Assembly (NCBI GenBank): GCA_003971905.1
Contig: RSEE01000049.1
Location: 62,001-126,000, forward strand
DNA: 64,000 nucleotides
DNA from: Moniliella sp. 'wahieum'
Lineage: Eukaryota
Direction of reading: 5' to 3'
Of this stretch, positions 1 through 64,000 are shown piece after piece (the first letter of the stretch is position 1; each line of letters opens with the position of its first letter). The translations under genes were made by a program, and so were the position numbers. A model generated the notes under the pieces. It saw only the letters and a program-made list of their open reading frames with translations. It was not told where the DNA came from and did not search any database.

Positions 1-1020
1 GGTGTCGTCCGCCTCTTCTCTCCTCTCCTCATGGATGCTCTCGCATCTGTATGGCTCCGAGCGAGAGAGAACTATGCGGATACGGATCGGAATACAACTT
101 CCGTATACTAAGACATGCTCGCAAACTCCCCCGTTTTCCACGCTGTTGAATCCAACCCAACGCCTCTTACCAGATAGGGGGGATGGAGGGGACACTTAAC
201 TTCGCAACGTTCCAAGAGAAGAGGCGAAGAGGAAAGATGCCGCAGAGGGTATATGCACGGTCGGTAGTACCAGTGCGGTGCGGGGAAGGGCAATCATGAA
301 TCGGTGGAGATGCACCCTGTAGCGGTATTCGAAGGGAATGGTGCTGACAGTGTCCTCCAGATACCAGAGAGAGAGGTGACAGTAAGCCACAACCCGCTTG
401 TAGCACACACCACAGTGGGCAGGAAGGAGGCGGCGCGCTGGGCAGTGGCGGAGCGAGAGGTACAAGTGGTAGATATGGGGGCAGCGAAGCGGTGTTGTGA
501 TACGGGCACTGAAGGATGTAGAGGCTGGCCCACGCGTAGTAAAAGGTGAGAAAAGAGAGCAAATTGTGAGCGTTTCTGGTGGTTTGATAGGTGGAGCATG
601 ATGTAGATTTTGAAGTGAGGGAATCAGAATTGGACCCAAGCCTGAGGGCATCATCCTAGCTTAATGTCTACCCTCGTCGCGAGCAGGCGCCCTCTGTCCA
701 TCGCGCTGCTACATCCGAATTCGTCCTGGCTGCTACCGTCCATGGTTGGATGGGTTAACGTTTATAGAATCACGCCGTTTGGTAGGACAGTTACGTTGTT
801 CCATGAATTTAGGGCAACAGATAGAGAGGTAAAAAGGTGTAACTGTTGGGCGTTGCGTCGACATGACGAGAACGTAAACGTGAAGTACACCAGAACTAGG
901 GTGGACACGAAGTATAATCAGCAAGGTTGCCAATGATATACGGGAGTCGGATGACAGCCGGGGAAGGATGGGGAAATGACAGGGGGAGGGGGGGGGGGGG
1001 GGGGGGGAGGGGAGGGGTTA

Positions 1021-2896
1021 TCAAGCAGCCGCGGTCTGGGTCTTGGTGCCAGGCAGCTTGGCCGCAATCCCCTCGGCATCCTTCTCGTCCGGCGAAGGGC
1101 TGTGGTCAGCACCGTCATGCCATTCGCCCGCCTTGCCAGCAGGAGAGGATTCATCTTCCACCACGCCTCCGACCAGGTTGGCAGCCGCGGCCTGCTTCTC
1201 AATCTCGCCCTTGATGTCGTCGCGGGACGCCATGCCTGTCGGGACCCAAGAACGGGAGGTCCAGGCACGACAGTTGGGGTCGCAGTACATCTCGTTGACC
1301 TGTTCCAGATTGAGGTCCTTGGTTTCGTACACAAAGAAGAAAGCGATGACCGCGTTGGCAAGGTTGCACCCGGCAAAGACGTAACCGTAGGCGAAGCCAA
1401 TGTCGGCCGTGATGGGGGTGGTGAACAAGGCCAGAAGGAAGTTCCAGATCCAGTTGGACAGGGTAGCAAGCGCAGCTTGGCGAGCGCGGGTGCGCGAGCT
1501 GAACACCTCGCCCGTGAACAGCCAAATACCCGGAGCCCAGGTACTGGCGTAGCCAAGGATGAAGAAGCAGCCCGAGCAAATCATCAACTTGCCAATGCCC
1601 TTCGACAATTGGGGGTCACCCAGCTTCTTGATGTGAGTTTCAGGGTTGGCCTTGTTGCCACCGACACCGGCACTAGCAACACAATGAGCCAGGCGCTGCA
1701 CCAGACACCACCCCAGATAAGCGGCAGACGACGGCCGATGGCCTCCAACATCCAAAGACCAAGGAGGGTGCAGACAAGTTGACCGCGCCAAATGATCTGG
1801 GTGACAAAGGGATCGTGATACCAACAGGCGTCATGATCTGGGTACCGAAATAGAAGAAGTAGTTGGCACCAGTCAATTGCTGGCCCATTTGCAGCACGAT
1901 GCCCAAAAGAGTACGGTAGAGCGTCTTGTTCTCGGTGGAAGACCTCGGTCCAAGTGACAGTGTTCGAGCGCTCCTCTTGCGCAGCGGCAATGATTTCGAA
2001 GTACTCGGCCTCGACATACGGGTCCTTGTCGGCGACAGTCTTTCCGCGCACGCGGGCCACAGCCTCGCGCGCTTCTTCGTACCTCTCATGCATCGCAAGC
2101 CAACGAGGCGACTCGGGGCAGAATTGAATGGTGACAGCGAGGAAGGCGGCAAAGAACATACCCAGCCCAACCGGGACACGCCACTGAGTTGCCTCCGACG
2201 AGTGGTGAAACGTGGGGGCCAGGTGTCACCGTAGATTTCTTTCCAGTGGCAACTGCCGGCACAACGAGAGGCAATGCCGAAGCAGTAGGCAATCAGGATA
2301 CCGGCAGTGATAGCCCACTGGTACGTAGCCACCAGGGTGCCGCGCAGTTGACGAGGGATGGTTTCAGCCTGGTACACGGGGACAGCGCATGACAAGGCGC
2401 CAATGCCCAAGCCAGTAATGAGACGGCCAATGGCAAATTCAACCCAACTCGTGAACGAGCAGAGTTGAATGATGACACCGATGAAGAAGACGCAAACCTC
2501 GTACTGCATAGCACGGCGACGGCCGAAAAAGTCGGCCAAGTAAGCGCCGGCCAACGCACCAAACATGGTACCGATTGACATGAAGGAGACAATGAGACCG
2601 TCAATCCAGGGGTTAAGTACCTTGCACATGGCAGCACCTCACAGATGTTGCCGTGCAGCTCTGGGTTGGACTTCTCTACCGTGGCAAAGCGGATCAAGAA
2701 GTCCTTGGTTTGAGTGATACCCGAGATCTATAGCAGGCACCTTCAGGGTTAGCAACAGAGGACCAAGCAGAAAGGGGGGGGCGGTAGCACGCACCTGGCC
2801 CGTGTCGTAGCCGAAGAGGAAGCCGCCCATGCTGCTGACGAGGCCGACCATGATGGCTTGGTAGCCGATCGGCGTATTACGGACAGTGAAGCCCAT
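1021..2896 (-). CDS. MFS sugar porter (hexose transporter, HXT/Ght-like)
   Basis: Stitched from ORFs 2639-2983, 1673-2629, 1584-2159 and 1021-1824. Motifs: MGGFLFGYDTGQISG, LADFFGRR, GRLITGLGIG, PVYQAETIPRQLRGTLV, PESPRWL, QQLTGANYFFYFG, ETKDLNLEQV. Intron 2728-2794 (GTGCGT..GCTAAC..TAG). Several 1-bp frameshifts. Confidence 0.95.
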
Positions 2897-4609
2897 GGTG
2901 CCGGGAGAGTTAGCAGAGGAAAGTGGAGGTGCGAGGGTGGAGGTGGTAGTGGTGTTGGGGGGGAAGGGGTGATAGGGAGACAAGGTGAACGTAGGCCGAA
3001 CAGATGGGGCGGGAGGCTTAAATAGGCGGGAGGAAGGGGTGGGCGGCGGCGGCGTGCCTGAGGCTGCAGGCGCAGGCTTGCAAGGATCGCAGGCGCCAGG
3101 CTAGCGTCCGGCCTGAGCGCCTGAACGTCCGGCCTGAGCGCGGCCTCGCGACGCGGGCGATGCAATCCGCGGGAAGAAGGGCCAGCGGTGCATAGCAGAC
3201 ACACCGGCAGGACAGCAGTGTTGGGCACGCGGACCTCGCACGTCGGGACAGTGGGAGGCAGTTGGCGCCGTGGGCCGCCGGCGTGTGCTCAGGTGCGCTC
3301 AGAGCGCTCAGAGCGCTCTGGTGCGCCTGCATAAGCGGCTGCATCTGCTGCATCTGCCTGCATCTGCCTGCACCTGCCAGGCGAGGGTGTGCGACATGCC
3401 CCGTGGGGAGCATGCGGCGCCTGGGCAGTGTCCGCGCGCCAACCCCACACTCCCCGGGCGGCGGTGACCGGTTGGGCCCCCCGCCGCGACAAGAGCGGCG
3501 AGCTGCTGGATGCGCCGGCGCAGCGGCAAGCCCGATCGCATGCCCCGCTGGGCACGGCGCCTGTGTGCGCAGCTAGCTGCAACATGCGCCCGGGTGGTGC
3601 GTGGGGCATGCGTGATGCCCCCGCCCGTTGTCGCGCCGCGAGCAAGCGCGGCCCTGTGCGGGATGCCGCCCGCCGCGGCGGCGATATCGGCCCGCATGCG
3701 GGCAGTGTGTCTGCAACAACGAGGGCGGTGAGGCTGCCATGGGTGAGCTTCGATCATCGACCACTGGTTCTCTTTGCGCTCCATATTGAGTAACCGAGTC
3801 CGCAGTACACCAGAGCGCCTCGCCTCGGAGCGCCTGGCCAGGCATGGCCGCGGCAAGTAAGTACGATGGGAGCGCGACTAAGTGGCATCGGCGGCAGGAA
3901 CCAGCCCGGAGCCGCAGGTACGCTGGCATACTGCATACCTCCCAGGGCCTGCTGGCTTGTGTGCGATCAGAGTGTGGCGCCGTGGCTCAGTGCGCTCAGT
4001 ACGCTGTGTGGGTGCATGACGCGTGGCGCGTGACAGCCGGGGGGCAGCGTGCTCGCGCATGGGACCGCTTTGTTCCTATGCCAGACATGTGCATGTGGTG
4101 CAGGCAGCCGCAGACACAGTGGCAAGCGCCTGCGCTCAGCCACCCAGCCACGTACTTTGCCCACCGCACCCTCCTCAGACACGCAGACCACATCAGGAGC
4201 ACCGGCAGAACACCGCACGGCGGGGTTGTGCCTCTCGGATCCCAACAGCCGCCGCACTACGCCACCCAGCCTGCATCCCCCACAACCGCTTCACCAACAC
4301 ATCCGGCGTCGAGGCCGAAACAGCCCCTCCCCCCCGTGATCGGTGACCCCCCCCCCCCCCCCCCAAAGCCGCAAACGTGGCGTGCAACGGCGGCTGTAGC
4401 AGACTGGTCTGGCATGGATGGCATGGAGCAACCACGATGAGCGGCACGCCTCCGGCTGCAGAGTGTGCTCAGCTGGGCCCTCAGCCTGAGGCCTGAGGAC
4501 TTGCGGCCCGAAAGCGCACGAGGGCGTGTTAGCCTCAGGATCCAGGTTGCTACAAGGGCTGGTCTGCCCAGTGTTCTGCACGTGCCTACGTTCGACATTC
4601 AACGTCCAA

Positions 4610-4766
4610 TGTCGGCCCGCTACTACCACAGAACGTGAGCACTGAACGTCGTATTGGACTAAGAAGCTTTTGCGACTGCTCGTCCAGAAGACTGGTGCGA
4701 GCTCGGAAGGAATGAAAGCTGACTCACGTGACTCAGGGTCCGCGCGTCCTAGGACGGATGTCAACA
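4610..4766. mobile_element. Solo LTR, family A copy 1 (157 bp, TG..CA, TSD TCCAA)
   Basis: Begins TGTCGG and ends TCAACA. The identical 5-mer TCCAA lies at 4605-4609 and 4767-4771. A near-identical copy is at 5406-5560. Confidence 0.85.
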
Positions 4767-5405
4767 TCCAACGTACTTCGGCGTCTTCAACCTCCAACGT
4801 CAATGTTTTCAACGCCCAAGCGACGTTGAGATCTAGATGCGTTGCTCACTAGTCACTAGTCACTAGTCACTTGGTAGTAAAATCCCCTAAAAATCCGGCC
4901 CACCTTGGACTCTTGCCTCCCGTTTTGTGGGAAAACATTTGGTCATGCGATTCGCCTTGCTGCTTAATTAGCTCAATTTGACTGCTTATAGCGCTTATGC
5001 CACCGCTTCTCCACACTCGCTCTCCGCAGTACTCGGTCGCCCTCGGCTCAGTCACTAGTCAGGCCTCAGGATAAACTACAGCTGTGTGGCCTAACAGGCT
5101 GAACCCCAAAGCAGTAGGAGACTAGTCACCATCTGACGTCTCATGTCAATAACTGTTTCAGGTCCTATGGCAAGTTTCGGGCCTCCCCGTCCCAACCGCG
5201 AAAACCTGTGTCGAGTGCGGCTAATATGCCACCGACGACAACGAGGTCTAAGACCCCAGGCTAGCTGGAGCGTCACATGTCACATGGCACAGGCCTCACG
5301 GTGCCAATCCATTGCAAGTGCGCCCACAATCTGCCGTGGGAGACCTCTATACCCGGTGACCGGTTGGTTGACCACGGCAAAAAATACACATTTTGGAGCA
5401 TGCAC

Positions 5406-5560
5406 GTCGGCTCGCTACTACCACAGAATGTGAGCACTGAACGTCGTATGGGACTAAGAAGCTCTGCGACTGACTCGTCCAGAAGACTGGTGCGAGCTCG
5501 AAGGAATGAATCTGACTCACGTGACTCAGGGTCCGCGCGGTCCTAGGACGGATGTCAACA
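5406..5560. mobile_element. Solo LTR, family A copy 2 (TSD TGCAC)
   Basis: Near-identical to 4610-4766 and ends TCAACA. TGCAC lies at 5401-5405 and 5561-5565. The first T of the TG terminus is missing (mutation or sequencing deletion). Confidence 0.8.
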
Positions 5561-8500
5561 TGCACGTGATACCGGTGATATATGATGCCGCGGTGACATT
5601 GTGACAAAACGCGTTGCGACGCGTTGAACCGTGAATCGTTAAACGGGAAGGCCTAAGGCTAAGGATTGAACTCTGCCTCCGCTTCTTGTTTGTGGCTGAC
5701 GTGCGCATAGGGCAGTGGGCTGGAGGCCCCTCGTAGGCCTAGCCTTAGGACTTAGGTACTAAGTGCGCACCCAAGGGACGTGTGTTGGCCAAAGGCTGAG
5801 CGGCTGAACGCGCGCTGAGGGCTGGGCTCCCAACATCAGCGACACTTGAAGCTTGACTTCCGTGGCGGCGGTGACCGGTGAACGGTGAAAATTGAAGTGG
5901 TGCCAATGTATCGAGCTCAACGTCAACACATACCCCGATGGCAGATCTCAGATCATCGATCATCGATCATTTTCATGCACCTCACCGACCATCTCAATCA
6001 CCATGCCTCCATACTCACGCAATGCCACGCACCGATCACCGGACGGATCACACACCAATCACCGGATGGGTCACACACTGGGTGCTGTAGAACAGCGATG
6101 CAGGCCATACCAAACCCCACAAAACATTCCCATTGCATGATGTGGACACCCCGAGTAGTACTAGTACTAGTATAGCGGTGCGCACCTGCTTTGCCCCAAA
6201 CAAGAACCCAGCAATCGCACTTTCCTTGCCAATCCGTTCACGGCCTGAGCGCCTGAGCGCTGAGCGTCTGAGCAAGATCAGGAGGCACTGACCTCAAGTA
6301 CCGCATTGGGCCTGAAGCTCAGACCCTGAAGCCTTAGCTGAGCTCAGCGCTGCGCAGGCTGAAGCTTGAAGCTTGCAGTGACTGCTGAGACGCTGAGGTC
6401 TGGGCTCGGGCGTACCTAACAGGTACAACGGATGTACCGTGGTCTACGTCAGAACAATTCTGTTCCTCGCACTCTCCATCCGACATGCGTCATGCATCAT
6501 GATCCTGTACTAAAAGCGCGGCCGTGTGTGGGGCTTGGGGGCAAACAAGGGGGGTACCTTGGGGAACTGAGCGGGGGGACCTACTGAGGAAACTTGTGCG
6601 GGCGCCCCGTTCCGCCTCTGTTCCGCACCTTCCTTTTTGCCCTCCGGCTGCCTTCGCCTGGTTGCATCCACACCACCTCATCCCCGGCCTTGCTCGCCTG
6701 CCACTGCCCCAAGACTCCATTGGGGCATCTGGGCTCAGTGGGGCCCCCTTGATTTTACGTTTAAACGTTTAACGTGTTAACCCTCTCCATAACGTGTAAC
6801 AAGCAAGATGGGCCCATTTCTTCAACCGTGCCTGGAGCCCTGATTGATGGGAGAGTGGGATCAATTCGATCAATGATGCTGTGAGATGATCGATGATCGA
6901 TGTCAGATAGATATTAGATCCACGGATGGCCAATGTCAATGGTCGAAGCGCCAAGCGCCAAGCTTCAAGAGCGAAGCTTAAGCATCCGTGTTGCCCACTC
7001 GACATCGATCACATGTATCCGTACTCGTGCTTCAGACGCCTGGCGAGCCACCAAACGGATTCTGCGTAACCGCATAACCGGGGCATAACCGGGCTAAGCG
7101 CATGGCCGCATAACCGGTAACAACCGACGGGGCGGACGTAGCCCACATAACTGGTAACTGAAACATTGCACCCGCTGACCGGCCTAAGGCCTAACGGCTT
7201 ATTAACGGCCTAACCGGCTAACCAGTACTCGGCTCTCTCTGTCCCTTTATTGTTGGTTGTTTTGCGCAAGATGGGCACTCGAACTTGAAGCTTGAAGCCA
7301 TTCGACGAATCTTCATCATGAGATTGCGATCAGGTTCATTGCCGAGTATACCGCGTACACCGTTGCAACCTGCTGTCACGGGGCGATGCGCAGCACAGCC
7401 ACGGAAATATTTCCGTTGGCGCCGCCGCTGCTTATCGTTCGCTCTGGCTTCTAATCAGTTCGATCGCCGATGTTCCGCGCGTGCAGATCGGCGGGAGCCA
7501 TCAGCCGCTGGTCTCCAACAGACCACAGTCAGGCCGCTTGCCTATTGACGACTTGCGGGCCTTTGCCTGCCTATATAAAGACCCGCTCTGTACTAAGAAT
7601 GCATGGAGGCAAGCGACCAATCGTCTTGTCCTGCGTCCACCCTCAGCGCCGCCTTCTCCAGGACTCAGCTTAGGAACGCTATCGCTAGGAAGGCAGAGGG
7701 GAGGACGCCTCTTGGGTACGAAGCTCGTGCTTCGGGCCTACGACTGTCCCCTTGCCTGACGAGCCAGAGGGCAGGCTCCCCTTTGTGGCCCCGTCGGGCG
7801 AGGTTGTCATCGCCCGGGAGGCCACAACCTTACACCTGCCGAGATATGTCTTCCTCTGTTGTATATATAACCTCACTTTGAGGACTTAATTGCATCCCGC
7901 GAGGTGACACATGTGTGTGCATAATGTGCATGTGATATGAGGGGCCACAGGCAGTACCAAAGAAGAGAAGATATCCTGAAGTACCTGGAGCATTTGAAGT
8001 TGCGCGTGAGCGAGACCCGTGACGCGTGACCCGTCAATGAACGTCGCCCAGGCCCATTGCGAGTATACGCCCCAGTGCCCCCCTGGCTCACGCATAGGGA
8101 TTCATATTCCTAGCGAAGGGGGCAATAGAAGCTGTGTGAATATGGAGCTTGAAAAATGGCCGTAGTGCTCAAGCTTCCAAGTATCGACCTTCAGGCGGGT
8201 CAGGAGGTCTCAGGGATTCAAGCTCCATTAAGCTTCAGGGCAGCAGAGTGTCGTTAGAGCTTTAGACCTTCAACAACAGCAGACTTCAAGCTTCAGACCT
8301 TCAGAGCTAACCTCAGACCTCAGCGCCCTAGTACAAGCAACACGTTCTAAACCATTTGTCGCGTGGGCCAAGACCGCCATGGACCAACCAAAAAGCAAAC
8401 GGGAAGAAACGAGTAGGTACTAGTAAGACGAAAAAGCTACGCGTAACTAGGTATGACACTGTGGTGTTTGACGTGCGGCGCAAGTGGGATGTTCGTTGCG

Positions 8501-10979
8501 CACTAGGCACTAGGCATTAGGCGTGGCCGCGCCGAAAACAAGTCCGAGCCGAAACAGAGATGCGGGAGGGTCTTCGGAACATGTCACTCGCTCGTCACTG
8601 GCTCTACCTCCGCGGTAGTGACTCGTGACTAATAGTGACTAGTGACTAGCGCCTACGAGTGAGTAGTGACTCCCGGCCCGACTGGATGTGACAGCTGTGC
8701 TCCTTGTTGCAAAATCCAAGGCAGGCGGCTACAGGCAGCGTGTCATTGCATGACACAGCGACAAATATAGCGGCCAGAGGAACTAATAACGAGGGCCTCG
8801 CCTGCGTCACTTACACCAGAGTCAACAGGCTCTGCAGCTGAGAGTACTCGATTACTGGGTAGTAGTACACTGACATGCAACATGTGATACCTCAGCCTGC
8901 GCGCTCTGACTGGCTCGCCCCAGGTCCCACAGGCTACCCCAGGCACCTGCATGTGCGCGCGGGTGTGGGAGGGGAAAAAAAGACGGGCGGCTATACAAAC
9001 TCCCCCATCATGTTGGCTGGGGCGTACCGGATCGGAAATATATGGGATGGTGCGAGTGTAACATATTCGATCATCACGACGTCAACGTTCAACGTTCACA
9101 CGTCGCGTTCAACATCAGTAAAGCAAAACCACAGGGGGGGCATGAGAATAGGGATGGATTCCTAGGAACCATTATGCATTACAGTGTAGCCAAATGGTCA
9201 TTCCTACTCTTCTTGTACTAAATGTTGACTACTAGCACGTCTGGAGAATATTCCGTCTCTACGGGGTTAGTAGTTTCCAACATCGTTTCCTACCCCCACA
9301 GACCTCACATGTTCAGTGCTGGCTCATGCATCATGCATCATGATCTGCCAACTATCGCCACCGGCAACTACGGCATCTCTCGCGGCAGGAACAATGTACA
9401 TGTAACGTGCAGTCAGGTACCCCATCACGACCTCTTTCCAGTTTGGCACATCCCCGTGAGTAACATATACCACCTCAGGCCTCATCCCGGGGTTAGTAGC
9501 GTGGGGGGGGGGGGGGGCAAAGATGGGAAGAGGTCTCTCGATGATAATTAATGGGCAACGGGAAATGACCAGTAGACTAGCCATAGAGAGGTGAACGTTG
9601 AACGGATGAACACGGTGAGCGGGGCGAGCGTTCGGATCTCAGAGCGCTCAGAAGAGCCGAAGTGTATGAGAGTGGGCCCATACTATTTTCGACCTGTGTG
9701 CGTTACAGAGGTTTCGGGTGACGGCTCCGCAGACAAGACCCCAGGCCTCAATATTATTCAATCCAGTCGACAGAGTGAAATCATTTCTATTAGTAGCGCC
9801 GCGCCAGTGCTAGTGACGCGTGACGCGCCGCCGCATTCGGCTGGGCCGACCGCCCCCCAGTTTGGGTCTTGGCAGAATACTTCCCTGAAAGTTGTGGCAC
9901 GTGAGAAGCTATATATACCTGGGGTCTCCACACCCATGAGAAGCTGCATCGGCTGCTCAAGCAGACTAATGACGGATTGCGAGAAAATTCCGAGTATCAA
10001 CAGGGACGCCCTCCTATGATCTGTTCCTCTCTCTCTGTTGACCAGGGTGACAAGCAAGATGAGGACACTCCGCCACCAAAATTGCTAACAGAAGAAGTAG
10101 AACAGATGAAAAGACATATGGCTGATAGCAGAGTCATAGTATTACGTTGGAGAGAGGACTGTTGAACACACGTTGAACTTTGTGCTCGCTCTTATGTTCA
10201 CTAGCCACCGCACCTGCATCTAAATCCACTCCCACGCTACACCCAATTGAGAGGGAATCGAAAGGAGCCGACAATAGACGAACCTGTCCTACTCTTGCAA
10301 TGGCTTTCTGGCTTCCTAATTGGGTGGGCACACGAGCTGTGGAAGCAAACGCCGTACTGCGCCAAAGCCTGGTCGGGAACGTTTATTGTGTCCCTCTGCG
10401 CACAGTATTTTTGATGCAAATGCTATAGGAATCCTAGCACAGCAGTACATAAACCACAGCCCAAATGTCGTCCTTTCGTATCCCTTCTGCTAGTCCCCTC
10501 TGCTCTCCTAGTACAGTAGTACTCAGTTCCAAGTTCGGCACCACCACTGCCCCATCCTCCATCATCAGCACAAAACATAAAGAGCAACATTACGATATGC
10601 CTCTGGTCATTCCCAACAAGATCTTCTTCTCAGATGACGAGTCGGGGCAAACCCTTTTTTCGTTCACTTCTTTCCTTCATCTCTCTTAAAATGTCTTTGG
10701 ATACATAGTTACTGTGGGGACATGACGCTCGTAAGAGCTGTCTCCATCTTCTGATGCCCTGTATTACACATGTCACCGCGAGCGATGTCCAGCATGGGTC
10801 CAATGTCCACATTGGTCTTGTCGATGGCTATGTTGTGTTGTACATTTTTGTGTAGGCTTGTTTATATGATACAACGGCACCAAGACAGCGGGCAAGATGC
10901 TGGCGCATTGGAAGAAGGATTTGACTACTGAATCTCAATGGAAGTGGTTCCTCACTCGGATGTCTACTACGTTCATCCG

Positions 10980-11160
10980 TGTCCACACGCGCTACTTCGG
11001 GTATGGGACCGGATGGCGAGCACCACAGGATCCTGATATCCTGGCGACCCCCCTGGTTCGCTAGCAGTGGTGGCGCTACGAAGTAACACTCGCAAGATCA
11101 ACGGGTCGGCTTAGGCGTAGCGTTTCCCTGTCCCACCCTTAAGCTCTACTGTCAATGATA
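10980..11160. repeat. Dispersed repeat family B copy 1 (possible degenerate solo LTR)
   Basis: Aligns by eye with 34611-34798 (shared blocks TGTCCACAC, TCCTGATATCCTGGCGA, CGCAAGATSAACGGGTCGG, CGTAGCGTTTCCC, CCTTAAGCTCT, CTGTCAATGA). Confidence 0.7.
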
Positions 11161-12888
11161 TTAATGCAGTATTAATCTTCGTCTTCGTAGATTCTGTTCC
11201 ATTCCAATGATGTCTACTACTTCCTTAGTAGGTACATGTAAGAGGGAGATTGCTTCGGATGCACAGGTATTCATTCAGGCTGCATGGAATGGTGCTTTAT
11301 ATCAGAGGAGAAGGAGAAGCTATCACACGGTAGACCACGCGTGATGAGGGAAAGAGACACAAAAGGGGGCAAGGAAGATCTAGAACAAGGATCATACCCA
11401 CATCCTGTGGGAATGTGTGTGTGATCCGTCATAACAGAGCTGCTTGTGTTCCCATGGGCTTTCTTTTGCCTATATGATATTGTGACGATATAGAGACTCG
11501 CTTCTCTCATTGTGGCCTCCACAGGGGATTGCTACTGTTTTTAGAGGCACAGTACCTGGGGCGACAACAATTGTGTATTATATGTTAGAGGAGAAGCACT
11601 ATACCGCATCCTGGAAAAAGAGGGGGTCGCCTCTTTTCCTGGTTCTGGCAGGCAAAATCGTTGTACTATTTATGTATGAAACGGTCAATGCGTGTCACCT
11701 CTTCAATTGTTTTCTCGTGTGGAAATGGTATTATAGAAAGGCAGACAGACGGGGTCTACTACACGGGTTACTGCCTTATTATATGTTGACCGTGCTTTTC
11801 ATTGTCCTCTATTGTGTTTTCCTTTCTCCTCCAGTGTTCCCCCTACGTTCGACACTATGCTTCGTCACTTTTACTATCAGCTATCAGACGTTCACCGTGT
11901 GCTTGGGGTCAGCTCCTTAGCTCTTTCAATCCGTCGGGGCAACTACTTTCGGTCAGTTGGTCGCGGCACTAAAACCAACAGCAGTGATATGATTGGACCA
12001 AGCAAGAACCCTAAGTTGGCTTAATCCGAGAGAGGTGCAAAAGATGATCCGCTATTTGCAGATGAGTAACGAGGATCATACTCGTATATCGCATCCAAAG
12101 CCTATACGCTATGCGGACCAGACCCGAGTTTTTTATTGTGGGGGAGAGGGATGAGACAGAGGCATCAGCTGGTCTGAGTTCCATCACCAGCTTGCTCGCT
12201 CTCAACACCATGCCATTAAGTTCACTGGTGTCATTGGTCATGTCCAAATGTCGATAGAGCTGATGGTCTATGAGTCGAAGACAGGGGAAAAAGAGAGTTG
12301 CAGAAAGATCGGTGGAAAATGTCCAGCCCAGATCCCCCCTCCCCGGGCATAACCCGTCATAGGTTTGCTCGGGATCGATAGATTGATGAAAAAAGCAATG
12401 CACACCTATTAATAGCACCAGATGCATTCTGTTGCGCCTTTGAACCCATCCTTCACGACAACAGCTTCACTCAGGTTCTATGCTCGAAGTGATGGGGGCG
12501 GAGTCCGAGAAATCCTACTGTCTGGAGTGGAGTACACGCAAACTTTTTGAGTGAGCAGCTGGGCGACTCATTTTTGTCTTTGTGGGGGTGTCTCCTATAC
12601 ACTAATCTGATGGACCACCATTAATACTTCCCCCCGGGCCATGCCACATGACTGTTGGGAAGATGGGCCTCGTATCTGTCTGAATATGCATTTGGGTCTG
12701 TGTCCGCTCTGATACGTTCAGTGGTAACATCGCACCACTATTGTGCCCTCCAAAAGCCCTATCCTTCCAAAGAAGAAGGGGGGGTGCATACTAGTAGCAA
12801 CAAAACTATAATGGTGAGAGGTGATATGCAATACAGTCGGTTATCCCTTCTATACATTACCACGAGCCACTGTTGGGCTCACAGCACG

Positions 12889-12954
12889 CGCCCGCTGCTC
12901 GCTGCCACTTCCTCATAGCCCCGCCCGCTGCTCGCTGCCACTTCCTCATAGCCC
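12889..12954. repeat. Perfect 33-bp tandem duplication
   Basis: CGCCCGCTGCTCGCTGCCACTTCCTCATAGCCC occurs twice in tandem. Confidence 0.9.
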
Positions 12955-13430
12955 CACGATGCGTGCTATATGGAACAGACGCCCGCCAAACGAAGGTGCT
13001 TGAATTCTCGTTACATGAGTAGGATCAGGAGATGCACGTGGTGCACACAGGGCCCAGTCTTGAGAGGACGGTTAGGAAGCAGAGAACGAAGGGGGGAAGG
13101 TCAAAGATGAAAGGATTAAAGGGACTCATGACAGGCCGGCCATGAAAGTGGTGACGAAAAACCAACAAAAATGCAGAAAGGAAAGACGAAAGCGAGAGAT
13201 CACGGGCAGCTGTGCTTGCACAGCACAAAAAACCAACGTCGTGGAGTCAGGCTCAGGCGAGTAGAGAGACATACCATATCATAAGGAAACAGGTGCTGTA
13301 CTAGCATGGACAGGTAAGTAGGGTAAGCAAAAGGACAGTGGTGTTAGGCTAGCGAGGAGAAGGTGGGCGCCGGGTGGGAAGACGGCCAAAGGGGCGGCCC
13401 ACGGCGCCAGAGGAGGAAGCATCGCCAGAG

Positions 13431-14074
13431 TTAGGGGCACGGTGAGACGGCCGCATGCCGCGGAAGGAGTAGGCGGACGAGACAGACGAGAGGGAGAGGA
13501 GGAAAGGGAAGCGCCGATTGTGATGAGGGGAGGGAAGGCGTCAGCGTCTCGGTCGACGAAGGGGCCAGAGCGGGGCGACAGATCAGCGGCGAGACGGACA
13601 TGGACAAGATGGTGTCCAGGCGTCGCTCAGCCTGCGCCATGGTGGTCGGGGAGACATAAGTGCCCATCACCCAGTCCACCCACGGACTGAGACCCATCGA
13701 ATAATTGAATGCTGCACTTGCTGGGCGACACAGATGTAAGGCTGGCAGAGGAGGGCGTGGGACGATGATGTGCAAGAAGGGCAGATCGGACCAGGACATG
13801 GCCACCACACCCGCTCCCGCCGCCATAGCATTGAAGAATGCCGACTCATATACGTGGAGGCCCAGGGCGGTGGACACCAAACAACACCCGAGGGCTTCGC
13901 GAATCAACATGTCGAAGATGGAGGCGTACCCTGTTTCCCATGTGGTGCGGATGACGGACGTAGGAGATGGAGACTCGGGTAGAGAGGGGAGTGTGTAGAC
14001 AATGTTGGGATAAGAAGAGTGCTGATGGCTGGTGGGCTGTACGTTGTACTGGCATTGGAAGTGGTTGAGACTGG
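13431..14074 (-). CDS. Possible hypothetical (membrane?) protein
   Basis: GC-rich overlapping ORFs 13846-14145 and 13431-13910 give a protein-like hydrophobic stretch (TTWETGYASIFDMLIREALGCCLVSTALGLHVYESAFFNAMAAGAGVVAMSWSDLPFLH). No family recognised. Confidence 0.3.
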
Positions 14075-15138
14075 GGTCGGGTTGCTAGGATCGGGAAAGG
14101 AGTGGTATCGCTCGTGGAAGGTGTCAAAGAGAAATGTGTTGGCATGCCACAGCCGGTGAATCAGGTATTGCCACACGTCCAGAAGCAGCCTGTCATGCGC
14201 ATCTCAAATGTCAGCGGACACTCAACAAACGTTTTGCAGCTGTATGCGATAGACACGCACCAGGCAAGAAGCAGGCGCATAAGTGTAAGGTGCACTGGCG
14301 ACGAGTTAGGCGAAGCAGAATCTGCCGCTGCCAAGCTATCGTGGTCGCAGCATGCGAGCTGGATCAGCGCCCGCAGCGCCTGGGTGACGACCACGCGTAC
14401 CCTCCTGACGATCTCATCGTCTTCGGCTGGCGTGGCGGGGAGACGGCATGTGCCCGACCGGCCACATTTTGCTGGACGATAACACGACAGCCCAGTGGAC
14501 GGCCACAGGCGCAATGACGCAGATGGCTCGAGGTGCAAGCATCGTACAAGCAGTCAATGCCTGTGGTGGTGGCGGTGGTGTGGCGGCTCGGGGGCATGTG
14601 GCCCTCCTCGACTAGGCGCATACAGTGGTGACCGGGAACCACCTTCGAGCCAACACCTGCATCCGGCGCCACCCAGTATGGCGCCAGTGTGGTGCACTAG
14701 GGTTAACCCGACCTCGCCCTCAAGCTTCACCTGAAGTTGAGGCAAGAGGGTTGGAAGGGTAACTGGGCCGGACGCAACAACACTGTCAAAGGCTAAAGAA
14801 AAAAACACCAATGCCTGCTGGTGTCGCTTCCTCTTCCTACGACCGCGTCGTGTTCCAGGCCGCAGAAAAGGAGCGATGGGTTCATAGGTAGGTGCTGCAG
14901 AGACGGCCATGCTGCTTTCTACCCCCGCCATATGTGGGGTGCAGACCAGCCCTGGCAGGCTACGGGGAGCCTTCGGCAGATGGGCGAACACCTAACGCGG
15001 CCAGAGGCAAATAGCAAGATAGCAGAAAGTTCAATACAGAGTTCAGATGAGAATCAATGCTGTGTACATGAAGATGAGCAAGGCGGCGGAGCAGGCTGGG
15101 GTGCGAGGCAGTAGAAAGAAGTCGAGTCTGGTTGCGGA

Positions 15139-16816
15139 TCAAAGGTACTTCCCCCACCTTGCGCGGAGAACGAGGAGCAGCGCAGTGGCCGCCAAGGTGA
15201 CCAGTCCGGCAAGGGAGAAAGAGGTGGCGTAGCAGCTGCGGCCCAGACGACAGATGGCGTCTTGGCCGGCCTTCGCATCGGAGACAGTGGCATAGAGCAT
15301 ACAGAAGGCAAAGGAACCCAACGCGCAGGCGTAGGACAGCAGCCCCCACGACCGGCCAAAGGTGGACAAGCCAAAGGCAGAGGCTACAGTAGAGGAGACA
15401 AGGGTAAAGGTGGCCCCATATAGGAAGCCCACTGCCCCTGCAAGCACCATCAGACCACGCAGCGTTGTGAGCCCTACAGCAGCCAGCGCAAAAACTTGCT
15501 CCCATTCCGCCGGTGGCCCACATGAGGAGGGTGACTCTGGATATGCGGACGTTGCGGATGTAGGTCTTCCACCTAGCAATGTACGTGACTGGGGGTTCGC
15601 TCTCCTCCACCGCCCGTGCCGGACTGACGGCATCGGCCCGCGAGCCCACAACAAAGCGAGAGAGTGTTGGTAATTGCGAGGCAAGATGGCACGGGAGCGC
15701 CAGCGCAGCTCGCCGCGCGCCACGTCAGGGACATCAGCAAAGTCCACCGACGGCAGGGTGGTATGATAGAGAGCAGCCACCATGGAGCCGGCATTGGACA
15801 TTAGCATTTCCCCTACCCCGACAGCGGTGAGGAGGATGACGGCGAGGATCCAGAGAGGGGGCTTTGGCAAAATCTGTTAGGGACTCGGAGTGAGGGGTGA
15901 GCATAGATGTAGAAGAACGGATGCTCCATCCACTTGCGGCCGCCTGTTCCTCTCCGTTTTCGATGGCCTCCACGTCAACTGGCAACCCATGAGGCGCGAT
16001 GACGGCAACGCTCGCTGACTCATCCAGAGTGGGCACAGGCGCAGGGAAAAGTGGAGTGCGCTCGCTGGCATCCTGGTCGGCGGGGGCGGGGGCCTGGTGC
16101 GCTGCGGCCTGGGCGCGGCCTGGTGTTGTTTGTGCGCACTCCTTGGCCATGCACCTGGGTGGCCATCTGTCGTCTACGGCGGGGGTAGAAGGAAAGCCCC
16201 ATGCACCCATGCCGTTGCACGCCGCAAGCAGTACTGCAAGGAAAGAGAGAAAGCGGGCGGAATCGAGGTCGCCTGTGTTGGGATCGACAAAAAGTATTCC
16301 CAGTGCAGTGAGAAACATGGAGCTCAAACTAAACAGCGTGAGGGGCAGCGCTAGCGCCAAGCCGGGATGCTTGGGCCAAACGCGAGTGGCAGCCGTCAAA
16401 GAACCGAAGTAGGATGCGCCAACGCCAGCACCGACCAGGGCAAAGCAGGCCCGAGCCATACAGTGGGAAATGGAGAATGGGAGCGCCGCTGGGAGGTCGG
16501 CGCTGGCGGAGGAGCGCTGGGCCATGAGGCCGTACCCAATGCCAAACAAAGGCACGCGCCCAGGCTAAGCGGGGCAGGACCATATGAGTCCGCTAATGCT
16601 CCCCATGCGGCGGCACTGAGGTACTGCCCCAGAACGGCAGCTGACCAAAGAATGTGGTTTGTTTGAGGTCCAGCGCAAAGTCGGCCATGAGAGAGGGCCC
16701 AATGAGCGGAAGCAGAACATGCTCCCAGCGTCAGAGCATTGGTGGCGACACACAATACCACTAGAGCGCCGGGCGCGGCTTTGCTGACGCCCAAGCGATC
16801 GCACGTCGTCGGCCAT
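15139..16816 (-). CDS. MCH1: Mch1-like / nodulin-like MFS transporter
   Basis: Stitched ORFs 16396-16830, 15734-16555 and 15139-15870. Motifs: WGALADSYGP, LVGAGVGASYFGSLTAATRVWPKHPGLALALPLTLFSLSS, GFLYGATFTLVSSTVASAFGLSTFGRSWG and the C-terminal C-x-x-G-x-x-CY-x-x-SF. Start codon assumed at MADDVRSL. Confidence 0.8.
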
Positions 16817-16844
16817 AGCGCAAGAAGCAAGTAGAATGCGGGCG

Positions 16845-17082
16845 TGATAAGCTGGCCGTCCGCTTATTGAGCTTTTCGTCAACAAGTGAGCTTGCCGTCA
16901 ATTGTTGAGCTGCCGTCAACTTGATGAGCGTGCCGTCAACTTGATGAGCGTGCCGTCAACTTGATGAGCGTGCCGTCAACTTGATGAGCTTTCCGTCACT
17001 TTGATGTGTTGTCCGTCGCGTCAGCTTGATGAACTCGCCGTCAGTTTGATGAGCTCGCCGTCAGCTTGATGAGCTTGCCGTC
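16845..17082. repeat. 20-bp minisatellite, consensus TTGATGAGCKTGCCGTCAAC, about 11 units
   Basis: Three exact copies at 16921-16980 with degenerate copies on both sides and no unique spacers. Confidence 0.9.
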
Positions 17083-20052
17083 TGGATTGACGTGGTGAGG
17101 CCTCAGCCTGAGGCCTAAAGGGTGGCACTGGGATCTCTCCAGCATAGGAGGAAAAGAACATGGGACGATCAATTCCGCCCCCATTCGCGGGCACGTGACG
17201 CATGACGTGCATGACGTGCGTTTGTTGATGCTGAAGCTTGACAGGCCACAAACCGTTCTTAGAGTGACGGTGATCAGTGACCGGTGATCGGGTGATGATG
17301 ACTAGCTTGACTGGTGCGTCCTCGAGATTAATACACCGTTCTCACCGACATGGAACTCAAAACACCTAAAGTCCACGTCGGGCGCAGTGGGATGATCTAT
17401 TAGCGCTGAGGCTCAGCCCACCACTCCCCGCCTGCGCTGGCGCTCAGCGCCACCAGCCTCTCCGCTTTATCAGTCGCTATACTCTCGATGAGATGACATG
17501 CAGATGACATGTGATAATCATACTCTTGCGTCCATCCCATACCACTGGGTTAATCTCGATTTGTCTGCCTCATTTTGTGGTTGCTTATACCCCCCCCTTC
17601 TTCCCCCCCAGCTTCAAGCTTCAAGCTTCATGCAGGCCACAGAAGTTAGGTTCAGTTCTGAGAACTGGACGTTGAATCCAGTACTCAGCGAGCTTCACGT
17701 CAGGGGAATTACATTTGATCTTCTCCTTGCAATGCACCCCATTGCCGCCCTTAGCATTCTGTTTCCCCCCTTAGAATCCTGCATCCCCCCCTTTGGATGT
17801 ATAAAGAGGAGCTGCTTTTTCTTTGCCCCTACGTGAACGAAGAAGCTTCCTCCCTCTCCAATCTCTTTCCACCTACGGAACGCTCCAACCTCTTCATCCT
17901 TTCGTCTCTTCACCATCTTCATCACTGCCTGACCAATGGGCTCTTTCGACACCGCGCTTTCACCTTGCCATCGCCTTTTGTTCAACTTTTGCTCGCCTTT
18001 TGTGCGCCTTTCTATACGCCGCCCCAATCCAGATCAACTTGCATCCCTCTCGCTCATTGATCCGTTTCTACAGCATCTTCGGCAACCAACGCTAGTCAAC
18101 TTCCAGGGCGACCATACACAACAGCGACCGTAAGCCATGTGAATACGTTTGGTTAAGTCAAATTTCAAATCCGTTGAACGTTATGAACAATGGACCCAAG
18201 CTCAACTTGAACGGTGAGGACGTTAAGGGTATTGTCTACTGACTTTTGTCTGAAGCCTGAAGGCAGATTATTGATGGGGGGGAAGAAGGTGGAAGAGGAC
18301 TGCGGTCTACAAAGAGACATCCGAGCCGGAGCGAGCCACTAGTCACTGATCTCCCTAGGGGCGCTTGAGCTATTTCGGCAGAGAGTAAGCGGCTGCGTCA
18401 GGTCGAGCCGCCGCTGAGGGCTCAACCGCTCAACACCAAGCTAGGGAACGACGCTCGCTGAACGAGATGCGGCGATGAGATCGTGCGAGGAACAAAAGAA
18501 CGACGGTTTAATACGGCAAAACTGTCAAACGTACCAGATGATCTCGCCTGGGTTGCCATGTCGACGTGTCAACAGGGGGGTGAAGTTGAGACGGGGGGAC
18601 ACGATGACTGTGTGTGCATGTGTGCGAAGATGTATGTTTGGTCGGTTCCGGTTAGGCGGGAGAGCCGTGCAAACGGTCTGTTTCCAGTTGCAGCCACGTA
18701 TTTGATACCGGCGACGACAAACGGATTAAAAAAATTGATGCGCCCGCGTCTGTATTTGACGGAGGCGACGACAAATGCAGACGCTGTGATCGCCCATGCC
18801 AACTGGGAGCGCTGTGCTGGCAGCATGTGATGCGTGACATTGCATGTGAGTGGGAGGGCGAGGTCTGAGAACACGTGGCGGCGCCTTTGTGCTTACTGGC
18901 CAGGTGCGGCTGGTTTAGCGTCTACAACACTCACACGGTCCAGATGTCAGCATGACATGTGACATGTGACAGCCGCACGGGAATCTGTACCATGCATCAT
19001 GCATCACCATCAGACCACGCCTGTGGTGCGCTCGGAAGATGCAGCAGTGCAGCAGCGGGCGGCTCAGAGGCAGTTGGCTGGGGCAGCTCGCGGGTCTGAG
19101 TTGCGGGGCCAGGGGCAGTGTGGTGTCGACGGATTTCTTCCTTTTTGCCCTGGTGCACTGCCATTGTCATTCGACCCATCAAATCCAGATGCGACGCGTT
19201 CGTTCCCCGACGCCTACACAGGTATTTTGGATGGCTTTCCTTGGCGCGTCTGGGGCTTTTTTTTGTTCGTCGCCGGATAAGAGGGCAGATGCTTTGTCGT
19301 TGACCGGTGACCTCCGTGGCCTTGAAGCTTGACCTCCATGGCATTCGGGGTGTAGCTCAGGGCACGATGCATGTGCTTGGTGTAAGACCAGGGACCGATT
19401 CCTGCGTCTGGGGGACCTGTTGTACTTACAGCGGGTCTTTGCGCCTTTAGCGAGTAAGGACTAGCGACAGGCGGGAGACTGGGCACATGAAGCCTCAAGC
19501 TTAGAACGCCTCCGTGCCAATGGGGGGGGGCAGCCCTTTTGGGTTTGACAAGTTGATTGCCTCAAACCTAGGCCGCTCGGATCTTCGGTGGCGACTGAGA
19601 TCTGCCTGTCGAGCCTTTGTGCCTGAGGGGAATGGTTTAACGTTACGCGTTAACCGGAAAACCGGGAGCCAACTCCCGGTTAACGGCCCGGTCACCGGTC
19701 ATTGAATCATCTGATACATGCATCACACGCGGGGATCAGCCGATGGCTGATCGGTCCCGGGGCAGAGGGCAGTGCACTGCTGGGTCCCGAAGGATGATTG
19801 GCCAGGATCAGCGATCACCGGTCAAGCTTCACAATTCAAGCGTTTCTTTCCTCCACACGCAAGCAGCGCACAGGAGCGCCCCGTTGAAAAAAGAGAGGCT
19901 ACGGAAACGATGTGTTTCTGAGCGGACGGGCGTAGGGCCCGTGAGCCTTGGATCGATGGAACGGCACGGCAACAGATAGCTCTCTCGCAGCAGACCGCCC
20001 GCATGGCACTATCCCATCCAGCAAGCCAACATGGGAGCCAATCCCCCCCCCG

Positions 20053-20060
20053 TATATAAA
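20053..20060 (+). promoter_or_regulatory. TATA box of the DHA1 transporter gene
   Basis: TATATAAA about 75 bp upstream of the ATG at 20134, followed by a pyrimidine-rich tract. Confidence 0.55.
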
Positions 20061-20133
20061 GCTCCCTCCCACCCCCGGTTGCAGCCCACCTTTTCGCCCC
20101 CGCCCCTCCTGTCCGCTTCATCGCACGCCCACC

Positions 20134-21796
20134 ATGGCTGCCGCTGACGATGCCGTGCGCCCTGCGTCCATCGAATCCGACCGCACCTCCCTCCCCGATG
20201 AGGCCTTTAAGCAGCTGAAGGATGAGAAGATTCCCGACCGCATGCCCCAGCCCACCAGCGCCAATGCCGCCCTCGACCACGATGGTGAGCGCAGCTTGGT
20301 CAGTCAGGAGTACATGGACCGTATCGACAAGGAAGAGCAGGCCGACCAAAATGACCCTTTCCTCGTCGACTTTAGTCCTAACGACCCGGACAACCCCAAG
20401 AACTGGGCCACCAGCCGCAAGTGGTTTATCACCATGTTCACCTCGCTCTTGTGCTTCACGGTCGCCATTGGCTCTTCGATGCCCACCGGTGACCTGGACG
20501 GCGCAGCAAGTACCTGCATGTCTCTAGTGAGGCCATCAACCTGTCGATTACCCTCTTTGTTTGTGGCTTTGGCTTTGGCCCCATGCTCTTTGCTTCGCTG
20601 TCGGAAATGATCGGACGGCAACCCGTATACCTGCTTTGTGGCTTCCTCTACTTTATCTTCAACATGCAGTGTGCGTTGGCCAAGAACATTGCCACCCTCC
20701 TGTCTGGGCGAATGATTGCTGGTCTCGCCGCTTCTGCCCCTATGACCAACGTGGGCGGGTCGTTGTCGATGTGTGGAGGCCTGAGCAAAAGGGTTTCCCA
20801 TGGCCATGTTTTCGTCTGTAATTTTCGTCGGTCCAGCCGTCGGCCCGTTGATCGGTGGCTACATCAAGACGGGCACCAACAGCCCCAAAGCGTGGCAGTA
20901 CATCTACTGGACTCTGTTCGCATTTACGGGAATTATCTCATCATCAGTCTCTTTGCACCTGAGACTTGGCTCCCGTTATCCTGAAGAAGCGCGCCAAGAA
21001 GCTGCGCAAGGACACGGGAGATGAACGCTATTCGACGGCCAATGAGCGCGTGGGCAAGCGATCCCTTAAGGATATCGTGCAGACTTCTCTCCTCATCCCC
21101 TACTCATGCTGGTCAGTGAGCCAAGCTCATCCTCTTCTCGGGGTATCTCTGCTGGTCTATGGTACGTTTCCCTTTTCTCTCCAGGATTGATTGTACTGAT
21201 CCCTTCGCCTCAGCTCTGCTGTATCTCTCTTCTTTGCCTTGCCTATCGTCTACGCCGAGGGCCACGGCTTCAATGCCGGTGAGGTGGGTCTCATCTTCCT
21301 GGCGCTTGTGGTCGGAATTGTGCTGGCCAACATGTACGTGTACTTGTACACGACGGTGGTACCGCAACCGTGGGATGGAGCGTAAGAACACGCCAGAGGA
21401 CCGTCTTCCTGATGATGGTCGGTGCGCCATCCTGCCGCTGTCTATGTTCATTCTGGCGTGGACAGCATGCCGCATGTGCACTGGGCTGGGTCGATGATTT
21501 CTCTCATCCCGATGGGCTTTGCCTTTGTCTGCATTTACATTTCCGCCAACGCTACATTGTCGATGTCTACCCGCGCCAGGCGGCCTCCGCCTTGGCTGCC
21601 AAGACCTTGGCCCGCTCCCTGTGTGGTGCGCGGTTCCATTGTTCAGCAACCAGATGTTCCACAAGATGCACAACCAGTGGGCGTTCTGTCTTATGGCCTT
21701 TGTCTGCTGCGCCATGGCCCCTATCCTTTCATCTTCTTCCGGATCGGCCCCTCGATCCGTGCTGCGTCTAAGTATGCATCGTCGGACGACAGCTAA
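20134..21796 (+). CDS. MFS drug:H+ antiporter, DHA1 family (Tpo/Flr1-like)
   Basis: Motifs: VDFSPNDPDNPKNWATSRKW, SLSEMIGRQPVY, FVGPAVGPLIGGYI, PET..PVILKKRAKKLRKDTGDERY, YIVDVYPRQAASALAA, FFRIGPSIRAASKYA. Intron 21162-21213. Frameshifted. Confidence 0.92.
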
Positions 21797-22261
21797 GAGT
21801 CAGTCCATGTGTTGGGCTATCGCTCGACGGCTCTGCTCCTTGCTGTCATCTCCCTTTTCCGGCCACTTGCATCTACCCGCACTCCACCCCTTTTTCTAAG
21901 TCCACCTACCTATGCCTCATCATTCCCTCTTGCATGAGTGCACCATGCCTCCCAGCGATGAAGTTATCCCGTGTGCACTTACGGGTTCATCCCGTCTATA
22001 TCCCCCCCCCCCTGCACTGTACCCTATGGTTTCTCTGCATTCATCTTTGTTCCACGCATTATGTCTCTACGCTTGACTACGGCTATAACGCCTATCTGTA
22101 GTTGCTTCTTTCAGGTGAATGTCGGGCTTACCCACTTACTGGACTTGAGCGTGATCCAGTGCTGCCGTATTCGAGTTTGCACGTATCCGTGGTGCCCTGC
22201 TTGCATATGACAGATGGCTGATCGCAAACGACACGGCACGAATGACTGATTCGCAATCGAC

Positions 22262-22308
22262 ATGGTATGAACCATGCTACGAACCACGGCACGAACCACG
22301 GTATGAAC
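22262..22308. repeat. 12-bp tandem repeat (AYGGTAYGAACC-like, about 4 units)
   Basis: atggtatgaacc atgctacgaacc acggcacgaacc acggtatgaac. Confidence 0.75.
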
Positions 22309-23345
22309 TTGCGTCCTGCTTCTACCGCCTTTTACGTGTTTCTCAATCAACACGCCCCCGTCCCATTCCCCTGATTATGTCTGTCAGTCTCCCGAACCTA
22401 CCCGTGGGTCTCGTCGAGTCTTCTCTTCTCAAATGATTTCCTTCGCCATGCATTTTCTCTGGGTTTCTTGGATTCTTCGTTAACCACAGCTAGCCAATAT
22501 AGATACAAAAATGACTGATATACGCGTGTCATACCATCCTTAGTTGCGCATCATTTATACTCGTTCGATGCAGGACCCGGTGGAGTGAATCAAATGCTCC
22601 TGAGTGGGGTGCTTCTCTCAGTCGAAATCTCATGGGCGAGGCGAGGTCCTTGTCTCGACTCAGAAGACAAGGCTCCGTATATGCCCGGGATCGGGCAAGA
22701 GTGGCATGCCTGCAGTCCGTGCACCTATAATAGAGGACAGATTGGGAGGGCGACACAGACAGAGCAACGGCAGGGTCAGACATTATTCGCCACGTTTGTG
22801 CCAGAAAACGGCAGGCTTGGTCCTCCTTCGTCCTCTCCCAGAAGACTCCCTCAAGATGATTTCCCCCTCCATCTGCCTCCCTGATTCATCGAAGTCCCCG
22901 GCCCTGGCCCATCGCCAGGTACAGCCAAAGGAGACACAAAGAGAAGCTGTCGGAGGAGATCTGTCCAGCGGTCTGCTACCGGTGTGAAGGGAGATGGTAG
23001 TTGACTAAGGAATGAATTACTGGCCCGGCAGAAGCCTCGGGAAGATCTGCTACGGAATAAACCGGGGCTAATTGGGCTGGGCCGCAGGTGAAGTCACACT
23101 CAACAGAAACGTGTGGGCTTGACCAGGATCGAAAATTCTCGGCTTCTCCCTTGGGACTATACGTGTGCAATGACGCGTGGCACTGGAAGATGTGTACCGT
23201 AATAATGGTGTGAATGCTAATAGTGGTGGCTGAACGGTATGTTACGCATACGAGGTCGGAGCCTGAGGGGCCTGATGCACGTCGAGCCTCATGCCCCCGT
23301 CTACAGCATAGACAAGGTTCCAACGGGCGTTCATTAAAAAAAACA

Positions 23346-23429
23346 CTCTCCGACCGGGAATCGAACCGGGTCTCGTCCGAACGTCCACATCATGACAGGG
23401 ACGTGTCATAGCCACTAAACTATCGGAGA
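23346..23429 (-). tRNA. tRNA-Asp(GTC) with 13-nt intron
   Basis: Acceptor stem TCTCCGA/TCGGAGA, anticodon stem CGTCC/GGACG, loop CT-GTC-A|C, T-loop GGTTCGATTCC and a downstream T-run terminator. One C:C mismatch in the T stem. Confidence 0.9.
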
Positions 23430-25190
23430 TTACATTTCTGAAATCATTGAACCATATCACCCTTGTATCACGTTGGAAAACGCTGAATATGTTTTTCGGT
23501 CACTCAGTTGTCCTTTTAAACCCAGTGTGGAGCAAAACTCGCCATTGGTTACACAACGATGATGTGCTCCCGGGCAAATTAGCAAGTCGTGTAATAGCAA
23601 GAACGTTCATTCTCAGTGGTGCACGCTGAATAGCTAGCATTAACCAGCGGGGGAAACAGAAAGAGCAGGGTGAGCAAGAGACCCCTTTTTTCCGTTCTTG
23701 ATCTAAGTTTTTTGGTCCTAGTCTAACAAACGGGAACGGTTCTTAACCGTCATACACACTCTCCTTATACGTAGTATTAGTACTGAGTGGATCCCAGGAC
23801 AAGAACGGATACGCGCTACACCTTCATCACAACTCGAACTTCACTTGATGGTCATCAAGCGCAAAATCACCGACCGAGAGTACAGGATGTTTTTGTTGAA
23901 GTCTTCTGCACGCCGGTTTGTACCTGACATCGGTACCTTCAGTGCTGTTTGATCAAAACTGGTGTGGACATCTTTAGTAGGTCCGGTTCTTGTTTGTGAG
24001 AGCTGTCTTCGTCTTGCTACACAGTACTAGCCATCTCTGATATCGATCTGATAATCTGACCATGCTGTTTTCCCTGTGCATCCAATGGGCTTTTGAAGGT
24101 CCGTTTTGCGGCCTTCAACTGTTGAAGGGATCTATCATGCCCCCCCCAAAAAATCACATGTAGCACGATCTCGTGAACGATGTGGATTGTGGTGCAACCA
24201 GAGGCCCACTGGACACGGTTTTCTGCAGGAGGCAGGAGAAAAAGTGGAGGTCAAGCCATCACATATTGCATCACCAAGATTTTAATACCTTCTTACCAAT
24301 AGAATACAACATCGGCTCGTGCCCCATTAGAGATAGATAGATTCGCAGCAGTGTATCCGACTTTTCTGAGGCTTCTGCAAACGCTCATTGAACGTTGATT
24401 ATCAACGAGTATAGTAGTGAAGTATATACTAACAGGAGCGATGCCTGGCTGCTATACTGGTTAACATCTACTATATATACCCCACGCAATCGACTTTTTC
24501 CTCTTCTCTTTGCCCCAATTCATGTCTTCCAACAAGAGTGTTTGCGACTACACGCTCTTTTGATCCCTGGAGCGCTTTTGAGAGAAGGCCCACTTTCGAT
24601 CAGCCCGCTTGCTTTCCTTGTCCATCGGAGCTGTCTTCGCGCTTTCACGTCCGGAACCTCTAACAAGCAATCCAACCTATATGTCAGACGCTGATGGGAC
24701 ACACACACACAAACATATCCACCGGCTCCCACAGGAAGCCAGCAACCCACAGTCACTACAGTACGTGCCCGCATACACCTGCCCCGGGCGGTGCGATCCC
24801 TCCCACCTGGTGAGGGATGTGAGGAGCGAATTGAGTTGGCAGAACGCAAACACAACCCAATCTTTCTCAGACAGGTTGTTGCAGAGGGAGAACCGTATTG
24901 GCCGCAGATCACATGGATCACAACGGGGAGAAGCTTGAAGCTTGAGGAAGGGATGGGATCCAGTACATGAGGGCAGCCCAGGCACCAAAAGATTTCAAAT
25001 TTCCGCTGGCTGCAGCTGGTGAATATTGAATGCGCTCGAAATGGCCAGTAGAGTAGATAGAACGCAGTCCCATTGCACCGAACCGAATTTTTTCCCCTTC
25101 GGCAGTGTACAAGCAGTCTATAAAAAAACAGTGCCAGCCCGCTTGCCCGTCGCTCCACCCTCACACCACTACCCCACCCCAAAACCCACC

Positions 25191-26542
25191 ATGGCTGCAC
25201 CTCCTGTTGAACTGTTTGCGATGCGCATTGAGCCGGGCGAGCCGGTTCCCGTTGACACGGAGGGTGTGGTGATCACCAACGTGTGCTTTGCTTCGGACGC
25301 TCCGGCCAAGGGCACGACTATCCTCAAGTTGCACCACGTCAAGGTCTCGGACGACTGGGACTCGGACGACGAGATCGACTCGGACGCCGACGACGATGAC
25401 GAGGAGATGGAGGAGGCGCCTCAAAAGGCCCCCAAAGGCAAGAAGGGGAAGGCGGCTGAGCCTGAGTCTGAGTCGGAGGACGAAGACGAAGACGATGACG
25501 ACCTGGGGGGGAAGTGGAGGAGAAGGAGTATGCTGTTGCCCGTCTCACCGCCGGCCACACGGAGCAGGTGACGCTCAACCTCCAGATCTCGTCGGAGGAA
25601 TTGGTTGCGCTGAGTGTCGCCGGGGCTAAGCAGGCGGTGGACGTGATTGGCTCGTACCTTGCTCCCCCTCCTGGGTTTGACGAGGAGCCTTCGTCGGATG
25701 AGGAGATCACCTCGGATGAGGACAGCGAGGATGAGGGTGAGCTTTCTTCCGGAGAGGACGACGACGACGAAGAGGAGGAGGAGGAGGATCTGGGGTCGAT
25801 CCCGAAGAGTTTTCCGACGCGGACAACGACACTGACGCCCTCTCGTTGCGTGCAGACTTGAAGCGCATCCTGGCCGGGGGCGATGTTTCGGATGAGGAAG
25901 ATGCGTCGGGCCGGATCGAGGAGCTGAAGGAGCCTGAACCCGCCAAGACGACTGGGAAGCGTGCGCGCGCCCAGGAGGAGGACGGGGATGTGACCCATCC
26001 CGATTTGGCTGCGGCCGCGGCGGCCGAAGGCCTGGACCCTAACGCACTCTCCAAGGGACAGAAGAAGCGGCTGAACAAGAAGCTGCGTGCGCAGAACGGG
26101 GAGGCGGCTGAGGCTCCCCAAGCTCCGGCCGAAAAGAAGATTGAGAAGAAGGAGGAGAAGAAGGAGGAGAAGAAGCCGAAGAAGAGCGACAAGCCCGAGG
26201 AGGAATCTTCTTCCAAGCGCACGCTCGAGGGCGGCTTGGTTGTCGAGGACAAGAAGGTTGGCACCGGGCCGGTCGCCAAGAAGGGCGCGCGGATCTCGAT
26301 GCGCTACGTGGGCAAGCTCACGTCGGGCAAGATTTTTGACCAGAACACGAGCCAAGCCGTTTGCCTTCCGTCTGGGTGCTGGGCAGGTGATCAAGGGCTG
26401 GGACGTTGGCGTGGCCGGGATGCGGGGGGCGGCGAACGCCGCCTGACCATCCCGCCTGCGATGGGCTACGGCCGCAGCGGCGCGGGGCCGATCCCCGCGA
26501 ACGCGACGCTGGGTTTGATGTGAAGCTGGGGGGACCAAGTAA
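25191..26542 (+). CDS. FPR4: Nucleolar FKBP peptidyl-prolyl isomerase (nucleoplasmin-like N-terminus, acidic and basic tracts, C-terminal FKBP domain)
   Basis: N-terminal NPL-like domain with acidic loops. C-terminal motifs: GGLVVEDKKVGTGPVAKKGARISMRYVGKL, PFAFRLGAGQVIKGWDVGVAGM, ERRLTIPPAMGYG, IPANATLxFDVKL. TATAAAA at 25119-25125. Could equally be labelled FPR3. Confidence 0.92.
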
Positions 26543-26596
26543 AAAGGATGCTGCATGTTTGCAAGTGAGACGGTCGAGTTTGCCTGTGAGATGGAC

Positions 26597-26755
26597 GGAC
26601 GGACAGAAGACAGAAGACAGAAGACGAAGACAGAAGACGAAGACAGAAGACGAAGACAGAAGACAACCTAACAGGCAGGCAACTGACAGAGAGACAGACA
26701 CACTGACAGAGAGACAGACACACTGACAAAGAGACAGACACTCTGACAGACAGAC
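26597..26755. repeat. GA-rich microsatellite (GACAGAA / GACGAA) grading into a 20-bp repeat GACAGAGAGACAGACACACT
   Basis: Directly visible low-complexity repeats between the FKBP and vigilin genes. Confidence 0.85.
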
Positions 26756-27006
26756 CTACACACGGAAGAGGTGCTCCTCCTACTACACCCCATCGTCAGT
26801 GCTCGGCCCAAACGCATCGTTCGGTGGATCGTCGTTCAGACGTCAGCATCCCACCCGCCAAAGAAGACCCACGTCACAGTGGCGCCGTGCCGCGCACGCC
26901 ATGTGGTGCAAGACGGGCGTGCTAGGGTTGCCACGTCGCCCCCCGCCGAATGCATTAACTTCCTGGCCGCCCGCCGCCGCCTTCTGCCCCCACCTGTTCC
27001 ATCGCC

Positions 27007-30000
27007 ATGGTTACGGCCGCTGAGCTCGAGGCTGCGCACGCTGCCGCCGCGCATGCCACGCTGACGCCGCCGTCAGCGCCCCTGCTGTCGACCCCTTCCC
27101 GGCGCTGCCCGTCGTCGACCCCTTCCCTTCGCTCGGCGGACGCAGCGTCGGTGTGTTGCCCGCCACTCCCGCCGCCCCTGCCGCTGCGCGTGCCGGCCCT
27201 GCGCAGGCGGCTGCCCCGCCGACGGCGGAAGACTTCCCCGCCCTCGGGGGCCCCGTGCGTGCGCCCGTCTGGACCGGAAGCCCCCCGTCATCCACCGCAC
27301 CAAGCACACCACCACCCTTGTCCTCCCCACCACCCCCGCCCTGGCGAGCAAGGTCCCGCAGGTGCTTGCCGTCTGCGCGCCAAGTACGGTGGCCCTACCC
27401 ACACGGCCAACACGGGTCTCGGTGCCCACGCCAATGCCGTGACGATCGAGGCGAGCACGACGCAGAAGCTGCAGACGACCACCTTTATTCTCCGCAGCGC
27501 AAGTGAGAAGGCTCTGGCGGCTGCCAAGAAGGAGCTCAGCACCTCCTTGGCTCAGCACGTCGTCCTTTCCGTGCCCATCCGGCCGGTCTGCGTGCGCATG
27601 TGATTGCGCCAAGGGCAAGACGCTCCGTGCTATTACCGATGCCACCGGAGTGAAGGTCAACATCCCCAAGGCCACCTCGGATGCGCCTGTGCACGATGAG
27701 GACGATTGGGCCAACGCCGAGCAAATTGACGTGACGATCGAGGGCGATGAGATCAATGCGCGTGCTGCCCGCGACCAGATCCTTGCCCTGGTTGCAGAGC
27801 GCACCAGCAAGATCACCCAGCGCCTGACGGACATTGACCGTGTCTATTTCCCCTTCTTGGCCGGGCCCAAGAACAGCGGCACGGTTCAGCTCGAGTCCGA
27901 CCCGAGCTGGGCAATGGCGAGATCAAAGTTCGTATTCCTCCCCTGCCGCTTTCCTCCCGCCCAAAGAGGGTGCTTCCCGGGCGAGCGCGAGCGCGACCTT
28001 TCGCTTGTTGTGTCTGGTGAGCGGGATGCGGTGCAGCGCGTTGTCGCCCACATCCAACGCCAGGTGGCCGACATGAAGCGCACCTACAAGACATTGGCTC
28101 TGCAACTTCCCAAGCGTCAGCACCGTTTCCTCGTGGGTGAGAATGCGGCAGATGTGCTGGCGCAGACGGGGTGCAGCATTGAAATTGCTCCGGCTTCGGA
28201 CAAGTCGGATGTGGTGACGCTGCGTGGCCCGGCGGCCGCGCTGCCCGTCGGCCTGAGCGCGACGATTACCAAGGCCAATGCGGTTGCTGTGGAGAGCGCC
28301 GATTTGGCCGCCGGGGCCGATGCGGCGCATGCGGCCGTGCTGGCGCGCTGGCTGCGTACCGGTCACCTTCCTAGCGCCGAGGGCGTTCAGGTTTTCCTCC
28401 CCCGCGAAGGCAGTACCGAGGTGGAAATTACCGGTGCCGATGCTGAGGCTGTAGCCAAGGCGCGCGCTGAGGTGGAGCAACTGGTGCTTACGCACCCGCC
28501 CAGCACTGTGGGACGCTTGACCATTGATCCCCTTTTGTACCGCCACATCATTGGCAAGAAGGCGTCCAACCTCAAGAAGTACGAGGCGCAGCATGTCAAT
28601 GTTCTCTTCCCTCCTGAGGCGAACGCGCTGGAGACCGACGACCCTGCGGCATCGGAGGTGGTGCTTGTTTACACCCCGCCCGCTGGGGGCTCGTCGAGCG
28701 ATGCGGCAGCTGCCCTTGCATCGGTGCAGGAACAGCTCGAGGCTACGGCGGCCACGGTGGCGGACATGGAGTCTTTGACTCTGCGGGTGTGCCTGCCAAG
28801 CTGCATCGCGCGATCCTCGGCCCGAACGGGACCACGCTCAATGCCCTGATTGGCGAAGAGAAGGCCGTGGCTGTCACGCTTGGCTCGACGGGTAAGAAGA
28901 GTGTGGCGGAGGACGAGATTGTGGTGCGTGGGCCGTCGACGGAAGCCCACCGCGTCGCTGAGGCCATTAAGAAGTTGGCTGAAGAGGCGGAGCAAGATGC
29001 CATCGTCAATGGGTTCCAGGCCACGTTGCAGGTGGAGGCAGCCTATGTCCCTCACCTGATCGGGAAGAACGGTGCGGCAATCAGCAAGCTGCGTGACGAG
29101 TTGGGCGTTAAGGTCGATGTGGGCGATGCCACCGAGGGTGCTGCGAAGAAGCCGGGTGCCTGTGATCCTTACTGGCCGCAAGGAGAATGTCGGGGAGGCA
29201 GAGCGGCGACTGCGCGCGCAGTGGAACGTCTGGAGGATGAGACGAGCCTCACGCTCAAGGTGGACCCTTCGCTCCATGGCTCGCTGATTGGGCAGGGTGG
29301 CAAATATGTGACCCGCTTGCAAGAGAAGTACGCCGTCCGCATTATCTTCCCCCGCTCCTCGGCTGAAGAAGAGGAGGAGGACAGCGAGGAGGACAGCAAG
29401 CGCAAGCAAAAGGCCGACGAGGTGATCCTCCGTGGCGGCAAGAAGGGCGTGGCTTCCGCCAAGGCCGAACTTCTTGAACTGGCTGCCTACGAAGCCGAGC
29501 ACAACAATGCTCTCACCCTTCCCGTGCCCCCGGCAGCTGTGGCGCGCATTCTGGGTCGTGCTGGCTCGAACATTGCCCAACTGCGGGAGGAGTCAGGAGC
29601 GCAGATTGACCTGGACCACGTGCGGGATGCAGAGCAGGGGCAAGTCAAGATCCGTGGAACCAAGGAGGCGATCGCCAAAGCACGCAAGGAAATCGAGAAG
29701 ATCGTCGCAGAGGTGGGCCAGGAGGTTACCTACAGTATGTGTTCCTCCGTGCGTGTCATCATGGCGTGTGAAACTGACACTTTGAATAGCCGTCGAGGTT
29801 CCTTCGACGTTGCACGGCCAGCTGATTGGTGTCCGTGGCAGCGGGGTGCGGGACCTTGTGATCCGTGCCGGCGGGGACGAAAACCTGGCAATGCAGTATG
29901 TCTCATTCCCGCGCCGGGGGAGCGAAAAGTCGGACGAAGTGGTTGTGCGTGCGCCGGCCGGAGTCGCAAGCAAGATCAAGGCCGAGCTGGAGAAGGCCGC

Positions 30001-30776
30001 CGAACAGCGGCTGCGCGCGCAGCCGAGGTGACGAAGGGTGTGCGTGTTCCTACTGGGCAGCACCGCAACCTCATCGGCCGTGGCGGCAGCCGGCTGCGTG
30101 AGTTTGAAGCGGAGCACCATGTACGCGTGTTCTTCCCAGGCTCGAAGCTGTACGCCTCGGCGCCGGGGCCGGTGAATGCGTCGGATCTGGAGGGGGCTCC
30201 GGCCGAGGAAATTGTCAAGGTGCGTGGCTCACCCGAAGCGGTGGAGGCGGCCGGCGCGGCGCTGAGCAAATCGGCTGCGCCTGGTGTGAGCAAGGAGATC
30301 CAGGTGCCCGCCGCGTTGTCGCGGCAGGTCGCCAGCCTCAAGCTGCTCCGCTCGCTCCGCTCGGACTCGAACGTGACCGTGGATCTGCCCAGGGGGGGAG
30401 CGAGCAATGGCACGGCTGCACGGATCGACGACGAGCCGGAGGTGGGCGAGCTGACGGTGTCGGAGGGGACCTGACGACGACGGTGACCTGGACGCTGCAC
30501 GGGAAGGACGAGGCGGCGCTGGAGCGGGCGGCAGGCGAAGTGGAGCTGGCGGTGGAGGAGGCGCGGGTGGGAGGCGCGTACCAGGGCACACTCGTGGTGC
30601 CGCCGAGCGCGGCGGGGATGGTGGTGGGGCGGCAGGGGGACGCTGAGACGCTGGAGAGCGAGACGGGGGCGCGGATCACGGTTGCGCGCGAGGGGGGCGT
30701 GATCAGCCTGTCTGGCTCCGAGGAGGCCATCCGCGAGGCGGCGGAGCGGATCCGGGACATTGTGGAGCGCGACTAG
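27007..30776 (+). CDS. SCP160: Vigilin / Scp160-like multi-KH-domain RNA-binding protein
   Basis: More than 10 KH GxxG motifs (e.g. HRFLVGEN, YRHIIGKKASN, HRAILGPNGTT, PHLIGKNGAA, HGSLIGQGGKY, ARILGRAGSN, HGQLIGVRGSG, HRNLIGRGGSR) and an N-terminal EDFPALG motif. Intron 29735-29789. Frameshifted. Confidence 0.92.
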
Positions 30777-31153
30777 GCGTCGGCTCTGCCAAAACTGCCA
30801 AAATGTGCATGTGCCACCTATCGTCAATGGGTCATTTCGATGCAATCGTGGATGATGGGGGCGTGGATAGGTTGTGTCCCGCGTGCCTTAGACTGCTCTT
30901 GACTGCTCTTCTGTGCAACACGGCCGGCGATGGTGCGTGTCCATTGGGCTGCCGAGGCAGTGGCTGAGGGGGGCGGCGCAGAGAAGCAGAGCGACACTTT
31001 GAGAGGCTAGTTGGGCAGCGATTAGATTCATGAATCCAGGTACCATCTACAGCCGAGAGCGAGTCGGCGGACTTAATGGGCAGCCGAGAACGTTGCGCCA
31101 TCCTACTTTGCTGCCAATACGACAATAGCAGTACAAGAGTGAAGGATACAACT

Positions 31154-31252
31154 GGTCGATTAGCTCAGTTGGTCAGAGCGTGGTACTAATACATCCACTT
31201 GTTCGGAGTGTTGGTAATGCCAAGGTCATGAGTTCAAGCCTCATATTGACCA
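31154..31252 (+). tRNA. tRNA-Ile(AAT) with 25-nt intron (31192-31216)
   Basis: Acceptor GGTCGAT/ATTGACC, D arm TAGCTCAGTTGGTCAGAGC, anticodon stem TGGTA/TGCCA, GTTCAAGCC and a following T-run. Confidence 0.93.
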
Positions 31253-32321
31253 TTTTTTTTCTCTATCAAATTATCAAACGCCCCCAAGATACCCATTGAC
31301 CCTTGGAGCCATCCACAGGCACCAGCGGGAAGCTCGCCCCCGGCGTTCTCGCTCGTGGATGGCTCTGAGTAACCTTCTACCATGCTGTGAGAGCGAGTTT
31401 TCGCAGTGGAATGTTGCTGAATATGTTGTGCGTTTTTAGAAAGTTTTTCCTCGTCCTCTCTCTCGCTCCCTTCCTAGTTACTAGTTACTGTCCATATGCT
31501 GAGCGTTTTTTGATGGTATGACTCACCACTAGCCTCTGCTTGCGCACCACTTCCTGCAGTCACCATCCGTCAGCGCCCGAGCCCCAGAGGCCTTGAGGGT
31601 AATAGTAGAGCATGGTTGTGGTAGAAAAAGAAGGCACAACAACACTACAACAGTCGCCACACCTCCCCGCGACTATATCGGTGCATATAGATATATGTGA
31701 GAGGTACACCAGATCAATTGGCGTATTCGAAAGGTATCTTTATGAACCACAAGTCCCTCATGCATCATGCCGTATGCGTGGAGATATCGTTGATGACCTT
31801 TGAGTTGCTGGGAGAACGATGAACGTGCTAGTAGCTTGGTGTTCAAGCACCTATCTTTGATTGATAAGGAAGCTTGAAGCTTGATTCGTGATGCATTGTG
31901 CCTGGGCGAACGATGGAGACTCATCCCCGAGTCCTCGATTGCTGCCTCAGCAAGACAACCCTGAGGCTGTATACAGCCGTATGTTGAAACGGGCACCGCC
32001 CTTGTGCCCACCTCAATTGGCACCAATGATGATGACACGAGGACGTTGATAACGACGAGCGTCGAGCGCTCCTGGGCAAAGTGCCCAGTCTCCACTCAAT
32101 TCCAGCAGGCACAGCCGTCGAGCACTCTGGAGTACCCAGCCTCCGCAATGCCATCAGGCACTGGGTCGCCCACGGCTGTCACATCAAAACCCTAGAAGGA
32201 CAAGCGACTTTTGTAAAGGAAATCTATGAGGCGGAAACAAGAACTATAATCACAGTTGCGTTGGTCTAATCAAACACAGACCCTCCGGCGTTTCTCGCTC
32301 TCCTTGCTTCCTTCATCCACC

Positions 32322-34041
32322 ATGCTCGGCCTTGTTAGGCTTCTGGCCAAGGTCGGCCGCTGTCGAGAGGACTATATGCGCCTCTTAAGTGAACCTGCCC
32401 ATCTACTCCCTTCCTGTGGGTCGCAGAGGGAGCCCCAGAAGGAGAATCTTTCAAGGACAAGCCCCAGCGATCCCTCTACTCTTCCCACGACGATCCCCAG
32501 CAATCCCTCTACTGGCCGGACCCGCACTCTACGGGAACAAGTGCAAAGGCTGGCGCTGCCACTCCTGTTGAGCGTCTTTATCGCTACCTCACTCTTGCTT
32601 GCATGGAGCGGGATACTGAACCAACTGGCACGGGAAAAATATCCTAGTTTTAGCCCGCTTTACCGTGGCGAACGACAATGGGGCACGTCCCTCTAGGCGA
32701 GTGGTCTAGTGGACGAGGCGGGCTTCCGGCGAACAAACAAGACCGGCACACCATGTCCATGCAATGTGTCAATGGGAGTTCCCTGCGCTCATGCCGCAGC
32801 TGGCGAGCAACACTCAGGCCTGGCTCGCCAAGGGGGGGATTCAGTATGCGAATGTGCAACGGACCGCGGCCACGGTCAAGAAGGAGGGAGATCGGTGGGG
32901 TGCAGCCCATCTGGTGCTATACCAAAACCGTTTGTACGTGCGGGGTCTTCAGGTAGGCACCGACTCGCGCATCCTGGGCGTGCTGAGCCTGGTGTACCAG
33001 GCCATTGTCGCCAGCCCTCACACATTGCCGGACACGGAATGGGTGGTGAGCACGGCCGACAAAGATGGTGCTGCTGATGAACCGAGTGCGTGGGTGCTAG
33101 CCACCCCGACAGCCGACGCGCCAGACAAGGGACAATGGTTGGCGCCCGACTTTGGGTTTGCCGGATGGCCCGAGGCGGGAATCATGGGGATGGGAGACTA
33201 CATGATGCTGGCGGACAACGTGACGGAACGCCATCCATGGGGTGGGCGACAAAGTCGAGCTTTCTGGCGGGGATATGCGAATTGGTATCCGGTGCGTTTG
33301 GACCTTCTGGAGCGAGCACGGAACGATACGTCGCACCGCCTCTTTGATGTAAAAGAGACGTCATTCCATCACGACCCGGGGCTTGCGCAGCCCATTCCCA
33401 TGCAAGAGCATTGTGCGCACAAGTTTCTTATCCAGTCTGAAGGCAACTCGTATTCGGGACGAGGCAAGTACTTACTCAGTTGCCGATCCGTCGTCATCGC
33501 CCATCCTCCCGAGTGGACCCAGCACTTCCATCCTGCCTTGGTCCCCAACCCAGAATCCCCGGATCGCAATATCGTCCTCCTCCCTGGCCCGTATTTTGAA
33601 GAGGTAGAGCAAACTCTGGATGAACTGCAAGAAAAGGACCAAGTGGCACAGAAGATTGCAGACAATACCTATCGACAATGCGGCAGCGTACGCTCTCCCA
33701 ATTTCCTCTTTGTTCCATCCCTCGTGATGTTCGTACTGACCATCGACAAACAACACAGGCTACCTAACCCCAGCTGCTACGAGCTGCTATGTGCGCGCCT
33801 TGATTGAGGCGTACGCGGCATCGCAAGTATTAGAAACTTGGCCCGTCCGGCATACCACTATCTTGTCCAATTCTCCCGGGGACCATACCCACGGCCTGGA
33901 CCGGGCGCTGGCGTGGTGCCAGGTGGAGGCCGGGGAACCTCAGTCACCTGGCGGGAAGGGCAAGATATCGAGTACGTGACCTGGCTCTTGTCAGGCCAGC
34001 CTCAGTGGCCTCCGCGCCCCCCTTCAAATCAAAGCCATTGA
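32322..34041 (+). CDS. Glycosyltransferase family 90 (CAP10 / DUF821; Cxt1-related) type II membrane protein
   Basis: Motifs: WLAPDFGFAGWPE, PWGGRQSRAFWRG, IPMQEHCAHKFLIQSEGNSYSGRGKYLLSCRSVVIAH, WTQHFHPAL, AQKIADN..YLTPAATSCYVRALIEAYA. Single TM segment LALPLLLSVFIATSLLLAW upstream. Intron about 33688-33758. Start codon uncertain. Confidence 0.85.
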
Positions 34042-34206
34042 GGTCCCTTTTGGTACGGTATTGGGTATTGTGAAAACACATGACAACGAGGGTGAGGCAG
34101 GACTTGCCCACAATTTGGTACATTGACTTCAACCGATGAACGAAAGCGAACAATCTTAATCAAAAATTTAAAAGTATTGTGTCTATTGTTTCAGATGTAT
34201 CAACTT

Positions 34207-34293
34207 GGGCGGATAGCTCAGTTGGTAGAGCGCACGCTTCGCATTACACTTGGCGTCTGTGTGAGGTCTGGGGTTCGATTCCCTATTCGTCCA
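34207..34293 (+). tRNA. tRNA-Ala(CGC) with 14-nt intron (34244-34257)
   Basis: Acceptor GGGCGGA/TTCGTCC with the G3:U70 Ala identity pair, anticodon stem CACGC/GTGTG, GGTTCGATTCC and a T7 terminator. Confidence 0.93.
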
Positions 34294-34610
34294 TTTTTTT
34301 GCTACATGCACGTGTTACCAGAGGACATGAACGAAGTCTCGAACAGATGGAATGGTAGCAAAGCAGTTGGGGCGCCACATTGGTGTAGTAGCGCCGGTAG
34401 CCCAAGCCTGGAACTTCCCGGTTCATTCCTTTTCCAATATTCTCCTTCCTGGAGGGCAGGAATATTCTCTAGCCTCTCCGTAGCTCTCATGTGAAATGTG
34501 CTCTGATCTTCTACAGTATTATTGCAATCCTTTCAACAAGGAGAATCAGACATTCCTGCATTAGTTGTTCCGATGCTGGCCTGTTTTTACTGATCATCGG
34601 GGGATTTTAA

Positions 34611-34798
34611 TGTCCACACTGGCACGCGCTACCTAGAGAGGGTACGGGACCAAATGGCGAGAACCAGAGGGTCCTGATATCCTGGCGATCCCCCTGGTTC
34701 CTTAACCTTGGTGACGCTTCCAAGTAACCCCGCAAGATGAACGGGTCGGTTTAGACGTAGCGTTTCCCCTGTCCCAGCCTTAAGCTCTGTCAATGACA
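34611..34798. repeat. Dispersed repeat family B copy 2 (TGTC..GACA termini, solo-LTR-like)
   Basis: Similar to 10980-11160. It has 4-bp inverted termini TGTC/GACA, but no TSD is visible. Confidence 0.7.
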
Positions 34799-35342
34799 TG
34801 GACGCAGAGATGACAGAAATGCAGATGATCTCATTGTTCGAAGTGATCACATTGAACGTTGGTCCGATGAAGCTGTAAGCGTAGTTCGAGAAAACAAACG
34901 GCAGCTAAATATAAGGAGGCGCCTCTCAAGAACCTCTCACGGCGGCGGCAAGCGTCTTAAGCAAAGCTACAAAGGCCAATCGCTCAAGCAATTTCACACA
35001 ACAAATGGACCAAAGACGGTATGATTGTTTGAGTGATAAAACACGGATGAACGGGGGAGCCAGGAGTTGAGAAATTCACAAGAGATCATGCTGAGAGAAC
35101 GGTTCCAGAAGCACAAGGGAATGGGGAGAGAGGTGTGTTCGGTGTGGCACGATCGACCCGATTTTAAAGGGAGGCCAAATAGTTCGAGCAAAGAGTGTCT
35201 TGTCTATATCGTACCAGCTGACAGTGCATCCATCTGATACAACACGAAGAGAGTTTGTGGTGCGCATCCAGCACAGTCGCAAAAATTGTTCAGCGCGGCG
35301 AGTTGCACGGGGAATGAAAATGGTTGAGAGAAAAGAGAGGGT

Positions 35343-37286
35343 TTAGTCGGCATACTTGCTCTTGGCGCGGATACGAGGCCCATACTTCCAAAAGATGAAT
35401 GGAATAGGGATCATGAGGGTGTTTACACCAGCCAAAAGCAGCGAGGCGCCAACGGCACCGAGACCGTTGTACATTTGCACGCTGAATAGGGGGAAGGCGG
35501 CGGCAGAAGTACATCGGCAGAGTGCGTTGGCAGCCAAGGCCGAGGCGGCCTTGGAGCGCCAGACTTCGCCCGTAAATGTAAAGACGGCAATGAAGACGAG
35601 AAGAATGCCGTATCCAAATGGAATGAGGGAGATGATTGGTGCAACCCAGTGGACGTGTTTGAACGACGTCAAGCCGAACAAGTACAGCCCCAAAGTGGTC
35701 AGCACTCCTCCAACCATGGCCATAGGAAGCCGCTTTTCTGGCTCGGCATGACCCGTCTTGGCCACTGAGACGTCGTACCACTTTCTCCAGAGGGGACGGT
35801 GGCAATGCACAGTAGCATTCCCACGGTCAGTCCGACGAAGGAAAGTCCGCATTGCCACAGAAGGAAGCCATGTAGCCTCATCACATAAGGCACGGCTTGC
35901 ATCAAGAGGTAGGTGACACCCAGGAGGAAGGAGCTCCAGACACAGAGACAGATCATCATGGGTTCCCTCAGCAACTGGGGTACACGCCCTAAGAACAAAC
36001 GGAGTGTCTGAACTTGGGTGCGGTCACCCCGGTCCAGTTCAGCTTGAGAAACCCAACGGGGGTCCCGTGTTTCTTCCCTCAGCTTCTTGGCACGCCGGGT
36101 GAGAATGACGGATGCCAACGTCTCTGGGAGAGGAACAAATTGGCGAGCCAGAGAACAGTGGCCCAGATGATGATGACGTAGAAGCTCCAGCGATAGTTGT
36201 TGGTAAAGTAATCGACAAACCCAAAGATAAGGGGGCCGAGAACGGGTCCAAGGAACGGCTGTGCTCACAAATGGTGTTAGATGATGCATGGTTAAGCATG
36301 AAGAGAAAACGTACACCAGCAGAGAAGATAGCCATCGGCTCGAAGGATTGCGACGGAGGAAACATATCGTGCACACTCCCCCCGGCAACACTGAGGAAGG
36401 CCGACGTACATACGCCAGTCACAAATCGGAAGATGAAGAAGACGGCGGGATTGTTGGCGAATGCGACGGGGAAGTTGAATAAGATAAAGCCACCAAAGAA
36501 GATGATATAGATGTTCCGGCGTCCGTGGAACTGGACCAAGTCTTAAAGTCAGCCACCATTTTCCCAAAATTCTCGGCACGGGCGAAAGAAAGCCAGGGAG
36601 GAAGAGGACATACCTCTGAGATCGGACCAATCACTGCTGGGCCTACTCCTAGTGCCAGGACAAAGAGACTGACAGCGAGGAGGGCAACCTCGTGAGGAAC
36701 GTGAAAGTCGCGTTGGATATACTCGTACCCGCTCGAGGCCATGGAGGAGCAAGTGGTGCCACAGACGGAGCAGCCAACCACAATCCCGATGATCATTGAC
36801 CTCTTCCACAAGGGCCACGATTTAGGGTTGTCAGGATCGTCGAGCGGGTCCAGTTGATCTGCACTCTCGAGGTCGGCATCGCCCCGCACGTTCCAGGTAA
36901 CAATCTTCCATTGTGGCTCCAGTGGCTCTTCCTTCTCTGGAGTGGAGTCCAGACGGAACTTTTCCTTTGGAGATACGGTACCGGAGGTGCCTGGTAGGGG
37001 GGTGGACCAGCCGGAGACTTTCCAGAGGGGAAAAGGGGTTGTGGTGCCACCCGTCAGGGGGGTGGCTACGCCGCTATTGTTAGCGTAGGTGGGGGGTAAG
37101 GGGGTGACATCGCCGCTCACGGTGGGGAGGGGTGTCGCTTCCGCTAAAGGTATCATGATGAGGGCGGGAGAGAGCAGCACTTGGCTGTTGGGGGAGAGGA
37201 GGAGAGGAACGAGGGGGGTTGCGGTGCTGGTGAGAATCGGCAAGGAGGTGGGCGATGTGACGCCGCAAGTCTTCGTGGTCCGTCAT
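35343..37286 (-). CDS. MFS drug:H+ antiporter, DHA1 family (second paralog)
   Basis: Motifs: DDPDNPKSWPLWKR, GPISE|FHGRRNIY, FRFVTGVCTSAFLSVAGGSVHDMF, LPETLASVILTRRAKKLREETRDPRW, EPEKRLPMAMVGG, AASALAAN, FWKYGPRIRAKSKYAD. Introns 36531-36613 and 36259-36314. Start uncertain (37286 or 37155). Confidence 0.92.
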
Positions 37287-40200
37287 GCGGATGGGGGCCC
37301 GCAGGGATGGAGGAGGCGAATGGGTGTGGTGTGGGGGGTGGGGGAGGGGCGAAAAGTAGCTCAGTGGGCGTAAGGTGCGGCAGGGGTGCGCGCAAATGGC
37401 GGTACTTTGCACATATATATACACGAGGTCAAGATGGCGTATGGTGTGGGCCCAGCAAGCTGGCGGAGGTGGAGTGTGTCAGATGCGGCGGCGGGGGTTT
37501 GAAAATTGACGCACGGCGTACGTCGCTGCTTTCCACCCGCCGACCGTCGAGGCGTGTTCTGATCTCAGCCGCACACGTCGCCAGCGCCCTGAGAGGCCTG
37601 AGCCCTGAGCTCAGGCCTGATCGATCCCAGATAGCGTGCGTTTGAGCCTTGGAGAGCTGGGAGCGGCTGAGTCAAATGCTTACAGGTCACATGGTCACAC
37701 CTGCCCATACCCGCTGGATGCTTCCTGTCCAAGCGCGCGACCTTGGCGCTCTTGGATCTTACGCCCCCCCCACACTGCCCGCCCGCTGTCCGCACGGAAT
37801 GGCGTCGAGCCGTTGAATGTTGAACGGGACGTCGACCTCAGTGAACGGGGTGACCAGTTGAACGGGTTGAACGTTAAACCGTGCCTTGAACATTTGACTC
37901 CAGCCCCCTTTCCCGGGTCTGCCCGCTCCGCCGCCGGCTGGGTCCGAACGCGGAACGATGGCAGAGTGGGCGGCTTTTTACCACCGCCAAAGGTCGCATG
38001 TTCGCAGATGGGGCGGTGATCGAGTGATCGCTCAATGCTCGGATCACCGATCGATCACCGGCGAAGTCACCCTTCCCAGTTGCCCCAGCCTCCGTCGAAC
38101 CACCCGCTCAGTCTGTCTGCCCAAACCACCGCCAAATTTCTAAGTCCACCGATTCATCTGTCCAGCTGCAGGCCCAGCGGAGAAGGGCAGTGTGCATACC
38201 ACCGGCTGATAACTTTGCGCTTGCCTTCCTGGGCCAACGGTATTTTCCTCTTTTTTCGCCCTCGAATTTGTCCGCTCGGACCTGTTGCAGCGGGTAATAC
38301 GTTGCACTCCCTAGGATCGTACTATAGCGATGGTCTTCGGGCACTCATGCGGCGTTAGCGGTACCGCCGTACCAAAGTGCGATCATCGATATTGCATCGA
38401 TCAAGATCCAATCAGCATTCGGATGATCTCTCGATCATCGACGATGCATGGTGCATGGTGCATGGTGCCCGATGCGCGATAGTCGACAAAAAGCGCACAG
38501 GCTTGGCACAGTGCCCAGTGTCAATAAATGATGCACAAGGGACATTGCTGATGGTGTAGTGGCGAGTGCTGCTATAAGAAATTGGGGGCTAGTCCCTAGT
38601 ATCAAAAGTAGGGTTAGCGGTTACCAGTCAAAAGTGCTATATATAGGTCCGCAGTGTCCAAGATGCTCTTTTCAGCCAAGCTTCAAGCTTCAAGCTCCAA
38701 GGCTTCAAGCTTCATTCCTTTCTCGCAGACTCACATAGCTCGCATCATGCATCGTCATCGATCGTTCCACATATAGGAACGGCGATATCGGTCATCGCTG
38801 AATCTCATCTCCGTTTCGGTCTCCTGATTTCCATCTCACAGTCTCTGCTTTGGCGCCCAAATGGATCGATACCGACAAACTTTCCCAGCATCTATATCAC
38901 TAGCTCATCAACGTTCAATATTCAATGTCATTAACCTCCGATGTCATTAACGTTCAACGTTCAATGCACTCACTATACAGCAGAACCCAACAGCAACTAT
39001 AGCCTTCAGACTACGCTGGCGTATAGACGAAGCAATCTAACGAAGAAAAGGGACAGATGCGGTCCAATCTCTCTAAAAAAAAGGCCTATATTCTATCCCC
39101 AGAGAGTGCGTGTGGAGAGTTGTGTAATGTGTGTGAGTCTCATATAATATCTATCCCTGGCCGTCTGGTCAAACAGTAACAGCCTAGAATGTACGTGCCT
39201 TTTCTTGGTCTGCCCGTTCCCACAGATAGAGTTGTAGAGACCAGGCTGACCAACCCCCACATTTGTTTTCCCAGCACCTCCCGTCATGTAGCCTCGGGGC
39301 TATAAGCGAGGGAGACCAAGGCCCTATCAGATCTGAGCGACGGGAAATGGCAAGATATGATCGTTCGTCAGAAGAAGAGGATGCAGGAGGCATCAGACAA
39401 GGAACAGAAGCAAAGGGAAGAAGAGAAGGCCGAGTAGATACACAGGATGCAGAATTGGAAATTGTGGAGAGAGAGCTCAGTCAGGAGACATAATGTCTCG
39501 TCTCTAATGTTAGGATATCCCCGCCGACGGGTCCTGAAAGCCGAAAGCTTTGTAGCTTGGTGCCCTCCGCAGGTATCAGCTCCCAGATCTCAGTTCTAAG
39601 TAGGCACAGCTCTCATACCCTTTTGTTTTTGGGAATATTGGCTGCAGCGACCTTAAGTCTGGTACCTGACCACATTATTCACGAATATCTTCCTACATGA
39701 CAAAACGCGGATAATATGGAACCCTCCTCTCACTTATAACCATTCTATTGGAGATGTTGGCCCTTCGGCTAAGGTCTTCTTTCTGTGCTGGGAATTCACC
39801 TCTCCTATCATCTCTCCGTAGGTTAGAGCCCAGAGAAGAAGGGACGCTGTCCGAATTTCGACTGAAAAGAAAAGAGAAAGCAGGAGCCGTTCTCTGTCTG
39901 CATCGGAGCCGATCGGACGAAATCACAGGTCTTGCCTTCACACAGTCCGAAATGAATGTCTGATTGTCAGGCCCACTCTTCAAAACCTTCAAGAAAAAGA
40001 GAAGAGTATGATAACGGATCAAAAGAAGACCAAAAGACGGCATTAACCATTAACTGCATTAACCCTCACATCCATCACAGTATTCATTACAAGATGACCA
40101 ACGGACTTAATACACGGCCCGTCCACTGTTCCGTCGTTCACACCGGTTGACTGTCCTAAAATAATTCTACTAATCGTTCATGAAAAGTGTATGCTCGATG

Positions 40201-41417
40201 TATGGCGGTGGTGGCGGTGGCAGTGGCGGCTGTTGGGACACAAAAACGCGGTCCTATACAGAATCATTTCCATTGAATCCATTGTGTTTGTGCACAACTT
40301 CTTTTCAGTAGTATAACGGAAACCCGTTCCGCGCCAAGGTTGCTTTCGTCTGGCGTTTGCTGACAGCTCGCGCCCGCCAAAATTGGAATCCAATGCAGTT
40401 CCCAGTAGTCCACAGGACCCTCTCGCTCCAGTCATTCATTCCCAAACCGGGTTTGCACGAGTAGATACGGACGAGTGTTGCATTGGTCGGGGGGGAATGA
40501 CTAGTCTTGAATGAGACCCCCATCTTCAACCAGTTCTATATCCATTGACCAATGTTGTTCTTTGATGAGCATTCTTGGTGGCGTATATAGTACCATCGCC
40601 TCTTCTTCTTCTTGACCAAAAAGGAGAATGGATCTCGAGCGTGTCTCTTTGCTCATCTCTCCCCCATGTGCACGCCTTCGGGGCGAAAGGACTGGTATGT
40701 ATCATCTTTTCAGGCTGTGTATACAAAAGCACAGAAGTTATCACATAACATTCGAAGATCTAGCACCAACAGCATAACACGGGGCCTCGCATCCGTCTCT
40801 TCCCGGTTGCCCCAGTCCCCAGGCAGCGCATGGAAGAGGAAACCATTCGAACATTTATTACATTTCGATTGGGGCCATTGCACGACGGACTCTGCTCCCA
40901 CAGCCCCCATAACCTCGATAGCCCTCCCGTTTACGAATCTATATATATCTCTTTTACGGCAAAACAACATAGTATCCCTTTTAGACATTCTGTGTGAATG
41001 GAGCAGCTCTCTTGGTGTAACTTCTGATAAGGCCTTCGCCTGGGTCCACACGGTAGGGGTTCCGAGGCCATGCTACATGCTACATGAAGCATGATGCATG
41101 ATATGCATGGTGCCTGCTTCCTGAGACTGAAGAAACTTTTGCGGACTGGGATGGCATCGGATTATGTTTGCAACCTATACCATCCCACCAACGTCATATG
41201 GATAACGTTCTATCTCTTCAAGCTTCAAGCTTCAAGCTTCATAGTCCTCCATGCTCTGCCGACACTCAGACGGAGATAATGTGCGGTAGTAGGAGGGGCA
41301 GGACATCGGATCTCCATTACATTATGCGATGCCGAAAGAATGTGGGGCGCAGAAGTGTGAACCATAATGCATAACCCTTCTTTGAGAGTCAAAGACCCTA
41401 TACTCGTCCACGACTTG

Positions 41418-41703
41418 GTAATTCCACTACAGAGGGACGGTTTAAGCGTTCTAGTTATGCCTGAGTTTGTTCACGATCTATATATATCTACCGTATGTGG
41501 TCATTATATCACTAAATTATCCGGGACTCCCCAGAGTCTGGAAACTTGACGCTCAGTAATTCCATTAGAGGGGGGTGGTTTAAGCGTTACGGGTCGTTTT
41601 GTTACAGTTATACCTGAGTTTGTCCACGGTCTATATATACCGTGTGTGGTCATTATCTCAAAAGGAGTCCGGCTTCCCCCGGAGTCTGGAAGCTTGACGC
41701 TCC
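41418..41703. repeat. Diverged tandem duplication of a ~140-bp unit containing TATATATA
   Basis: Units 41418-41555 and 41556-41703 share GTAATTCCA, GGTTTAAGCGTT, CCTGAGTTTGT, TCTATATATA, TGTGGTCATTAT, GAGTCTGGAA and CTTGACGCTC. Confidence 0.85.
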
Positions 41704-42812
41704 CATAAGTCCACCGCACCCTTCACTCTCATCGCACAGTGCCTCTCACCGCACATCTCAGTGCCTCTCGTCTGACACTGTTTGAGTTTTTGACGCTCAC
41801 TTTTGGTACAGCTTTCTTTTGGTTGGTCCCACAGATTGCTCGATACCCGACACATGGACCGCATCCAAGTGCCTCCCAATACGTTGGAGAGATGCCCACC
41901 GGTGCATTATTGTGATACGCAGAACTGTATTGTGGGTCAAATATATATCCCGCGGCAGTGGTACCTACGGTTAACCCTTGGCACCATTGTTGACCACATT
42001 GACCGATTGACCCATTGACCACTCTGGGACCCTACCCAGATGCCTGGCCTCCATCCAGTAAACCGTGTCTTTACCACAAGCTGGGAGTGACTATTTTTTG
42101 GCGCTGAGAGAACCGGAACCGACTGTCCTGGTCCGGGCTTATGGGTCAAGCGGGGGTGCCGACGAAGAAAGACGAAAATAAGATACGGAAATTCGGGAGG
42201 TCAGCATTTGCTGCCAAGTGTCCACCCACCCACAGACAAACAGCGGCCGTGCGAGGAAGCGGAAGGGCCCAAGTATATTATAGGATCAAAGATCGGTGTG
42301 GTCAAGAAGTTGGGGTGCTAAGCCTGCGATATCCTCATCGGGACACAGGTTGAAGGATATGGGTGCGCGCTTTCCACAATATAGCTGCTCCCCGCAATGC
42401 GCGCATTACTTTTCGAATTAGCCATCAACTACTTTTTGTGGAGCAAGTGGCGGTGTGCATGGGAGAAGGCCCTTGGTGAGCAATTTCCACATGGTCAATG
42501 GGGCAGAGACAGAGAACCCGTGGGAGCGGAGGACCGGGAGCCGGGGAGCTTGGAGGTCTGTGGGCCAGCGAACTTAGAGGACTGAAAATCTGGGCGCGCT
42601 GAGCGCTGAGCGCAGCCGCCACCTTGCTCTACTGTGCTCGCCCTTTGGCCCACAGCGGCGAGCGGGACGTGTGTGTGATGGGAGGCCATCTCTCGAGCAT
42701 AGCCGGGCATGTATGTGATTGAAGGCTATATAATATGCTGCACCAAAAGCAAGGCCTAATATGGATTGGAGATGTTCCTCCCCCCAGACGCTTTGCCACC
42801 AGCAGACCACTC

Positions 42813-44031
42813 ATGGCTGACGAGAGCGGGAACGATCTGGGAGCTGCTGGGCTCGTCCTCCCCTTTGAACAGAGGGCCCGGGAGAGTCCGCGGGCCTCCT
42901 CGTTCTTCGACCTACTGGAGCCTCCAACAGCAGAAGAGGCAAGCGACCCGTATTTATTGGACTCGCTCGCCTCCATCATTCCATACGACAACATTTCCAG
43001 ACCCATCTTCCCAGCCCAAGGCTCTGTCGACTGGTCTGCCGCAGAGGCACTACCAGCTTTTTCAGTGCAGTCCAGCCCCGACGAAAGCCTGTTCTCTTGG
43101 CCCCAGACCCACGTTACGCCACAGCAACACTTCCCCCTCACCTCGGTACCCATCCATCCTGACCCACCCCTTTTGTGTTCTAGCCTATTTCCCGCTCCAA
43201 GACAAGCAGACTCCCACTAGAGTCACAATGGGCTCCCCCACCTGCACCTGTGTTTCACCCTGGTTCCGACCCCGTCCCATTCCCAGGTGGGGACGAGTAC
43301 ACCTCATGTTTGCCTCAGGACCTGGTGTCGCCAAACGGCCGGCCGTCACGGAAACGGGAAGCGATCACTTTCTGTCCGCAGGGGTGGAAACCGAGGCTCT
43401 ACACCCCCCCTAACCGGAGACTGGTAGACGTGTCTCTTCTACCTGACAAAATACTGGGGACATCAGCTGATGCTGCCCACGCCGCGGGGTATTGGATCGA
43501 TTGGGAAAGCCGTGTGCAACCTCATCTGGCCCAATATGTACCCAGTACGTTACCGTTTCTTCCACCGCGGGGAACCGACCGACGCGCCAAGCACAATGCC
43601 TCGGAGCAAAAACGAAGGGGCAACATTAAACGGGGCTATGACCTTTTGAGCCAGCTCGTCCGCCCTCCGAGCCCAAGATGGCACCCACCGCGTTTCCTGG
43701 TCCGAAGCATACATTTTGTCCCAAGGTGCGCCCCTTCCTTCCTAGCGAAGAACCGCCTGAAATAGAGTGTTGACCGGCGCCTGTGAAAGGATTGGAATAT
43801 ATCCGGGAGCAAGTCGAGGCCCATGCCGCACTCTTGGCACGGCGCAGACTCTTACGCGTCGCGATTGCCCGAGCGGCGGGGTGGGAGATTACCCTTCCCT
43901 CGGACTCTCCGCTTACCCAACAAGTCTCTCAACCCCCCTTTCTTGACTCTCATCATCTGTTGAAGGGGACTACGGCAGAATTCCCCTTCATATACATACC
44001 TTTTGTCGACGGTCCTAATAGCTTTTCTTGA
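42813..44031 (+). CDS. bHLH transcription factor
   Basis: Basic-helix1 RRAKHNASEQKRRGNIKRGYDLLSQLV (H-x3-E-x2-RR). Helix2 and zipper fragments SEAYIL..KGLEYIREQVEAHAALLARRRLL. Exon structure uncertain. Confidence 0.7.
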
Positions 44032-44219
44032 CCGGATTCTCTCGCTGGCGCTTTTCTCACAGCGAATATATATGTCTACGGATTTGAGTAGGATGCTCAC
44101 CCGGCGTCTCCTGGCCATCGACTGGATCTAGCTAGAATTGCTGGGGTACATATCAGGAGACTGGGGAAGCATACCTAGGCCATAGGGTGGGATGGATGCA
44201 TGGCAGATACTTTGGGTCT

Positions 44220-45936
44220 TCACTCATCGTCGTAGGAGAACTTGATCGAGTGGGAGCCTTGGTCGATCAAGCCACCGCGGTAAGAGCCCTTGCGGAACTT
44301 GTCCTTTTGCTTGGTGAACGACTTGCCGCGCGTGACGATCATCTGTTCCGACGCCTTGGCGCCCCAGTCCCCAGCACCGCTCTTGGCTGCATACGAGTTA
44401 TCCCTCAACCGATCATCAAGGAACGTCACATCCTCCGCCTTGATCCGTTGGAATCGGTTGGCCACCCCAGACCCTTTGGTTCGCCCCTCGCGCGGAGTCG
44501 AGGAGCTAGGCTGAAATTCCTGGCTTCCTTGGCGGTTCTGCAGAGGACACATTCGCCGGAGATGCCTTCCGTTTCTGCCCAATCACAGGAGCCGGCTCCT
44601 TGTCCGACGGGGAGCTGGAGCTGGAGGAACTAGAGCTAGAGGAGCTAGAGCTGGATGAGCTGGAGCTGGAGCTGGAGCTGGAGCTGGAGCTGGAGCTGGA
44701 GCTGGAGCTGGAGCTGGAGCTGGAGCTGGAGCTGGAGCTGGAGCTGGACGAGTCTGAGTCCGAGTCGGAGTCCGAGTCTGAGTCAGACGAGTCAGGAGTC
44801 AGAGGAGTCAGAAGAGTCGGAAGAGTCGGAAGAGTCGGACGAGTCGGACGAGTCGGACGAGCTCGAGTCGCGGTCCGAGCTAGAACTGGAGCCGGAGCTG
44901 TCCGAGTCTGAGTCCGAGTCCGAGTCCGAGTCCGAGGAAGAGTCGGAAGAAGAATCGCTGTCCGAGCTGTCCGAGCTGGAGCTGCTTCCGCCGTTGCTGG
45001 CCTTGTCCTTCTCAGTCGAGACACTCTCCCCCGTCAGGGTGGCGGAGACGGCAGAGCCCTCGCTCCCTGGCGCACTAACGGGCTTCTCCTCTTCGTCGTC
45101 CGAGTCGTTGTCCGAGTCTGAGGAGTCGCTGTCCGATGACGAGGAGGAAGAGGAAGATGAGTCACTGTCCGAGTCGGAGGAGCTCGAGGAGCTCGAACTG
45201 CTGTCCGCCTTGGCGGCTACCTCTTTCGTCTCCTTCTTTGCTGCCGGCTCATCTTCCGAATCAGAGTCCGACGACGAGTCACTGTCCGAATCCGAGTCAG
45301 AAGAAGACGACGACGACGAGTCACTGTCCGAGTCCGAGTCGGAAGAGGACGAAGATGAGGACGAGTCACTGTCCGACTCTGAGGAGCTTGAGCTGTTGGC
45401 AGCTTGGGCAGGGGCCTCCTTCTCCTTCTCGTCCTCCGAGTCCGAGTCCGACGAGGAGTCGCTCTCAGAGTCTGAGTCCGAGTCAGAAGAGGAAGAGGAG
45501 GAGGAAGAGGACGAGTCGCTGTCTGAATCCGAGTCGGAGGAGCTCGAGTCATCGTCCGAGGACGTTTGGGCGACGTGCCGCTCGGCTTCCGAGGGGGACT
45601 CAGTATCGGTCCCCTCTCCATCGTCCTCGCTCGAGGAAGAGGAGGAGGAGGAAGCATCGCCCACCTGCTCTTCCACCGCGTCTTGCATCTCTACATCAGA
45701 GTCCGAGTCCGAGTCCGAGTCCGAGTCTGAGCTCGACGACGAATCCGAAGACGAGTCCGAGTCGGACGACGAATCGGACGAATCCGAGTCGGAGGTAGGC
45801 TTGGACTTGGTGAGCTTCCGTTTGGCAGGCGTGGCAGCTGGCAGTATGTGTTAGTCCCGCACACGAATTCAGTGAGGAAGGACGTACCCAATGCCTTGGT
45901 AGTGGAGGAGACCTTCTTGCCTACCTTGACAGCCAT
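44220..45936 (-). CDS. SRP40: Srp40 / Nopp140 (NOLC1) nucleolar Ser/Asp-rich phosphoprotein
   Basis: C-terminal SRP40_C domain RFQRIK..LRDNSY..DWGAKASEQMIVTRGKSFTKQKDKFRKGSYRGGLIDQGSHSIKF, preceded by alternating poly-S/D tracts and Lys/Ala linkers. Intron 45838-45887. Confidence 0.92.
44610..44748. repeat. (GAGCTG)n hexamer repeat encoding poly-Ser in Srp40
   Basis: Directly visible; reads TCC AGC codons on the minus strand. Confidence 0.9.
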
Positions 45937-46210
45937 GGTCGAAATGGTTTGAGAGGGGGTGGAAGAGAGGAGAGGGAAAGGGCAGCCAAACTATAAGCAC
46001 TTGAAAAAAATGGAGGCTCGGTGCAACCGGTCGTGCGATAGCGCCAGCTGACGTAATTAAGGTGACAGCCGCCGCCGGGGCAAAAGGGGAGGGCGAATGA
46101 TTAATGACGCGCGACGCGTGACGCATGATACATGACGCATGACGCATGACGCGCAGGACAAAGAGACGTCGCCGTTTCTGTGCTTCATCCCACGGCACGC
46201 ATATAATATC

Positions 46211-46367
46211 GCCCCGCCGTGGTGTAGGAGCAGAGGCCACGGCGCGTAATAGAAAGCTAGGCGGATAGTTAATCAAGCGAGGGACGTAGGATAACCCACT
46301 CATGTCGCCAGCAGCGCGCCAGCTAATCCTAGCTGCCGACGCAGTGGCTAACCACACACACTTTTTT
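46211..46367 (+). ncRNA. Candidate structured small RNA (H/ACA-snoRNA-like layout), unconfirmed
   Basis: 8-bp stem CGCCGTGG/CCACGGCG, ANANNA box ATAGAA (46249-46254), 7-bp stem AGCTAGG/CCTAGCT, and ACA immediately before a T6 run. Confidence 0.2.
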
Positions 46368-47110
46368 ATGTATAGCCCACCCCTACTACAGAGCGGCCTC
46401 TGTAAGCTGGCTGTTGGTGTCCATTTTTGGGTCGCGCCCCGTTTCCCACCATGGAGGGTAATTACCGGCGATCCTTGCTTGCTTCGAGTCGACCAATTGA
46501 GATGCCAGCAGGCCTGCTATACTGGCACACACACAACAAATGCATATGACGCTTGTGATGGCATCACGGGGTGGCTCGTGCGTTTGTGGCCATCAAGGTC
46601 CTCTTCGTCGGTTCACAATGACTCTCAACCTCAGGCCAAGAAGGGATATCTCCGTGTGTTTCTTGCGTCTGGTTTCCAAGATCTGCAACCGCAGGCCGGG
46701 TGGCGCCTAGTCTCTCGATGCCCCTGGAGGTGTCCCGACGGCTGGCCTAGAACACCCCCACAACCACCTTAGGTGCAATTGCATCGCTCTCGACGGCCAT
46801 CAAATCCAGGACTCCCAGCCCTCAATACCGCCGAGTTGCATCATACTATGAGATGCACTGAGATCTAACGTCTGAGCTGTGTAGATTGATGCGAACGAAT
46901 AAGATGTCGGTGGCATTTCTGATACGAGCGAATTTACGAACACAGAGAGGAACAGTAAGTGATGTTCCATAGGGGACGTCCGCAAGTGAGAGTGAGAGGA
47001 TCTACCCCCAAGGGCGTCTACAACCAAACAGTATGCCCACTTTTAAGGAGAGAAGGAAGAAGAAAGAAAAACTAGGATATAGACGATATAGACAGTATCG
47101 GGGTCCGAGG

Positions 47111-48582
47111 TTAGGCTTCCAGTGGATGGGACGTTGTCTTCTCGTACTCTTCAGGGGTACTATGGTGGTCAACCGTTGGAGTGATGTCGTCGGGGGAGTG
47201 GGAGGCAATGCTGATGCCCGAATGGGGATCTTGCACATCCTCAGTCCCATGGGTTGGTACATTGCCTCTTCCCCCACTTGGGCCAGGTCAATGCCCAGCA
47301 ACTCATCCTCCTCTGTCACGCGGAAGTGACAATAGGGAATGCGATCAATCGCAAACAACAAAATCATGGTCACCACAAAACTCCAACCTACGCCGTAGCA
47401 CGAGTCGGCGATTTGGTACCCGAGCTGGATGTAGTGGTGGTTGATCCACCCGCCCGGAATGGGGGTGGAGAGGTCAAAGGATGCCACGCGATTGTCGGCA
47501 AACAAGCCGGTCAGCACGTTGCCCACCACGCCACCAATCGCATGCGCGGCAAAAATGTCAAGCGAATCGTCAATCTGAAGCAAAGACTTGATCCCCGTAC
47601 CAAAGTTGCACGCCGTCGCACCTACCACGCCAAACACGAGACTGGACGGGGTGGAAACGTACCCGCTCGCAGGGGTGATGGCCACCAGGCCACTGATCAC
47701 GCCCGAGCAAAACCCCACCGCGGACCATTTGCGCTCCAACCGGTAGTCCCACAGCATCCACGTCACCCCGCCCACGGAAGCAGCCACAATGGTGACCATT
47801 GAAGCCTGCACCGCACGCAGGTTGGCGCCCAAGGCCGAGCCGCCATTGAACCCGATCCAGCCCACCCAGAGAAAGACGGTACCGAGAACAACGTGGGAAA
47901 CATTGTAGGGCCGATAGGCGAGGCGGTCCGTGCCGTATCCACTTCGTTTGCCCAGGAACATACTGATCGCCAGCGCACCGACGCCCGAGGTAGTATGCAC
48001 AGGCGTTCCACCGGCAAAGTCGAGCCCACCCATATTGTTGGACCAGCCCACGCCAACGTTCCAGGTAGCGTTGGCGATCGGGTTGTAGACAATGGTAGAC
48101 CAGCAAAAGGCAAAGAGCAGCATGGGTCCTAGCCGTGCACGATCGGCAAAGGCCCCGCACGCAATGACGGGCGTGATGGCGGCAAACATGCCCTGGTACA
48201 GACAAAACAGCAGTTGGGGGATGGCGGTCGAACCCGATGAGGGTTGGAGATCGACATTGATCAAGCCAAAGTGTTTGAGGTCGCCAATGAAGCCGCTGCC
48301 AGGGGGAGAAGGCGAGAGAAAAGCCCCAGAAGAACCACTCAAAGAAACGACAGCCATCACCGCCACACTCATCCAGATCATCGACAGAGCATTCTTGCGC
48401 CGCAGTAGACCGCCGTAAAAGTAGCCCAGACCGGGGATCATGAGCATGACGAGAGCCGAGGCGGTGATCATCCAGGCCAGGTCGCCTAGGTTGTACACCA
48501 TCTCGGCTCCGTCGACCCAGAAGGAAATGTTGCCATCGGGAGTGAGGCTTGCGTTGTAGGTGGCAGCGATGTTGGACCCCAT
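47111..48582 (-). CDS. Ammonium transporter, Amt/Mep family
   Basis: Motifs: GDLAWMITASALVMLMIPGLGYFYGG, YQGMFAAITP, LDFAGGTPVHTTSG, FLWVGWIGFNGGS, GLVAITPASG, IDDSLDIFAAHAIGG. The true C-terminus is probably in a shifted frame ending ..HPLEA* at 47111. Confidence 0.96.
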
Positions 48583-48925
48583 TGGGACGGGTGTTGGTGG
48601 CGGGGGAAGGAGGGGGGAGAACGCCAAGGCCGGACGAAGATCAACGCTATGGAGGCAAGAATGGGCTGCTGCCCAAACCAACTGACGGTACTGAAGAGTC
48701 GCCGGAAGCCTGGCCAGCTCGACTGCTGCTGGGCGCCGTCGAGAGACAAAGCGGGAGCGCGGGGGTGGCAAGCGACAGGCAGAAGGCGGGAGACTGGCCC
48801 TCTGCCAGCGTCCGAACGGACGGACGACGGGCGGGAGAGGTGGCGCGTGCGAAACTGCCTGGGCGGCAGCAGGCGAGGAGGCAGGATATACGTTTTGTAT
48901 GTGGTGGCAGCCCAGCCGTAGGTTA

Positions 48926-48947
48926 GATAAGAGGCGCCCCGCTTATC
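48926..48947. promoter_or_regulatory. Inverted pair of GATAAG sites (candidate AreA/Nit2-type nitrogen regulation)
   Basis: GATAAG at 48926-48931 and CTTATC at 48942-48947, about 350 bp upstream of the Mep start codon. Confidence 0.55.
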
Positions 48948-50069
48948 GATCCAGCACGCCTGTCTCACTCCCACCAGCAGTCGCCACCGGCCACACTGCC
49001 GCCGTGCCCCACCCGCCGACCCGCCGCCCGTCCCGCATCGAGCATCCCCGTCCCCCGTCCAACGCCAGTCAGGCCTCAGGCCTCAGGGCACTGCACAGAG
49101 TTATATATACCGACAGAGCGCATTAGTATGAACTCTCCTTTTTGCCTGGTCCCGTAGTCGGGGGCAGAGAGGAGAGCCACACCACACCAGCCACCCCCTT
49201 CGCTCTTCGGCAGGGCTCTGCGCAGTAAGGTACGAGAACCGCAGCCGTCGTGGGTGTGGTGCTTTTATACATGGACACTTTTGTTGGTGTGTGGAGCACC
49301 GCACTTGGGGTTGGAGCTTCACATGCTTGTCACAGTCACATGTTACAGCCAACCTGATCGACCCCCTGGACACCAGAGACCTGCGACTGGTGACCGGCTG
49401 TGACATGTGACATGTGACATGTGACCTATGACGAGGAGGAAAACAATCATAAAAGCGAAACGTGATCACCGTAAGTTTTTTTGAACGTTGAACCAAGAAT
49501 GAGATGGGGGTGCGGACGATCGCGAGAGGGGGGTGAGCGACATGCTTCGGCCCACGAACGAGGGGGACGGTGCAGTTGAGGGAGGGGAGGCAGCTAGTCA
49601 GGCGTCATGCGCAGGCGGGTGACCCGGTGACGTGGCGAGGGCGAGAAGGCGGGACTGCCGCGGTGCGTGCGGCAAGGGGGTGGGGGGGCGTGCGTGTGCG
49701 TGTGACATGTGAATGTAAGGGGAGGGCGGGGCGGCGGGGGCGGGGCGGAAGCGGCGGCGGATTCCGCGCGGGCGCGTGTGACATGGGCGCATGGGCCAGA
49801 GCGTGGAGGGCTACACTAGTCAGCATTTCGCCAGCCCATCGCAAGGAGTAAGGAGCCATCAGCCATCGGCATCCCTCAGCCAGCAGCCGCCCGCCGCTCG
49901 CTTCCACGCCCGTCCCCTCCACGCCCGTCCCCGCGCCCACTCTCTGGCTGCGCTCAGCCTTCTCGCTGCCGCTGCTGCCTCTGCTTGCGCTGCCTTCACT
50001 CCCGCCGCCTCCACTCCCGCTGCCTCGCCGCTGCCATGCCACTGCCTCCACTCCGCCGCTGCCTCCGCC

Positions 50070-52878
50070 ATGGGCTCGGCCAGCGCACCGGCCACCCCCG
50101 CCGGCCACCCGTCCGCTTCCTTGGCCGCACCCCGCCCCCACTGCCCAACCGCCGCCCCCTCCCCGCCGCCGCCCCCGCTCTCCTCCCTCGCCGGCATCTC
50201 CCCCCGCCTGCTCCCCCAGCGCCGCAAGGGCTCCCATGCCGCCTCCCGCTCCCAGCCCGACTCCTCCGCACCAGCCGCCCCGCCAGCTCCACCTCTCTCG
50301 ACGACGCGCCCCCACTCCGCCAGCTCGCCCGCATCCAGCACACCCGCCGCCGACACCCAGCTGGTCCGTGTCCTGGACGATGCGACGGGCGAGGTGGTCG
50401 ACCTGCAGCTGGACCGCTCCGAGGCCTACCCGCGCCTCGCCCCGCACGCTATCCGCCCCGCCTCGCCCTTCGCATCCCCCGCCCGAGGAGGAGCAGGCGG
50501 CCTGGATCCCGCGCCTCGACGTGCTCAGCCGGCTGCAGAAGCTGCGCGCCAGCAGCGCCACTCCGGCCGACGACTCGCGCGATCCCAGCTCTCCTCCAGC
50601 CAACCCGTCCAGCCCGCCGCCGCGGAGGAGGAAACCGAAGAGCTGGTCCCACCGCCCCGCGCCCAGTCTGCGCCGTACAACCCCGTCCACCTGCCCAATC
50701 GCACCTCCACCTCCGACTCGGCTAGCACCATTGCCCACGCCTCCTCCTCGCGCCCAGTCTCCGGGCCAGCACTTCCTCCTCTCTCTGCGCGCGCTCTCCT
50801 ATCTCGCCCCTTGGGCTGGAACCCGTTCCACCCGCCGCATTTCGGAGGCAGCTCCATCCCAACTTCCTTCTCCGCTCCCGAACCTCCCTGGCAACCAGTG
50901 ATCGTTCCCACCCGCCCACCCGCTCAACGGGGCGGCTGCCCAGTTGGTCGTCCAGCCCCTCCGGGCGCAAGTCAGGGCCGCCTGTCCCCTATTATTGGCT
51001 CGGCCAATCCTGTCTCGCCACCGCCGAGGTACATACCGGCGACGCCTCTTTTGACCAGGAAGCAAACGCTAATGCGCAGCGCATGTACCGCGCTCGACGT
51101 GGGCGGAAAGAAGAAGCGCGAGATCCGGGGGCAAGGGCCAACTGATCGATGCTGGGCATGCAAATTATGTGCTGATGTACCACATGCTGCTGACGGGGAT
51201 TCGTATTGCCGTATCTCGCGCACAGCACCGCCCCCGCGCCCCCGCTTGACCGAGAACGATTTCGCTCCCAGCATAAGTTTACCTTTGACATTGTGGGCAA
51301 CGAGTTGGAGCCAGGAAGGCGCAGTATGCGTTGCGTTCAAGGATTATGCGGGCCCGATCTTTCGCTCGTTGCGGGAACACTTTAAGTTGGACACGGCGGA
51401 TTATCTGTTGAGTTTGACAAGCAAGTACCTCCTCTCGGAGCTTGGATCGCCGGGCAAGAGCGGGTCCTTCTTCTACTACTCGGGTGATTATCGATTCATC
51501 ATCAAGACCATCCGCCGGTGGAACATACATTTCTACTTTCCATCTTACCTGCCTACCACGAGCATGTGGAGCACAACCCAAACACGCTGCTCAGCCGCTT
51601 TTATGGCCTGCACCGGGTCAAGCTCCCGGGCGGGAAAAAGTGCATTTCGTCGTGATGAACAATCTCTTCCCCCCGCACATGGACATTCACGAGACGTACG
51701 ACCTTAAGGCTCCACTGCCGGGCGCGAATTCCCAGAGGAGACGCTCAAGGAAAGAAAGGCGGGCCTGGGGCAATGGGGGTGGTAATGAAGGACTTGAACT
51801 GGTTACGACGTGGGCGGAAGATCCTTCTTCCCGAGGCCAAGCGCCAAGCGTTTGAGGCGCAACTGAGACGGGATGTGGCGCTGTTGTCACGTTTACGGAT
51901 CATGGACTATTCCCTGTTGATTGGCATCCACGATTTGCAGCGGGGCAACAAGGAAAATCTACGTCAAGAAGGGTTGCACCTGTTCCAGGCGGATGCCCGC
52001 ACGCCACGACCGCTCCGGATGGCTGTGACACGGTCGGACCCTACTCGCTGAGTTACACGGGAGCCGACCTGCGCCACAACATTCTACAGCGAAGAAGGCG
52101 GCACCCGGTCCGTCGGCGGCGGCGAGATCTACTTTATGGGCTCATCGATCTCTTTACTTCGTACAACTCGATCAAACGCGGCGAGCACCTGTACAAGACA
52201 GTGACCACCCCAGATTCCACCTCCATCTCCGCATTGCCTCCGGCCGCGTACGCCCAACGTTTCCTCGCTTTCATTCTCACTGCCACCGACCCTCAGGCCG
52301 AATGGACACGGCCCCCTTCCTGGCCCTTGTTGCTACCCAGCTTCAGGAACACGCAGCACACCTCGCCTCCCATGCTCTCCTCCCATCAACCTACACCTAC
52401 CATGTCCCTCGCTTCCTCTCGCGTCCATCGCACCCGCCAGGCCTACCGATTCTTCCACGCCCACCCACTCCGATCGGGATCCCAGTCCCAACTCCAATCC
52501 CAATCCAATTCCAACCCCAATCCCCTCTCGATCCCAATCCCTCCCCATCCCAACCCCGATTCCAATTTCCAGCCCAATTCCCAGCCCAATCAACTACCTA
52601 CACCTACCGCGCGGCACGCGACCTCGATCACGATCGCTTGGCCCGGCCCGGTCGCTCTGGACAAGTTAGTTTCCTCCACATCTCTTGCCCCTTGCTCCTT
52701 GCCCCTTGCTCCCTTGCCCCTTGTCCCTTCCTTGCCATCCATTTTTGTTGCTCGCGGTGTGCGGCTCGTTAACGGCGGTACGCGGTACCGGTTCATTCGC
52801 ACCGGCTCGGAACTCTTCTCTCTCCTTGCCCCTTTCCCACGGGTCGCGTGCTGCGTGACATGGACATGTGACATATGA
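50070..52878 (+). CDS. MSS4: Phosphatidylinositol-4-phosphate 5-kinase (Mss4/Its3-like)
   Basis: Motifs: FKDYAGPIFRSLREHFKLDTADYLLSLTSKYLLSELGSPGKSGSFFYYSGDYRFIIKTI, PNTLLSRFYGLHRVK, HFVVMNNLFPPH..IHETYDLK, VMKDLNW, IMDYSLLIGIHD, ISALPPAAYAQRFLAFI. The kinase domain ends near 52280. Start and stop positions are uncertain. Confidence 0.9.
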
Positions 52879-55028
52879 CATTATTTCATCTCTAAGTAAG
52901 GACTAGGTACTTGGTTCGCCTCATGATCATCGTCCCCTACTGGTGAGTGGGACGCACATATACATCCACCATCCATACAACTATTCTTCTGCATTGAGCA
53001 TCCCTCCCCCCCTCCTACTGCTATACTGCGCGCTCGCGGCGATGAGCGGGAAGGTGGTGGTGGCTAGCCTAGGAATCTAGGTTTGCAGGTGTGCTTGCGG
53101 GGTTCCAGATTCTGGTGTAGTCTCAATAAGGCCATAGGACATGGGTGCACGGTGAAGTTCCAGCGACGCACAGGCCAAATCAATGGATTGATTATTGATT
53201 GAATCGCAGGACTACTGACAGGTGAGGGTAGGTGACCCCAAGTCACCCAATCGTGGATCTAGTACTAGCATCTGCTGCGGAGGCAAAGGCAATGCAACAG
53301 GCCCGTTGCACCGACCCTGCGCCTCAGCCTGCAGCCAACCTGGGGCCCCAGCTGGGGCCCAGCTGTGCGCTCGGACCGCCCGACCTCCCTCCCTCCCAAA
53401 GCGGAGGGGCCGTTGAACATTGCAAACCCACCCCTGTGGCTTCCGCGGGCTGATCGATGATCCGTGATGGGTGCTCCGTGACGCGTGACGTCGGAATATC
53501 TCAGATCTCAAGTGCCGGTCTCAGTACCTCAGTTCAAGGTTGCAATTTCAGTTCTGCGTTTCTCTCGCCACATGCCCTGGTCGACTGGCTGGCTGGCGGG
53601 CGCGGATAGCGGTCGCCGCTCAGGCTGAGCGCAGACGGAAACGCCGTGCCATTAGCGTTTGGCATTCCACGTCTACCAACCAGCTTCGCCCGACGGGTGC
53701 GTGCTTCGGAGAAGCCGTGGGGGGCGGCGCAGAAGAAGCTACTCTGTGGCGGAGGAGGACGCGCTTGCCACTTGGCTCTGAGCACTTGGCTCTGGGCGTG
53801 TACCGTGTACCGCCACCACGTCCGAGTGAGACGTGGGTCGCGAAGAGAGACAGGGTGGTATACTGTGGTGACGGGGCTGATGCAGCATTGGTGGCATGGC
53901 AAGCTTTCGTTGGGTGGCTCACTTTGGTGACCGTATCTCGCTACGAGCCACCACCGATGGAAGGTCCGCTAGCTTCCTTACTCATACGTTCCTCCCCCTC
54001 CCTCTGCGACGAATGGAGAGAAGGAGGGGGGAAGGCGAGCAGAGCAGGGGAAGGTATATACTCTTCTACCAGTGGGTTTATATCATGTTGCCAGAGCAGA
54101 GCCTTTGTCTCTCATATACAATCCCTTTGGCCTCCAGCCTTTGTCTCTTCCTCAGACGAGCCTTTGTCTCCTTCCCCCTTTTTGGCCCCTTTCCTAACCT
54201 GCTCTTCGTACCTTAACAATATGGCCTCGATCGTACGTCCCTTGTCCATCTCACATCTCATGCCGCGCTAGCCTGGGCGAGGCAAAAGAGAAACGGAAGC
54301 TGACTGAACAGGTGCCTCACTTGCCTCACATCTCACACCGTATTCTCATTAGATCGATTCGGTTTTCTGCCCTTCCTGTGGCACCTCTACCCCTTCTTCG
54401 GTACCGTGGACCGTCCATTGCTCCATTTGCTACAAATGCTTTGGTTCTGCGTAGCCTTCCACCACTCGAAGCCCCCCCACTGTCATGGTCACGGTCATTA
54501 GCCACCCGAACAACAGCCCCGAGCCACGGATCTCACAAGTCGCACCGGTCTCACGGCTCTCTCACGAGCTATATACGTCGGGACGGCATGACAACGTCGG
54601 ACGACCGAGATGGGGAGAACAAAGAGGCAACACGCAACACGCAACACGCAACAAAAAAGATCCCAAAGGGTCTCTCTAAGTCACTAGTCAGGGTTGCATA
54701 TGGTTGTACTATTATCTTTCTTTCTTTGTTACGGTTTTGAAGGGGTACACGGTTTATACCCATTTGCAACTACCATGCTGTGCTGTTACGCGTACAGTCA
54801 CCATGCCCTCCCCTCTCGCCCTCTCCATCTCATCTGTCCCCGCGCGCGATTGAATGCGGTGGATCAATCTGGTGTATGTGTTTAGCAATGTACTCTAGTG
54901 GCCTTGGAGCGGAAAAGGAAAAGGAAAAGGAAAAGTGTACATCTCTCGTGAATTCATACACGTTACCGATTCAGGCTGGGACAACAAGCGAAATCCTATA
55001 AGCCAATATATATTATACGAGGAGGACC

Positions 55029-55295
55029 ACCGGGCCTACGGCCCGGTCGGCTGGGGCTTCGCCCCAGCTTGGTGCTGCGTCGCCACCTAACACCGTTCCA
55101 CCGTCGCCACCTTAGTCACCGTAGCCACGTTCCCCTCGCCACCTTAGCCACCGTTCCAACGGCCACCGTTCCACGCTGGAACCCTTCCACGCTGGAAAGA
55201 CGAAATAATATCACCGATTGTGCTGGTGGCTGGGACGGTGGCTGCGAACCCAGTGGCTTACGCGATGATGACCTAAACTGTGACAGCTGTGGCAC
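55029..55295. repeat. Twin GC hairpins followed by GCCACC / GGTGGC inverted subrepeats (possible non-autonomous element)
   Basis: Hairpins ACCGGGCC-TAC-GGCCCGGT and GCTGGGGC-TTC-GCCCCAGC. Many (G)CCACCGTT/CCACCTTAG units at 55081-55195 and reverse-oriented (G)GTGGC units at 55225-55293. Confidence 0.45.
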
Positions 55296-56297
55296 AGCCT
55301 TTTTTGGAGGAATCTTATGAAGTAGAGATATCAGGCTCGCTCATTCTCAAGAGCGTGTGCGGTAATTGCTCGTACCACTCACACTGGTTCCTACTAACAC
55401 CCACAGGCCACATAGACCAGGACGCGATTCTCCAGTAGTATCCATCCGTCCCCCATGGACCCAATATGTTCGATCCAATGTCATTGTACGCAAAATATCG
55501 GGGCTTGTGGGAAACCCGAAGAGCGCCCAGAGAGAAGGACGGTACCCTGGGGCAAACCCCGATAATCGGAGACTTTGGGAAGGGCAGGCTGAGATGCACG
55601 TGGGCCACGCCACTGGCCAGGGCGAGCACCACTGCAGATGGAGGCCTATATTCAAAAGATCTGATACTGTTCCACGCCACACAATATATGCTTCAAAGGA
55701 AAGGGATGGACGACACAAAACAACCATCACAGTCCTCTCAGTAATTCTATAGAAATCGACTCAGGTTGTGACTATTACAGGCTCACCGATCCGTGCCAAG
55801 CCCCGTGCGTATACGGACCACTGCCACGTCCATCGTTACACACATTGTGATCCCGGCCGCGTCATGTTGGATGAACAGTGACCAAAGGTATATATTAATC
55901 GGCCCGCTCGAGCCTTCTCTCTTCTTCCCCCTACTAATAACACATCTTGTTTCTGAGATAAGCCATATACGCACTGCACCATCTACTACTATTACATACG
56001 ATTCCAGTTTCTTGACCGTCATTAAGGTGTCTATCCCGGTAGGGGGGAAGGAATAATGATGGCCACACACGCGGTCTTGGCCAGCCTGCGGCGCCGGCTT
56101 TAATTGGCAGCGGGCGCGGTCAGCGAGCCTTTTTGCTTGACCTTCAATATTGACTCTCCTGGCTGGCTCGTGAGCTGCTACCTGACTGGACTGGACGGGG
56201 TCCGACGGGTTTCTGTGGGTTGAGCATAAAACGTACAACAGCGAAAATGGTCTGGCGGTGATGCTGATGATGATTGGTTTCGTCACTGAGAAAAAAG

Positions 56298-56383
56298 TGG
56301 GTACGCCCGGGATTGAACCGAGGACCTCTTCCAAGATGAGAATTGCACCCAAAGGAAGCATGATACCACTACACCACGTACCC
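56298..56383 (-). tRNA. tRNA-Pro(TGG) with 14-nt intron
   Basis: Acceptor GGGTACG/CGTACCC, anticodon stem CTTCC/GGAAG, loop TT-TGG-G|T, GGTTCAATCC and a downstream T6. Confidence 0.92.
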
Positions 56384-56654
56384 GACTGGGAAGGGCGTTG
56401 CAGTAGCGCCTTTAGGCCTGTCGGTAGCAGGTCGAATCAGAATGGTCTGTCTGAGAGGACACTTGCCCTCTTTGTCCTTGTTTGTTTTTTGCGCCACGTA
56501 TTCCGCAGTGCCCCGCATGGATGCGCTGCAGCCATCACCCATCGTACTTCATATACATCACCCATCCCACGTGCCCTTCTCGCCCCCACACGACGCCGTG
56601 CACCAAACCGCAACAACGGGGGCACAACCCTAACCCCCCCCCACCTTCCACACA

Positions 56655-57196
56655 ATGGCCACCCTCTGGATCATCAACAAAGCCGGCGGGCTGATCTACA
56701 CGGGCGGGCATGCACAGCCGCACTTAAGCTCCAACGACGCGCTCGTGTTGGCCGGGACGTTGCATGGCGTGCATGCCATCACGGCGCGCTTGGCCCTGCC
56801 GAAGCCGAAGCCAGCGGGACGAGTGGGGACAAAGCGGATGCGACTTCGACTGCGGCGGCGTCGCACCCGCATGCGCACGCGACGAGTACGAGCACGAGCA
56901 CCAGCACCAGCATGAGCGGAGAGGGCGGCATGACGCAACTCCAAGCGTCGGACTTTGATCGACCTTCCTAACTCCCTGTACGGGCTGCTGAAATTCGTGC
57001 TTCTTACCTCGCGCCAAGGGGAGGGCAGGAGGAGCTCGTCGTCCTACCCCCCGTCCAGCCACCGGCACCGACGTTGTTGCAAGGCTGCTACGAAGCGTAT
57101 GCCGATACCGTGATGCGCAACCCGTTCTATACCCCGGAGATGCCCATTCGCATCGAAGCGTTCGATCAGAGGATAACGACTATCTTGGGGTTGTGA
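56655..57196 (+). CDS. TRS23: TRAPP complex subunit Trs23 (TRAPPC4, sybindin family)
   Basis: N-terminal LWIINKAGGLIY..LSSNDALVLAGTLHGVHAITARL. C-terminal LLQGCYEAYADTVMRNPFYTPEMPIRIEAFD. Confidence 0.92.
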
Positions 57197-57692
57197 CGGG
57201 GAAGCGTGGGTTAGGGGGTAGGGTTAAGGGTTAGGGGTTGGCGCCATGGCTGTGTGTGTGCCCCAATGCGGTTCGGCCCGCCTGTTCTCCTGCCCCTTGG
57301 GCCTTGGGCCTGGGCCTTGGGCCATCAGCGCTGCTCCGTGGTCTGGCGCACCCTCTGTCCTACCGAGTCCCACCCCCTGCTCATTGCAATCCAATCCGTT
57401 GGCAAGAGGCCACTACGTACATAGGGAGGCAAGACCATCGAACAGACCTGAGAGAAGGCGATGCTAGCCATATTCCGGCACGCCGTCACGCGTCACATGC
57501 CAAGAGTACATAAAAGTGGGAGGATGCATCCAAGGGGAAAGGGGAGGGAGAAAGAATGGGATGAAGGGATAGGAGGGACGGGGGGATGGCAGAGCCGCGA
57601 GTTCCCGGACAGAGACATCGAAGGGTGTGTATGGGTAGGGGAAGGTGAAGGTGGGGGGGGGAGGATCAGAGTGGGACAAAATGGATCATGGA

Positions 57693-58969
57693 TCAAGATT
57701 GGGCGCACTGGACCTGCGGTCCCGCGCCACCATCTTCGTCCTCATCCATGTCAACGTCACCGTTGGTCGCCCTGGCATTCCGTTCCTCCCGTTCGTCCAT
57801 TTTCTCCATGACCACAGGCTCGAGGTCAATGTCATTGCCCACCTTTTCCGGCGCAATACGAGGCGGCAGCGCCTTGTCCAAAAACGCAATCTTGTCTTCC
57901 GGGATCGAGTCGGGGAAGGTGACCGATACGTTGACGTACAGGTCGCCCATCTCGTGGTGTCGGTACGAAGGCATGCCCTGCCCACGCAACACCTTGGTCT
58001 CCCCGGGTTTCACCACCTCCCCGCGCGGGATCTCAATTGCCAACGCATGGTCATCCAGATGGGGAATGTTGATCTGTCCACCACCGAGGGCGGTGAGGAG
58101 GTCAATTTGCACATCGGTCATGAGGTCGTTCTTTCTCCGCTTGAAGCGGGGGTGAGGCTTCTCTTCCACCACAATCACCACGTCGCCCGGGATGGTGTTG
58201 GGAGCTTGGTCTGCTTCCTCTTTGAAAGTGATCTGTTGACCATCTTCCATGCCCTTGTCGATTCGCACCTCGAGCACCTTACGCTCCTGCGTAACCTTTT
58301 TGCCATTGCACACCTTGCACTTGTTCTTGGGGTCAATCTGCTCGCCTGTGCCTTGACAGTCGGGGCAGGTCTGCTGCAGCTGTTGGATCATCGGGCCCAT
58401 CTGGCGCATGACAAACTTGACTCCTTGTCCGTGGCAGCCGGGCAAGACTGGACCGCGCCCTCCTTGCCGCCCAGGCCGTGGCAAGCATGGCAAATGACGT
58501 GCTTCTGCAACGCCAGCTTGGTCGTCTTGCCATTGTATAATTCCTCGAGGGTGACCTTGACGCGATGCACCAAGTCTTTGCCCTTTCGTGGGCCCTGCGG
58601 CCGGCCTGATCCAGCACCAAACATGCCGCCACGACCACCAAAGAGCTGGGAGAAGAGGTCGGGGGCCATGCCGCCCATGCCGCGCCGCCGTCCTGAGACC
58701 CTGCTCGCCAAAGCGGTCGTAGAGGTCGCGCTTGTCGGGGTCGGACAGGACGTCGTAGGCAGAGGTGATCTCTTTGAACAGCTCGGGGTCACGCCCTTGT
58801 CCGGGTGGGCAGAGAGGGCCTTTTTGCGGTAGGCCTTCTTGAGCTCGGCCTCGGACGCGCCGGGAGCGACACCGAGAATGTCGTACAGTTTGGTTTCCCT
58901 GCAGGCGGGTGTCAGTACTCAGTACTCAGTGGCGCATGCGGAGGAAGGAGGAGGGACTCACTTGGCCAT
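57693..58969 (-). CDS. YDJ1: Type I Hsp40 / DnaJ (Ydj1/Mas5-like), farnesylated
   Basis: [26 protein letters not shown]-domain, G/F region, four CxxCxGxG repeats, [17 protein letters not shown] and a C-terminal CaaX (CAQS). Intron 58899-58961. Confidence 0.95.
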
Positions 58970-59747
58970 GGCGGGGCAGCAGGCGGGGGGTATACGGGGG
59001 GTGGGGGTGGGCGTGCGGGAGAGGAAAAAGTTGCGGCAGGAGTAGTGTGGGCCGGGCGGAAGCGAGGGCTGCGGACCAAGACGGGCGGAGGAGGGGCGCT
59101 GGGCGCGGGCGCAGGCAGCGGCGGCATGTGCCTGCATGCTGCATGCGCCCGACACCGCGCCGCCCGCCGCGAGGGGGTCCAGTGAGCATCACCCGTCCCA
59201 CTCGCCCGCAGCACGACGAAGAGGCGGCAGCCACGCGGCACAGCCCCCGTGCCCGCTTTCCTCCCTGCCGCCACTGCTTCGGCCAGCTTCCAGCCGCCCA
59301 CGGCCGCCCACACGGCCAGTGTCCCCTGCCGCCAGTTGCCGCCATCGACCATCTGTTGTCTCCTCCGGCCTCCCGGCCCCGAGTTTCAGCCACCAGAGTG
59401 GTCACGTGCCATTCGCCGGGAGCGGCATGCGCTCACATGTCCCTCGGCGCCGCTGTTCCGCTACGGGACCATGCCGATCCGGGAGCCCCCCAGGGCGTCT
59501 GATGCTCTCACCTGTTACCTGTCGCAGTGGCATGTCGCGTGGCTCTCCTGCCCTTCCCCATGGCCGCCGCTCTCATTTCTCCCCGGCCGGGAACCCTCGT
59601 CTACCTTCTCACGATCCCCCTGATCTACCAACTCCAACCAGACATTTGCAGTGACTAGTGACGGAAGCACATGCCATCACATGCATACACAGAACAGCAA
59701 TCAAACCCATAGGAAACTTGCGACAAGACAAGATGATTTATCAATCA

Positions 59748-64000
<4,253 letters not shown>

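Follow-up and report, generated by a model that had tools for sequence, protein, structure and literature searches.

Seven-bp palindromic insertion scars at TCA and TGA in an Ustilaginomycotina genome appear to stem from an undescribed process

The window analysed here, a 64,000-nt stretch of contig RSEE01000049.1 from Moniliella sp. 'wahieum', belongs to a smut-related fungus of the Ustilaginomycotina, thus the initial annotation was right in guessing a basidiomycete. It contains 60 loci in which a T-C/G-A anchor is followed by a palindromic 4-mer and then by the same anchor again. The observation behind that annotation is confirmed as real; however, the proposed window-wide lattice resolves into discrete loci spanning 875 bp in total, and outside perfect arrays the identity at lag 7 is 0.273 versus about 0.26-0.27 at other lags. 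Non-coding-like DNA holds 57 of the 60 loci, at about one scar per 0.7 kb, and demonstrable CDS holds none, in line with the impression by eye that multi-unit arrays spare coding exons. Coding-like DNA makes up 38% of the window, yet it holds only three loci (p = 4e-9), namely a borderline case, an intronic locus and one shortly before an ORF start. The highest density, a 3-fold enrichment, is found between divergent genes, where 24 loci lie in 10.5 kb in comparison to 12 in 20.1 kb of other classified intergenic DNA (p = 1.3e-4). Convergent-gene intervals and one intron also carry loci. Dispersed repeats are nearly absent, with 18 self-hits in the window.

Perfect tandem arrays of at least two copies numbered 78, 59, 59, 7 and 15 in the window for periods 5, 6, 7, 8 and 9, respectively. 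Against the 59 arrays of period 7, 40 simulations with each of the Markov orders 1, 3 and 5 gave means of 3.7-4.4 and a maximum of 11. The unit is a palindromic hexamer plus one base in 30 of the 59 period-7 arrays (simulated 0.4-0.7, maximum 2), with 29 of these 30 hexamers having the form A-N4-T and the extra base being C or G in 27. Both the period and the palindromic spacers noticed in the annotation exceed the Markov background. The other 29 arrays are non-palindromic, where about four arrays of any kind would be expected. Over the whole window, 73 overlapping anchor-palindrome-anchor 10-mers were observed, versus 1.7-4.5 in simulations.

In non-coding-like DNA, lag 7 stands out with 49 TCA pairs and 66 TGA pairs, where other lags give about 15; the spacer is palindromic in 37 of the TCA and 32 of the TGA pairs. 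When all 64 trinucleotide anchors were compared for palindromic spacers at this lag, only these two stood out; the rest reached at most 5. The annotation had described TCA or TGA every 7 bp: the period and the anchors hold, but their mixing does not, since the same anchor recurs within a locus. Mixed pairs at lag 7 in non-coding DNA are at background (TCA..TGA 7, TGA..TCA 9), and window-wide those with a palindromic spacer are not enriched (4 versus 2.2-4.7 simulated). Anchor orientation is random, with 29 TCA and 31 TGA loci. All 16 palindromic 4-mers occur, as claimed, and each example listed for them was found in place; 15 reach the full 12-nt signature at least once, while TATA reaches 11 nt at most. 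Spacer usage approximately follows the background composition after the anchor, with an excess of AGCT (14 observed versus 4.3 expected).

Simple TCA loci carry the spacers CATG at 5272..5286 (15 nt), TGCA at 6490..6501 (12 nt), 18991..19006 (16 nt) and 31758..31770 (13 nt), AGCT at 8284..8295 (12 nt) and 14720..14729 (10 nt, core only), GGCC at 9473..9484 (12 nt), AATT at 18158..18170 (13 nt), CCGG at 19688..19701 (14 nt), ACGT at 38949..38964 (16 nt), CTAG at 54679..54690 (12 nt) and CGCG at 57484..57496 (13 nt). Three TCA anchors are present at 5951..5970 (TCGA, 20 nt), 9082..9098 (ACGT, 17 nt), 9324..9342 (TGCA, 19 nt), 17610..17630 (AGCT, 21 nt), 49069..49087 (GGCC, 19 nt) and 58912..58930 (GTAC, 19 nt). 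The last array had been called intronic, and it does sit in the first intron of a minus-strand DnaJ gene; a CTGAC branch-site-like motif adjoins it. Four TCA anchors are found at 4846..4871 (CTAG, 26 nt, phased ends (0,2)) and 41216..41241 (AGCT, 26 nt, phased ends (2,0)).

Among the TGA loci, AGCT is the spacer at 5845..5856 (12 nt), 6360..6375 (16 nt), 7284..7298 (15 nt), 17232..17241 (10 nt, core only), 19321..19332 (12 nt), 24930..24945 (16 nt) and 31869..31884 (16 nt). CCGG is found at 5869..5881 (13 nt), 19301..19312 (12 nt) and 17277..17287 (11 nt, within a degenerate GTGA period-7 run at 17263-17296), ACGT at 9592..9604 (13 nt), 24388..24398 (11 nt) and 49481..49493 (13 nt), and CATG at 17505..17514 (10 nt), 49701..49712 (12 nt), 18953..18971 (three anchors, 19 nt) and 49399..49425 (four anchors, 27 nt). 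The remaining spacers are GGCC at 4484..4498 (15 nt), GCGC at 6253..6266 (14 nt) and 42596..42613 (18 nt), TCGA at 6885..6902 (18 nt), CGCG at 8018..8030 (13 nt) and 9813..9827 (15 nt), CTAG at 8633..8649 (17 nt) and 59650..59662 (13 nt), ATAT at 25020..25031 (12 nt), TGCA at 41089..41102 (14 nt) and, as the weakest case, TATA at 5576..5586 (11 nt).

Every event follows one rule: TSAxy becomes TSAxy + y'x' + TSAxy. The net 7-bp insertion consists of a 5-nt direct repeat and a 2-nt inverted copy; the dinucleotide between the direct copies is the reverse complement of the one after the anchor. Since the local flank serves as the template for the spacer, any palindromic 4-mer can occur. This arrangement on T-S-A was found 83 times, versus 0.17 and 0.83 in Markov simulations of orders 3 and 5, respectively (30 of each). 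Of 108 TSAxy-NN-TSAxy instances, 83 have the filler y'x', 18 are one substitution off, 4 have S'A and 3 another filler. With the same direct repeat in the window, palindromic fillers of 0, 1, 3 and 4 nt gave 3, 5, 0 and 1 instances, so that no filler length other than 2 nt is enriched, nor is any other anchor (TGA 42, TCA 41, all remaining at most 4). Either flank of the anchor can be used, giving mirror-image events; 5050-5070 is AG|TCA|GG with exactly one event per side, a left-type event at 5050..5061 (two TCA, CTAG, 12 nt) and a right-type event at 5059..5070 (two TCA, GGCC, 12 nt) sharing the TCA between them.

Some loci are more complex. The mixed lattice at 38908..38926 (three TCA, spacers ACGT then ATAT) is explicable as two events with one C-to-T change between them. 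At 38677..38714, TCA and AGCT form an imperfect 5.3-copy array with perfect stretches at 38677-38696 and 38702-38714; a TATA-like run lies just upstream (about 30 bp). The cluster 53451..53510 comprises TGA/TCGA at 53451-53462, TGA/CGCG at 53477-53490 and TCA/GATC at 53498-53510, and the TGA phase is maintained over a 14-nt gap. Two lattices fit the rule only with extra substitutions: 19808..19840 has five in-phase TCA with spacers GCGA, CCGG, AGCT and CAAT, including the loci 19815-19824 and 19822-19831, and the TGA lattice 46096..46152 (substitutions needed over 46098-46152) has eight in-phase units, opening with TTAA in a 12-nt signature at 46096-46107, followed by CGCG, CGCA and TACA and overlapped by an ATGACGC x7 array.

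The array ends are phased. Overhang classes (0,2) and (2,0) together account for 19 loci, (1,1) for none and (2,2) for one, a pattern with a chance of (2/3)^19 = 4.5e-4; lengths are mostly 5 mod 7, most frequently 12 nt (13 loci) and 13 nt (11 loci). Because of this phasing, neither plain slippage nor a simple duplication of 7 bp can explain the arrays. Two anchors are present in 50 loci, three in 7 and four in 3. By arithmetic from the locus counts, about 73 events are spread over 1345 non-coding sites; random re-hits then predict roughly 6-7 loci with at least three anchors, where 10 are observed, which fits growth of the arrays by such re-hits.

This grammar is shared by all spacer types and restricted to T-N-A anchors, as expected from the single cause that had been suggested, and it points to one precise process of DNA cutting and rejoining. 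A mutational or sequence-writing origin, one of the options raised earlier, is the best fit, given the phased ends and the palindrome copied from the adjacent flank. The specific route offered for it, convergence through repeated strand-switch or inversion repair, is not supported, since 50 of the 60 loci are single, already perfect events and perfect 10-bp inverted duplications are not enriched. Overall, the earlier interpretation is partly supported. We found no description of such scars in the literature searched, nor, searching by the name Ustilago, the heptamer repeats mentioned for that genus; the process appears to be undescribed.

We tentatively favor, at somewhat short of even chances, the view that the loci are scars of a 7-bp staggered cut at T-N-A repaired via hairpin-capped ends, resembling the footprints of hairpin-type cut-and-paste transposons. 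A two-fold symmetric enzyme would cut with a 7-bp stagger whose midpoint is the N of T-N-A, and insertion of a DNA segment would create the target duplication pqTSAxy...pqTSAxy. On later exit of the segment the flanks would be sealed as hairpins, whose opening 2 nt from the tip would expose a self-complementary 3' overhang of 4 nt at either end (xyy'x' and q'p'pq). End joining that kept and filled one overhang and clipped the other would yield pqTSAxy + y'x' + TSAxy or its mirror image. Re-hits on new T-N-A copies would lengthen an array with its spacer unchanged, a hit via the other flank would give a mixed-spacer lattice, the process would prefer open, promoter-side DNA, and exons would be purged of frameshifting scars. 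The model predicts an untouched flank 5' of the first anchor, and the base there fits the palindrome no more often than by chance (11 of 43 oriented loci).

Hairpins on flanking DNA are described as the cleavage route of hAT, Transib, MULE and RAG (PMC5499845), and 7-bp target duplications are listed for the Basidiomycota transposons hAT7 (Pucciniales) and Kyakuja (Laccaria) (PMC12730594). In the Candida albicans data presented in PMC5873905, Ac/Ds footprints are deletions and P-nucleotide palindromes; two predominant types make up 53 of 128 clones, but there are 28 types in all, whereas the scars in the window have one dominant product. The classical hAT palindromes described there are odd, with the flanking base's complement at their centre, while the junction palindrome in the window is even. 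Within the window we found no T-S-A-flanked terminal inverted repeats of at least 8 nt within 2 kb, and a scan of the 101 ORF translations yielded no transposase domain. Of the expected by-products in the window, TSA-pal4-pal4-TSA is absent, TSATSA is not enriched (46 versus 42-45 simulated), and the counts at lags 6, 8 and 9 stay close to background. The scar density is far above any known to us for transposon footprints. The over-use of AGCT and the two lattices needing substitutions also count against this reading.

The lack of a transposon and a transposase in the window, together with the density, would suit transposon-free writing of the same stereotyped insertion, which we consider unlikely although still the nearest competitor. 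A site-specific nuclease or nickase, either endogenous or domesticated, could act at T-N-A, and fill-in with hairpin or turn-around synthesis could then follow; alternatively, a replication or repair template switch could exploit the near self-complementarity of T-N-A. A single product without by-products looks enzymatically fixed rather than made by end joining, and in the anchor, an odd palindrome, the central base is C or G equally often (29 versus 31). In vitro, nicking enzymes and strand-displacing polymerases produce tandem palindromic repeats containing the nick site. However, we were unable to derive a 5-nt direct plus 2-nt zero-spacer inverted copy from a single break without an intervening target duplication. 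If a stagger of 3, 5 or 7 nt were simply filled in, TSATSA, R5R5 or class (2,2) arrays would be expected, none of which is enriched, and turn-around synthesis predicts mixed-anchor perfect 10-bp palindromes, which are at background.

The binding lattice that had been the other option corresponds to selected cis-elements, with a protein or chromatin component reading TCA/TGA spaced 7 bp, the loci lying in promoters because that is where they would function. The promoter-side bias does exist, the anchor is kept in phase while spacers vary in 19808-19840, 46098-46152 and 53451-53490, a TATA-like run precedes one array by about 30 bp, and AGCT is over-represented. Nevertheless, we regard such elements as improbable: just three bases are constant, spacer usage is roughly that of the background, orientation is random, 50 of 60 loci have two anchors only, intronic and convergent-gene loci exist, and repair-like, phased ends with a spacer inverted from the next two bases lack a binding rationale. 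Still less probable, and largely refuted, is an origin as heptanucleotide microsatellites, i.e., chance proto-repeats grown by slippage with palindromic units favored via hairpins. Non-palindromic period-7 arrays are indeed present, and three-anchor arrays can form 5-bp stems with a TCA triloop (-2.9 to -3.9 kcal/mol). The largest arrays, however, form only weak folds (-2.2 to -4.1 kcal/mol), and the commonest class, the 12-13-nt single event, of which fewer than one is expected by chance, is unfoldable (0 kcal/mol for the 12-nt minimal unit). The ends are not random, palindromic fillers at periods 6, 8 and 9 are absent, and G..C-closed hexamers would fold better, yet just 1 of the 30 palindromic units has a non-A..T outer pair. 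The long homopolymer runs of the window hint at assembly from long reads, but an assembly, polishing or basecalling artefact is hardly credible: the units are diverse, each templated by its own flank, they avoid coding DNA, their clustering follows the intergenic class, and they match no known error mode.

Whereas the 60 loci all have C or G at the centre of T-N-A, seven further ones have A or T there. These T-W-A variants carry TTA at 755..764 (ACGT, 10 nt) and 31474..31489 (CTAG, 16 nt) and TAA at 7111..7121 (CCGG, 11 nt) and 7181..7194 (GGCC, 14 nt). The one-sided signature of the T-S-A loci is seen in TTA at 9170..9181 (TGCA, 12 nt) and 19641..19652 (CGCG, 12 nt) and in TAA at 41363..41374 (TGCA, 12 nt).

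Each of the 16 strings quoted in the initial annotation, which described a window-wide lattice of TCA or TGA anchors separated by palindromic 4-mers, was found at its coordinates. For periods of 5, 6, 7, 8 and 9 nt, the window holds 78, 59, 59, 7 and 15 tandem arrays, respectively, with two or more perfect copies. The 59 period-7 arrays clearly exceed the Markov background (about 4 simulated and never more than 11, from 40 runs for each of the orders 1, 3 and 5), as had been suggested, and palindromic units are enriched among them as well: 30 of the 59 arrays are built of a hexamer palindrome plus one base, versus 0.4-0.7 in simulations. Of these 30 units, 29 carry a hexamer of the form A-N4-T and 27 have C or G as the additional base. 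Coding-like DNA, delimited by a codon log-odds score for which eight Pfam-supported ORFs served as the training set, makes up 38% of the window; in the non-coding-like DNA we counted 311 self-matches of 6-mers at lag 7 and roughly 30-100 at other lags.

In this non-coding-like DNA, TCA is followed by TCA at lag 7 in 49 cases and TGA by TGA in 66, versus about 15 at other lags. The spacer is palindromic in 37 of the 49 and in 32 of the 66 pairs, and each of the remaining trinucleotide anchors (64 were scored) gives at most 5 palindromic-spacer pairs. Throughout the window, a T-S-A anchor (where S is C or G), a palindromic 4-mer and the same anchor occur in succession 73 times, versus 1.7 times in order-3 and 4.5 times in order-5 simulations (30 per Markov order), and the 73 occurrences merge into 60 loci, referred to below as scars. 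The anchor is thus repeated directly; mixed pairing of TCA with TGA, which the annotated motif also allowed and which gives a perfect 10-bp palindrome, stays at background (4 observed vs 2.2-4.7 simulated), and a perfect inverted duplication was rejected on this ground. The idea of a lattice extending over the whole window was not upheld either, since the 60 loci span only 875 bp; lag-7 identity away from perfect arrays (0.273) lies inside the range of the other lags. All 16 palindromic spacer types are used, as initially stated, and 15 of them appear at least once in the full signature, i.e., a 12-nt form composed of a 5-nt direct repeat, a 2-nt inverted filler and the 5-nt repeat again. The rule also holds at T-W-A anchors (TAA or TTA), but more rarely (7 loci); per site, T-S-A has a 3.6-fold higher rate (p = 4e-4). 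Outside the loci, A-N4-T hexamers, as well as T-S-A anchors with a palindromic 4-mer behind them, are enriched about 1.4-fold (205 vs 141-151 expected), a residual excess that older scars in decay could account for. Arrays of this kind were not found described in the literature screened, for the most part at the level of entries and abstract openings; a Replitron preprint and a report on palindromic microsatellites of Fusarium mitochondria proved to have no relation to them.

The anatomy of a single event was assessed from the maximal perfect lag-7 run at each locus, by counting the bases by which it extends beyond the outermost anchors on either side. Classes (0,2) and (2,0) together comprise 19 loci and class (1,1) none, while 7 loci belong to (1,2) or (2,1) and 1 locus to (2,2). 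Such a split of the two-base extensions has p = 4.5e-4 if, for a 10-nt core, chance makes the three ways equally likely. The most frequent array lengths are 12 nt, found at 13 loci, and 13 nt, found at 11, and the lengths cluster at 5 mod 7. Thus, it can be concluded from the phased ends and from the pattern of classes and lengths that the unit event is TSAxy -> TSAxy + y'x' + TSAxy, where xy are the two bases after the anchor and y'x' is their inverted complement. Counted directly on both strands, the 12-nt form occurs 83 times, versus 0.17-0.83 in simulations. Palindromic fillers of 0, 1, 3 and 4 bases between two copies of TSAxy were found 3, 5, 0 and 1 times, i.e., only a length of 2 is enriched. 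Among the 108 instances of TSAxy-NN-TSAxy, the filler is y'x' in 83, one substitution away from it in 18, the mirror S'A in 4 and something else in 3. At 11 of the 43 oriented loci, the base directly 5' of the first anchor fits the palindrome, a proportion that equals chance. The full signature is present in 50 of the 60 loci, and the first two spacer bases reflect fairly well the background that follows T-S-A; the exceptions are AG (14 vs 4.3 expected) and AT-only pairs, which are in deficit.

Two anchors are present in 50 loci, three in 7 and four in 3. About 73 events at 1345 non-coding sites would, by our own rough arithmetic, predict 6-7 re-hit loci, and ten are observed. The sequence at 5050-5070 is the product expected of two events at one TCA, one per flank, as AG|TCA|GG would be converted into AGTCA-CT-AGTCA overlapping TCAGG-CC-TCAGG. 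The in-phase lattices at 19808-19840 and 46098-46152 can be fitted when further substitutions are allowed. Alignment of three paralogous non-coding pairs revealed no 7-bp indel between copies. The sole dispersed repeats of the non-coding DNA in the window are three short pairs, 4611-4774/5406-5567 (93% identity), 10999-11158/34640-34796 (84%) and 41453-41554/41606-41702 (81%).

Only three of the 60 loci fall outside the non-coding-like DNA (57 inside, p = 4e-9): a borderline case, a locus just 5' of the PIP5K ORF and an array within the DnaJ gene's first intron. Loci are denser where neighbouring genes diverge (24 loci in 10.5 kb) than in intervals classed as tandem, convergent or downstream (12 loci in 20.1 kb; p = 1.3e-4), a 3-fold enrichment based on proxy gene models; intronic and convergent-interval loci occur as well. 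Since gene orientations were taken from Pfam hits and, for two genes, from the codon score, this part on location is provisional. Anchor orientation is random (29 TCA vs 31 TGA). The densest stretch, 4045-9723, contains 21 loci, and the adjoining 9828-13430 contains none, with 115 T-S-A sites. The latter segment, together with 33808-35345 and 21801-24300, is non-coding, has a lower GC content (about 0.49-0.50) and many T-S-A sites, carries no scar and lies downstream of genes. At 58931-58972 (- strand), the DnaJ gene reads ATG GCC AAG at its beginning, followed by a short intron (gtgagt ... tgcag), in which the heptamer array ends in a branch-site-like CTGAC some 17 nt ahead of the 3' splice site.

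Nuclear DNA from an Ustilaginomycotina fungus makes up the window. Its ammonium transporter (47002-48771, - strand) shows at most 74% identity to the Tilletiaria anomala and Violaceomyces palustris proteins that head the best 120 of 1838 matches, and two ORFs looked up as exact sequences had no counterpart in the protein collection. The other Pfam-supported genes encode two MFS/sugar transporters, an FKBP, a KH protein, a GT90 glycosyltransferase, an MFS protein, an HLH protein, PIP5K, DnaJ and an ABC transporter. Rfam places two tRNA genes, 87-99 nt long and probably intron-containing, at 31154-31252 and 34207-34293; the ARAGORN calls in bacterial mode (23346-23429 and 56297-56383) disagree with these positions. 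Long acidic low-complexity coding repeats, with units GGAGCT, GAGTCC/GTCCGA and GAG/AGA, occupy 44611-45793 and 25754-26185, their hosts being an ORF without a Pfam match and the N-terminal part of the FKBP gene.

An inverted flank copy with zero spacer, lying beside a direct duplication, is the typical trace of a hairpin-capped DNA end that was opened off-centre (P nucleotides). Hairpins on flanking DNA are formed by hAT, Transib and Mutator-like transposases and by RAG (PMC5499845), and Ac/Ds footprints in Candida albicans comprise deletions and P-nucleotide palindromes (PMC5873905). We tentatively propose that the scars are footprints of a hairpin-type transposon. In the most economical scheme, the central base of T-N-A would first become the midpoint of a 7-bp target duplication, the flank hairpins would be opened 2 nt off the tip, and one 4-nt 3' overhang would be kept and filled while the other would be clipped. 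Such processing would give the observed product and its mirror image, leave the outer flank untouched and permit any palindrome, and it would also lead to homogeneous array growth on re-hits and to equal use of C and G. A direct target repeat does flank the scar (TSAxy at lag 7 in the 108 instances), and the P-nucleotide-like zero-spacer inverted copy is present (y'x' in 83 of these 108). We found no resident T-S-A-flanked inverted termini within the 64-kb window, no transposase or nuclease domain in Pfam scans of 13 + 79 + 9 ORF translations from it, and no dispersed repeat family; Rfam and tRNA scans of the window gave nothing related to the scars. The joint spectrum of variable P length and deletions known from Ac/Ds assays is absent, by-products not being seen, although this spectrum is typical and not strictly defining.

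A direct target duplication beside a zero-spacer inverted flank copy is also seen in footprints of hAT (Ac/Ds), Transib and Mutator-like elements and in V(D)J P nucleotides, and our product, like hairpin-type footprints, can be derived from a hairpin opened about 2 nt off its tip. P, hAT, Mutator and mPing elements prefer non-coding or promoter DNA, and the scars resemble them in lying mostly in non-coding-like DNA. Unlike the spectrum of such footprints, however, the product here is invariant and its palindrome is even, not of the odd hAT type; also in contrast to these systems, the 64 kb contain about 60 scars and no element. The hAT target consensus is the 8-bp nTnnnnAn, whereas the duplication here would be 7 bp long and centred on T-N-A. 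The canonical Tc1/mariner footprint, TA + CAG/CTG + TA, is likewise a stereotyped short scar, a quasi-palindromic heptamer whose central base is either member of a pair. There, however, invariant ends of the transposon supply the inner bases and the anchor is TA, while in our case these bases are flank-copied at T-N-A, so that all 16 palindromes are seen; a Tc1-like footprint of transposon end bases was rejected in view of the 16 spacer types and of the trailing xy, which agrees with the flank. In Basidiomycota, 7-bp target duplications are described for hAT7 (Pucciniales) and Kyakuja (Laccaria) (PMC12730594). Both come from the same phylum and show the duplication length required by our model, and the superfamily of hAT7 forms hairpins. 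The available text of that article holds no mention of either in Ustilaginomycotina, and no homologue of them was found within the window; we only infer that the scars might be linked to them. Mobile palindromic GC clusters of yeast mitochondria duplicate a short target and form tandem arrays (PMC4478555, citing Weiller 1989). The scars resemble them in the short duplicated target around a palindromic insert and in the occurrence of both single elements and tandem arrays, but the clusters are organellar, 30-40 nt long and of defined sequence, whereas here a nuclear 4-nt palindrome has no fixed sequence.

A serious rival to the hairpin-type footprint is thus an enzyme or repair pathway that would yield this product with no transposon involved, given that the window has no element, transposase or dispersed repeat family, that the product exceeds known footprints by far in uniformity, that the junction palindrome is even and not of the odd hAT type, and that scars are extraordinarily dense. 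We tentatively consider, as possible but rather unlikely, an undescribed Ustilaginomycotina activity in which a symmetric enzyme would act at T-N-A in open promoter DNA and, at about 5% of the available sites, write a palindromic heptamer templated by the flank, precise enough to give a single product, leaving no mobile element and seeding promoters with A-N4-T hexamers. The other cause initially considered, a lattice selected for binding by a symmetric protein, would agree with the 3-fold bias towards divergent intervals, as far as proxy gene models allow. However, the spacer varies over all 16 types and T-N-A alone is constant, so no fixed recognition sequence exists, and orientation is random and the grammar repair-like; we assign a low probability to this explanation.

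Heptanucleotide microsatellites also consist of head-to-tail 7-bp units in 2-4 copies in non-coding DNA, and the 59 perfect period-7 arrays are likewise tandem. Slippage fails as the origin of the scars, because the unit is constrained to T-N-A anchors plus a palindrome, single events dominate and the ends are phased (19 loci in the (0,2) and (2,0) classes vs 0 in (1,1)); hairpin-driven slippage fares no better, as the 12-nt unit is unfolded and the largest arrays reach just -2.2 to -4.1 kcal/mol. A simple 7-bp tandem duplication would give at least 14 nt and class (2,2), represented by 1 locus, and decay from class (2,2) would need (1,2) about equal to (0,2), whereas 7 and 19 were seen. We also rejected a PIF/Harbinger-type 3-bp T-N-A duplication with P nucleotides, for which S-A-T-S' palindromes or precise excision would be expected, and an asymmetric 5-bp duplication with P nucleotides from either hairpin, since the mirror filler S'A accounts for just 4 of 108 instances.

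If the grammar holds genome-wide, it would constitute a clean mutational signature, in which site and length are fixed and the palindrome is templated by the flank, and one molecular machine would have been identified from sequence alone. Extrapolation from 60 scars per 64 kb to a genome of about 20 Mb would give on the order of 10^4 scars; these would be either a record of transposon visits denser than any known from a fungus or a sign of a new enzyme that writes DNA. Under the same condition, they would provide dated, countable events for the study of hairpin repair in basidiomycetes, explain the origin of one class of heptanucleotide repeats and show the bulk creation of symmetric hexamers in promoters. 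Should the writing activity be real, each new A-N4-T hexamer would be a potential site for a dimeric regulator, and the activity would act as a built-in generator of cis-regulatory novelty.

The palindrome rule is broken in 29 of the 59 perfect period-7 arrays, a number still several-fold above the Markov expectation. Non-palindromic period-7 arrays include GCAACAC (3.9 copies, 54627-54653), GACAGAA (9.6 copies, 26602-26665), CTTGCCC (6.4 copies, 52684-52729) and TGCATGG (3.4 copies, 38445-38468). At 57220-57233, two copies of AGGGTTA, equivalent to TTAAGGG, form a telomere-like heptamer in an internal position. Seven tandem copies of ATGACGC (46104-46152) overlap a TGA-anchored lattice, the spacers being one base off palindromic; they share a TGACG core with the tandem GCATGACGT (2.2 copies, 17200-17219), and this core resembles bZIP/CRE-type sites. 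A 20-bp tandem repeat at 16845-17082 (consensus TGATGAGCTTGCCGTCAACT, 11.8 copies, 78% matches) lies at the upstream edge of an uncharacterised coding-like region on the (-) strand (13431-16564) and may be coding or regulatory. Homopolymer runs, namely a G-rich run of 36 nt with 82% purity (982-1017), C18 (4347-4364) and G15 (9503-9517), are unusually long for intergenic DNA of 57% GC and may trouble the assembler.
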